Shown here: positions 1 to 35,851 of the stretch, in pieces
How the letters are laid out: each line of letters begins with the position of its first letter
Numbering within the stretch: the first letter of the stretch is position 1
Assembly: GCA_015069065.1 (NCBI GenBank)
Contig: SVJI01000002.1
Span: forward strand, 1 to 35,851
Direction of reading: 5' to 3'
Length of the DNA: 35,851 bases
From: Oscillospiraceae bacterium
GTDB lineage: Bacteria; Bacillota; Clostridia; UMGS1883
The notes under the pieces: generated by a model
What the model saw: only the letters and a program-made list of their open reading frames with translations
What the model was told of the DNA's origin: nothing
Databases searched by the model: none
Program-made: the position numbers and the translations under genes

Positions 1-87
1 TCCAAGCACAAACGCCAAGTGTTCAGCCTCGCCGCTTATCGCTCCGTCAATGACATTACGAGGCAAATCGGTCAAATGTTTTGCCAT
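1..87 (-). CDS. Partial CDS (first 29 codons, continues past the window start). Small protein of the kind that follows the sigma-like regulator in Tn916/Tn1549-family conjugative elements (ORF8-like, putative HTH).
   Basis: Absent from the ORF track because it runs off the window. The ATG at 87-85 directly abuts the TGA (90-88) of the upstream gene, with GGAGGG 7 nt upstream. The frame is open to position 1: MAKHLTDLPRNVIDGAISGEAEHLAFVLG. The family call rests on gene order and recollection only. Confidence 0.45.
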   Translation of the reverse strand, partial: MAKHLTDLPRNVIDGAISGEAEHLAFVLG

Positions 88-504
88 TCAAAAGCCCTCC
101 TTTTCCAAAAGTTCTTTTAACTGTTTGAGTGAGCTTATCCGTCTTTTGAAAATGGTTTGCTGTATAGCTCCCAAATGCTCTCCGATTTCCTTATCGGTCA
201 TACCGACAAAGTACGAAAGCAAGATAACATCACGCTTTTGCTGTGGCAATGCTCTGATAGCATCTGCCAACATATTGCCCATAACAACAATCTCTTTATC
301 CAATACATTAAAAATATGCTGGTCTTCAAAATATTTGTCGCATACAGACAGCCTGATGATTTCATCACCCGTCAGCTCATTCAGGGATTTTTCTCTTTCT
401 CTTTGCTTTGCATTTTCTCTGTGAATATTCGTTGCTTCGTTTTTAAGCACCCGCAGACAGAATTTACAAAACTGTTTCGATATACGTATATCATTAGAAG
501 TCAT
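88..504 (-). CDS. Sigma-70 region-4-like small regulator (138 aa), typical of the ORF7-like regulator of Tn916/Tn1549-family ICEs and related mobilisable elements.
   Basis: The C-terminal LPQQKRDVILLSYFVGMTDKEIGEHLGAIQQTIFKRRISSLKQLKE is a sigma region 4.2 / LuxR-like HTH. I prefer the ATG at 504 (MTSNDIRISK) because AAAGGAGGTG lies 6 nt upstream. The track start at 591 has no RBS. Confidence 0.8.
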   Translation of the reverse strand: MTSNDIRISKQFCKFCLRVLKNEATNIHRENAKQREREKSLNELTGDEIIRLSVCDKYFEDQHIFNVLDKEIVVMGNMLADAIRALPQQKRDVILLSYFVGMTDKEIGEHLGAIQQTIFKRRISSLKQLKELLEKEGF

Positions 505-687
505 TTTTTCACCTCCTTTCCGGCAAGAAAGTCGGTGTCTTTTGTCCCTTTCACATAATGAACAACAAAAGTGCTGAAAAAACAACCGCACGAATTAAAA
601 AATTTGAATTGTTTGTGTGCCATTATGTACTGCCAAAACCGACTTTGATTTTTCGTTTTGACAGTTTGAGGTGGCGCTCTTTCATGA

Positions 688-736
688 CACAGAAAAAAGG
701 CGATACTAACCCCTTGATTAAGGTTAATATCGCCTT
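688..736 (-). terminator. Rho-independent terminator closing the long minus-strand operon.
   Basis: On the minus strand the stem is AAGGCGATA-T-TAACC, a 10-nt loop, then GGTTA-G-TATCGCCTT. The arms are 736-728/726-722 paired with 711-707/705-697. A TTTTTTCTG tail follows. It is the first such structure downstream of the last operon gene. Confidence 0.65.
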
Positions 737-972
737 GAATTCTAAAACTATTTATTTGTTTGCTATTTCCGGGGTCATAATATAAATCAGACCTCGATAT
801 CATTTTTATGTCAGTTTATCTTTTGTCAACAGTTCACACTCTTTCCAGGAATTTAAAACAATCCTCTGCTGCACATATGCATTTGGCAAGTTTGCGACAA
901 AGTTTAGGAGTAGGGATGTACGGCAGAGAACAGTATGCAAAAGTTTTATAAATGTTGATAAACTTATTTACC

Positions 973-1818
973 TTACACTCCACTATATGCACTAAATCCA
1001 CCATCAACGGGGATTACTACACCATTTACAAAACTTGACGCATCCTTGTGCACAAGGAAGAGAAGTGTTCCGATAAGCTCTTCCGCTTTTCCAAATCTAT
1101 CCATGGGTGTTGCTCCGAGGATTTTTCCTGTTCGTGCTGTCGGCGTACCATCTTCATTAAAGAGTAGCTTTTCGTTCTGTTTTGTTACAAAGAATCCCGG
1201 TGCTATTGCATTGCAACGGATATTAGTTTTGGAGAAATGCACTGCAAGCCACTTTGTAAAGTTTGATATTGCAGCCTTTGCCCCGCTATATGCAGGTATC
1301 TTTGTAAGAGGGGTATATGCATTCATACTTGAAATATTGATAATGCTTGCATCTTCCTTTTCAAGCATATCCTTTGCAAATACCTGTGTTGGCAAAAGTG
1401 TGCCGAGGAAGTTAAGATTGAAGACAAATTCTACACCCGACTTATCAAGGTCGAAGAATGTCTTCATATTTCCCATTGCTTCAGGAGTAAAGTATTCATT
1501 ATCCGTTGTTGCTTTTGGGTTGTTACCGCCTGCACCGTTAATAAGAATATCACAAGCACCAAAATCTTTTACAATTTCGTCGTGTGCTTTTTCTATGCTC
1601 TCTTTATCAAGCACATTGCATTCATATCCTTTTGCAATGCCACCGTCTGCATTTATCTTTTCAGCATAGCCTTTTGCGGCATCAACATTTAAGTCAAGCA
1701 GTGCTACCTTTGCACCTGTCTTTGCAAGTGCCTCGGCAAACATTGAGCAAAGAACTCCGCCTGCACCTGTTACTACACATACTTTGCCTGTTAAATCTAT
1801 TTCAAATGGTAATTTCAT
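973..1818 (-). CDS. SDR-family oxidoreductase, probably SDR-type D-mannonate/fructuronate oxidoreductase (UxuB-like).
   Basis: 281 aa with a Rossmann TGAGGVLCS motif, NGAGG, and the catalytic YSGAK (YxxxK). It sits immediately downstream of uxuA. The function is inferred from that pairing and from general family resemblance. Confidence 0.85.
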   Translation of the reverse strand: MKLPFEIDLTGKVCVVTGAGGVLCSMFAEALAKTGAKVALLDLNVDAAKGYAEKINADGGIAKGYECNVLDKESIEKAHDEIVKDFGACDILINGAGGNNPKATTDNEYFTPEAMGNMKTFFDLDKSGVEFVFNLNFLGTLLPTQVFAKDMLEKEDASIINISSMNAYTPLTKIPAYSGAKAAISNFTKWLAVHFSKTNIRCNAIAPGFFVTKQNEKLLFNEDGTPTARTGKILGATPMDRFGKAEELIGTLLFLVHKDASSFVNGVVIPVDGGFSAYSGV

Positions 1819-1843
1819 AAAAATAATCCTTTCGTATTATTTT

Positions 1844-1943
1844 AAATTCGAAATTAGAAGTTCGAAGTTCGAAATGAATGAGAATTTTTGCTACAGCAAA
1901 AATTTTCCATCACTTCGCATTTCGCATTTTACATTTCGCATTT
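1844..1943. repeat. Intergenic heptad tandem repeats flanking a perfect 9-bp hairpin.
   Basis: Plus-strand left arm, 1847-1881: TTCGAAA TTAGAAG TTCGAAG TTCGAAA TGAATGA. Hairpin: AATTTTTGC (1883-1891), loop TACA, GCAAAAATT (1896-1904). Right arm, 1914-1948: TTCGCAT TTCGCAT TTTACAT TTCGCAT TTAACAC. The right arm abuts and overlaps the uxuA stop codon (1942-1944). Confidence 0.8.
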
Positions 1944-2982
1944 AACACTTGCTTTTCTCCAATGTTTCCCATATACCTGCCATATACATCGCACCCAGTG
2001 CTCTGTCATAAAGACCGTAACCAGGCTTTCCTGTTTCTCCCCATATCATTCTTCCGTGGTCAGGACGAAGATAGCCCTTGAAACCACAATCGTGATATGC
2101 TTTAAGGATTTCTACTACATCAAGAGAGCCACACTCGCTTAGATGTCCGCTTTCCTCAAATGAGCCATCGGGAAGTATCTTTATATTTCTTACGTGTGCA
2201 AAGTGTATTCTTCCCATTGCACCGTATTTTCTTACCATAGCGGTATAATCGTTAAATGTTGCACAACCTAATGAGCCGCTGCAAAGGGTAAGTCCGTGAT
2301 GTACATCATCATAAAGAGAAAGGAATCTGTCGATATTCTTCTCATTTGTGATAATTCTCGGAATACCGAAAATTGACCACGGCGGGTCATCGGGGTGTAT
2401 CGCCATATTTACGTCACACTCTACGGCAACGGGGATAATTTCCTTAATAAAGTATTCAAGGTTTGCCCATAAACCTTCTTCGCCGATTGCCTTGTATTTT
2501 TCTATAAGACCTGCCATTTCATCAGGTGTATATGATGCATCCCAACCGGGAAGCGTCATCTTTGTCGGATCCATTTTGTCTACATCTTCCTTATAGTAAA
2601 CAAGTGCGTTTGAGCCGTCAGCAAGAGGCTGGTCAAGGCGTGAACGTGTCCAGTCAAATACAGGCATAAAGTTATAGCATATACACTTTACACCTGCTTT
2701 TGCAAGTCTACGTATATTCTCCTTGTAATTATCTATGTAGAGCTGGTAATTGCCCTGACGAAGCTTTATATCCTCGTGCACGGGAACAGACTCAATAACT
2801 TCCATCTCAAGTCCTTTAGCGTTCACAAGGGCTTTCATTTTATCAATTTCTTCTTGCTCCCAAACCTGACCTACGGGAACACTGTATACAGCCGTTACAA
2901 CACCTGTCATACAGGGAATCTGTCTGATATGGTCAAGAGTGATACTATCACTTTCGCCATACCAACGAAATGTCATTTTCAT
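1942..2982 (-). CDS. uxuA: Mannonate dehydratase.
   Basis: 346 aa. MKMTFRWYGESD..., SVPVHEDIK, CYNFMPVFDWTRS and AIHPDDPP are collinear with the conserved blocks of E. coli UxuA (MEQTWRWYG, SVPIHEDIK, CYNFMPVLDWTRT, AVHPDDPP). Confidence 0.93.
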   Translation of the reverse strand: MKMTFRWYGESDSITLDHIRQIPCMTGVVTAVYSVPVGQVWEQEEIDKMKALVNAKGLEMEVIESVPVHEDIKLRQGNYQLYIDNYKENIRRLAKAGVKCICYNFMPVFDWTRSRLDQPLADGSNALVYYKEDVDKMDPTKMTLPGWDASYTPDEMAGLIEKYKAIGEEGLWANLEYFIKEIIPVAVECDVNMAIHPDDPPWSIFGIPRIITNEKNIDRFLSLYDDVHHGLTLCSGSLGCATFNDYTAMVRKYGAMGRIHFAHVRNIKILPDGSFEESGHLSECGSLDVVEILKAYHDCGFKGYLRPDHGRMIWGETGKPGYGLYDRALGAMYMAGIWETLEKSKC

Positions 2983-3031
2983 ATCATCACCACTCTCTTT
3001 TTCATAATAATAAAGTTATCTTTGAAATTGT

Positions 3032-4021
3032 TTAATTTGTTATTTCTACTTTTTCTGCTGAATCAAACGCACGTATTACAACACGAAGAGGGTGCAGTTC
3101 TTCATCCTGCGACAATGGCATATCATTTCCGTATAAAAGATGCTCTGTAAGAAGTTTAAAATAGTCAACGCAGTCAGAATTTTGTGTATCTATCTCTCCC
3201 TCATCTGCACTGTGGGTATAAAGATGTGTTCTTCTTCCCCCGTCTGTAATTTCAACCATACCTTCTGTACCGAAAATCCTGATGCTTTCATTTCCCCATT
3301 TTCCAAATCCTTTTGGATTCAGATAATTAACGCACGCTGAGGCTACGCCTCCGTTTGAAAGTGTCATTAACCATGAGGATGCTGTGTAAAGTCCCTCGTT
3401 TGGGTTAATATTTCCTAAATGAGTCTGACGCACGTTTACACTTTCAACTTCCAGATCTGTAATATGCTCCAAAAAACGTATTGCGTGTATTCCTGCCTGA
3501 CGTACAAGTCCGCCATCCGTTTCTTCATCCTGCGGTCTGTTATCAATATTCAAAGGATACGATTTTTGCACATACACTTGTATAACTTCTCCTATTTTCC
3601 CGCTCTTGACTAATTTTCTTACTGTCCAGTACGGTTCAACGAATACACTGTCTGCCATTTCGTGAAATTCACATCCGTTTTCTTTTGCGGCAGTTAAAAT
3701 TCTTTCTAAACCATCTTCACTAAAGGCTGCCGGTTTTTCTGCATAAACATGCTTTCCTTCTTTCAAGCACATAATAGCATGTTTTTCCTGTTGGCTACGT
3801 TTTGGAGAACAAAGGCTTATTAAATCTATTGATTTATCTTTAAGCATTTCTTCAAGTGAAGAATATAAAATTATATTGCTACAATGCTCTTTTATTTCAC
3901 TGAAAAATGAATCAGAAACTTCGCATAATGCTACAAGCTCTGCTTCTTCATTATTATACAGCTTATAATGTATCTGATGACCGTAGCTTCCGTATAGACC
4001 TACTCGAAGTTTTTTCTTCAT
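3032..4021 (-). CDS. Gfo/Idh/MocA-family NAD(P)-dependent oxidoreductase (329 aa).
   Basis: N-terminal Rossmann segment LRVGLYGSYGHQ and the family EKP motif (HVYAEKPAA). GGGGAG RBS 8 nt upstream. No signal peptide. Confidence 0.85.
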   Translation of the reverse strand: MKKKLRVGLYGSYGHQIHYKLYNNEEAELVALCEVSDSFFSEIKEHCSNIILYSSLEEMLKDKSIDLISLCSPKRSQQEKHAIMCLKEGKHVYAEKPAAFSEDGLERILTAAKENGCEFHEMADSVFVEPYWTVRKLVKSGKIGEVIQVYVQKSYPLNIDNRPQDEETDGGLVRQAGIHAIRFLEHITDLEVESVNVRQTHLGNINPNEGLYTASSWLMTLSNGGVASACVNYLNPKGFGKWGNESIRIFGTEGMVEITDGGRRTHLYTHSADEGEIDTQNSDCVDYFKLLTEHLLYGNDMPLSQDEELHPLRVVIRAFDSAEKVEITN

Positions 4022-4027
4022 ATCGTC

Positions 4028-5209
4028 TTACTCCCCTTGAAATTCATTTAAAGATAAATCTGTATCTTTATACATCTCTACCATGTGTTCAAACAAACCC
4101 TCTGCATATAAAAGATTTTCTTTTTCTTTTAAAAGCGCTTTTTTTACAGGCTTTATACTAAACTCTTTCTGAATTTTATTTATCATTTTTGTATGCATCG
4201 CCGCCGCATCAATTCCGCAAGGACCATCATCTGTCTTTCCGTCTATTATAGCATCTACTGCCATATGAAGCTTACGGCAATTATCTGCCATTGGGTCACC
4301 ATAAACAATTTTTTCGCCACTATGCATCAATGCAGTAATGTTACCATATTCAATATATTCTTTGGGCATTAGTAATTCAGCCTCATCACACTTTTGTGAT
4401 GAGTAATATACTGTTCCTTTTTCAAAACAATATTCAAAAACTGGTTCTATGGTTTTATTCACGGGGTGTGCTGCAATAAAAGTTGCAGTTTTTCCATCAA
4501 CCTTAAACTGTATTTTTGATACGTCAAAATTCTCAATGTCATTTGCCTTCAAAAGCTCGGCAGTAACATCGGTAGGCTCTGCCGCTTCTTGGTATTTTCC
4601 CATAACAAAAAGCATATTAAAAAGATAGTGTGCGGCAGAATTATTTGCAACGCTGTCATAAACCTTTTTTCCGTCTGCAGTACAAATCTTTCCTGCCCAG
4701 CCAACTCCTCTGCCAAAGTAATCACGGTCACGAGGTCTTAAAATGAGCGTTTTCATTTCCTTTAGCTCCCCGTATTTTCCGTCTGCAATATCTCTTTTAA
4801 GCTTTGTAATCGGTTCACTGTATGACCACTGGTACCCAATATATATGAATTTCCCAGACTGCTTCTGAGCTTCTTTAAGAATTTCAATATCCTTTTCATC
4901 AGAGCAAAGCGGTTTTTCACACAAAACATTTGAGCCGTTACCAAGTGCCGTTAAAATGTGTTGTGTATGCAAAAAAATAGGAGTTGATATCACTGCTAAA
5001 TCAGCTTTATTATTTTTATAAAAGCTCTCCATATCTAAATAAACAGGTATATTTCTGATTTTTAATTCACTTATAAGCGAACATCTTTCGGGATATGGAT
5101 CAACAACACCTGTCAAATTAATTCTAGAGTTTGTTTTTTCTAAAATCTCCCTGACAAAAGTGTTTCCGTAGCCACCTATTCCAACTAAAACGACATTTAC
5201 ACATTTCAT
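4028..5209 (-). CDS. Gfo/Idh/MocA-family oxidoreductase (393 aa) with an extended C-terminal domain.
   Basis: VVLVGIGGYGNTF Rossmann segment and VLCEKPL motif. Its ATG overlaps the nagA stop (ATGA, 5206-5209), which suggests translational coupling. Confidence 0.85.
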   Translation of the reverse strand: MKCVNVVLVGIGGYGNTFVREILEKTNSRINLTGVVDPYPERCSLISELKIRNIPVYLDMESFYKNNKADLAVISTPIFLHTQHILTALGNGSNVLCEKPLCSDEKDIEILKEAQKQSGKFIYIGYQWSYSEPITKLKRDIADGKYGELKEMKTLILRPRDRDYFGRGVGWAGKICTADGKKVYDSVANNSAAHYLFNMLFVMGKYQEAAEPTDVTAELLKANDIENFDVSKIQFKVDGKTATFIAAHPVNKTIEPVFEYCFEKGTVYYSSQKCDEAELLMPKEYIEYGNITALMHSGEKIVYGDPMADNCRKLHMAVDAIIDGKTDDGPCGIDAAAMHTKMINKIQKEFSIKPVKKALLKEKENLLYAEGLFEHMVEMYKDTDLSLNEFQGE

Positions 5210-6366
5210 GCCTTTTCCTCCTTTGCAACCAACACCTTTTTAATGTTTACATCATCATCAAAAATTACTATATCTGCATCATAGCCTATTTCCAGTTTTC
5301 CTTTTGTATGAAGCTTCATTATACGTGCGGGAACTTCTGTAATCATTTTAACGGCTGATTCAAGCGGTATGCCTGTCTTTTTAACACAAGTTCTGACTAA
5401 TACATCGGTCGTTGCAATACTTCCTGCAAAAGCACTTCTGTCAGCAAGCTTTGCAACACCGTCCTCAATTATGTAGGGCACATTTCCGTTTTCGCTTGTT
5501 TCATTCTCAATATTTGTCATACCGCCGTGACGGATTGCATCTGTGACTAAACACATATGCTCTTCACCCTTTTGTTTATACACCAGCTTTAATAACTCGG
5601 GTGGCAAATGGCATCCGTCAGCTATTGTTTCAACATCTATATCGTCATATAGATATGCTGTTTCAGTTACGCCTAAAATGCGAAACCCGCCTTTTCTTGT
5701 AATGGTAGATGTGCAGGAATAAAGATGTGTAATGAGCTTCATCCCGTTTTCATATGCACTCTTTATATCTGCATATTCCGCATCGGTATGCCCTGCTGAT
5801 GCAACGATACCCTTTTCATTGAGAAACCTCAAAAATTCATCTGCACCCTCAAGCTCGGGTGCATAGCTCCAACGTGCTATAACATCGCAGTATTCAGTAT
5901 AGAGTTTCTCATATTCTGCTTTATTTGGTGTGCGTATAAAGGACGGGTCCTGTGCACCGCTTTGCTTTGGTGAAAAATACGGGCCTTCAAGATGTGCACC
6001 GTAAATGTGGGGAATTACGTCTGCACTGTCCTTATACTCCTTTAATGCAGCAAGTGCCTTTGAGGTTTTTTCGTTATCATAGGCAGATATTGTGGGATAA
6101 ATTGTTGTTGTACCATGCTTTGCGTGGACATTTGCCGCTTCCTTTATTGCTTCAAAACTTCCATCAACAAATTCATATCCTGCTCCGCCGTGAACGTGTA
6201 TGTCAACAAACCCCGCTGACACATAGTTTCCCTCTGCATCAATTTCTTCGTCAAATGGAAGTTCCATTTCCGTTATATCAAGGATTTTTCCGTTCTGTAT
6301 ATAAAGGCTCTTATTAACAATTCCAGCAGGTGTAATCAGCTTGCCGTTTTTTATTTTAGTAATCAT
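5206..6366 (-). CDS. nagA: N-acetylglucosamine-6-phosphate deacetylase family.
   Basis: 386 aa. Motifs: GFVDIHVHGGAGYEF (metal-binding HxH plus GG), HLEGPYFSP...GAQ, AGHTDA, THLYS and VTDA, all NagA hallmarks. It has a 4-nt overlap with nagB. Confidence 0.9.
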   Translation of the reverse strand: MITKIKNGKLITPAGIVNKSLYIQNGKILDITEMELPFDEEIDAEGNYVSAGFVDIHVHGGAGYEFVDGSFEAIKEAANVHAKHGTTTIYPTISAYDNEKTSKALAALKEYKDSADVIPHIYGAHLEGPYFSPKQSGAQDPSFIRTPNKAEYEKLYTEYCDVIARWSYAPELEGADEFLRFLNEKGIVASAGHTDAEYADIKSAYENGMKLITHLYSCTSTITRKGGFRILGVTETAYLYDDIDVETIADGCHLPPELLKLVYKQKGEEHMCLVTDAIRHGGMTNIENETSENGNVPYIIEDGVAKLADRSAFAGSIATTDVLVRTCVKKTGIPLESAVKMITEVPARIMKLHTKGKLEIGYDADIVIFDDDVNIKKVLVAKEEKA

Positions 6367-7121
6367 AAAAGCTTTGCCCCGCTGTCTTTATCGCAGTACA
6401 TAATTGCATTATCATGCTTACGCATAATTGTTGCAGGTAACTCCTCGTTAATTTCATTATTAACCGTCTTATATACTGCATCTGCCTTTGTAGCTGCGGG
6501 TACTGTGCAGAAGAGGTAATCTGCGTTAAAGAGCGTAGGCACTGTAAGAGTCAGGGCATATTTCGGTACATCGTCAATTTTTGCAAAGCATCCGTCATTA
6601 ACCTGCTGCTGACGGCAAACCTCATCAAGCTCTACCCTCTTAATTACCTCTTTATCATTAAAATCAGCAACCCACGGATCATTAAATGCAATGTGACCAT
6701 TCTCACCTATTCCGAGGCATACAATATCAATGGGATTTTCTTTTATAAGCTTTGTGTAGCGTGCGCAGGTTTCCTCTGCAGTTTCTCCCTCTGCATAAAT
6801 ATAATTAACGCTCTTAAACGGAAGCTTACTGAATATTGCATTCTTTAAGAAATTACCGAAGCCCTGCGGTGCATCAGGAGAAAGTCCTATGTATTCATCC
6901 ATATGAAATGCGTTTACTCTGCCCCAGTCAATTCCTTCTGCCTTAATTAAAGCTGCAAGTGTTTCATTCTGAGAGGGTGCTGCCGCAAAAATCATATTTA
7001 CTTCTTCTTTTTCAGTAAGAAGCTTTCTGATACAATCTGCTGCATCACTGCCTGCTTTGTTTCCCATTTCCTCTCTTGTATCAAAAATCATTACCTTTAA
7101 CTTGTCTTTCTGTATTATCAT
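6363..7121 (-). CDS. nagB: Glucosamine-6-phosphate deaminase/isomerase family (NagB-like; 6-phosphogluconolactonase/GlcN6P isomerase fold).
   Basis: 252 aa with FHMDEYIGL and LGIGENGHIAFNDP motifs. It is adjacent to and coupled with nagA. It has FAAAPSQ where canonical NagB has ATGxTP, so the exact substrate is less certain. Confidence 0.8.
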   Translation of the reverse strand: MIIQKDKLKVMIFDTREEMGNKAGSDAADCIRKLLTEKEEVNMIFAAAPSQNETLAALIKAEGIDWGRVNAFHMDEYIGLSPDAPQGFGNFLKNAIFSKLPFKSVNYIYAEGETAEETCARYTKLIKENPIDIVCLGIGENGHIAFNDPWVADFNDKEVIKRVELDEVCRQQQVNDGCFAKIDDVPKYALTLTVPTLFNADYLFCTVPAATKADAVYKTVNNEINEELPATIMRKHDNAIMYCDKDSGAKLL

Positions 7122-7123
7122 AA

Positions 7124-7702
7124 TTAACCCTCTTCTATACTAAATTCATAAAGTCTGTTTATTCCCTCACACGCAGTAAAGCCCACGTGAAAGGTTTCGG
7201 GGATGTCTTCGTGTTCCACAATGCCCTTTACACCGTTCACATCAATTACAAAACGCTTTTCCTCTACCTTCAGCGTAATTTCGCAAATAGCACCATCTTC
7301 AATTTTAAAATGCTCTGCCAAAATTTTTGATGGTGCTACAGGTTTTTGCGTATTTTCAGGTGTGGGAACAATTCTCCATACATTAAAACCATCCTCATAT
7401 GCAACAACTTCAAAATGCAAACCATATCGTTTTATTTCTCCGTCTAAAAACATATCGTCAGTCAATGCAATAATGGGTGCACCATAAGAATCGAAGGAGC
7501 ATTTTAGATATATCGTTACACCCGTTTTATAACGTGCCTTTGAAATCATACTGATATATTCAAAAATTCCGTCATACTCAAAATTTCTTATATGGTCATC
7601 CTCCTCAATAAACTCTCCAAAGGTTTTACATATAGGAGAATAAACATATTCAAAATCATCCTTTTGCCACCCGTTCCTTTTAAAAACGTACTCTTTCTTC
7701 AT
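7124..7702 (-). CDS. Hypothetical cytoplasmic protein (192 aa), possibly a small concanavalin/LamG-like jelly roll (reminiscent of DUF1961/YesU-type proteins).
   Basis: Uninterrupted ORF packed 2 nt from nagB and 9 nt from the upstream gene. No signal peptide. The C-terminal HVGFTACEGINRLYEFSIE resembles the last strands of lectin-like domains. The fold call is a weak guess. Confidence 0.7.
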   Translation of the reverse strand: MKKEYVFKRNGWQKDDFEYVYSPICKTFGEFIEEDDHIRNFEYDGIFEYISMISKARYKTGVTIYLKCSFDSYGAPIIALTDDMFLDGEIKRYGLHFEVVAYEDGFNVWRIVPTPENTQKPVAPSKILAEHFKIEDGAICEITLKVEEKRFVIDVNGVKGIVEHEDIPETFHVGFTACEGINRLYEFSIEEG

Positions 7703-7711
7703 AAAACCACC

Positions 7712-9592
7712 TTATTCAAAATCATACCATTTATCGGGGATAAATCCATTATCATCACCCTCGACGGGAATCATTATTCCATATCCGCCGTGGCTTACAT
7801 AACTGTCAAAATTTCTCTGCATATAAAGAAGTTCTCCACGCTCGGGAATATCATAATGCTTTAAAGCCTTGTATCCGCTTTCATCGTCCTCGTAATTTTC
7901 CCTGCACTCGAGGTCAGAATATCGAAATGCCATACGCATAAGACGAACATTGTTACGTGCTGCTTCATTTTCCGCTTCATTAAGTGCTTTTTCAAAGCCT
8001 TGGTACATTCTTTCTTTATCAATATGCTCCATCAAATATATTCCTGCTCGCATAATTTCGCTCTGTCCATCAAGCACACTTTCTGCATAGCGAATATTTT
8101 TAGCGATGTATTTTCCGCCTTTTCCAAATATTCGGCAGAAAAGAGAAAGGTTATCATCAAGCGATTTTTTAGTGTCGTATGCCGTTCTTCCATATGTGTA
8201 GAAATTAAATATATTATTCCATAGGTTATATACCTCAAGTTGGGTCTCTGTACCGTCTATTCCCTTTTCAATAAATCGTCTGCACATTGCCTGCATTTCA
8301 TCTGCCATAGGGATATAGCGCTGTCTGCCGGGATATACGCCCATAAAATAATCGTAATAAGTAACATTGGCGCCTATAGCTTTCCAATTAAGAAGATTTT
8401 TCTCAAAAAATGTTCCTGCAAGGCACGTGCCGTCAGGTTTTCCTATTGTGCGAAGTCCTGAAATATGCCATGTAGCCTCTGTTACAGAGACATTCTTTTC
8501 AAGAGTGATATTTGTAGGTGGTTCCCAAAGGTCGGTGTATGACATCATATTAAGCTCTACATCGCTATGCGCTTTTTTAAGACGCTTTGCAATTTCATTT
8601 ATCATATGTGCATAGTTTTCGACCTTGGAAAATCCTTTACACTTTTCACAACAACACTGCGGTGCGGTGCCATCCTTGTTAAGAAGCGCAAAGCTCTTTA
8701 CCTGCGGATTTTGTGTAAACCACTCTATCAGGTTACTTGAAATCTCTTCAATCATTTCCTCATTTCTTGAACAAAGTACCATCTGTCCCCAGTGATTTAC
8801 CATTTCAAAACGAGTTCCATCCTCTGTCATTTTATAATATTCGGGATGTGTTTCGTAGTAATGCTCTGAAAAATACTTATTTCCTTTTTGAGGGAGAAGG
8901 GTGTCAATAGCATCGTGATGCCCTACCTTAAAGAGAATACCCCTTTTTATTGCAGCGTCGAGCATGCCGTTTCCTTTCAGATGCTCATAAACACTGTTCC
9001 AAGTGTAGATATAGTTATATCTGTTCTTTGAAAGCCAATCGAGGAATTTAAAATCAAGCTCATAATCTGCCCCAGTTCCGTGTGCAGAATACTGTGCAAC
9101 AGCGCATCTGTAAGGAATATCGGCACACTTCTTAGTATAGAAAATGTCCTTTATTTCAAATTCATCCTTTTTAGGAATATATTCGCCGCCGCTGACACCT
9201 TCTTTTATATATGCTGCAAGGGAGCATCCCAAAAATCTTTCTAAGAATTCATACACTGCATAGAGCGTGCCTCTTTCGCATTCATTTATATTTTTGGAGC
9301 TTCCCGCAAGAACAAGGCAGTTTTCATATGATTTTATGAATATGCCCTCGGGGCCCGGTACAAGGCTGTCAAATTCAATTTCGGATATATATTCCTTTGT
9401 AATTAAATTTCTTTCAGGTCCACCGATTAAAATACAATTCTCTGACAAAGTTTTTGTATCGGTACATATTGAAAGCTCTGCCCCGAAAATTATCTTTATG
9501 TATTTTTGTAATTCCTCTGCTGCAAATATTTCCCTTGATGTTGCGTTATTAGGTATTATAATTATTTCCTTGCTTTTGCTGTTTAAAATCAT
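7712..9592 (-). CDS. DUF4838-like protein (626 aa), putative glycoside hydrolase. I recall CAZy GH163 being founded on a DUF4838 protein, but this is unverified.
   Basis: GGGAGG RBS 7 nt upstream of the ATG at 9592. The N-terminal IIIIPNNATSREIFAAEELQKYIKIIFGAEL...ILIGG pattern is typical of the zincin-like N-domain of GH20/GH67/DUF4838 proteins. Cys cluster PQCCCEKCKG. No signal peptide. The CDS is solid and the family call is moderate. Confidence 0.85.
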   Translation of the reverse strand: MILNSKSKEIIIIPNNATSREIFAAEELQKYIKIIFGAELSICTDTKTLSENCILIGGPERNLITKEYISEIEFDSLVPGPEGIFIKSYENCLVLAGSSKNINECERGTLYAVYEFLERFLGCSLAAYIKEGVSGGEYIPKKDEFEIKDIFYTKKCADIPYRCAVAQYSAHGTGADYELDFKFLDWLSKNRYNYIYTWNSVYEHLKGNGMLDAAIKRGILFKVGHHDAIDTLLPQKGNKYFSEHYYETHPEYYKMTEDGTRFEMVNHWGQMVLCSRNEEMIEEISSNLIEWFTQNPQVKSFALLNKDGTAPQCCCEKCKGFSKVENYAHMINEIAKRLKKAHSDVELNMMSYTDLWEPPTNITLEKNVSVTEATWHISGLRTIGKPDGTCLAGTFFEKNLLNWKAIGANVTYYDYFMGVYPGRQRYIPMADEMQAMCRRFIEKGIDGTETQLEVYNLWNNIFNFYTYGRTAYDTKKSLDDNLSLFCRIFGKGGKYIAKNIRYAESVLDGQSEIMRAGIYLMEHIDKERMYQGFEKALNEAENEAARNNVRLMRMAFRYSDLECRENYEDDESGYKALKHYDIPERGELLYMQRNFDSYVSHGGYGIMIPVEGDDNGFIPDKWYDFE

Positions 9593-9666
9593 AGTTCTGC
9601 CTCCCAGAGAACAACTTATTTTCTCTAACAGTATTAATTGAGTTCATTCTTCACAAATTACCAAAA

Positions 9667-10554
9667 TTATATTTCATCTTTTAATTTAAACAAACGAATT
9701 GCGTTTTCTCTGCATATTTTACGGTAATTTTCTTCACTGATACAACCTTTTTCCAAGGAGGCATCAAGCCAATCTGAAAGATATGTTTCCTGATGTGCAC
9801 GGCATATATCCGTTCCGAACATCAGTCTATCGGAAAATTCTTCAATAAAACGGTATGCAAAATCACTGTCTCGTGACATTGCGTTATAACCGCTTCCTGC
9901 AGAAAGGTCGCAGTAAAGGTTGGGGTAATGGCGCATAAGTTCAACCACTCTTCCCGCATTCACTTTACCTGTGACATAGTCGCCACGGTTTTCCTCGGTA
10001 ACATTGTCACCGATCTCGTTCCAGAAGCACTGCGAATGGCCCATAATTGTTAGGTTAGGATACTTTTTCAACATTTTTTCAAGACGTGGCAAACCCAAAT
10101 CGTCAATAATTCCGTATTCCTCTCCTTTACCGCATGCAAAATGAATAGTCACGGGCATATCACACTGGGCACAGTGATAGAACAGATTATCCATAAGGGG
10201 GGCATCCGCATATATATTTGCAGTCAATTCTCCTACCCCTATTGCACCACGGCTCTTGTAATCAAGCAAAAGCTCCGAAAAATCAGTGGCAGGTGAATTC
10301 TGCCCCATTCTGGGGTCAATGTTACAAAACCAATAAAAAGTATCAGAATACTTGTTCGCAAGATACTCCATTTCTTCATTCGTCTGAATGCAGTAATGGG
10401 CTTCCGGACTGATAAGCGGTAGCAAAAATCCTTTATCTATACCAAGCTCAGTATAGCTTTCTTTGATTTCCTCCGGTTGCACAAGAATACATCCCGAATG
10501 CAACTTTGCACCATTCCACATACTTGAATGAATATGTACATCAATTTTTTTCAT
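9667..10554 (-). CDS. Amidohydrolase-2 (TIM-barrel metal-dependent hydrolase) family protein (295 aa), a possible sugar lactonase or decarboxylase-type enzyme.
   Basis: MKKIDVHIHS (HxH metal ligands at the first strand), later GHSQ and FGTD motifs. I prefer the ATG at 10554 (AAAGAGGG 6 nt upstream) over the track start at 10656. Confidence 0.8.
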   Translation of the reverse strand: MKKIDVHIHSSMWNGAKLHSGCILVQPEEIKESYTELGIDKGFLLPLISPEAHYCIQTNEEMEYLANKYSDTFYWFCNIDPRMGQNSPATDFSELLLDYKSRGAIGVGELTANIYADAPLMDNLFYHCAQCDMPVTIHFACGKGEEYGIIDDLGLPRLEKMLKKYPNLTIMGHSQCFWNEIGDNVTEENRGDYVTGKVNAGRVVELMRHYPNLYCDLSAGSGYNAMSRDSDFAYRFIEEFSDRLMFGTDICRAHQETYLSDWLDASLEKGCISEENYRKICRENAIRLFKLKDEI

Positions 10555-10665
10555 GCGTTTGCCCTCTTTCTGCTGTAATTTCATTCTCTGCTTTTTTGCA
10601 AAAGCTTTATAACACCCGTACGTTCTTATACCTGTCTGTATAACAACATAATTCACATAAATTCA

Positions 10666-11859
10666 TTATTCCTTTACCCATTTTCCATTTGTGAAATCGG
10701 GAATTTCAACCATTTGATTACCGAGTATAATTGACTTTTCAGAAAGGGGTGTAATGCACATCCAGCTTACGGTATCATATACATCAATAGGCATAGGCTT
10801 GTTTTCGATAACGCACTCAACAAAATCCTTAACCACAAGGTAATCCATACCGCCATGTCCCTTTTGAACACCCTGCTTCAGATATTCTTTCCATACGGGA
10901 TGGTCATATTGCTCTGCATACTTTTCTCCATTGTCCCAGTTTGGTTTCCAATTAAACTCATCTAATTCTTCACCATCAAAAACAAAAGAATTATTTCTTT
11001 CATCATAGAAAGCCTTCGTTCCATGCACGCAAAGATTACGGGTATAATATCTTGGAAGTGTAGTATCAAGAGTAAGTGTGATTGTTTCCCCGTGGGCACA
11101 CTTGATTATAGTTGTAATAACGTCGCCCTGCTCGAAAACCGTATTAACCAGAGTTTCATCATCAGGGTAGTTTTTCATAATATATTCGTGAAGCCCCGCA
11201 CTCTTAGATGCAACGGAAATCAGTGAAACCATTCTGTTACCCTTATTTATACCAAGCATCTGCGCAATGGGACCAAGCTCATGTGTAGGATAATTTTCGC
11301 AGTTTCTGTTTTTATAGTTACGGAATCTGTAGTGCCTGTTCTTTATTCCGTTTGAAACTTCGTTTCTTAAATCGTGGCAATATGCACCGTCACAGTGGAC
11401 TATTGTGCCAAAAAGCCCCTGCTCAATCATATTAAGCAGCATCATTTCACGTCTGCCGTAGCAACAGTTTTCAAGCATCATGATAGGAGTTTTTGTTTCC
11501 TCGTATGTTTTAACAAGCTCCCAACACTGCTCTATAGAGTAGGCACCGCCCACCTCAAGGCCAACACACTTTCCCTTCTTCATAGCATAAACTGCAACGG
11601 GAACGTGCATTTCCCATGCGGCAAAAATCATAATTGCCTCTACATCATTTGAATCTATAACTTCTTTATAATCAGCTGTATTGAGTGAGGGTCTGTAGCC
11701 GCATTTTTCATTTATGTGGTCAGATGCTCGCTGCACTCTGTCATCATACACATCGCAAAGCGCAGTAATTTCAATATTATCCAGTTCTACCAGAACATTT
11801 TCCAAAACGTCATAACCACGTTTTCCTAATCCTACAATACCGATTTTTAACTTTTTCAT
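10666..11859 (-). CDS. Gfo/Idh/MocA oxidoreductase, GH109-like (NAD-dependent glycosidase-like), 397 aa.
   Basis: KIGIVGLGKRG Rossmann segment. The central MMLENCCYGRREMMLLNMIEQGLFGTIVHCDGAYCHDLR block resembles, from memory, the GH109 alpha-N-acetylgalactosaminidase core. ATG at 11859 with GGAG 8 nt upstream. No signal peptide. Confidence 0.8.
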   Translation of the reverse strand: MKKLKIGIVGLGKRGYDVLENVLVELDNIEITALCDVYDDRVQRASDHINEKCGYRPSLNTADYKEVIDSNDVEAIMIFAAWEMHVPVAVYAMKKGKCVGLEVGGAYSIEQCWELVKTYEETKTPIMMLENCCYGRREMMLLNMIEQGLFGTIVHCDGAYCHDLRNEVSNGIKNRHYRFRNYKNRNCENYPTHELGPIAQMLGINKGNRMVSLISVASKSAGLHEYIMKNYPDDETLVNTVFEQGDVITTIIKCAHGETITLTLDTTLPRYYTRNLCVHGTKAFYDERNNSFVFDGEELDEFNWKPNWDNGEKYAEQYDHPVWKEYLKQGVQKGHGGMDYLVVKDFVECVIENKPMPIDVYDTVSWMCITPLSEKSIILGNQMVEIPDFTNGKWVKE

Positions 11860-11893
11860 ATATTTATCTCCTTGCATTCACACGATTAAAATC

Positions 11894-12844
11894 TTACCAC
11901 AAGCTTGTATCGCTAAGCTTTTTACTTATTATATTAGTCGCTACCAAAAACATAAGATTTATTACCGAGTTAAACATATTAACTGCGGTGGAAAAGCTCC
12001 AGCTTTGTTCAAGCAGACCTTTTCTGTAGACATATGTAGATATAACATCTGCTGTATCCATTACAACGTCATTGTAAAGGAGAATTATCTTCTCATAACC
12101 TACATTTAATATTCCGCCCATTCGCATAATCAGCATTATGATAATTGTAGGCAAAATTCCGGGAAGTGTTACGTGCCAAAGCTGCTTTAGCTTTCCTGCA
12201 CCATCGATTGAAGCTGCTTCATACAAAGACGGATTTACGCCTGTAAGTGCGGCAAGATAAATAATAGAATTCCATCCTATTTCCTGCCATATACCTGAAC
12301 CTACATATATAGGAACAAAGAACGATGGATTTAAAAGCAGATTTTCCTTCGGCGCTCCAAAAAGCGACAACAAGTTTGTAATTACACCCGTATCCATAGA
12401 AAACGATTTTACCATACCGCAAACAACAACCAGTGAAATAAAGTGCGGCATATATGAAATATTCTGAACAACCTTTGAAAAGCCCTGTGATTTTAGTTCA
12501 TTCATCAGAAGTGCTAAAATAATCGCTGCCGGAAACTCCACAACAAGCATTGTAAGGCTGATTGTTATGGTATTGCTCAAGAGTGAGAAAAACGAGGGCG
12601 CTGAAAAGAAATTTACAAAATGCTTAAATCCAACCCACGGACTTCCCAAAACGCCAAGTCGGGGTGTATAATCCTTAAATGCAATTAGTGCACCATACAT
12701 TGGTCCATAATGGAATATAGCGTAATAAATCAGCATCGGAAGTATAATCAGATATAAAGCTTTGTTTTTGATAAAATCTTTTTTTACCATAGAAAGCCAG
12801 CTGACCTTGTTTTTATTGATTAGATTTTTCGTACTTTTTTCCAA
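11894..12844 (-). CDS. Sugar ABC transporter permease (LplB/YteP type).
   Basis: 316 aa, multi-pass membrane protein. N-terminal LYLIILPMLIYYAIFHYGPMYG and an EAA-like loop (YEAASIDGAGKLKQLWHVTLP). The track start is a TTG at 12844 with GGAGTG 6 nt upstream. An internal ATG (MVKKDF) is an alternative start. Confidence 0.88.
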   Translation of the reverse strand: MEKSTKNLINKNKVSWLSMVKKDFIKNKALYLIILPMLIYYAIFHYGPMYGALIAFKDYTPRLGVLGSPWVGFKHFVNFFSAPSFFSLLSNTITISLTMLVVEFPAAIILALLMNELKSQGFSKVVQNISYMPHFISLVVVCGMVKSFSMDTGVITNLLSLFGAPKENLLLNPSFFVPIYVGSGIWQEIGWNSIIYLAALTGVNPSLYEAASIDGAGKLKQLWHVTLPGILPTIIIMLIMRMGGILNVGYEKIILLYNDVVMDTADVISTYVYRKGLLEQSWSFSTAVNMFNSVINLMFLVATNIISKKLSDTSLW

Positions 12845-12849
12845 TTATA

Positions 12850-13731
12850 TCACTCCTTTACTGCGCCAATCATAACACCCTTGGTAAAGAATTTCTGTAC
12901 AAAGGGGTATACAATCAAAATCGGAACCGTTGCAACCACAATAGTTGCATATTTAATAGTTTCACTGAGTGCATACTGGTCAGTTGCCGTCGGGTCAGAC
13001 ATTGCACCCACATCATTTTGTATAAGTATCTCTCTGAGTATCAGCTGCAATGGATAGAGTGCTCTGTCCTTCAGATAAATACTTGCGTTGAACCAGGAAT
13101 TCCATCTGTCAACTGTGTAGTAAAGCAGTATAACTGCCAAAATAGACTTTGAAAGCGGCACAACAACCTGCGCCATTACACGAAAATGTCCTGCTCCCTC
13201 TAAAAGGGCGCTTTCAACAAGACTTTCGGGGACCTGCGAAAACGAGGTTTTTAAAACTATCAGATTATATGTACTGACAGCAAGCGGCAAAATAACTGCC
13301 AGAAAACTGTTATTAAGCCCAAGTGTCCTTGAAATCAATAAGTAGCTGGGGATAAGTCCGCCATTAAAGAACATTGTAATGGTAACAAGCTTCATTATGA
13401 GCTTATTCCAATATACATCCTTTCTTGAAAGCGTATATGCACCCATCGTTGTAATAATCATATTAACTGCCACGCCGCCTACAACTATAATCAGGGTATT
13501 TATATAGCCCTGCATAATCATAGGATTTTTAAATATTCCGATATAGGCATCTGTAGTAAAGCCAATCGGTGCAAAAAGTGCTTTGGAATGACCTAAAAGA
13601 AGGTCGCCGTTACTAAATGAGGCACAAATTACATACCAGAACGGATAAATCATAATAAAGCATAATAAAAGCATAAAGCAAATATTAAATACGTTGAAAA
13701 TCCGCCACGATAAAGACTCTTTAATTTTCAT
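12850..13731 (-). CDS. Carbohydrate ABC transporter permease (LplC/YtcP type).
   Basis: 293 aa, six predicted TM segments, EAA loop (ESALLEGAGHFRVMAQVVVPL). GGGAGGAG RBS upstream of the ATG at 13731. Confidence 0.9.
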   Translation of the reverse strand: MKIKESLSWRIFNVFNICFMLLLCFIMIYPFWYVICASFSNGDLLLGHSKALFAPIGFTTDAYIGIFKNPMIMQGYINTLIIVVGGVAVNMIITTMGAYTLSRKDVYWNKLIMKLVTITMFFNGGLIPSYLLISRTLGLNNSFLAVILPLAVSTYNLIVLKTSFSQVPESLVESALLEGAGHFRVMAQVVVPLSKSILAVILLYYTVDRWNSWFNASIYLKDRALYPLQLILREILIQNDVGAMSDPTATDQYALSETIKYATIVVATVPILIVYPFVQKFFTKGVMIGAVKE

Positions 13732-13833
13732 CTAACTCTCCTCCCTGAGGTATAAACAATCAAAATCTACGGTGTCGGGCACAAATATATCAGCGCCCTG
13801 CCTTACCACAAGGCGCCGACATACCTGCTCTAG

Positions 13834-15411
13834 TTATCTCTTCATATATCTTTCGTAAGCTGACTGCTGAATTTCAACAGCACGCTTTATATTAAGCTTT
13901 TCAATTTGCTTAATAAATGCATCGTAATTTTCAAAGCTTTCCACACCCATAATAAATTTGGTAATCATCTGGTTAACATACTTATTAACCTCATTCATTA
14001 TAGAAGCATATTCGGATGATTCGTCCGTACTGGGTGTGACATTGGGTATACGGTGCTTCATAGATTCATCATATCCCTTTACCCACTCATCAAGTGCGGC
14101 CTTCTGCTGAGGAAGCTGATAATACTGATTAAGGTATTCCTCGCTTACTACGAAGGAGCCGCCGCTTCCTGCCTTAACATTCATTGCGAGCATCTGCGAC
14201 ATTGAAAGTCCCTCAGTATTCTTAGTAATTTTTTCTGTATAAACAGGCTTTCCGTCAACCATTGTGTAGGTATCGCCTTCAACACCGAAGTTTGAGAAAA
14301 GCTGTCCTTCCTCTGTATAAGCATAGTCAAGAACCTTTGCAGCAAGCTGGGGATACTCGCTCTGTGCAGAAATAGCAGAAACAGAGGACAGTCCCACCGG
14401 ATATGAAACAGGAATATATGCATTCATTTTTCCGCTTTCCTTTGCGGGGTATCTGACGCCTGCCAGTTCAAACTTCTCATCCTTTTGTACACCTGATACC
14501 ATAAACTGTCCTATCTGACGACCACCACTGAGGAAGGAAGCACCTGTTTCACCGTTTAAGAGCTGACTTCCAAGCATTTTATCATCAATAGCTACAATAT
14601 TTTTATCAAGTAGGCCTTTCTTATACCATCTGCTCAGTGTTTCGAGTGCCTCCTTATATTCAGGCTCAATCGGGCCGAATTTAACCTTACCGTTATCTAT
14701 ATACATTTCAGGAACTGCTTCAAGCAGTGTAAACATATAATAAGATCCGGTTTCATAGTTGAAAGAAAGTGGTGCTGCTGCTCCTTTTTTCTCCTTAAAT
14801 GCTGTCAGCATATTTTCCCAATCCTCAACTGTTTCAGGCATTTTAAGACCTAATTCCTCAATCCAATCCTTTCTTATTGTAGGACCTGCTGTTGACACAA
14901 GCTTGGGCGAGGACTGAATAAGAGGAAAGCCGTAGAGCTGACCCTCATCAGTTGTTATCTGTCTTTTATAGGCTTCGTTTCCCTCAAGTATAGCGCTCAG
15001 TGCAGGCATATATTCCTTATATTCGTTAAGAGGAATGATAACACCGTCATTTATTGCTTTTGTGGGGCCACCTGCATACAGGCTGCTCCAGTTTACTTCC
15101 ATAATATCTGCATATTCACCCGATGCAATCATAAGGTTAAACGCCTCTGCAAGCTGACCTGATGCAGGCTGAATATATTCGATATTAACGCCCGTTCTTT
15201 TTGTGAATTCCTTTGCAAAATTTGTTTCTCCGTAATTTGAAACCATTGTTGTAAGGCTTGCGGGGGGATTACGGAAATATGTCAGTGTAACATCTGTCTC
15301 AATAGGATATGTATCTATGTTTTCTACAGTGCCGCTGCTTTCCTGCTTGCCTCCTGTGCAGGCGGTAAAAAGCAGACACACACATAATAAAAGCATAACA
15401 ATTCTTTTCAT
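13834..15411 (-). CDS. Extracellular solute-binding lipoprotein of a CUT1-type sugar ABC transporter (LplA/YtcQ type, 525 aa).
   Basis: Signal peptide ending in the lipobox LLFTAC. Size and position upstream of two permeases fit the family. AAAGGAGAAGG RBS upstream of the ATG at 15411. Confidence 0.9.
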   Translation of the reverse strand: MKRIVMLLLCVCLLFTACTGGKQESSGTVENIDTYPIETDVTLTYFRNPPASLTTMVSNYGETNFAKEFTKRTGVNIEYIQPASGQLAEAFNLMIASGEYADIMEVNWSSLYAGGPTKAINDGVIIPLNEYKEYMPALSAILEGNEAYKRQITTDEGQLYGFPLIQSSPKLVSTAGPTIRKDWIEELGLKMPETVEDWENMLTAFKEKKGAAAPLSFNYETGSYYMFTLLEAVPEMYIDNGKVKFGPIEPEYKEALETLSRWYKKGLLDKNIVAIDDKMLGSQLLNGETGASFLSGGRQIGQFMVSGVQKDEKFELAGVRYPAKESGKMNAYIPVSYPVGLSSVSAISAQSEYPQLAAKVLDYAYTEEGQLFSNFGVEGDTYTMVDGKPVYTEKITKNTEGLSMSQMLAMNVKAGSGGSFVVSEEYLNQYYQLPQQKAALDEWVKGYDESMKHRIPNVTPSTDESSEYASIMNEVNKYVNQMITKFIMGVESFENYDAFIKQIEKLNIKRAVEIQQSAYERYMKR

Positions 15412-15478
15412 TATCGTCCTTCTCCTTTTTCACTGTGTGAGCCGATTGGAAATCGACCCACACTACGATTATGTTTAA

Positions 15479-18400
15479 TTACTTAAGATAAGCTGCAAGA
15501 CCTGCCAAAGCTGTATTATTCTGTATCTCCTCTACAACCATAGAAGCAATTTTGCGTGCGCCAATAGTGTTAAGATGCGTATAATCTGTACCCTCTCTGC
15601 TGTAGCGGAAATATTTCATCGCCTCATTCTCACCGATTTGCGTTAACCACTGCGCAGTTTTTGCGTGCATATCAATTACGGGGACATCAAGCTCCGTTGC
15701 TATGTCCTTCATTGTTTTCGGGTAATCGCCCAGTGTGTCGGTAAACTTTCCATTTACATATTTCATTCTGTTGATTGATGTTATAAATACCGGGATTGCT
15801 TTTACCTCTTTTGCTTCCTCTACCATCTTTTCAAGATATTCCTTATATTCATCAATAGTAAGATCATCCTGGTCATTATGTCCGAACTGAATTAATACAT
15901 AATCGCCCTCTTTAAAGTTAGGCTTCATTCTCTGCCAGAGAAGATTATCTTCATAGAATGATTTTGTATTGCTGCCTGATAATGCGTGATTCTCAACAAC
16001 AGCCTTATTCATATCAAAATATTTTCCAAACTCTTCTCCCCAACCGCTTAATCGTGCTGTTTCAGGGTCTGATGCCTTCTTGTAATCATATCCGTAACTG
16101 TCCATAGTGGAGTCACCGCACATAAAAATTCTCTTTGCATCTGCCTTGCTTTCGTGCGGAATCACAAACGGTGTAAGTTTACCCATATCCCAGAGGAATG
16201 CCTTGATCTGTGCATCAGCATAATTTGCATCATCATACAACCATCTAAGGTCAGCCTTTACCGTACCAAGCTCATTTGCAACACTATAAGGTTTTGCATA
16301 AAGGAGCTTTTCGCCTTCAAATGCACCAACAATGAGCTTTGCATTTTCAGAGAGGCGTGCTGAATTTACATTTACAACCGCCTCGTTTGTAACCTTTGAC
16401 AGGCTTTCAATTTTAGCGGCATCTTTAGCGCCTACAGAAACCTTGTAATTTCTTGTCAGCGTATCGCCGTTTTTTGAGAAGGTTGCGCTCATAATAGCAA
16501 CATCTGCGTTTTCTGTTGCAATCTTGCCTGCATCGGTAATAACAGAGGTGTCGCTTGATTTCCACACTACCGATATACCATCACCTACTGCAGAGGGCAG
16601 GGCTACATCGGCATATAACATTTCTTCAAACAGTGCAACTCCGTCTGCTGCGCTCTGAAGGGCAAGCTCGTTTTCGGTCACTGCCTTAACCTCGATATTA
16701 TCAAACAAGAATTCCGCACCGCTTCCCATAGCAGTTCTGTTTGGATGAATTTGTAACTGATACGGAGTAGGTGCAGTAGCAGCACCCGCCAAATCAGCAA
16801 ACTTCATACCATCAACATAAAGCTTAACCGTAGCATTTGCGGTAAGAGGGGTGTATATTTCAAAATCATACCATTTGTCTGCAACGCCGCCCTCTGTTGG
16901 ATACTCTCGGTTATCAAAAGCCATATCAGGTGCAACAAATACGGTTCTCAAAGTTCCTCCTGTCTTAATACGACCCTGATCCATATAAACCGTTATCGTT
17001 TCATCATTATTTCCGTCAAGAATTACCTCAAAATACTTTGCAGTATCAGTTCCGCTTTTCAGGCTGAACTTAACACTAATTCCTTTTGGTGCTGTGGAAG
17101 TATTAAATGTTCTTCCAAATTTTTTAACGAGTCCTGTGTCCACGGAATTACTACTTTCTGCAGCTTTATAATACCTTCCTGCATGATTTCCGTTAGCCTC
17201 TTCTACAAGTTCCTCACTTGTTTCATAGTAGCTCAAATCAGTAGCTAATGTGTCTTTCCATGTATTTGTCCAGTTATTTAAGCCTGCAATACCTTCGCTG
17301 CGCTTTTCTGCAAAATTACCTTCAAAATTTTCTGCAACATATACGTTTTGCGGTGCCACTCTTACCGGAATATCAAATGGTGCACCTGCGATTGTCGCAG
17401 TAATTGTTTCATTGGTTATATCTCCGTTTTCCTTGTGAGTTACCGTACATACTCCATTTTCTATTGAAAGAACATCTGAATTTTCACTGTATGTAATTTC
17501 CTCTCCATAGAGGCTTGTCGGCAATGTAAGGGTTGAGCTTGTAGGCTTTCCCGCAGTTTCATATGTTGAAACAATAGTTCCGGGAATGTATCCTTTAAGC
17601 TTTTCTGCAACAAATGCACCCTTCTCACTCTCTGCATATGAAGTAACCTTCAAATCATCAAGATAGAAGTTACCCTCTTTTGTTCCATCAATCAATGCAC
17701 CAGTTCTGCTTGTCGTTATTTCTATTTTCTTAAAGTCTGCCGGACTTGCGAAATTAGTTGTAGTAAGTTCAACACTTCCAATAAGATTTCCGTCTATATA
17801 AGCATAAAAAGTGTTGGAAATATAATCAAACATAAAGTTAAAATCATACCACTTCAAAGATGCAAGTGCTGTCCCTGACGATACTGAGCTTGAAAGGTAA
17901 TCACCAGAAATAAGAACCTTACGTGTGGCATCAAAAGCTTTCAGATAGATACTCATAGTACTCGTAGCGTTTTTACCGTTGACAGAGCGAATCTGAAATA
18001 CTTTTGCATTATCGTCAGCCATTATTCTGAAGCCTATTTCAAGCATTTTTGCATCTGCTGAAACAGCCAACGCCTTATTAATAGCATATTCTGCCGAGCT
18101 ATAGGTTGTATCTGCACCACTTCCTACAACCTTGCTCGCAGTACGTTGAAGCTTTGCAACCCTTTCAAAAGGCATTCTTGCACCTGAAGTATTATTCCAG
18201 ATTGCCGCCTCTGTTCCACCTGCAACTGTAAAGAAGCTATCTTTTGTATAGGGTATCGTTGTGCTGGAAATCATAACATTCTCTTTATTGATAACACCCC
18301 AACCGTTATAGCTGCTACCAAGGTCTGTGCCTATTTCTCCGTCAAAGGTTTCGCTAAGTACCACTGTACCAAGTGTCTGTGGTGCAGTAGTACCCTCTGC

Positions 18401-18484
18401 CTGTGTAGGCACCGTTATAATGCTGAGAAGCATTATTAGTGATAAGATTGTCGCTAAAGATTTACGACTTAAAGTTTTTGCCAT
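15479..18484 (-). CDS. Secreted multidomain carbohydrate esterase. Architecture: signal peptide, two [LamG-like jelly roll + small Ig-like domain] units, a beta-sandwich, and a C-terminal SGNH/GDSL hydrolase of the CE12 (rhamnogalacturonan acetylesterase-like) type.
   Basis: 1001 aa. Signal peptide MAKTLSRKSLATILSLIMLLSIITVPTQAEG. The C-terminal domain (aa ~785-1001) carries IFMCGDSTMDSY, SGWGEEF, ENHALSGSNTKSF, IQFGHNDQ and DYTHLN, which are SGNH blocks I, II, III and V in the CE12 pattern. No SLH domains. Confidence 0.9.
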   Translation of the reverse strand: MAKTLSRKSLATILSLIMLLSIITVPTQAEGTTAPQTLGTVVLSETFDGEIGTDLGSSYNGWGVINKENVMISSTTIPYTKDSFFTVAGGTEAAIWNNTSGARMPFERVAKLQRTASKVVGSGADTTYSSAEYAINKALAVSADAKMLEIGFRIMADDNAKVFQIRSVNGKNATSTMSIYLKAFDATRKVLISGDYLSSSVSSGTALASLKWYDFNFMFDYISNTFYAYIDGNLIGSVELTTTNFASPADFKKIEITTSRTGALIDGTKEGNFYLDDLKVTSYAESEKGAFVAEKLKGYIPGTIVSTYETAGKPTSSTLTLPTSLYGEEITYSENSDVLSIENGVCTVTHKENGDITNETITATIAGAPFDIPVRVAPQNVYVAENFEGNFAEKRSEGIAGLNNWTNTWKDTLATDLSYYETSEELVEEANGNHAGRYYKAAESSNSVDTGLVKKFGRTFNTSTAPKGISVKFSLKSGTDTAKYFEVILDGNNDETITVYMDQGRIKTGGTLRTVFVAPDMAFDNREYPTEGGVADKWYDFEIYTPLTANATVKLYVDGMKFADLAGAATAPTPYQLQIHPNRTAMGSGAEFLFDNIEVKAVTENELALQSAADGVALFEEMLYADVALPSAVGDGISVVWKSSDTSVITDAGKIATENADVAIMSATFSKNGDTLTRNYKVSVGAKDAAKIESLSKVTNEAVVNVNSARLSENAKLIVGAFEGEKLLYAKPYSVANELGTVKADLRWLYDDANYADAQIKAFLWDMGKLTPFVIPHESKADAKRIFMCGDSTMDSYGYDYKKASDPETARLSGWGEEFGKYFDMNKAVVENHALSGSNTKSFYEDNLLWQRMKPNFKEGDYVLIQFGHNDQDDLTIDEYKEYLEKMVEEAKEVKAIPVFITSINRMKYVNGKFTDTLGDYPKTMKDIATELDVPVIDMHAKTAQWLTQIGENEAMKYFRYSREGTDYTHLNTIGARKIASMVVEEIQNNTALAGLAAYLK

Positions 18485-18531
18485 TCTTATTCCTCCTCAA
18501 ATTTTAATTTATATATACTTTTAAATTAAAT

Positions 18532-21195
18532 TTATTCTGAATAATCCATTATGAATATTTCTGACGGTCTGCCGCCATAGCAGGCTACAATAACCTTTGC
18601 ATCAGGATTTCGTGAATATGTATAATTTACAAGCTCTGCATTGCTTATCACCGATACGGTCTTTTCTGCTTTACTGTAAAGAATACTCTTTGTCGATGAC
18701 AAGGAGAAGGAAACCTGCATTGTCTTATCCTCCAAATCACTCGACATACTGATTAAAAATTCATTTCCCTCTTTACCTAAAAGCACACCGTGGTATATAT
18801 TCATATCGGCGTAGAAATATCCTGCATAGGAGCCGAGCGAGGTCAGCCCGAAGGAGGTTCCCTCCCCGTAGTTTTTCTTCTCAACAGCAACTATTTCCGT
18901 CAGATTATTTGCCGCAAAGGTTATCATATCACCCTGCTTTAATCCGTCCGCAATACCCTCACGTATGGTAAAGCGTTCCGATACACTGCCGTTATAAATC
19001 ATTCTGACCTTTTCTACCCACTCACCATCATTGTTGAGCGTCTTGGTTACCTTATCAACCATAGCCATATGTGCCTTTTCAGATATAGCAGGCTCTCCCT
19101 CATATGTAATTACAAGGTCGGCAACCTTATATTCGCTCATATTGTAGCAGGCGATGTGGTAATACTGACCTGATGTGAAATATCCACGGGTAGTAAATCT
19201 ATAGATTTCCTCTGAATCCACCCCTGCTCTGGGAAGTATCAAAACCCTTGTTATATTTCCGTTCAATATAACTTCAGCATCTGTTACGCCAAAGGTTGAC
19301 GATCCGTATATCCATCTGCGTGCGTTATCACTGCCCGAGGTCATTGGTAAATCAAGTCGCAGACTATCTTCATCCTCTGCCTTTATACCATACCCGCTTG
19401 CAATCTTAACACCTGCCTTGGGACCGCTTTCTACCGTATCAATAGCGGTGACAATATTCTGCTCATTCATTTTGTATCTGACTACCTGCGCACATTTTCC
19501 GTTTTGTGCCGTAAGCTGGACTATTGCATCATCGCCGCTCTTAGGACGAAAACCGTCAATCACAATATTTTCATCACAGTCAAATATATCTATTTCACTG
19601 TTTATCGTGAGAAGCTTTAACTGTAATTTTTTATTGATTGTACCCTCAAGTCCTGCGGCAATTATATATCCGTATTTGAACTCATCGACATCATCTTCTT
19701 CAAAATGTACTATTTTTCCGTAGGCATCTATATAGAATTTTCCTGCACTGCCTAACATAATCGCATCTGATTCTTCGGCTATCTGTGCTGAAAGGGTGTA
19801 TTCATTTTCGCCTATTCCAACCTTGTTTTCATCGGTAATCCATTCAATTTTACCGTTTATGCTATCACGGCTTATAACAATCTCTATATGCTCATAACCA
19901 TTTACAGTAAGGCTTTTAAATACGGACAAAATATCCATATTTCCTATTGCGGCAAGGTTAACCTTCTTATCCTCCATAATGATTTTAACTGTACGCTTTG
20001 AATTTTCCTCAATGTCAAGCATCTGATTGTCGCCATATTTTACAAACACTTTCTGCGTTGCCTTGTCTATACTGTCTGCCACCATAACCTCATACGACCA
20101 AATCATTACCACATCTGATGCTTTATCTGTATCATTATCAATAAAGGTTACGTAACCCTCGCCTGTTAAAAGCTCAGGCTTGAAGCTTCCGGTAGAAACG
20201 CCGTTATAAAGGTAGTCTGCATAGTGCGAAACATTTATCTGCTGCGTTTTTCCGTCCTTATCCGTATAGCTGAATTTTTCACCATCGGAATTAAAACTGC
20301 CCGGGATAATATCTGCAATATCAACGCTTTCTACATCGTTATATCGCATGTCACAGTATGTATGAAGAAGTGTCCCCTCGCTGTCACAGTACCACGTTAC
20401 ACGATAGCCGAGGAAATCCTCTGCCGCCGTATCACCTGTTTGATAGAGCTTTTCGTTTATTTCCACCGTTCCCTCCGCACTTCTTGTCGCAGAAGAAAGT
20501 GAACTTACCGGAGTTTTGTTAACAACACCCCTGCCCTTCTTAATATTGTGATACTCAGATAGTATGGTTGCACCTTCTGCCACGGATATTTCCCACTCCT
20601 TAGAAGTACTTATCTGCATTTCTACCACATCAACCTCAAGGCAGTTGAATGCCATCTGAAGCGCCATGCCGTTTCGCAAAAGCATATTTTTTGGAACACT
20701 CACACCCTTTGTTATATCAAGTCTGCCTGCTAAAGCCAGATACCCCTCAGGATATCCACCCAGCTTTTCTGCCTGAAGGCGGTAACCCAATGCCAGCACG
20801 AGAATTTTTGCCGCCTGTTCAAAGGTGATGGGGTCATCGGGTCGGAAAGAGCCGTCTACACCGCTTATTAGACCTAACGAATATGCAGTATTTACAGCAT
20901 TTGCATAGCTGTGTCCTTCCTCAACATCAGTAAAAACCTGCGTGTTTGTCCATACGGTATCCTGATTAAGCATTCTTATTACGATATCTGTAAACTCGCC
21001 TCGTGACATTCGCTTGTTCACCAAATCATCACCTGAGTAGCTTTGTGCAAATCCCAGTGCGGCAAGCGTTTCTGCTGCCTCCGTATATTGCTGATAATCG
21101 GTTGCAGTAGAATTTTCTGTCGCTGCAAAAATTACACAGGTATTAAGAAGTATGAATACTGATACAAGTATTGCCGTTATTCTGTTTTTCATCAT
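18532..21195 (-). CDS. SLH-domain cell-surface protein (887 aa). About 700 residues have no domain I can recognise.
   Basis: Signal peptide (ITAILVSVFILLNTCVIFAA) followed by an N-terminal SLH triplet. The triplet includes FTDVEEGHSYANAVNTAYSLGLISGVDGSFRPDDPITFEQAAKILVLALGY and a GGYPEGY third repeat. GGAGG (21206-21202) abuts the first ATG (21201), so the ATG at 21195 or 21192 is the more likely start. Confidence 0.85.
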   Translation of the reverse strand: MMKNRITAILVSVFILLNTCVIFAATENSTATDYQQYTEAAETLAALGFAQSYSGDDLVNKRMSRGEFTDIVIRMLNQDTVWTNTQVFTDVEEGHSYANAVNTAYSLGLISGVDGSFRPDDPITFEQAAKILVLALGYRLQAEKLGGYPEGYLALAGRLDITKGVSVPKNMLLRNGMALQMAFNCLEVDVVEMQISTSKEWEISVAEGATILSEYHNIKKGRGVVNKTPVSSLSSATRSAEGTVEINEKLYQTGDTAAEDFLGYRVTWYCDSEGTLLHTYCDMRYNDVESVDIADIIPGSFNSDGEKFSYTDKDGKTQQINVSHYADYLYNGVSTGSFKPELLTGEGYVTFIDNDTDKASDVVMIWSYEVMVADSIDKATQKVFVKYGDNQMLDIEENSKRTVKIIMEDKKVNLAAIGNMDILSVFKSLTVNGYEHIEIVISRDSINGKIEWITDENKVGIGENEYTLSAQIAEESDAIMLGSAGKFYIDAYGKIVHFEEDDVDEFKYGYIIAAGLEGTINKKLQLKLLTINSEIDIFDCDENIVIDGFRPKSGDDAIVQLTAQNGKCAQVVRYKMNEQNIVTAIDTVESGPKAGVKIASGYGIKAEDEDSLRLDLPMTSGSDNARRWIYGSSTFGVTDAEVILNGNITRVLILPRAGVDSEEIYRFTTRGYFTSGQYYHIACYNMSEYKVADLVITYEGEPAISEKAHMAMVDKVTKTLNNDGEWVEKVRMIYNGSVSERFTIREGIADGLKQGDMITFAANNLTEIVAVEKKNYGEGTSFGLTSLGSYAGYFYADMNIYHGVLLGKEGNEFLISMSSDLEDKTMQVSFSLSSTKSILYSKAEKTVSVISNAELVNYTYSRNPDAKVIVACYGGRPSEIFIMDYSE

Positions 21196-21211
21196 ATTCA
21201 TCCTCCCTTTC

Positions 21212-24200
21212 TCACTGAACAGACGTAAGAGTCATCAGCATATGTATAATTTTTGCCGCCATTGCACGTGTTGCATACTCTTTCGGGGCAAAGCATCCGC
21301 TGCCGTCACCTGTCATAATTCCTGCAAGCTGCAGCACAGCTGCACTCTCTTTAGCATAATCGGGAATGCTGTGTGCATCAGTATAAATCGGCTCGCTTGC
21401 TTCCGGAAGTGCAATGGAGCATTTTTTTGCAATTCGTGTGCAGATAACTGCAATATCACTTCTTGTAATATTGCTTCCCACACCAAAGCTCTCAGCACTT
21501 ATTCCGTTTATAATTCCGTTTTGTACTGCGGCGCCGATATACGGAGCATACCATGCAGAGCTATCAACATCTGCAAAGCCCGATGTATCTTTTCCATTAA
21601 GTTTAAATGCGACAACCATCATTTTCACAAATTGCTCACGTGTTACTGTGTCATTGGGTGCAAACTTATTGTCTCCGACTCCATTGATTATCCCCTTGGC
21701 ACTCAGCGTATTTATACTCTCCTTTGCCCAAGGTACTGCATCCAAATCAGTAAAGGCTTCGCCCTTTTGCATCTGTATCGGCTCGGTAATTACGGGGCCT
21801 GAGACGCCGCCTCCGCCACCTCCACCGCCTCCGCCGCCGAGGTCATTGCCGCCATCTGTACCATCATCACTGCCATCTGTTTTGGACTGCTCTATATAAA
21901 GCTCTGTTGCTTTAGCAGCGAAAGTATCCTCAATTTGTTTGAGAGTAGTAAAAGTATAATCCTTTGCCAAAGCTTTATAAAGCAGGCTGTTATATGTTTC
22001 GTTAAGCTTTGAATAATCACCGCTCCAGTTAATTTGGAGCAGATCACTGCCGTTCTTCAGTGCATTTTCAAAGCCGTCCCAAAGGGCATCATTAACAGTT
22101 TTAATTATCTCTTTAACTCTGTTCTCATAAGCAACTTGTCTTTCAAGTGCACTGTAATATGCAGCTCTTAATTCATTGAGGTTATTAAAGGTTTTTCCTG
22201 CAATATCCTTTGTAACATCTACCTTTGATGAAAGGGTGTTGTACTCGCTAAGGTCAAGCTGCAGTACATCATTAATCGGTATACCTGCCGCAAGAAGCGG
22301 ATTTCCTGCAAGCATCGCTGCAAGCTCTTCCTTCGTAATGGTTTTTACTTTATCAAGTGCCGCCGTAATTAAATCTGCAGTAGAGATTTTAAACGGTACT
22401 GTTTTCCCATCACTTGCAATAATACTGTAGGCTACATTCTTTTCATAACTGCTTATATCAATCTGCATAGCGTACTGTCCATTGGCATCACTTTGCATCT
22501 GCAAAAGCTCACAAACAGCATCGTTTACATTAAGTGCAGTTATTGTTTCTGCCGTATAGCCATTTTTCAGCACTGCCGCTATTGCTGTACTTTGTGCATT
22601 TTGCGCTTTTCCAGTGATTTCAAGCTTATTTGTCTGATAATTTACAGATGCGTGTATTTTCTCTGTATCTGCTGCATTTTCTGTACGTAAGCCGTCTTTA
22701 TCAAAAGTATAAAGAGACGCATAGCTTTCCATATCAGCCCAGCTATCAATTATCATCAGGCGCAGAGTGTTACCCTTTTGCGCATTGGCACTCACAGTCA
22801 CAGTTTGCTCTGTCGTACTGTCCGGTAAAACCGTATATGGCTTTACCTCAATATGCTGCGTTTTTCCGCTTTGCTCTGTTTCAAGCAGTATAAGAAAGTT
22901 TTCACTTGTCCCTTCTTCATTTACCAATTTGAGCTCTGTCGTTATTTCTCCTGCCACCAAGCCGCTTTGCGTAATATCGCCTTTACTGCCCTCGTAGTCA
23001 GTGAAAAATCTGACTTCCTTAAAAAGCAATCTGCGTTTGCGTGTTTTAAAGCTGAAGTTTTCATCGGGGGCACTCTGCCCGTAAATATCCTTTATTCCCG
23101 AAACGTTTACAGTATAGCATGTGTTAAAGTTAAGCGGGGATGTCGTTGCTATCAATACTGTATCGGGATTTTGCACATCAAGTGAAACTGATTCAACGCT
23201 TGCATTTCCTATAGTAACATCCGCCGTTAAAAGAGATGCCGCATCAATTTTATGATTGAAAATCAGCTTGATTTTTTTATCTGTATCAAAATCCTGTGAA
23301 TCCTTTTTCGGCAAAGAATCTTCCATTTTAAGTGATTTAACCTTATCAACCGTTATATCATCCACTAAAAATTCCGAATTACTTCCCGCACCGCTACGGT
23401 GAGGGCCTATGCCGAATTTTTGAAGTCCGCCTGAAAAATTTGTTGGAAAGTCAATGTCTTTTCCCAAAAGCTCTCCGTTTTGATAAACGGACAATTTTTT
23501 GTTATCCATATCAAAGAACAAATCAAAAAAGTACCATTCATTGATTTCGGCAGGCGGATTATCACCACTATTTTCCCTGAAATTAACTGTGCTTCCTCCG
23601 CAGTTAATACGGCTTGAATCCATTACAAAGGTAATATCCCAATAAATTTCCTTGTGGTCAATCATCGATAGTCTTAGTATACTCGTGGAGGAATTCATCC
23701 TCTTTATCTTCATACCATACCTTATCACGCCTTTTGATTGTATCTCGGGGAGAGTTTTCTCAACAGTATAGTAAATTGAATTTGCACTACACGTGGTTCT
23801 GTACGCCTTTAAAACCTTATTTGCAGGATTTTCACTGTCTGAGGCAATTTTTATATAACTATCTCTGACATTAATGGTCTCTGTAGCGTTATTGTAGCCT
23901 CCGCTCCATTCCCGCCATCCTAAAACATCTGTACCGATTGTAGCTTCTGCACTGTTAAAATCCTCTGCAAAAATATTTTCACAGCCTTCTTTGGATACTA
24001 CAATCTTTTTTGCGAGTAGCTTTTCGATATTCTCATTAAATGCATCTTCAACCTCCTTGGGTTTTTTAAAGGTTTGCGATGCCATATTTGCGTAGAGCAT
24101 TTGCTTATCTGCCAAGTTAAGTAACGTAAAATCTGTACTCCAGTTTATAGCAATTACATCATCGCAAGATTTCAGTGTGTTTTCTATATCATCTTCTGCA

Positions 24201-26194
24201 GCAGTGTTTATTTGCTCCAGAGCTTCTTTTATTCTTACTTCATCACTCACCTGCTGCTCTAATGCATCGTAGTAAGCCTCTCTCATCTGTGCAACATTTG
24301 TAAATGTTACCCCCGCAAGGCTTTGTACAACCTCTTCAGGCTCTATCAAAAGCATATACTCCGTAAGGTCAAGCCCTAATATATCATTCAGAAGAATTCC
24401 CATCTGTAATTCCTCTTCTCCTGCAAGAAGGCTTATAAGCTCTTGCACATCAGCACTTGCCACCTTTCCAAGAGCCGTATTTAACTGTTCATTTGTTCCT
24501 ATCATAAAGGGAAAGCTTTTTTCGCCACTTCCAATCAGCGTATACTTTTCACCCTTTTCATAGGAAGACACATCTATTTGTGCAGTAAAATCACCATTTG
24601 AATCAGATGTAACATAGAAAACATCGGAAACTGCGGAATTGACATTTAACGGCGTAATCTGTGAAGCCTCGTATCCGGGGGCAAGAAGTGCGATTACCGC
24701 TGTTGCCTCATTTGCTTGTGTTATACCGCTGATTTCAAGTGTTTGTGCCTGATAATCCACATAAGCGTGAAGTTTCTTTATCTCTGTTTCTTTATCAAAG
24801 CTTGCTAAACTTAATCCACCTTCGTCAAACGTATAGCTTCCCATATAAGGCTTTAGCGATGTCCAATTATCAAGAATTGAAATTCGCAGTGTGTCGCCTT
24901 CTTCAATACTATTTGAAATCGTTATCGTCTGCGGCAGTGTGTTTCCACCGGAAAGCTGATAGGGCACTGCACAAAGACTTACTCTTTCACCACTGCGTAA
25001 TGTTTCCATCATTAACAGAACGTCTGCACTCTGCATTGTTTCCTTTACTGCCGATATTTCCGCAGTAACAATGCCGCTTGCTGTCTGTGTATTTACAAGG
25101 AGTGTTTTCTCACCTTCATAATCAAGATAAAACTTTGGCTCTTCAAAATACATTCTGCCGCTGCGGCTTGTAAAGCTGAAGCTTTTGTCAGGTGCAGTCT
25201 GTCCGTAAATGTCCTTTACCCCCGAAATTAAAACTGTATATTTCGTTGTAAAGGCAAATGGACTTGACGGTGTCACTATCAGCTTTCTTGAATCCTGTGT
25301 ATCTATCAAAACTGACGCAGGCTCTTCATTATTTATCAATATATTTGCATTTTCAAGCTCTTCAGAATCTATATTCTGACTAAAAGACAGTACAATTTTT
25401 TCATTGATATCAACATTGCTTTCATCATTTGACGGAGTATGCGAGATAAGCTCCATTCCCGCCAGTTTTTTAGCTACAACATCATCCACAAGAAATTTTG
25501 CGCCCGCACCTGCTGATGAGCGATGTGTTCCAAGGCAGACCTTCTTTATGCTTTTAGTAAAATTTGTAGGAAAATCTACATTTGATTTAAGTAATTTTCC
25601 GTCCTGATATACTAAAAGCTTACCCTTCTCTCCTGTCAAATCAAAATGAAATTCTATGTTATACCATTTATTTAGCTGTGTTGTATTAAGAGCTTCACCA
25701 TTTTCCTGAAGATACACGCTTGCTCCTCCACCAATAAGTGCAGTTTTCATATTTACCGTAATATCCCACTCTTTTGAATTTTTATCACACACACGCAAAC
25801 GGAAATATTCACTTGCAGAATTTATTCGCTGAAGCTTAAAGCTAACGCTTACTATACCGCTTGTCACCGTTTGCGAAAGCTCCTTTGACAAAGAATAGTC
25901 ACGTGATGCACTCGTTGAAGTCGGTCTGTATAGTTGCAGAACTTTGTTTGATGTATTCTGAGGATCTTGTTCGATTGTATATACAGAATCTTCCTCCGTG
26001 ATGGTTGTCGTTTCATTTCCGTAGGCTCCTACCCATCCATTCCACTCTGAAACATCCTGTCCGGGCGTTCCCGTTTCAAAATTTTCAAAGAGAAGCTCGG
26101 TGTCTGCCGCAACAGAGGATAGCGGCGCACATCCCAAAGCAAGGCACATCGCTAATATTAATGAAATAGCTCTGTGGAAATTTATTCGTTTCAT
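21212..26194 (-). CDS. Giant cell-surface protein (1660 aa). Architecture: signal peptide, two ~705-aa tandem modules (LamG-like, Ig-like, beta-sandwich, Ig-like, helical domain), a poly-Gly hinge, and a C-terminal SLH triplet.
   Basis: ATG at 26194 (MKRINFHRAISLILAMCLALGCAPLSSVAA) with AAAGGAG 6 nt upstream. The track start at 26236 would overlap the previous gene. Module 1 is about 26098-23981 and module 2 about 23980-21890. Eleven consecutive Gly codons lie at 21838-21806. The C-terminal SLH repeats start FTDLDAVPWAKE, FADVDSSAWYAP and YTDAHSIPDYAKE. Confidence 0.9.
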   Translation of the reverse strand: MKRINFHRAISLILAMCLALGCAPLSSVAADTELLFENFETGTPGQDVSEWNGWVGAYGNETTTITEEDSVYTIEQDPQNTSNKVLQLYRPTSTSASRDYSLSKELSQTVTSGIVSVSFKLQRINSASEYFRLRVCDKNSKEWDITVNMKTALIGGGASVYLQENGEALNTTQLNKWYNIEFHFDLTGEKGKLLVYQDGKLLKSNVDFPTNFTKSIKKVCLGTHRSSAGAGAKFLVDDVVAKKLAGMELISHTPSNDESNVDINEKIVLSFSQNIDSEELENANILINNEEPASVLIDTQDSRKLIVTPSSPFAFTTKYTVLISGVKDIYGQTAPDKSFSFTSRSGRMYFEEPKFYLDYEGEKTLLVNTQTASGIVTAEISAVKETMQSADVLLMMETLRSGERVSLCAVPYQLSGGNTLPQTITISNSIEEGDTLRISILDNWTSLKPYMGSYTFDEGGLSLASFDKETEIKKLHAYVDYQAQTLEISGITQANEATAVIALLAPGYEASQITPLNVNSAVSDVFYVTSDSNGDFTAQIDVSSYEKGEKYTLIGSGEKSFPFMIGTNEQLNTALGKVASADVQELISLLAGEEELQMGILLNDILGLDLTEYMLLIEPEEVVQSLAGVTFTNVAQMREAYYDALEQQVSDEVRIKEALEQINTAAEDDIENTLKSCDDVIAINWSTDFTLLNLADKQMLYANMASQTFKKPKEVEDAFNENIEKLLAKKIVVSKEGCENIFAEDFNSAEATIGTDVLGWREWSGGYNNATETINVRDSYIKIASDSENPANKVLKAYRTTCSANSIYYTVEKTLPEIQSKGVIRYGMKIKRMNSSTSILRLSMIDHKEIYWDITFVMDSSRINCGGSTVNFRENSGDNPPAEINEWYFFDLFFDMDNKKLSVYQNGELLGKDIDFPTNFSGGLQKFGIGPHRSGAGSNSEFLVDDITVDKVKSLKMEDSLPKKDSQDFDTDKKIKLIFNHKIDAASLLTADVTIGNASVESVSLDVQNPDTVLIATTSPLNFNTCYTVNVSGIKDIYGQSAPDENFSFKTRKRRLLFKEVRFFTDYEGSKGDITQSGLVAGEITTELKLVNEEGTSENFLILLETEQSGKTQHIEVKPYTVLPDSTTEQTVTVSANAQKGNTLRLMIIDSWADMESYASLYTFDKDGLRTENAADTEKIHASVNYQTNKLEITGKAQNAQSTAIAAVLKNGYTAETITALNVNDAVCELLQMQSDANGQYAMQIDISSYEKNVAYSIIASDGKTVPFKISTADLITAALDKVKTITKEELAAMLAGNPLLAAGIPINDVLQLDLSEYNTLSSKVDVTKDIAGKTFNNLNELRAAYYSALERQVAYENRVKEIIKTVNDALWDGFENALKNGSDLLQINWSGDYSKLNETYNSLLYKALAKDYTFTTLKQIEDTFAAKATELYIEQSKTDGSDDGTDGGNDLGGGGGGGGGGGVSGPVITEPIQMQKGEAFTDLDAVPWAKESINTLSAKGIINGVGDNKFAPNDTVTREQFVKMMVVAFKLNGKDTSGFADVDSSAWYAPYIGAAVQNGIINGISAESFGVGSNITRSDIAVICTRIAKKCSIALPEASEPIYTDAHSIPDYAKESAAVLQLAGIMTGDGSGCFAPKEYATRAMAAKIIHMLMTLTSVQ

Positions 26195-26219
26195 CGTTTT
26201 CTCCTTTCTGTTAGTCGTT

Positions 26220-28496
26220 CTACTGTATTTGCGCAACCTTCAGATTATCAAATACAGAGGCATCTCTGAAGCTATATAATGCAACAGTTCCGATTGAATG
26301 GGTGCTATCTTCTGCCTCACCGATTTTTTCACCGTTTATGTAGAAGGTAAAGCGGCTTCCCTTTGCTTCTATACCGAAATTGTAGTATTCGTTATCCTCT
26401 ATGGGATATGACCACGTTTCTATAACCTGCAAAGAGTTATTTATCCATTTTGCAAACTGAAAAGCCTTTCCTGATGTTCTGAGTGTATAACCTTCTTTTC
26501 CATTATCTGTCAGTCGGAAAATCAAACCTACATTCTTATCATTTGAGGATGATGGTGCTTTTATATCCGCAGACACTGCATAGTCAGACCAATTACTTCC
26601 TCCATTATAAATAAACACACACCTGTTTTCTCCCCATACGGTTTGCTTTAGCATACCGCCCTCAATCATCCAGTCACCAAGCCTTTCGCTCCAGTTCTCC
26701 TGTTCTATTTTAGAAAAATCTTCTGTCAGAAGGCTTTTCCCCTTTGGTGTAAAGCGACTTAGGCTTCCCGATATTTCAAAGGTTTCTTTTTCATCAGGGT
26801 TTTTCACACACTGAAAAGCACCCATATTAGGATTTGTACCGGCTACACATCCGTCTGCATCAAACAGTTCTAACTCGTACACTTTTCCGTCAAAACCGAT
26901 AAATTCTTTTTTTATAATTTCTCCGCTGTGCACCGCAGGACTATGAGCGATAATGCGCCAGTTGCTCTCATCATTAATAAATTCTGGCAATCCAAATTTA
27001 CTGTGTTTCTCCTCTGTTTCGGGGTATGCTTCATAAAAAAGATTGTAATCAGAACTGAATGATGAAACACTCTTATTAAACCGATATGCATCTGCATCGC
27101 TCTTCGCAAAAATATTATTTCTTAAAATTATGTTTGAATTAGTCGGGCTGTTAAAGCTCATTCCCGTTGCAGCACCGCAAATTACATTATTGAATATACG
27201 GCTATTTTTTACACCATTAAGGGAAATTCCATTTTTTGTTTCCCCATCCTTTACACATGATATTACATTATTCCATATTGCACAGTGCGAAACGGCAAAT
27301 TCATCTTTGCTTTCTTTTCCAAGAAGCAGTGCCGCCTCTATCGTTTCACTGTCATTTGTAAAAAGATTATTGCAAATCATCAAATCCTTTGTCGCTGCAT
27401 CTACATAAACAGAGTAATCCGATGAGTTTTTAAATTCGTTTCCTTTAAAAACAACCTCTTTACAATTTGTTATATTCGCCTGAGAATTTATAAAGGAGTT
27501 ATCCTCTATAAACAAATTCTGAGAGTTATCAAGAACAATCTTACTTTTAATTTTATTACCGACAAGATTAAAAGCATTGACATTTCCTTTAATTAAAGGA
27601 GTGTCATCACTGTTTTCTGAGAAGTCAAAATTTTTAATGCTTACATTTGAACTTCCTTGTAAAAATGTAATGTGTTCCTGCTCGGATTTAGGGAAAATAA
27701 TAACAGCACCATGCTTATTTCTTGACTTTATACATATATCTGCATTTACACAAGCATTCTTCGTTTCAATATATTTTCCATCCTCAAAAATGACACTTTG
27801 TCCCGCCTTTAATGTTTCTGTTGCTTTTTTAAAGCTTTTCCACGGGCTAAGATAGCTTCCGTTGTTTTCGTCAGAGCCATCGGGCGAAACAAAAAACACA
27901 TCGGGGCAGGCAATATCTATCAGTACACTCTTTTCATCTGCGCCCTCTCCCGGAAGTATATACATCGAATTTAAAAGCATTTGCGACAATTCGCCACGAG
28001 TAAGAACCTCTCCTCTGACAACATCCAAACTGTGTGTTATTCCGACTTCTGCTGCGGTAAGAAGCGTTCCCCACGGATAACCTCCGTAGCTTTTCGCTTT
28101 TTTATCATACCCGAGAACATTTACAAGCACGCTTGCCGCTTCCTCAAACAAAACATTTTTATCGGGACAAAAGCTTCCGTCAGGGTAGCCGTTTATATAG
28201 CCTTTTTCCTGTATTGCATTGATATAGTCTTTAGCCCAGTGGTTTTCACCAACGTCACTGAATTTTGTTTGTATATCCGGAATTTCTGCTTTTATAATGC
28301 GCACCAAAAGTGCTGCAAGCTCCGCCCTCGTCACATTATCTTCTGTTTTAAGATTTCCGTTTTCATCACCTTGCAAAATTCCAAGCTCGCAAAGCTCCTG
28401 CGCTGCAGAAGATTGTTTAGACAAATTATTTTCTGCTGCGACCTGTATGCCAAACAGATTTAGTATAACTAATATATATAATAGTAGTTTTTTCAT
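26220..28496 (-). CDS. SLH-anchored right-handed parallel beta-helix protein with a C-terminal concanavalin/LamG (DUF1080-type) domain (758 aa). Candidate polysaccharide lyase or hydrolase.
   Basis: ATG at 28496 (MKKLLLYILVILNLFGIQVAA) with GGAGGAG upstream; the track start at 28508 is a GTG. N-terminal SLH triplet (FSDVGENHWAKDYINAIQEKGYINGYPDGSFCPD, YGGYPWGT). The beta-helix entry motif is FFVSPDGSDENNGSYLSPWKSFKKATETLKAGQSVIFEDGKY, followed by repeated NN(L/V/I)(F/I) rungs. The C-terminal segment runs from GDWMIEGGMLKQ to VFDNLKV. Confidence 0.88.
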   Translation of the reverse strand: MKKLLLYILVILNLFGIQVAAENNLSKQSSAAQELCELGILQGDENGNLKTEDNVTRAELAALLVRIIKAEIPDIQTKFSDVGENHWAKDYINAIQEKGYINGYPDGSFCPDKNVLFEEAASVLVNVLGYDKKAKSYGGYPWGTLLTAAEVGITHSLDVVRGEVLTRGELSQMLLNSMYILPGEGADEKSVLIDIACPDVFFVSPDGSDENNGSYLSPWKSFKKATETLKAGQSVIFEDGKYIETKNACVNADICIKSRNKHGAVIIFPKSEQEHITFLQGSSNVSIKNFDFSENSDDTPLIKGNVNAFNLVGNKIKSKIVLDNSQNLFIEDNSFINSQANITNCKEVVFKGNEFKNSSDYSVYVDAATKDLMICNNLFTNDSETIEAALLLGKESKDEFAVSHCAIWNNVISCVKDGETKNGISLNGVKNSRIFNNVICGAATGMSFNSPTNSNIILRNNIFAKSDADAYRFNKSVSSFSSDYNLFYEAYPETEEKHSKFGLPEFINDESNWRIIAHSPAVHSGEIIKKEFIGFDGKVYELELFDADGCVAGTNPNMGAFQCVKNPDEKETFEISGSLSRFTPKGKSLLTEDFSKIEQENWSERLGDWMIEGGMLKQTVWGENRCVFIYNGGSNWSDYAVSADIKAPSSSNDKNVGLIFRLTDNGKEGYTLRTSGKAFQFAKWINNSLQVIETWSYPIEDNEYYNFGIEAKGSRFTFYINGEKIGEAEDSTHSIGTVALYSFRDASVFDNLKVAQIQ

Positions 28497-28511
28497 ACTC
28501 TCCTCCACTTT

Positions 28512-30572
28512 TTAATCCGTCACCTGATATACTCCTATATCCCATACTGATTTTCTTTCTTTTCCGTTCCAATCGATGGGTATTATTGATTTTTGCTTGT
28601 TGTCAAAGCTTGTATAGGTTGTAGGAATCATAATTCCCGCCCCTATTGCAGGACTATTACTTTTAAGAGTAAAATCTCCCTTTTCAGGATTGACAAAGCC
28701 CGGGTCACTATATTTACTGTTTTCTTCCTTAGGAGCTTCTCCCGCATCACTGTAAATATTATAATCACTCTTAAAATTCTCCGGTTCATAGGCAATGTCA
28801 TACACCATTGGACTATCTTTAAAAATATTATTATATACCTCTACATTTCTGTTGGGCGGGTCCCATCCCCAACCGTAGCGTGTCGCCATATTGCTGCTGA
28901 CACGTACAGAGGCGATTGACGTTCCCATAACAATATTATTGAATACTCTCGTATCTTTGGCACTGCATATTAAAAGCCCCCATCGTATTCTTCTGTTTGG
29001 AGAATATACAATATTATTGTATACATTGCAATTATACATTTCAAAGCCGGTTCCCTCTTTATTATCAAGAGTTGAATTTTTATCCGTAAGACCTCCCACG
29101 GTAAATGCCGCATCCGACAGGCTTACCTCTGTATTATATACGAGATTATTGTATATAAGGCTGTCACGTGTACCGCCCTTAAACATGATGCCTGAACGCC
29201 CGGACTCAATTATTTTATTGTTTCGCACAATCAGATTGGAGCAATTTACACCATCTATACCCTCGTGAACGGAGCCATATACAATATTATCTTCTATAAT
29301 ACAGTTGTCTGAAAGATGGAGCTTAATCCCTTCCTCGTATACTTTTTCAAAATAATTTCCCCTGATTATAACATTGCTGCCCCCACGTGTCCGCAGCAAA
29401 ATATCCGCTGTTGGCGAAGGGTCGCTCGATGATGCAATGTCCTCCTGTGCAAAATAGATATCTTCAACAGCGACATATGATACGCCTAAATCAAGGTCAA
29501 ATTTACTCATACAAATCAAATCTTTACTGTAAATAATTTTCGCCTTATGTTTATTTCGTGCTTTTATCACAATTGGCGCAAATTCTGTTCCACTGTTTTC
29601 AAGAACAGTTATATGCTCTTCAAAATATTCTCCATCCTCCAAAATCAAAACAGAACCTGCCTCAAGCTTTTTAATTGACTTATACATCGTTTTCCACGGT
29701 TTTTCCTCTGTTCCGGGGTTATCATCAGAGCCGTTTGGCGAAATGTAATATGTAGCATAGACACCGCTTTTAATCTGACGGGGAGTTCGTTTTATGTCAT
29801 TCATCAATATATCCAAAGAGTTTGCCATAAGCTGTGCCGCTTTCCCACGGTTAATAGTGTTTTCAAATTCTGTGGGAACCGTTTCTGTTATGCCCAGGTT
29901 TGCAGCTTCCAAAAGATAGCCGTACGGGTAACCCCCTCTTTTTTCTCCGTTCTCTGCATATCCTAATGCGCAAACTAAAATTTTAACTGCCTGATTATAT
30001 GTAACGGGGTTATCGGGAAGAAATCTGTTACCGCTGAAGCCTCCTATCAACCCCCTCTTGGTCGCTTCTGAAATTAATGCATAAGCCCAATGGTTACTAA
30101 GCACGTCATTATATATTATCCTTGAACCTTCAACATTGTTAATTTCATTTCCGGGGGTAATCATTCTCATCACTGCCGCTACAAATTCTGCCCTGGTTAA
30201 TGTCTTTTCTGCCCTGAAAGTTCCATCTTCATATCCATTCAGCACATTAAGTTTTGAAAGTTCACGTGCAGCGTTCTCATACATTGATCCCTCAAGGTCT
30301 GAATATTCCTTTTCACCCGTTTCTTTCAATGTATCTTTTTCTACTGATGCATCAATGTAACTATCAAAAATCATTTCATCATCTTTGTTTTGTGTTTCTT
30401 CTTCGCCTCCCATTTCCTCCTGCGCTATCTCCCATTCAAGCACATCTATAACATTATCAGCATCGTTTTGTGTTCCATCCTGTGCAAAACTGATACAGGT
30501 AAACAATGTTGATGTTATTAACACGTATGAAATCATTGCCTTTCTTAAAAAAATTGTTCTCTGTCTTTTCAA
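28512..30572 (-). CDS. SLH-anchored right-handed parallel beta-helix protein (686 aa), paralogue of the downstream gene. Candidate polysaccharide lyase or hydrolase.
   Basis: TTG start at 30572 with GGGAG 8 nt upstream. This gives a classic signal peptide, MKRQRTIFLRKAMISYVLITSTLFTCISFAQD. An acidic linker is followed by an SLH triplet (YSDLEGSMYENAARELSKLNVLNGYEDGTFRAE; YNDVLSNHWAYALISEATKRGLIGGFSGNRFLPD; RGGYPYGY). The entry motif is YYISPNGSDDNPGTEEKPWKTMYKSIKKLEAGSVLILEDGEY. PbH1-like rungs are present (NNKII, NNLVY, NNIVY, NNIVM, NNIF). Confidence 0.88.
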   Translation of the reverse strand: MKRQRTIFLRKAMISYVLITSTLFTCISFAQDGTQNDADNVIDVLEWEIAQEEMGGEEETQNKDDEMIFDSYIDASVEKDTLKETGEKEYSDLEGSMYENAARELSKLNVLNGYEDGTFRAEKTLTRAEFVAAVMRMITPGNEINNVEGSRIIYNDVLSNHWAYALISEATKRGLIGGFSGNRFLPDNPVTYNQAVKILVCALGYAENGEKRGGYPYGYLLEAANLGITETVPTEFENTINRGKAAQLMANSLDILMNDIKRTPRQIKSGVYATYYISPNGSDDNPGTEEKPWKTMYKSIKKLEAGSVLILEDGEYFEEHITVLENSGTEFAPIVIKARNKHKAKIIYSKDLICMSKFDLDLGVSYVAVEDIYFAQEDIASSSDPSPTADILLRTRGGSNVIIRGNYFEKVYEEGIKLHLSDNCIIEDNIVYGSVHEGIDGVNCSNLIVRNNKIIESGRSGIMFKGGTRDSLIYNNLVYNTEVSLSDAAFTVGGLTDKNSTLDNKEGTGFEMYNCNVYNNIVYSPNRRIRWGLLICSAKDTRVFNNIVMGTSIASVRVSSNMATRYGWGWDPPNRNVEVYNNIFKDSPMVYDIAYEPENFKSDYNIYSDAGEAPKEENSKYSDPGFVNPEKGDFTLKSNSPAIGAGIMIPTTYTSFDNKQKSIIPIDWNGKERKSVWDIGVYQVTD

Positions 30573-30620
30573 TTCAAATGCTCCCTTCTTTTCCCATACT
30601 GCGGCATTTTTTCTAATTAT

Positions 30621-30666
30621 ATTTTAGCATTGCAATCATAGCTTTTTCAAGTGACAGTAACTATGA
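30621..30666 (-). promoter_or_regulatory. Candidate sigma-A promoter plus upstream operator box for the structural operon.
   Basis: On the minus strand: TTGAAA (30650-30645), an 18-nt spacer, then TAAAAT (30626-30621), about 45 nt upstream of the TTG start. TCATAGTTACTGTCAC lies immediately upstream of the -35. The same layout recurs at 32983-33025 and 33067-33111. Confidence 0.55.
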
Positions 30667-30704
30667 TTATACTGACACATCCTTGCAATTTATCCTGTAT
30701 GTGG

Positions 30705-30744
30705 AAAAGGAAAAAAGGCAGACCGCAAATATATGCAATCTGCC
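30705..30744 (-). terminator. Rho-independent terminator after the AraC-type regulator gene.
   Basis: On the minus strand: GGCAGA TTGCATATATTTGCGG TCTGCC followed by TTTTTTCCTTTTCC. The stem is 30744-30739 paired with 30722-30717, and it starts 17 nt after the stop codon. Confidence 0.6.
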
Positions 30745-30760
30745 CCTAAAATGGGATATT

Positions 30761-32941
30761 TTACTCTTTATTCTTATTTCTCAAACGATAAAGCGAACGC
30801 ACATTGCCAAATCCCGACATCTGTGCAATTTTTTCAAGAGAGAACTTTCCCTCTTTAATTAGTTTATTGGCGTATGCCATTCTGACATTGTTAATATAGC
30901 TGAGTACCGTCATTCCTGTACTTTCCTTAAAGATTTTTGACACATGGGGTTTGCTCAGATTAAAATGATGTGCAATCATCTCAATACAAAGGTTTTGGTC
31001 TGCAAAATTCTCCTCAATATATTTTTGAATTTCTTCTGCATGAATTACAGTACGGGAACGCTTTCTTGTAACGTCATCTGCAAATATATCGCAAGCCCGT
31101 TTTACAAAGTCCATAAGTTGTTTTGTTATCTGCTGTGTTGACTGCATTGACGAACTGACATCTTTATAAAAATCGAAAAACTCTCTCAGTTCAATATTAT
31201 CATTTGTGCTTTCCGCCAAAATTTTGGTAATTGTCGATATAATATCAAGAACTACAAAATTAAAATAGCACCGTTCTGCCTTTGCTTCAACATCCTGCAA
31301 AAGCTCGCTGACAATCGAAAGTGCGTCTTCCTTATTGCCAATTTTTATGCTCTGAACAAGTCCACGTTCTTTATAAATGTTGAATGAGTAAGTTTCTTCA
31401 TTTTTTTGTGGCATCCGAAACTCTTCCGCAAGTTTCTCAAAAAGGCTTGGCAACCTCAAAATCCCTTCACACGATTCTGAAAATTTAATTTCGAGATTAA
31501 TTGAAAATTGCTCGTTAATAAATCTGACACCTTCCAAGGCAGTCTGTCTTATTCTGTCAACATTACAAGTTTCGTTAACACCTACAAGACACAGATTGAA
31601 AGCATCCGCCGACGCAGAGAAAATCTCCGTGTTATGTCTTGCAAATAGCTCGCTCATTACGTTATTTATAATGTAACTTAGATGGTACATCTTCTCAAAA
31701 TTAGACATCTGTTCATCTTCTGCAAAAAAGGATGATAAAGAATTAAGATAAAACACCGCAAGAATATACTCTTTGTCCTCGAAAAAGGCGTTATATTCAT
31801 CAAGCAACTGGGACGACATATTCCCCTGAATAATCTGTGGAAATGATGATGCCTGTAGCTTGCTTTCAACAGCTTTTAGGTTTGTTGCCATTTTATCCTT
31901 TTCTAAAAATATGTTTTCTATAGAATCGTGTAAAAACTCAAACTCCCCTTTTTCGCCCGGTGTGCCAAATACATCTACCAACCTTTTAATCGGCGTGTAA
32001 TTAATTCTGAGAAGATACCTTATAAGTAAGCTGAGAATTATCAGAGCAATGATTCCTGCAAACACAGTTCCATTTTTAAGAACAATGGTTCTTAAGTTGA
32101 GCTCATTTTGTGGAACTCGCAATGCAATATACCAGTTTCCGTCAAGCATACTGATTGGACTTATAAACATACTGTAGGAATTATCACTGTATTTTCTCGC
32201 CGCTGTAATCGTTTGCGGAACAACATCGTCCTTTGTCTTTTTTTCGTGAATTGCCAATCTTCCGTATGCATTGTAGATAAAAATATCACTTGCAGGCTCC
32301 CACGTCACAGTAGAAAGTCCTCCGATGAAATTCTGCTTATTACTTAAAACAACAAAATTATTGCCGCTGCTATCGGGAATACACCCCATCAGCATAATTG
32401 TATCAACAGGTTTGCCTAAATCTCCTGAATACGTCATACTTCCGTATATATCACGGTTTATATCCTTTGAAACAACACTCTTCCAATCTTCATATGAAAT
32501 TCCCGTTTCGGCAAAATAGGCATCGTGGAAAAGCTTGCTGTGAACTATTCCCGTTTTACACAAAACACTATCCGTTTCTTTTAGATATATAAAAAACAAA
32601 TCTATTTTATTATCGTAGCTTGCGTACTCCTTTATATCTTCAAGCATTTCCCATGTAGTATCATTATAAAAATAATTATCATTTTTTTGCGAAATAATAT
32701 CAGATAATTTTTCGTTTAAAAGAAGCTGCCTCTGAAAATTTTTCATTGACCACACGCTGTCCTCAAAGGATGATGTTACAGTATCAACTATATATTCATT
32801 AAATGCCTCCGATGTTTTCTTCAGCGAAGAATGATATGCAACTATCACCGTCAGCGCAAAGAATATCAAAAGGAAAGCAACTATGCAGTAGGAAATAATA
32901 CTCATTGTCTTGTAACTTTTTGAAACATATCTAATTTTCAT
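30761..32941 (-). CDS. Membrane-spanning one-component AraC/XylS-family transcriptional regulator (726 aa): TM1, ~250-aa extracytoplasmic sensor domain, TM2, cytoplasmic linker domain, AraC HTH.
   Basis: TM segments MSIISYCIVAFLLIFFALTVIVAY and GTVFAGIIALIILSLLIRYLL. The C-terminal segment is IQKYIEENFADQNLCIEMIAHHFNLSKPHVSKIFKESTGMTVLSYINNVRMAYANKLIKEGKFSLEKIAQMSGFGNVRSLYRLRNK, an AraC double HTH. There is no receiver or kinase domain. AAGGAGTG RBS upstream of the ATG at 32941. Confidence 0.88.
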   Translation of the reverse strand: MKIRYVSKSYKTMSIISYCIVAFLLIFFALTVIVAYHSSLKKTSEAFNEYIVDTVTSSFEDSVWSMKNFQRQLLLNEKLSDIISQKNDNYFYNDTTWEMLEDIKEYASYDNKIDLFFIYLKETDSVLCKTGIVHSKLFHDAYFAETGISYEDWKSVVSKDINRDIYGSMTYSGDLGKPVDTIMLMGCIPDSSGNNFVVLSNKQNFIGGLSTVTWEPASDIFIYNAYGRLAIHEKKTKDDVVPQTITAARKYSDNSYSMFISPISMLDGNWYIALRVPQNELNLRTIVLKNGTVFAGIIALIILSLLIRYLLRINYTPIKRLVDVFGTPGEKGEFEFLHDSIENIFLEKDKMATNLKAVESKLQASSFPQIIQGNMSSQLLDEYNAFFEDKEYILAVFYLNSLSSFFAEDEQMSNFEKMYHLSYIINNVMSELFARHNTEIFSASADAFNLCLVGVNETCNVDRIRQTALEGVRFINEQFSINLEIKFSESCEGILRLPSLFEKLAEEFRMPQKNEETYSFNIYKERGLVQSIKIGNKEDALSIVSELLQDVEAKAERCYFNFVVLDIISTITKILAESTNDNIELREFFDFYKDVSSSMQSTQQITKQLMDFVKRACDIFADDVTRKRSRTVIHAEEIQKYIEENFADQNLCIEMIAHHFNLSKPHVSKIFKESTGMTVLSYINNVRMAYANKLIKEGKFSLEKIAQMSGFGNVRSLYRLRNKNKE

Positions 32942-32982
32942 TATTTCCCACTCCTTTATGACATCAACGTTTTTATATTACC

Positions 32983-33111
32983 ATTTTAGCATTGCCGACA
33001 CATTTTTTCAAGCAGTAATCTATGAGAATTATCCGTATCTCGTTAAAAATATATATTCGCTTTGTTATTTTAACACTTTGTATGTATTTGTTCAAGTGAC
33101 AATAAACAATG
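32983..33111 (-). promoter_or_regulatory. Two candidate promoters for the regulator gene, each a copy of the operon promoter/operator layout.
   Basis: P1, minus strand: TTGAAA (33011-33006), 17-nt spacer, TAAAAT (32988-32983), with TCATAGATTACTG upstream. P2: TTGAAC (33095-33090), 17-nt spacer, TAAAAT (33072-33067), with CATTGTTTATTGTCAC upstream. Confidence 0.5.
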
Positions 33112-33154
33112 TTAATGTGACATTTTCTATCTATTCCCACATTAAAAACCCACC

Positions 33155-33354
33155 TGTAAATTTTTTATTACTATCAAAAGTACAATTTACAAGCAATAAA
33201 AGTTGTAAAATCTCAGATTTCATCGTTTATAAGTAAATAGGGTAAAAGTAGCTCTATGGGGTAATAGCAAGCATAGCCAATGAGTACCCATTGACAATTT
33301 TTAAGGCTCTCCGCAAGGCTCCAAGTCTTAAAAAACTTTTGGGATATTCCCAAA
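33155..33354 (+). promoter_or_regulatory. Candidate oriT / MobC operator region upstream of mobC.
   Basis: One 8-bp perfect inverted repeat: TGTAAATT (33155-33162) and AATTTACA (33184-33191). One perfect palindrome, TTTGGGA-TAT-TCCCAAA (33338-33354), lies 31 nt before the mobC ATG. I could not identify a nick site. Confidence 0.35.
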
Positions 33355-33384
33355 CCCTTATTGATGAAAAAACGAGGTGAACCT

Positions 33385-33714
33385 ATGGCGAACAGACAAA
33401 GAAATATACAACTGAAAATATGGGTAAACGAAGAAGAAAGAAAACTGATTAACCAAAAGATGGCACAGTTCCCTACGTCACAGCTCGGAGCATATATGCG
33501 AAAAATGGCTATTGACGGATATATCATTTATACTGATATAAAGAATATTAAACAATATATTCAGGAGCTTCAGGCAATCGGGAAAAACATCAACCAAATT
33601 GCAAGGCGTGTAAATTCAACCACCAACATTTATAAAGAGGATATTGACGAAATCAAAGCGAGGCTTGATGAAATATGGCAGTTACAAAGATACATCCTAT
33701 CAAATCTACGCTAA
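33385..33714 (+). CDS. mobC: Plasmid/ICE mobilisation relaxosome accessory protein MobC (ribbon-helix-helix type, 109 aa).
   Basis: MANRQRNIQLKIWVNEEERKLINQKMAQ... and GKNINQIARRVN are the characteristic MobC blocks. I prefer the ATG at 33385 with GAGGTG 5 nt upstream over the TTG at 33361. It is followed by an overlapping relaxase gene. Confidence 0.85.
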   Translation: MANRQRNIQLKIWVNEEERKLINQKMAQFPTSQLGAYMRKMAIDGYIIYTDIKNIKQYIQELQAIGKNINQIARRVNSTTNIYKEDIDEIKARLDEIWQLQRYILSNLR

Positions 33715-34988
33715 AGCTCGCCATTGAATATATCTTAAACCCGGAAAAGACAGACGAAAAAATTCTTGCGTCCTCTTTCGGCTGCGGATTTGAAACTGCA
33801 GATATGGAATTTAAGTTCACAAGAGAATTGGCAAAGCGCAAATCTCCAAATCTTGCTCACCACTTAATACAATCATTCGAGCCCGGAGAAACTATCCCTG
33901 AGGAAGCCCACGAAATCGGTATGAGGCTTGCAGAGGAAGTTTTAGGAGGTAAGTATGAATTTGTTTTGACAACTCACATTGATAAAGGCCACATACATAA
34001 CCACATCATATATAATTCTGTAAGCTTTGCCGACTATAATCATTATCACTCTACTCCCCCCAAGTATTACAACATCAGACGGACAAGTGATAAACTCTGT
34101 GAGGAATACGGATTGTCTGTTATCCGCAAGACAAAAGGTAAAGGTAAAAGCTATATTGAATACACCGCTGCAAAGCAGGGTAAGAGCTGGAAAGCCCAAC
34201 TGAAAAATACCATTGACACACTCATTCCCTTGTCAACTGACTTTGATGAATTTCTCTTGCTTATGGAACAGCAGGGGTACAAGGTTAAGAGGCAAAATAA
34301 GAATGTTTCTTTCTGTACTGACGGCAGAGAACGATATATGCGTTCCAAAACTCTGGGTCCCGATTATACCGTCGAAGCGCTAAAGGAACGGATCGCCGGA
34401 AAGACAAAGGGAAAACGCATCAGCCTGATAATAGATATTCAAAACTGTATCAAAGCACAGGAAAGCAAAGGTTACGAGCATTGGGCGAAAATCAATAATC
34501 TTAAGCAAGCTGCTAAAACACTTAATTTCCTGACCGAGAATGACATCACAACCTATGATGAATTAAAAAATGCCGTAGAGCAAAAGCAGAACGATTTTAA
34601 CGGAATAAGCGAAAAGGTTAAGGAGCTTGAAATCCGAATAAGCACTACTGCAATGCTTATAAAAAATGTTGAAACATACACAAGGCTCAAGCCCATTATG
34701 GAACAAAGAAAAAAGGCAACGGATAAAGGTGCGTTTGATGAAAAGCACAGAGCTGAAATCATTTTGTTTGAGGCAGCACTAAAAGAATTAAAGGGAGCAA
34801 AATATCCGCCTATAAAAGAGTTAAGGCAGAGTTATAAATCGCTTCAATCCGAGAAAGAAACCTTGTATGAGGGATACAAAAAAGCGAAATCGGAGGCTGC
34901 TGAAATTGACATCATAAAATCGAATGTCGATTCACTTTTAGGCGCTTCTCACAGGCAAAGCCGTGATATTTCGGCGCTTTTAGAGTAG
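33675..34988 (+). CDS. Relaxase/mobilisation nuclease (MobA/VirD2 family, 437 aa).
   Basis: The N-terminal MAVTKIHPIKSTLKLAIEYILNPEKT is a typical start for Firmicutes relaxases. The histidine triad is HIDKGHIHNHIIYNSVSF (HxDxxxHxHxH). The C-terminal half is coiled-coil. It overlaps the mobC 3' end by 40 nt. Confidence 0.88.
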   Translation: MAVTKIHPIKSTLKLAIEYILNPEKTDEKILASSFGCGFETADMEFKFTRELAKRKSPNLAHHLIQSFEPGETIPEEAHEIGMRLAEEVLGGKYEFVLTTHIDKGHIHNHIIYNSVSFADYNHYHSTPPKYYNIRRTSDKLCEEYGLSVIRKTKGKGKSYIEYTAAKQGKSWKAQLKNTIDTLIPLSTDFDEFLLLMEQQGYKVKRQNKNVSFCTDGRERYMRSKTLGPDYTVEALKERIAGKTKGKRISLIIDIQNCIKAQESKGYEHWAKINNLKQAAKTLNFLTENDITTYDELKNAVEQKQNDFNGISEKVKELEIRISTTAMLIKNVETYTRLKPIMEQRKKATDKGAFDEKHRAEIILFEAALKELKGAKYPPIKELRQSYKSLQSEKETLYEGYKKAKSEAAEIDIIKSNVDSLLGASHRQSRDISALLE

Positions 34989-35016
34989 CGAAGGGCTGGG
35001 CGACCTCCAAACCATA

Positions 35017-35025
35017 TGATATAAT
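35017..35025 (+). promoter_or_regulatory. Extended -10 promoter element for the downstream small secreted-protein gene.
   Basis: TGATATAAT (TGnTATAAT consensus) lies 39 nt upstream of the ATG at 35064. I noted no clear -35. Confidence 0.4.
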
Positions 35026-35063
35026 TTACTTAGGCAGACTATGAACAAAAGGAGGTTGTCTAT

Positions 35064-35851
35064 ATGAAAAAGATAACAAAAATAATCATCACTGTCGCAA
35101 TAATAAACGCAATAAATCTAACGACACTTGCCACCGAGATACCCGGTGAGAGCGTACCTCCCCATGTTACGGTTAAGGAAATTGCAATCACCGAAAATTT
35201 AATCAGTCCTATACTGTGTGAGGTTGAAAACGGTTTGGGATATGGAGAGGCAAACGGAAAAGCACACAAGCTGATTTGGGAAGCAATAGTTTCAGGACAG
35301 ACAAACGGATATGGATATGGTGATTTAATGGCAATCGCAAGGAACGCAATCCATCAGCAAAGGGATATGTACCTGCGCCCCGACTTTTACAAAGAAGCAG
35401 AGGCACAAATGCAAATCGTCATAGCAGATTTGATAAAAGCCGTAGAGAACGGAACTCTGACCTATGAGGAAGTAAGAAAGCAATCCTACATCAAAATCTT
35501 ACAATGGATAAATCCCACCTTCGCATTAGAAGATATGCAAGGAGATTTCTGTTATTGGGACATCCCACCCGTTGACAACGCATATTTTAACAGGGCGAGA
35601 AAGTTATTACTTGAAGCACAAGCAAACCAAATTTGGAGCAGGTTGATTAAAATTTTTAGCAAGCAGATTAAAGCAATTGCTATCATCAGTTTTAATTTGA
35701 GGGGCTTTAGGTGGTTTTACGGTACTCATTTTAGGCAAATTCATAGTTTTCATCAGGCGGTACACTCTGCCGCAGCTGATGTTAATGCAATAATCACGGC
35801 TAAGACAATCTTTGATTTTACCAGCGCCCAAACGCTTATCGGTTTTGGCAT
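35064..35851 (+). CDS. Hypothetical secreted protein with an unresolved 3' end. The frame stays open to the window edge and runs antisense through the IS3 fragment.
   Basis: Absent from the ORF track because there is no stop in the window. AAGGAGG lies 8 nt upstream of the ATG at 35064. Signal peptide MKKITKIIITVAIINAINLTTLATE. The native coding part probably ends near 35625, where IS3 homology begins on the other strand. Confidence 0.6.
   Translation, partial: MKKITKIIITVAIINAINLTTLATEIPGESVPPHVTVKEIAITENLISPILCEVENGLGYGEANGKAHKLIWEAIVSGQTNGYGYGDLMAIARNAIHQQRDMYLRPDFYKEAEAQMQIVIADLIKAVENGTLTYEEVRKQSYIKILQWINPTFALEDMQGDFCYWDIPPVDNAYFNRARKLLLEAQANQIWSRLIKIFSKQIKAIAIISFNLRGFRWFYGTHFRQIHSFHQAVHSAAADVNAIITAKTIFDFTSAQTLIGFG
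35607..35851 (-). pseudogene. Truncated IS3-family transposase (OrfB N-terminal HTH region only; DDE/rve catalytic domain missing).
   Basis: The frame enters from beyond 35851: ...AKTDKRLGAGKIKDCLSRDYCINISCGRVYRLMKTMNLP...NLLAKNFNQPAPNLV. This matches the IS3/IS150 pattern (G..KI...L......S..RV.RLM....L ... NLL.R.F....PN.VW.TD). After PNLV it reads CLCFK-stop where W.TDIT and the rve domain are expected. Confidence 0.6.

Follow-up and report, generated by a model that had tools for sequence, protein, structure and literature searches.

An SLH-anchored, 18-gene locus for glycan utilization, possibly of an O-acetylated amino-sugar/uronate polymer, on a predicted mobilizable element of uncultured Clostridia

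Main finding

The window (the whole stretch of DNA that was analyzed, 35,851 nt) carries a long single-strand gene array. It is interpreted as a Gram-positive polysaccharide utilization locus (gpPUL) for an O-acetylated HexNAc/hexuronate glycan on a mobilizable element, and this interpretation is given a little better than an even chance. SLH-anchored proteins, an SGNH esterase, an importer, catabolic genes and a sensor were all found, which agrees with a preliminary description of a Gram-positive PUL with an SLH-tethered surface layer. However, that description recognized no classical glycoside hydrolase, and this does not hold for two of the cytoplasmic enzymes.

Organization of the gene array

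The ORF listing showed 18 co-directional ORFs on the minus strand, running from 30572 to 973 as described before and named g1 to g18 in this order (19 ORFs with the AraC gene). Twenty had been counted previously, but none of the gaps between 30572 and 973 has space for a further gene. The close spacing was also seen, although the exact range is -17 to +123 nt and not -4 to about 100 nt; the value of -17 arises because g3 was given a TTG start. The promoter-like site reported at 30650-30621 was recovered (30621..30650, minus strand); it reads TTGAAA-18-TAAAAT and has an extended TG, and the g1 start lies 49 nt downstream. It was recognized solely by agreement with the consensus, at 10 of 12 positions. 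The terminator placed earlier at 688-736 corresponds to an intrinsic terminator-like hairpin at the array end (697..736, minus strand), which has a 17-bp stem with 6 GC pairs and a T-run. No terminator-like site was found between genes inside the array, and such hits within genes were as frequent as in shuffled sequence. One transcript for the whole array is plausible.

The membrane AraC-type sensor noted upstream is a 726-aa protein (30761..32941, minus strand). Two hydrophobic segments (residues ~13-35 and 286-312) enclose a loop of about 250 aa, and the HTH is C-terminal (HTH_18 3.3e-12, HTH_AraC 3.3e-9). The gene appears to be a separate transcription unit, with its own promoter-like site (33011-32983) and its own terminator (30747-30714). 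In two related loci (L114/L115), a 733-aa AraC homologue lies immediately upstream of the g1 homologue.

Surface proteins

The five secreted proteins sum to 5012 aa, close to the 5000 aa estimated before; four of them carry SLH domains, and the esterase is free. The candidate depolymerase is g1 (28512..30572), a 686-aa protein with a signal peptide, SLH and a catalytic-type right-handed β-helix. Its Pfam matches include SLH, Beta_helix, Chondroitinas_B, Pel9A-like and DUF1565, and the AF2 model showed a β-helix with a pLDDT of 94.7. Significant profile and Foldseek matches were obtained to PL6, PL9, GH120 and GH136. The protein is a member of this β-helix superfamily, but fits no single family, and its TM-scores against every solved family were only 0.4-0.55. 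The conserved residues are E413, E414, K417, H436, E437, D440, R450, R459, K465 and E511, and an acidic/basic patch extends over three coils (E413/E414/K417; H436/E437/D440; R450/R459/K465). These motifs are invariant in four loci; whereas every g2-type protein there lacks all of them.

Comparison with PL6 (chondroitinase B and alginate lyases) and PL9 (Pel9A and BT4170) showed the same right-handed β-helix with a DUF1565-type N-terminal cap, acidic residues on successive coils, and a basic residue one coil on. The profile matches range from 1e-16 to 1e-10 and the core could be aligned onto the PL6 Ca site; however, identity is 12-16% at the low TM-scores given above. The best match of the core profile is the PL6 alginate lyase 7O84. 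In this alignment, HEGxD of g1 takes the place of the Ca-site ExE and KGG that of RHG, and the PL6 catalytic Lys is absent from the patch. The best scores of all (Foldseek 8.6e-14, profile 1.4e-24) were obtained with the GH136 enzymes LnbX, BsaX and TnX and the GH120 xylosidase XylC, which share the layout of N-terminal cap and β-helix. However, this match is mostly in the cap (query ~74-162), no clear alignment of the catalytic carboxylates was seen, and g1 has no inserted domain. Together, the matches of the β-helix proteins to these four families make ordinary β-elimination or hydrolysis much likelier than the undescribed depolymerizing chemistry considered earlier.

The adjacent g2 (26220..28508, 762 aa) shares 29% identity with g1 over 593 aa. 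It consists of a signal peptide, SLH, a β-helix and a C-terminal CBM66-like (DUF1080) module, which matches the levanase CBM66 structure 4AZZ (4e-10); Pfam reports a '3-keto-disaccharide hydrolase' domain. The missing patch and the CBM66-like C-terminus suggest that g2 is probably a pseudo-enzyme, acting as a non-catalytic binding partner.

The third surface protein, g3 (21212..26236, 1674 aa), has a tandem-duplicated LamG/Big_5 module of about 660 aa (residues 72-733 versus 781-1439, 39% identity, 6e-170) and three C-terminal SLH domains; the Pfam matches are Laminin_G_3, two Big_5 and three SLH. A sequence search of the PDB gave no match for it. The SLH-anchored, all-β protein g4 (18532..21201, 889 aa) belongs to an orphan family: a search of 5.8e9 proteins gave only six relatives at E<=1e-5. 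Its AF2 model is poor (pLDDT 57), and only the SLH triplet matches solved structures (SpaA-SLH, TM 0.73-0.79). The SLH PULs L024 and L026 also encode homologues with 26% identity. The secreted, unanchored g5 (15479..18484, 1001 aa) contains two LamG-like modules, aBig_2 and a C-terminal SGNH (CE12-like) esterase domain (Lipase_GDSL_2 2e-14). In the PDB, g5 matches YxiM (2O14, 2.2e-9) and, more weakly, a rhamnogalacturonan acetylesterase of CE12 (1DEO, 1.6e-4). All four SGNH blocks are present (GDS790, GSNT837, GHND868 and DYTH967), and the esterase is complete. The earlier statement that the large proteins fit no GH or PL family stands for g3, g4 and most of g5, to which no catalytic family could be assigned.

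The surface cassette is also conserved elsewhere. The order from g1 to g8 is kept in L012, and g1-g2-g3 occur together again in L013, L014 and L114-L117, with a g4-type protein following in two relatives, including L014. In L013, L116 and L117, which represent three MAG species, g1-g2-g3 adjoins rnr, secG and rpmE, and no transporter or regulator lies beside it within the retrieved sequence.

Importer and cytoplasmic glycosidases

The ABC importer described before was recovered by profile search as a binding protein and two permeases. The lipoprotein SBP g6 (13834..15411, 525 aa) has a lipobox (LFTAC) and matches SBP_bac_1 (1.4e-19); its counterpart in L012 is 84% identical. The permeases are g7 (12850..13731), with a weak BPD_transp_1 match and NCBIfam matches of the GlcU, UgpE and MalG-like type, and g8 (11894..12844; BPD_transp_1 2.4e-12).

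The next gene, g9 (10666..11877, 403 aa), encodes an NAD-dependent enzyme of the GH109 α-N-acetylgalactosaminidase family (Glyco_hydro_109_C 9.4e-57). The full-length matches are GH109 NagA of Elizabethkingia meningoseptica (2IXA, 7.6e-99) and an Akkermansia GH109 (6T2B, 7.7e-71), and both the Rossmann and the GH109 C-terminal domains are covered. The protein can confidently be assigned to GH109 over its full length, although a pattern search for the GGHGG motif was negative. Unlike these two enzymes, g9 is predicted to be cytoplasmic, because no signal peptide was found.

The second glycosidase, g11 (7712..9592, 626 aa), is a cytoplasmic DUF4838 protein of the GH163/GH185 type (PF16126 1.4e-27), also with no predicted signal peptide. 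DUF4838 is the catalytic domain of the CAZy families GH163 and GH185, which use a substrate-assisted mechanism (PMC10570127). A set of 118 homologues shows no variation at five positions of g11 (Q167 as Q/E, H226, D307, Y413 and Y415) or in a Cys274/313/315/318 cluster. Matched by position only, the five positions correspond to the mutagenized residues Q174 (Q/E), H227, D309 and Y436 of Sp_0475 (PMC10570127), and the His-to-Asp spacing is 81 residues versus 82. The GH185 member Sp_0475, a 6-sulfo-β-GlcNAcase, is likewise a cytoplasmic DUF4838 protein, and the other founding member is GH163 BT1035 (PMC10570127). However, no residue of g11 could be matched to R633, which binds sulfate, and the g11 homologues are often solitary among housekeeping genes. 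In L002-L004, the DUF4838 gene is flanked by GH109 genes. As for its activity, g11 is probably a β-N-acetylhexosaminidase.

Catabolic genes

The NagA/NagB and UxuA/SDR genes reported before were confirmed by profile matches. The NagB-family deaminase/isomerase g13 (6363..7121; Glucosamine_iso 1e-17) belongs to a widespread gut subfamily, for which the genome collection yielded at least 590 close relatives. It scores 135 bits with TIGR00502, under the cut-off, and matches 2BKV (2.7e-27); the canonical phosphate-binding TGGTP loop and an Arg172 equivalent are lacking. The N-acetylglucosamine-6-phosphate deacetylase NagA is g14 (5206..6366; TIGR00221 253 bits versus a cut-off of 225.65). The D-mannonate dehydratase UxuA is g17 (1942..2982; PF03786 7.8e-143, TIGR00695 378 bits, over the cut-off), and g18 (973..1818) is an SDR-type, UxuB-like D-mannonate oxidoreductase (NF006132 2.3e-136, 453.7 bits versus 281). 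The substrate clues had been thought to conflict. However, HexNAc, hexuronate and O-acetyl groups are coherent, and NagB-NagA directly adjoin UxuA-SDR in L035, L102 and L103.

Four other genes may provide side steps. The Amidohydro_2 metal hydrolase g10 (9667..10656; PF04909 2.5e-13) had no match in the PDB and probably starts at M35, with an HxH motif after it. A g10-type gene directly precedes the g11 homologue in L020; in L007 it is again upstream, but the two are about 1.8 kb apart and a single gene lies between them. The 192-aa cytoplasmic protein g12 (7124..7702) has a weak DUF5611 match and none in NCBIfam or the PDB. The Gfo/Idh/MocA NAD(P) oxidoreductase g15 (4028..5209, 393 aa; PF01408 6e-18) matches best, by its Rossmann domain only, to DgpA (7XR9, E 1.2e-12 with a concatenated query), and far more weakly to glucuronide 3-dehydrogenase (8TDI, 1.8e-5). 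The related g16 (3032..4021, 329 aa) matches PF01408, PF22725 and 3IP3 (4.6e-19).

The locus contains no uronate isomerase (UxaC), KDG kinase/aldolase, sugar kinase or ABC ATPase, and the pathway is therefore incomplete within it. GH88/GH105 or KduI/KduD-type genes for unsaturated uronates, which would be needed if g1 is a lyase, are also absent from the locus.

Proposed pathway and alternative explanations

From these assignments we infer the following order of events. The two-TM AraC-type sensor would turn on one long operon. The unanchored esterase g5 would take off O-acetyl groups at the cell surface, and SLH-anchored g1 would cleave the polymer, either by Ca-assisted β-elimination as in PL6/PL9 or by hydrolysis. 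The degenerate paralogue g2 with its CBM66-like module, the duplicated LamG/Big_5 protein g3 and the orphan g4 may hold or present the glycan. Oligosaccharides would enter through the SBP and two-permease system, with an ATPase from elsewhere in the genome. In the cytoplasm, g9 and g11 would remove α- and β-linked N-acetylhexosamines. The amino sugar would reach glycolysis via NagA and NagB, and the hexuronate branch would reach KDG via the SDR mannonate oxidoreductase and UxuA. The esterase, HexNAc and hexuronate steps point to an O-acetylated anionic glycan of HexNAc and hexuronate as the most likely substrate.

Harvesting of host mucin or N-/O-glycans is rather unlikely. In such a locus, g1 would act as a hydrolase of the GH136 kind on neutral or sulfated host glycans and free short units that contain HexNAc. 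Degradation of GalNAc-α and GlcNAc-β cores would be completed in the cytoplasm by GH109 and DUF4838, and UxuA/SDR would be a catabolic add-on of a general kind. The top Foldseek matches of g1 are indeed GH136 lacto-N-biosidases, the GH109-flanked DUF4838 genes fit this picture, and the related MAGs are of cecal, colonic and rectal origin. Moreover, GH109 and GH185 are both linked to mucin-type structures, and the probable natural substrate of GH185 is 6S-GlcNAc-β1,6-GalNAc (PMC10570127). However, the TM-scores of g1 to GH136 are only about 0.5, mostly from the N-terminal cap, and the R633 counterpart is not seen in g11. The locus also lacks a sialidase, fucosidase, galactosidase, sulfatase and GH112-type partner, and the invariant Lys/Arg-rich patch with the UxuA/SDR pair favors an anionic uronate substrate. 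It is distinctly unlikely that the cassette of g1-g2-g3 (and the g4-type gene) mainly serves the cell envelope, as a module for S-layer-associated remodeling or adhesion that targets the wall polymers of the cell itself or of its neighbors and is only secondarily tied to the transporter and catabolic genes. The cassettes beside rnr, secG and rpmE with no adjoining regulator or transporter in the retrieved sequence would suit this role, as would the lack of an enzymatic signature in g3 and g4 and the recurrence of g4-like proteins in unrelated SLH loci. But here and in L012, L014 and L114/L115 the cassette is linked with an AraC sensor, a sugar ABC importer or both, and the promoter and terminator here are apparently common to it and the catabolic genes.

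Cleavage mainly by NAD-dependent oxidation and elimination, in a 3-keto pathway of the BT2156-2160 type, is very unlikely. The Gfo/Idh/MocA proteins, named earlier as possible bond cleavers, would then act with the DUF1080 domain as a hydratase, and the GH/PL enzymes would not be the main ones. Three proteins have this fold (g9, g15 and g16), g2 bears the Pfam '3-keto-disaccharide hydrolase' name, and the g15 N-terminal domain matches DgpA and glucuronide 3-dehydrogenase. Yet the BT_2158/BT_2159 family models gave 20-30 bits versus cut-offs of 650-750 (about 30 versus 750 for glycoside 3-dehydrogenase), and no partner lyase of the AP_endonuc_2/xylose-isomerase type is present in the locus. The DUF1080 domain is extracellular, on an SLH β-helix, with a CBM66 lectin module as its best match, and g9 is an ordinary member of GH109, a family with a known NAD-dependent mechanism. 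A 2-acetamido-2-deoxy-hexuronate substrate, deacetylated by NagA and deaminated by the NagB-like g13 directly to fructuronate, is speculative and extremely improbable. Such a reaction would account for UxuB and UxuA without UxaC; the atypical g13 and the few genomes in which NagB-NagA abut UxuA-SDR are consistent with it. But the g13 subfamily is very common, and g14 clears the NagA equivalog cut-off. Around the best 80 of the at least 590 loci with g13 relatives, NagA was found in 59 and UxuA in only four, which fits ordinary GlcNAc-6-P catabolism.

Genomic context and comparison with known systems

A MobC/relaxase pair lies on one side of the proposed gpPUL, and a serine recombinase on the other. 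The mobilization module consists of a MobC/NikA-like gene and a MobA/VirD2 relaxase (33361..34988, plus strand; Relaxase PF03432 1.1e-37). MobC/NikA was also identified in L030-L032, and the mobC-relaxase junction of Enterococcus plasmids gave a short match to this flank. On the other side, a small sigma-70 region-4-like gene (88..591, minus strand; Sigma70_r4_2 4.2e-7) belongs to the element backbone. Longer contigs continue beyond the window with HTH_16 and a large serine recombinase after this gene; Resolvase/Recombinase/Zn_ribbon_recom/DUF4368 lie downstream in L015-L018. The locus is thus predicted to be cargo of a ~40-kb mobilizable element, and the carriers to be uncultured Clostridia that live in the hindgut of ruminants.

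SLH-anchored CAZymes are known, such as the pectinases of Monoglobus pectinilyticus and the SLH xylanases of Paenibacillus and Thermoanaerobacterium. As in the present locus, SLH triplets tether them non-covalently to the wall, and PL9-like β-helices and CE12 esterases occur alongside uronate catabolism. In contrast to the pectin degraders, no PL1, PL9, GH28 or CE8 member is recognizable here, and the amino-sugar enzymes (GH109, DUF4838 and NagAB) argue against pectin as the substrate.

The definition of gpPULs in gut Firmicutes is based on Roseburia and E. rectale (PMC5320581). Each of these loci likewise brings together enzymes for degradation, a sugar importer of the ABC type and an AraC-type regulator, with binding modules on secreted enzymes, and some include GH109 and CE12 (PMC5320581). 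The present locus differs in its SLH-anchored surface enzymes, its location on a mobilizable element, an unclassified β-helix protein with a pseudo-enzyme paralogue as its likely depolymerase, and its unusually long operon of 18 genes and about 30 kb. A GAG-like host glycan would fit as the substrate, and so would a polymer of a microbial capsule or wall. Since recognizable glycosidases are present, the locus is an uncharacterized case of a known type of system, and not new chemistry.

Organization and regulation of the gene array

The ORF listing of the window contains 18 co-directional genes on the minus strand (g1 to g18, in transcription order), running from 30572 to 973. The preliminary description had counted 20 genes; the intergenic distances range from -17 to +123 nt, and no gap in the 18-ORF array is big enough for an extra gene. 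The promoter-like site and the terminator that it had placed at the two ends were both recovered: the former at 30650-30621 (TTGAAA-18-TAAAAT with an extended TG), and the latter as a hairpin at 736-697 with a 17-bp stem and a T-run. A search of every intergenic gap of the array found no terminator-like hairpin, and terminator-like matches inside the genes are as frequent as in shuffled sequence. Transcription of all 18 genes as one unit is plausible. No Rfam family matched anywhere in the window.

Directly upstream of the array lies an AraC-type regulator gene (30761-32941, minus strand), with a promoter-like site and a terminator (30747-30714) of its own. The encoded protein is read as a membrane sensor: its two hydrophobic segments enclose a loop of about 250 aa, the layout expected of such a protein. 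The same layout is found in L114/L115 (L-numbers denote loci retrieved from other genomes and contigs via homologues of the window genes). Gene families were assigned with Pfam and NCBIfam. Signal peptides were found in g1 to g5 and a lipobox in g6; neither was found in g9 to g18.

The SLH-anchored β-helix proteins

The first two genes encode paralogues that share 29% identity over 593 aa. The candidate surface depolymerase g1 (28512-30572, minus strand; 686 aa) contains SLH and β-helix regions; g2 (26220-28508, minus strand; 762 aa) contains SLH, β-helix and a C-terminal DUF1080. The depolymerising chemistry of the locus had been suspected to be undescribed; however, g1 matches the profiles and folds of the PL6, PL9, GH120 and GH136 families. 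The profile of g1 relatives matched GH120 (3VST, 1.4e-24), the GH136 structures 7V6M and 5GQC, PL9 (5OLQ, 1.2e-16; Pel9A 1RU4, 1.1e-10 over profile positions 78-376) and PL6 (7DMK, 1.3e-16; 7O84; chondroitinase B, 1.6e-12). The top scores, to GH120 and GH136, come mostly from a common N-terminal cap, and the best match of the cap-free profile is the PL6 alginate lyase 7O84 (4e-4). A Pel9A-like β-helix (PF22842, 26.6 bits, barely over the cut-off of 25.2) and a DUF1565 cap (21.5 bits; cut-off 20.3) are both predicted in g1. The AlphaFold model of residues 250-686 has a pLDDT of 94.7. Foldseek searches with this model ranked GH136, GH120, PL6 and PL9 together, at TM values of 0.4-0.55; the best GH136 match (7V6I, 8.6e-14) is cap-dominated, with a TM of about 0.5. 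Because the four families rank together and the TM values reach only 0.4-0.55, g1 is placed within the GH136/GH120/PL6/PL9 β-helix superfamily and outside every solved family.

Membership of PL6 in particular was considered and rejected, since neither the Ca site nor the catalytic Lys/Arg set is matched in the alignment of the g1 core with 7O84. The HEGxD of g1 is located at the Ca-binding ExE of PL6, with E437 as the first Glu and a Gly replacing the second. The KGG of g1 is located at the RHG bearing the catalytic Arg, which is replaced by a hydrophobic residue beside K465; g1 does not conserve the catalytic Lys of PL6, which is aligned to Asn.

The conserved charged residues of g1 are E413, E414, K417, H436, E437, D440, R450, R459, K465 and E511. 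The spacings of 24 residues between E413 and E437 and 48 residues between K417 and K465 indicate a periodicity, from which we infer that these residues stack on three consecutive coils. Pel9A has a four-Asp Ca site and a catalytic Lys, and the E413-E437 pair resembles this site in spacing alone. Acidic residues followed by Lys/Arg are the pattern of Ca-dependent lyases, and also of uronate-binding GH28-type hydrolases; this pattern in g1 suggests an anionic substrate.

The g2-type proteins of four loci lack every conserved charged residue of g1, and no alternative charged set is common to them. Residues 630-757 of g2 match the CBM66 of the SacC levanase (4AZZ, 4B1L and 4B1M, about 4e-10). With the g1 charged residues gone and a CBM66-like C-terminus present, g2 would most simply be a non-catalytic binding paralogue. 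A g2-type gene is always retained beside g1 (in the window, L012, L013 and L014), as a conserved putative enzyme/pseudo-enzyme pair.

A word-indexed search gave only 52 relatives of g1, as if the family were rare. This was overturned by an exhaustive search, which returned 103 representatives at E<=1e-30, 660 at E<=1e-10 and 7617 at E<=1e-3; the family is thus mid-sized. Neither a characterised member nor a family-level assignment was found for this β-helix family.

Other surface proteins and the transporter

The g3 protein (21212-26236, minus strand; 1674 aa) contains LamG, Big_5 and three SLH repeats, and its residues 72-733 and 781-1439 form a tandem duplication (39% identity, 6e-170). A Gly-rich linker (a G run at about 1467-1477) is located ahead of the SLH repeats. 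The g4 protein (889 aa) consists of SLH and an unknown region; a search of 5.8 billion proteins gave only six relatives of it. Its model is weak (6-sequence alignment, pLDDT 57). The N-terminus superposes on the SpaA-SLH trimer (TM 0.73-0.79); beyond this trimer Foldseek gave nothing meaningful for g4, and the β-propeller-like matches have TM values below 0.1. Pfam SLH matches are present in g1 to g4 and TRAE-type motifs in g1, g2 and g4, and anchoring by three SLH repeats is predicted.

The g5 protein (1001 aa) contains LamG, aBig_2 and an SGNH esterase domain (Lipase_GDSL_2, 2e-14), and is without SLH. All four SGNH blocks are present (GDS790, GSNT837, GHND868 and DYTH967). Its similarity to CE12-type enzymes is weak (YxiM, 2.2e-9; RGAE 1DEO, 1.6e-4; PaeY, 60 bits; cut-off 1000). 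A metagenome scan with the g5 alignment returned one irrelevant 2-kb match only. The three following genes, g6 to g8, encode a lipoprotein solute-binding protein (SBP_bac_1) and two BPD_transp_1 permeases. Sequence searches of the PDB gave no match for g3, g4, g10, g11 and g12.

The surface cassette in other loci

L012 preserves the gene order g1-g2-g3-g4-g5-SBP-permease-permease, with identities of 47-86%. L014 contains g1-g2-g3, then a g4-type protein and then the SBP. In L114/L115, the AraC sensor is followed by g1-g2-g3, and the retrieved sequence stops inside the g3-type gene. This locus, about 52% identical to that of the window, also encodes a third β-helix protein of 872 aa (6913-9531) between the g2-type and g3-type genes, with Big_5, Pel9A-like and Chondroitinase_B matches.

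In L013, L116 and L117, g1-g2-g3 adjoins rnr and secG, and no transporter is visible beside the cassette in the retrieved sequence. The proteins after the g3-like fusion in these loci match g3, and no g4 match was found there. The three loci, from three MAG species, carry a chromosomal set of β-helix A, β-helix B-DUF1080 and a giant β-helix fusion, with g3-like SLH proteins after it, at the same place downstream of rpmE-secG-rnr; an MsmX/MalK-like ATPase is encoded a few kb upstream of the set. The third protein of L013 and L014 is a g1-like helix fused to a g3-like region.

Proteins similar to g4 are also found after the SBP and permease genes of two unrelated SLH PULs (L024 and L026). Both loci also code for a membrane AraC sensor of the window type, and for a protein of about 1070 aa that combines Cu_amine_oxidN1, DUF4962 (heparinase II/III-like N-terminus) and F5/8-C domains. 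No close relative of the SBP (g6) was found among the GTDB representative genomes; its relatives at 36-39% identity are located in different PULs.

Predicted cytoplasmic glycosidases

The preliminary description had recognised no classical glycoside hydrolase, but g9 matches GH109 over its full length and g11 contains a DUF4838 domain. The g9 protein (403 aa) aligned with the founding GH109 structure 2IXA at 7.6e-99 (2IXA 18-439 with query 7-408) and with the Akkermansia GH109 6T2B at 7.7e-71; its domains are the GH109 C-terminal domain PF21252 (9.4e-57) and the Rossmann domain PF01408 (2.8e-9). From this homology and domain content, g9 is predicted to be a GH109 enzyme. GGHGG is reportedly the conserved catalytic loop of GH109, according to an Akkermansia study; a regex pattern search, the only search made for it, did not find the exact motif in g9.

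According to the GH185 paper (PMC10570127), DUF4838 is the catalytic domain of GH163 (BT1035) and GH185 (Sp_0475), both β-N-acetylglucosaminidases; substrate-assisted catalysis was shown for GH185, and the mutagenesis of Sp_0475 covered Q174(Q/E), H227, D309 and Y436. The corresponding catalytic TIM barrel is predicted in g11 (7712-9592, minus strand; 626 aa), where DUF4838 (PF16126) covers residues 136-498 (97.1 bits, cut-off 26.6; E 1.4e-27). Among 118 homologues, H226, D307, Y413 and Y415 of g11 are invariant, and position 167 is Q (as in g11) in 102 and E in 16. Judged by position only and not by alignment, Q167/H226/D307/Y413-Y415 mirror Q174/H227/D309/Y436 of Sp_0475; the His-to-Asp spacing is 81 residues in g11 and 82 in Sp_0475. 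On the same positional argument only, no counterpart of the sulfate-binding R633 of Sp_0475 was found in g11, which has no Arg beyond R593 and in which R585 and R593 are variable.

Four Cys residues near the putative catalytic D307, namely C274 and the CxCxxC at 313-318 (C313/C315/C318), are invariant in the 118 homologues. This cluster may be a metal site; it is not discussed in the available text of PMC10570127. Close g11 homologues frequently stand alone amid housekeeping genes (lgt, folD, rpmF and ruvABC; L019 and L021). Such contexts give little information on the substrate, and hint that the enzyme may act constitutively, for instance in recycling amino sugars from the cell's own wall.

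Cytoplasmic catabolism

The remaining genes encode an Amidohydro_2 protein (g10; 9667-10656, minus strand; 329 aa), a 192-aa protein without family assignment (g12), a NagB-like protein (g13; 6363-7121, minus strand; 252 aa), NagA above the equivalog cut-off (g14, 386 aa), two Gfo/Idh/MocA proteins (g15 and g16, 393 and 329 aa), UxuA (g17, 346 aa) and an SDR D-mannonate oxidoreductase (g18, 281 aa; 453.7 bits, cut-off 281). UxaC, KDG kinase and aldolase, a sugar kinase and an ABC ATPase are absent from the window by Pfam and NCBIfam. In L020, a g10-type gene directly precedes the DUF4838 gene; in L007 it lies about 1.8 kb upstream, separated from the DUF4838 gene by a single gene. The longest g10 ORF begins 34 codons before a better start, M35 (MKKIDVHIH, including an HxH metal motif); the L020 homologue is 299 aa long.

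Two unusual pathways were weighed against ordinary amino-sugar and uronate catabolism. The NagB-like g13 keeps the catalytic Asp, the His and the Lys208 equivalent of NagB, and is without the TGGTP phosphate loop (AAAPSQN instead) and the Arg172 equivalent. Because this canonical loop is missing, a direct aminouronate route was considered, in which NagA and the NagB-like protein would act on 2-acetamido-hexuronates to give fructuronate. The g13 subfamily is very common, with at least 590 close relatives; in the best 80 of these at least 590 loci, NagA is present in 59, whereas UxuA is present in only 4. These counts make the aminouronate route highly improbable, and the preferred reading of g13 is that it is the ordinary NagB in these lineages. 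Among the same best 80 loci, the subfamily appears as the NagB that commonly accompanies NagA in gut Clostridia and Bacteroidales. Oxidative 3-keto cleavage of the BT2156-2160 type was rejected because the family scores are far below the cut-offs and the lyase partner is missing: NF058561 and NF058563 (BT_2158/BT_2159) scored 20-30 bits on g9, g15 and g16, against cut-offs of 650-750, and no AP_endonuc_2 or xylose-isomerase-like lyase was found in the window, apart from a sub-threshold match inside UxuA.

A recurrent module for HexNAc plus hexuronate catabolism is supported by L035, L102 and L103, in which NagB-NagA directly abut UxuA-SDR. In L035 (8112-13832), a compact operon encodes AraC (cupin), a xylose-isomerase-like TIM barrel, NagB, NagA, UxuA and SDR, with 70-90% identity to the window genes and no Gfo/Idh/MocA genes; the TIM barrel of L035 may substitute for the missing uronate isomerase.

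Probable mobile-element setting

A MobC/NikA-like gene (recognised via L030-L032) and a MobA/VirD2 relaxase gene (1.1e-37) are located at 33361-34988 on the plus strand. On the other flank of the locus is a sigma-r4-like gene (88-591, minus strand); this recombinase flank comprises the sigma-r4-like gene, HTH_16 and a large serine recombinase, the last seen downstream in L015-L018. Identical proteins occur on 16-21 contigs, mostly of 20-50 kb, from many metagenomes. With MobC/relaxase and serine recombinase flanks, the locus looks like cargo carried by an integrative mobilisable element about 40 kb in size, and the identical copies fit this. The only match in the plasmid collection was 84 nt at the mobC-relaxase junction. 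Related genes were found in Clostridia MAGs from the hindguts of goat, sheep, yak, buffalo, deer and rabbit.

Proposed function of the locus

[quoted passage not shown] Judged from its gene content, the present locus is a gpPUL: the enzymes are the GH109 g9, the DUF4838 protein g11, the SGNH esterase g5 and the β-helix protein g1; the transport system is the SBP_bac_1 lipoprotein with two BPD_transp_1 permeases, the ATPase not being in the locus; and the regulator is the membrane AraC directly upstream. The proposed pathway would begin with sensing by the AraC protein and capture of the glycan at the surface by g2, g3 and g4. The glycan would then be de-O-acetylated by g5 and depolymerised by g1, acting as a lyase or a hydrolase. 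After ABC import, the cytoplasmic GH109 and DUF4838 enzymes would strip α- and β-linked HexNAc, and NagA/NagB and UxuB/UxuA would complete the catabolism. As substrate, an O-acetylated glycan with HexNAc and hexuronate is probable, of host or microbial origin.

A more far-reaching reading is offered tentatively and is rather doubtful. The g1 protein, together with related proteins in about 100 clusters (50% identity, E<=1e-30), would constitute a new family at the CAZy level: SLH-anchored β-helix depolymerases with an obligate dead CBM66-like partner (g2) and conserved accessories of the g3/g4 type. The target would be a HexNAc-uronate polymer without a known Firmicute degradation system (a GAG-like host polymer, or a microbial/archaeal wall or capsule), and the system would have spread among ruminant-hindgut Clostridia by a mobilisable element.

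The locus is a genuine, well-organised PUL. It needs no new bond-cleaving chemistry and opens no long-standing question, and is one among many PULs without an assigned substrate. Its noteworthy features are the unclassified β-helix family, the conserved putative pseudo-enzyme partner, the orphan accessory proteins and the mobile-element context. If the cassette is a depolymerase complex, it would offer a tractable entry to a mid-sized β-helix family, an enzyme/pseudo-enzyme pairing conserved across loci, and a case, from the herbivore hindgut, in which a mobilisable element moves a complete Firmicute PUL.

Follow-up and report, generated by a model that had tools for sequence, protein, structure and literature searches.

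The 35,851-nucleotide stretch of DNA analysed here (the window) carries a minus-strand polysaccharide-utilisation operon of ~32 kb (32941 to 973), carried as cargo, with a MobC/relaxase module on one side and a sigma/HTH/serine-recombinase module on the other. Judging by homology, its cytoplasmic half (973–11859) combines one NAD-dependent glycosidase of family GH109, a distinct NagB/NagA pair and what appears to be a normal module leading from fructuronate to 2-keto-3-deoxygluconate (KDG). Our best explanation, a mobile polysaccharide operon with two trunk routes whose missing enzymes are supplied by the host, is about evenly poised between right and wrong; the carrier would be an integrative element, either mobilisable or conjugative, in a not yet cultured Clostridia bacterium from gut or rumen.

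The operon is confined to one strand, with short gaps and overlaps, and ends at an intrinsic-terminator-like hairpin (697–736, minus strand; a 17-bp stem followed by a T-run). Its upstream part (15479–32941) encodes a membrane AraC-type regulator, four SLH-anchored beta-helix/Ig/LamG surface proteins and a 1001-aa SGNH (GDSL) esterase, followed by an ABC importer without ATPase (11894–15411) consisting of a solute-binding protein (13834–15411) and two permeases (12850–13731 and 11894–12844). In the cytoplasmic block, ORF and family calls located every gene of a preliminary description of this DNA where it had been placed. The ATGA start/stop overlaps reported there at nagB/nagA and nagA/oxidoreductase could both be read directly in the sequence, and translational coupling joins the nagA-like gene to nagB on one side and to the oxidoreductase gene on the other. 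The GH109 gene (10666–11877) is open from 11877, with the second Met, at 11859, as its likely start; the Amidohydro_2 gene (9667–10554) was called as a GTG ORF (9667–10656), and its internal ATG at 10554 ('MKKIDVHIH') agrees with the homologues. Two members of the block, a protein with a GH20-like domain (DUF4838) and one with a lectin fold, were absent from the preliminary description.

On the plus strand, the mobilisation module (33361–34988) is composed of a MobC/NikA-like protein (33361–33714) and a MobA/VirD2 relaxase (33675–34988). At the other end the mobile element encodes a sigma-70 region-4 protein (88–504, minus strand), after which longer contigs show an HTH_16 gene and that of a large serine recombinase; a host-like dihydroorotase gene stands beyond the mobile-element flanks. 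The queried protein was present on 21 metagenome contigs (JGI, ENA). Of six places displayed, five had all ten genes of the block, GH109 to SDR, and in the sixth the contig stops within uxuA; the contigs were all 27–42 kb long, and homologues of the 393-aa oxidoreductase on other contigs were 81–91% identical. By its synteny and homologues, the gene arrangement is genuine and conserved.

As previously noted, uxaC, kdgK, eda, a sugar kinase and an ABC ATPase are absent from the window: a Pfam search of all 20 large ORFs gave neither a kinase nor an ABC ATPase, and tblastn of the window with E. coli UxaC, UxaA, KdgK, Eda, NagK and ABC ATPase queries gave a best E of 0.03. Nor did uxaC, a kinase or canonical glycoside hydrolases follow just outside in the same transcription unit, mobile-element genes being found beyond the terminator. 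Operon-level gaps of this kind are normal, since E. coli keeps uxaC, kdgK and eda at separate loci, none near uxuAB. Moreover, the position as cargo on a mobile element makes much of the pathway's incompleteness compatible with reliance on host genes.

The D-mannonate dehydratase UxuA (1942–2982, minus strand) matched PF03786 with an E of 7.8e-143 and reached 378 bits with TIGR00695 (cut-off 199.55). The SDR (973–1818, minus strand) scored 453.7 bits with NF006132 (D-mannonate oxidoreductase, a function that the preliminary description had not given; cut-off 281) and is thus classed as an SDR-type UxuB, i.e., a fructuronate reductase, a type of enzyme demonstrated experimentally in H. influenzae (PMC5788505). 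With the KduD model it reached no more than 136.6 bits (cut-off 338.85). Judged by these models, UxuB and UxuA probably constitute the normal fructuronate-to-KDG module. Since the SDR is of the UxuB type, mannonate would be expected from fructuronate, and with such a module a route from mannose through a lactone to mannonate would be unnecessary.

Of the three Gfo/Idh/MocA proteins, the GH109 one alone appears to be a true NAD-dependent glycosidase. This 403-aa protein matched alpha-N-acetylgalactosaminidase 2IXA (E 7e-100) and 6T2B (4.4e-71) over the full length, as well as PF21252 Glyco_hydro_109_C (E 9.4e-57, 191.8 bits) and PF01408, and is taken as cytoplasmic because it has no signal peptide. 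Hydrolytic cleavage is also encoded in the block, by the DUF4838 protein (7712–9592, minus strand; PF16126, 97.1 bits, cut-off 26.6), which has no signal peptide either. It shares its GH20-like catalytic domain with the GH163/GH185 beta-N-acetylhexosaminidases, retaining, substrate-assisted enzymes whose catalytic domain is DUF4838 (PMC10570127). A DUF4838-NagB-NagA module also occurs in L013/L014, with 80% identity.

In the best explanation, the surface-anchored beta-helix enzymes and the SGNH esterase would break up and de-O-acetylate the substrate, which we infer to be an acidic N-acetylhexosamine-containing polymer, and the oligosaccharides would be imported by the ATPase-less ABC system. 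Inside the cell, GalNAc-type linkages would be cut by the GH109 enzyme (NAD-dependent oxidation-elimination-addition) and beta-HexNAc linkages by the DUF4838 enzyme (substrate-assisted hydrolysis). The NagA-like protein would then deacetylate the amino sugar and the NagB-like protein deaminate it, and the uronic acid, as fructuronate, would be taken through UxuB and UxuA to KDG. In the least certain step, four accessory proteins (the lectin-fold protein, the Amidohydro_2 protein and the two additional Gfo/Idh/MocA proteins) might fit the glycan's residues to the trunk routes, for example by epimerisation via a keto intermediate, by reducing a keto group or by hydrolysing a lactone or amide; for four of the ten proteins in the block the role is a guess. 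The host chromosome is assumed to contribute KDG kinase, KDPG aldolase and the ABC ATPase and, in this explanation, a uronate isomerase and a HexNAc kinase as well. The explanation is supported by the NagA/NagB homology with catalytic residues kept and by UxuA and UxuB scoring above curated cut-offs; doubt arises from the lack of a recurrent kinase, the altered 6-phosphate contacts, the low score of NagB and the coupling of UxuA/UxuB to NagB/NagA in other genomes, which are described below.

The NagB-like protein (6363–7121, minus strand; PF01182), of an 'IFAAAPSQN' subfamily, matched B. subtilis NagB at 2.7e-27 and scored 135.3 bits with TIGR00502, under the cut-off of 236.9. Its partner, the NagA-like deacetylase (5206–6366, minus strand), matched 2VHL at 2.9e-43 and scored 253.2 bits with TIGR00221, above the cut-off of 225.65. 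In a motif survey, the NagA-like protein had 'HLYSCT' where others have 'HL[FY]NAM'; the phosphate-contact Asn of this motif (the NagA phosphate ligands are known from PMC6016474) is thereby replaced by Ser, with two basic residues retained, and in the NagB-like protein the TGGT loop is replaced by AAAP. Both changes are invariant across the family, and the pair represents a distinct, widespread subfamily with altered 6-phosphate-contact motifs. Its usual operon partners are two Gfo-type proteins, a xylose-isomerase-like TIM barrel and AraC. Of 80 genome loci with the subfamily, 79 had no kinase, UxaC, KdgK or Eda beside it, and no recurrent kinase family was present among the operon partners in 67 genomes.

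Four loci (L015, L017, L080, L081) are tight operons of exactly NagB, NagA, UxuA and UxuB, with 4-nt overlaps at several junctions and the order reversed in two. An Alistipes locus (L070) has the order KDG-kinase-like protein, KDPG aldolase, MFS, NagA, NagB, with UxuA and a UxuB-type SDR ~8 kb off and no UxaC. Overall, 4 of 80 loci of the family had UxuA no more than 10 kb away, where ~0.7% would be expected (p ~0.002). Since UxuA/UxuB are translationally coupled to NagB/NagA in four genomes, one linear pathway looks likelier there than two branches.

This conserved linkage of uncharacterised partners might reflect a route for amino-uronic acids that is new to science, to which we give a modest chance. 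The NagA-like/NagB-like pair would then act not on GlcNAc-6-phosphate but on a free 2-acetamido-2-deoxy-hexuronate (GlcNAcA/ManNAcA type) released by the DUF4838 or GH109 enzyme. Deacetylation and then a deaminating aldose-ketose isomerisation of the NagB type would lead straight to D-fructuronate, the C6 carboxylate replacing the 6-phosphate as the anionic handle, and UxuB and UxuA would convert it to KDG, so that neither a kinase nor UxaC would be needed. Besides the operons, the UxuA enrichment, the missing kinase and the motif changes, this is consistent with canonical NagA being satisfied by any C6 anion, 6-sulfate included (PMC6016474), and with the specificity of a characterised cytoplasmic DUF4838 enzyme for C6-anionic GlcNAc (PMC10570127). 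However, ~60 of 67 loci of the family have no UxuA or UxuB nearby, the usual partners would be left unexplained, and the NagA score still exceeds the curated NagA cut-off. A NagBA + UxuAB operon is also expected for a GlcA-plus-GlcNAc disaccharide pathway with shared enzymes encoded elsewhere, and no precedent for the amino-uronic route was found in the literature.

The preliminary description had further proposed that imported oligosaccharides are opened by oxidation-elimination rather than by Koshland hydrolases. The GH109 protein bears this out, and with the DUF4838 protein in the same block hydrolytic cleavage is encoded as well. That the other two Gfo/Idh/MocA proteins, possibly with the lectin-fold protein, also cleave glycosides via a 3-keto intermediate, redox chemistry being the main means of opening, is unlikely. 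In the 393-aa protein (4028–5209, minus strand) the PF01408 Rossmann domain alone was recognised, all NCBIfam equivalog models falling far under their cut-offs. Its top PDB match was weak, to the C-glycoside oxidase DgpA (4.4e-11); glucuronide 3-dehydrogenase 8TDI was also among its matches, and most of the best ones were confined to the N-terminal domain. The 329-aa protein (3032–4021, minus strand; PF01408 and PF22725) matched best the uncharacterised 3IP3 (4e-20). The DgpA matches covered mainly the N-terminal Rossmann part (residues 5–160 of the 393-aa and 4–182 of the 329-aa protein), and with glycoside/disaccharide 3-dehydrogenase models both proteins gave 20–30 bits against cut-offs of 650–750. 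Homologues of the pair are also adjacent in L009, where the neighbour is 30% identical to the 329-aa protein. Homologues of the 393-aa protein also occur in non-glycoside settings, in one case alongside PALP and an SDR, in another alongside an epimerase and DHDPS.

The lectin-fold protein, a previously unannotated 192-aa ORF (7124–7702, minus strand), had no Pfam, NCBIfam or PDB sequence match, and its family comprises 226 cluster representatives. It is predicted to be a cytoplasmic ConA-like/galectin-like beta-sandwich (pLDDT 97.3), with CBM66 4B1M (TM 0.65), GH16 enzymes and YesU 1OQ1 as the best folds. CBM66 belongs to the Pfam family that takes its name from 3-keto-disaccharide hydrolase; this fold and two invariant Glu (E98 and E179 in the family alignment) would suit redox cleavage, but Pfam did not assign the protein to PF06439. 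Likewise, in related genomes the NagB/NagA subfamily shares operons with Gfo-type proteins and a xylose-isomerase-like TIM barrel, two kinds of enzyme that known 3-keto-glycoside pathways use together (PMC10628242), but Pfam detected no dedicated eliminase of this TIM-barrel type in the window.

UxaC is itself a member of the amidohydrolase superfamily, and a local substitute for it can be envisaged in two versions, which we judge improbable: the Amidohydro_2 protein would isomerise glucuronate to fructuronate, or the Gfo pair, directly upstream of uxuA, would do so by redox-neutral isomerisation via L-gulonate. The latter recalls the dehydrogenase of the H. influenzae L-gulonate route, by which formation of fructuronate is documented (PMC5788505). 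The Amidohydro_2 protein, a TIM-barrel metal enzyme (PF04909, 50.9 bits), had no PDB match in a sequence search, and a profile search gave 3IRS alone (3.6e-4). Its model (pLDDT 95) comes as close to decarboxylases as to LigI-like proteins and fuconolactonase (TM 0.57–0.65), with no uronate isomerase among the 50 best structural matches, and its invariant set (HxH, Glu, His, His, Asp) seems to resemble a hydrolase metal site. A solitary three-gene operon (L102) of Amidohydro_2 (61% identical), UxuA (90%) and UxuB-SDR (68%) favours substitution, as does a homologue (L100) separated from a GH28 gene by one TIM-barrel gene. However, homologues with 59–70% identity stand more often beside aminotransferases, deacylases and Gfo proteins, a UxuA link was unseen in 80 metagenome loci of the wider family, and the four NagBA-UxuAB operons contain neither Amidohydro_2 nor the Gfo pair.

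Aldose 1-dehydrogenases occur among Gfo/Idh/MocA enzymes, and the preliminary description had suggested that one oxidises a hexose such as mannose to a lactone, which the Amidohydro_2 protein would open to mannonate for UxuA. Weak Gfo/Idh/MocA matches to xylose 1-dehydrogenase and aldose-aldose oxidoreductase, the likeness to fuconolactonase 4DLF (TM 0.64) and the L102 operon are compatible with this, but it is very improbable, as the UxuB-type SDR would have no role, the Amidohydro_2 model is no nearer lactonases than decarboxylases, specific similarity to characterised aldose dehydrogenases or lactonases is lacking, the operon gives no sign of a mannan substrate, and an anaerobe would presumably gain less ATP than by glycolysis. 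Candidate roles for the Amidohydro_2 protein are those of a lactonase, a deacylase or a uronate isomerase substitute.

Nearly the whole window is taken up by a single minus-strand gene train running from 32941 to 973, for which Pfam and NCBIfam gave the following order: a membrane AraC-type regulator, four SLH-anchored surface proteins, an esterase, a transporter and a ten-gene cytoplasmic block. The regulator (30761-32941, minus strand, 726 aa) carries a hydrophobic segment at its N-terminus, which suggests a membrane-bound one-component sensor, whereas the AraC proteins of the related cassettes (see below) are cytoplasmic and 276 aa long. The four surface proteins (within 15479-30572, minus strand) have beta-helix, Ig or LamG domains. 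The surface enzymes encoded in 15479-30572 matched the N-termini of PL9/PL6-type lyases, the pectin acetylesterase PaeY and a GH136 lacto-N-biosidase too weakly to name the target polymer, and the 889-aa SLH protein had no recognisable catalytic domain. A 1001-aa SGNH esterase is encoded between the surface proteins and the transporter genes (a solute-binding protein and two ABC permeases), which precede the ten-gene block, all on the minus strand.

The block itself, also on the minus strand, includes a GH109-type Gfo/Idh/MocA protein of 403 aa (10666-11877; Pfam and PDB sequence search), an Amidohydro_2 protein (9667-10554; Pfam), a DUF4838 protein (7712-9592; Pfam PF16126), a 192-aa protein matched by neither Pfam nor NCBIfam (7124-7702), NagB-like and NagA-like proteins (6363-7121 and 5206-6366; Pfam, NCBIfam), two further Gfo/Idh/MocA proteins of 393 and 329 aa (4028-5209 and 3032-4021; Pfam), UxuA (1942-2982; Pfam, NCBIfam) and a UxuB-type SDR (973-1818; NCBIfam). 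This annotation bore out the gene inventory of the preliminary description, and both ATGA overlaps reported there, at nagB/nagA and at nagA/oxidoreductase, could be read in the sequence. The absences listed there held as well: a Pfam scan and a tblastn search with an ABC ATPase and the E. coli proteins UxaC, UxaA, KdgK, Eda and NagK found none of these functions, and no sugar kinase, in the window. With UxaC, KdgK and Eda nothing better than E = 0.03 was obtained in the window, and none of the three was found in L001, L015, L017, L080, L081 or L102. A queried protein of the block was present on 21 metagenome contigs, all of them 27-42 kb long; the ten-gene block was complete in five of the six places shown, and the sixth contig stops within uxuA.

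The ca. 32-kb glycan operon is carried as cargo by an integrative element of the mobilisable or conjugative type. One flank (within 32942-35851) encodes a MobC/NikA accessory protein and a MobA/VirD2 relaxase (PF03432, 1.1e-37). On the other side, a terminator with a 17-bp stem (736-697, minus strand) lies 3' of the SDR gene, and a sigma-70 region-4 protein is encoded beyond it (88-504). On longer contigs this gene is followed by HTH_16, a large serine recombinase and a host-like dihydroorotase gene (L001, 14400-20058). It is this arrangement, a relaxase/MobC side and a sigma-like/HTH/serine-recombinase side, that identifies the operon as cargo. The layout resembles Gram-positive polysaccharide-utilisation loci borne on ICE/IME elements (Tn916/Tn5397-like), with the cargo placed between a mobilisation module and a sigma-like/HTH module with a large serine recombinase; as opposed to the Tn916/Tn5397-like elements, the cargo is a 19-gene glycan-degradation operon and not a resistance gene. 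Where the preliminary description had envisaged uxaC, a kinase and canonical glycoside hydrolases immediately outside, in the same transcription unit, a terminator is followed by mobile-element genes instead. The gaps in the block would thus find a natural explanation in a cargo operon leaning on host housekeeping genes. E. coli likewise has uxaC, kdgK and eda in different places of its genome, with uxuAB near none of them, and gaps at the operon level are therefore normal. No plasmid matched the end of the element in a BLAST search. A possible transposase fragment was also seen at 35607-35831 on the minus strand.

To judge from profile scores, the last two genes of the block form the usual module that leads from fructuronate via mannonate to KDG. 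UxuA scored 378.1 bits against TIGR00695 (cut-off 199.55) and E 7.8e-143 against PF03786, and the SDR scored 453.7 bits against the D-mannonate oxidoreductase model NF006132 (cut-off 281) and failed the KduD models. Fructuronate reduction by a UxuB of the SDR type is documented experimentally for H. influenzae (PMC5788505). The adjacent UxuA and SDR-type UxuB are shared with the Ashwell hexuronate pathway (UxaC, UxuB, UxuA, KdgK, Eda); the window differs in joining them in one operon with NagB/NagA and in having no UxaC, KdgK or Eda. An unsaturated-uronate lyase route (GH88, KduI, KduD) was considered and rejected: its genes are missing from the window, the SDR fails the KduD models and the beta-helix proteins are only weakly PL6/PL9-like at their N-termini.

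The 403-aa oxidoreductase is, by its sequence, a genuine GH109 relative. It matches PF01408 (E 2.8e-9) and PF21252 (191.8 bits against a cut-off of 27, positions 1-185 of 187), aligns over residues 7-401 of 403 with 2IXA, the GH109 alpha-N-acetylgalactosaminidase NagA of Elizabethkingia meningoseptica (E 7e-100), and also matches the Akkermansia GH109 structure 6T2B (E 4.4e-71). With the same Rossmann and GH109 C-terminal architecture, the same NAD-dependent oxidation-elimination-addition would be expected. Unlike 2IXA and 6T2B, it has no signal peptide, and it is therefore predicted to act in the cytoplasm on imported oligosaccharides.

The preliminary description had proposed that imported oligosaccharides are opened by oxidation-elimination rather than by Koshland hydrolases. 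The second half of this idea is weakened by the DUF4838 protein (PF16126, 97.1 bits against 26.6, residues 136-498), which adds a GH20-like hydrolase domain to the block: DUF4838 is the catalytic domain of both GH163, an endo-beta-GlcNAcase family exemplified by BT1035, and GH185, whose founder Sp_0475 is a cytoplasmic, substrate-assisted exo 6-sulfo-beta-GlcNAcase with the catalytic residues D309, Q174 and H227 and the sulfate-binding R633 (PMC10570127). As in the GH185 cluster, the DUF4838 protein of the window lacks a signal peptide, has a size of about 620-630 aa and is encoded directly upstream of amino-sugar catabolic genes. The protein is linked to the GH163 and GH185 enzymes at the level of the Pfam domain; in contrast to their systems, the window locus has no sulfatase or PTS. 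A C6-anionic HexNAc is a possible substrate. The DUF4838-NagB-NagA module recurs in L013/L014, in a locus where a GH88 gene is also present.

Taken as a whole, the locus is most likely, though with no more than about even chances, a mobile Gram-positive polysaccharide-utilisation operon that targets an O-acetylated polymer containing HexNAc and uronic acid, with the host filling the gaps. Cytoplasmic cleavage would proceed by the redox mechanism in the case of GH109 and by hydrolysis in the case of DUF4838; NagA/NagB would form the amino-sugar trunk and UxuB/UxuA the uronate trunk. The host would supply the ABC ATPase, KdgK and Eda and, on this conventional reading, UxaC and the kinase too. 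Four accessory proteins (the Gfo pair of 393 and 329 aa, Amidohydro_2 and the 192-aa protein) might adapt particular residues of the glycan to the two trunks. The gene families involved are all known, and the GH109 part of the preliminary description's idea is established biology; no described pathway corresponds to the block in its entirety. Should the conventional reading be right, an entire 19-gene glycan-foraging operon moves among gut Clostridia on a mobilisable element and plugs into the central pathways of its host, which bears on the spread of glycan niches in gut and rumen communities.

More unusual are the NagA-like and NagB-like proteins, which may not act on the amino-sugar phosphates for which their families are named. 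The two have the same fold as canonical E. coli/B. subtilis NagA/NagB, and their genes are likewise adjacent and translationally coupled; as opposed to the canonical enzymes, they form a distinct, co-evolving subfamily pair with changed phosphate-contact positions and no kinase or PTS nearby. NagB-like scored 135.3 bits against TIGR00502, under the cut-off of 236.9. NagA-like, with full-length homology to solved NagA structures, scored 253.2 bits against TIGR00221, narrowly over the cut-off of 225.65, and 179.9 against 483 for NF008371. The NagB-like protein keeps MDEY and GHIAFNDP, and with them Asp72 and His143, while Glu148 is conservatively replaced by Asp (E. coli numbering); these three are the catalytic residues of the E. 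coli enzyme. Lys208 is kept as well. At the canonical phosphate loop, GLPTGGTP, the subfamily has an invariant IFAAAPSQN, so that F-A-A-A stands at T41-G-G-T44; the position of Arg172 is Gln, with an invariant Arg three residues upstream. Moreover, the subfamily has a CRxQQVNDGCF motif, invariant and with two conserved cysteines, that is missing from E. coli NagB. In the NagA-like protein, HLYSCT stands for HL[FY]NAM; the Asn is replaced by Ser in all of at least 55 partner NagA proteins, with the general pattern TH[LF][YF]S... In M. smegmatis NagA, this Asn, the next backbone amide and a basic pair from the other subunit contact the 6-phosphate, and canonical NagA requires a C6 anion, accepting 6-sulfate and not free GlcNAc (PMC6016474). 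An Arg-Lys pair of the NagA-like protein aligns with Arg219/Arg220 of the M. smegmatis enzyme. As a substrate of the DUF4838, NagA and NagB proteins, 6-sulfo-GlcNAc would fit both GH185 and the sulfate tolerance of NagA; it was rejected since it leaves the coupling to UxuAB unexplained and no sulfatase is present.

The subfamily was surveyed by scanning one genome per species (about 600 matches, 80 loci), followed by ORF calling, BLAST and clustering. Among the 67 loci whose NagB ORF clustered, NagB-like was accompanied by NagA-like in 55, by a small AraC regulator in 48, by a Gfo/Idh/MocA protein of about 357 aa in 48, by a shorter Gfo-like protein of about 291 aa in 35, and by a xylose-isomerase-like TIM barrel in 30, the last assignment being upheld by Pfam. 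The typical cassette has a divergent AraC gene, then Gfo, Gfo-like, TIM, NagB and NagA, and occurs in about 48 of the 67 loci, in Clostridia and Bacteroidales (L016-L095, for example L040, L046, L057, L063 and L073); in several Bacteroidales loci the TIM barrel is replaced by an MFS transporter, encoded immediately before NagA and NagB. The interleaving of NagB/NagA with Gfo/Idh/MocA genes, pointed out earlier for the window, is thus a conserved trait of the subfamily (48/67 loci with Gfo), although the 393-aa and 329-aa proteins, about 25% identical to the common Gfo partners, are not their orthologues. No recurrent kinase family was found among the 103 other operon members scanned, and E. 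coli NagK and UxaC gave no match in the 80 loci. Literature searches found no precedent for the Gfo/TIM/NagB/NagA cassette and no description of its function.

These features might be reconciled if NagA-like and NagB-like acted on a free N-acetyl-hexosaminuronate, with the C6 carboxylate replacing the 6-phosphate as the handle: deacetylation and NagB-type deamination to D-fructuronate would be followed by UxuB and UxuA, leading to KDG. This route, a tentative proposal and the chief rival of the conventional reading, would account for the changed motifs of both proteins and for the missing kinases. It draws on four-gene operons made up of NagB-like, NagA-like, UxuA and UxuB-type SDR only (L015, 10001-13810; L017, 9992-13832; L080 and L081, both 8033-11910), which have 4-nt overlaps at several junctions and occur in both gene orders; UxaC, KdgK, Eda and kinases are missing from the 10 kb around them. 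Since NagB-type deamination of 2-amino-2-deoxy-glucuronate would yield D-fructuronate, on which UxuB acts, such an operon would encode four consecutive steps and need neither UxaC nor a kinase. UxuA lay within 10 kb of the subfamily in 4 of the 80 loci, where roughly 0.7% would be expected at random (p about 0.002). The MFS transporter and the linkage to KdgK/Eda would likewise be explained: in an Alistipes sp. MAG (L070, 5760-20718) one operon combines a KDG-kinase-like PfkB, KDPG aldolase, MFS, NagA-like, NagB-like, Gfo-like, Oxidoreduct_C, ApbE and two further Gfo proteins, while UxuA and UxuB-type SDR genes lie convergently about 8 kb downstream. UxaC was not seen in this locus, nor in L015, L017, L080 and L081. 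The pairing with DUF4838 is accommodated as well, its characterised relative releasing a C6-anionic GlcNAc. However, the Gfo and TIM partners without UxuAB in most subfamily loci are left unexplained, and literature searches found no precedent for amino-uronic acid catabolism.

N-acetyl-hexosaminuronic acids occur in the capsules, teichuronic acids and O-antigens of bacteria. Under the amino-uronate route, the window operon could, just as tentatively, be regarded as a scavenger of a capsule or cell-wall polymer, from which GH109 and DUF4838 would free such residues in the cytoplasm. The subfamily is abundant, with more than 8000 database matches scored and about 600 genome matches in Clostridia and Bacteroidales, and it is annotated everywhere as GlcNAc-6-P enzymes; a large NagA/NagB subfamily with conserved redox and KDG-pathway partners may be mis-annotated. 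If it acts on amino-uronic acids or on another C6-anionic or unphosphorylated amino sugar, the routine amino-sugar annotations of gut metagenomes would be systematically wrong for this group, and a catabolic fate of bacterial acidic amino-polysaccharides becomes testable with four purified enzymes.

Instead of UxaC being supplied by the host, as the conventional reading has it, the operon could, though this is unlikely, carry a local substitute: the Amidohydro_2 protein might take its place, or the Gfo pair by way of L-gulonate. The former was prompted by a stand-alone operon of Amidohydro_2 (61% identical to that of the window), UxuA (90%) and UxuB-type SDR (68%) in L102 (10001-12783). However, no uronate isomerase was found among the best 50 structural matches of the Amidohydro_2 model, no link to UxuA was found in 80 more distant Amidohydro_2 metagenome loci, and closer homologues lie beside aminotransferases and deacylases, all of which weakens this idea; literature searches also gave no precedent for an alternative uronate isomerase. 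The model (pLDDT 95) reached TM 0.57-0.65 at 14-18% identity to the nearest folds: 0.62-0.64 at 14% identity with 4I6K, 4DLF and 4DO7, 0.57-0.62 with decarboxylases and 0.65 with the uncharacterised 3IRS. The predicted fold is therefore about equally near to decarboxylases, LigI-like proteins, fuconolactonase and 3IRS. PDB sequence searches with Amidohydro_2 gave no match, nor did those with the DUF4838 and 192-aa proteins, and the Amidohydro_2 family profile reached only an uncharacterised protein. In L100 a homologue lies one gene from a GH28 gene. In four further loci (L183, 5519-10344; L187, 7001-11622; L019; L032) the close homologues stand beside varying combinations of Gfo/Idh/MocA proteins, aminotransferases (DegT or class I/II) and deacylases (M20, M55 or ceramidase-like), with NagB and NagA as additional neighbours in L019 and L032; such gene sets could be read as diamino-sugar biosynthesis run backwards (WbpB/WbpE/WbpD-like steps).

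Redox cleavage by the Gfo proteins other than GH109, the broad form of the oxidation-elimination idea, is improbable. While the idea is upheld for the 403-aa protein, it finds no such footing for the 393-aa and 329-aa proteins: Pfam gave no PF21252 match for either, GH109 structures were missing from both PDB match lists, and all three oxidoreductases reached only 20-30 bits with the glycoside/disaccharide 3-dehydrogenase models NF058561 (cut-off 750) and NF058563 (cut-off 650). With the curated models for glycoside and disaccharide 3-dehydrogenase, levoglucosan dehydrogenase, IolG and xylose dehydrogenase the two scored 20-68 bits (cut-offs 350-750). In the PDB, the 393-aa protein was matched best by DgpA, NanOx/YjhC and GFOR, mainly over the Rossmann domain, and the 329-aa protein by the uncharacterised 3IP3. 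Homologues of the 393-aa protein are numerous in Clostridia. In L009 one of them again precedes a relative of the 329-aa protein (30% identity), which argues that the two form a pair; other neighbourhoods disagree (PALP and SDR; epimerase, DHDPS and M20; a solitary gene), and no consistent function could be assigned to the pair from them. With the 3-keto-glycoside and C-glycoside systems (DgpA-DgpBC, OGE, BT2157-2159; PMC10628242) the window shares the presence of Gfo/Idh/MocA enzymes in a glycan-catabolic operon, and the same NagB/NagA subfamily has enzymes of these classes, a Gfo protein and a xylose-isomerase-like TIM barrel, as its companions in other genomes. In comparison, the 393-aa and 329-aa proteins are far under the family cut-offs, and the window has no xylose-isomerase-like TIM-barrel eliminase or hydratase, its sole AP_endonuc_2 signal lying inside UxuA (25.8 bits against 31.1).

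The second proposal of the preliminary description, oxidation of a hexose via the lactone to mannonate, is very improbable, being needless given the UxuB-type SDR (453.7 bits), which it would leave without a role.

The remaining accessory protein, of 192 aa, matched no Pfam model, and the gene context of one homologue gave no functional clue. Its predicted structure (pLDDT 97) is a ConA-like beta-sandwich, nearest to CBM66, GH16 enzymes and YesU. The family is small and cytoplasmic, with 226 cluster representatives and the invariant residues Glu98, Gly105, Gly174 and Glu179.
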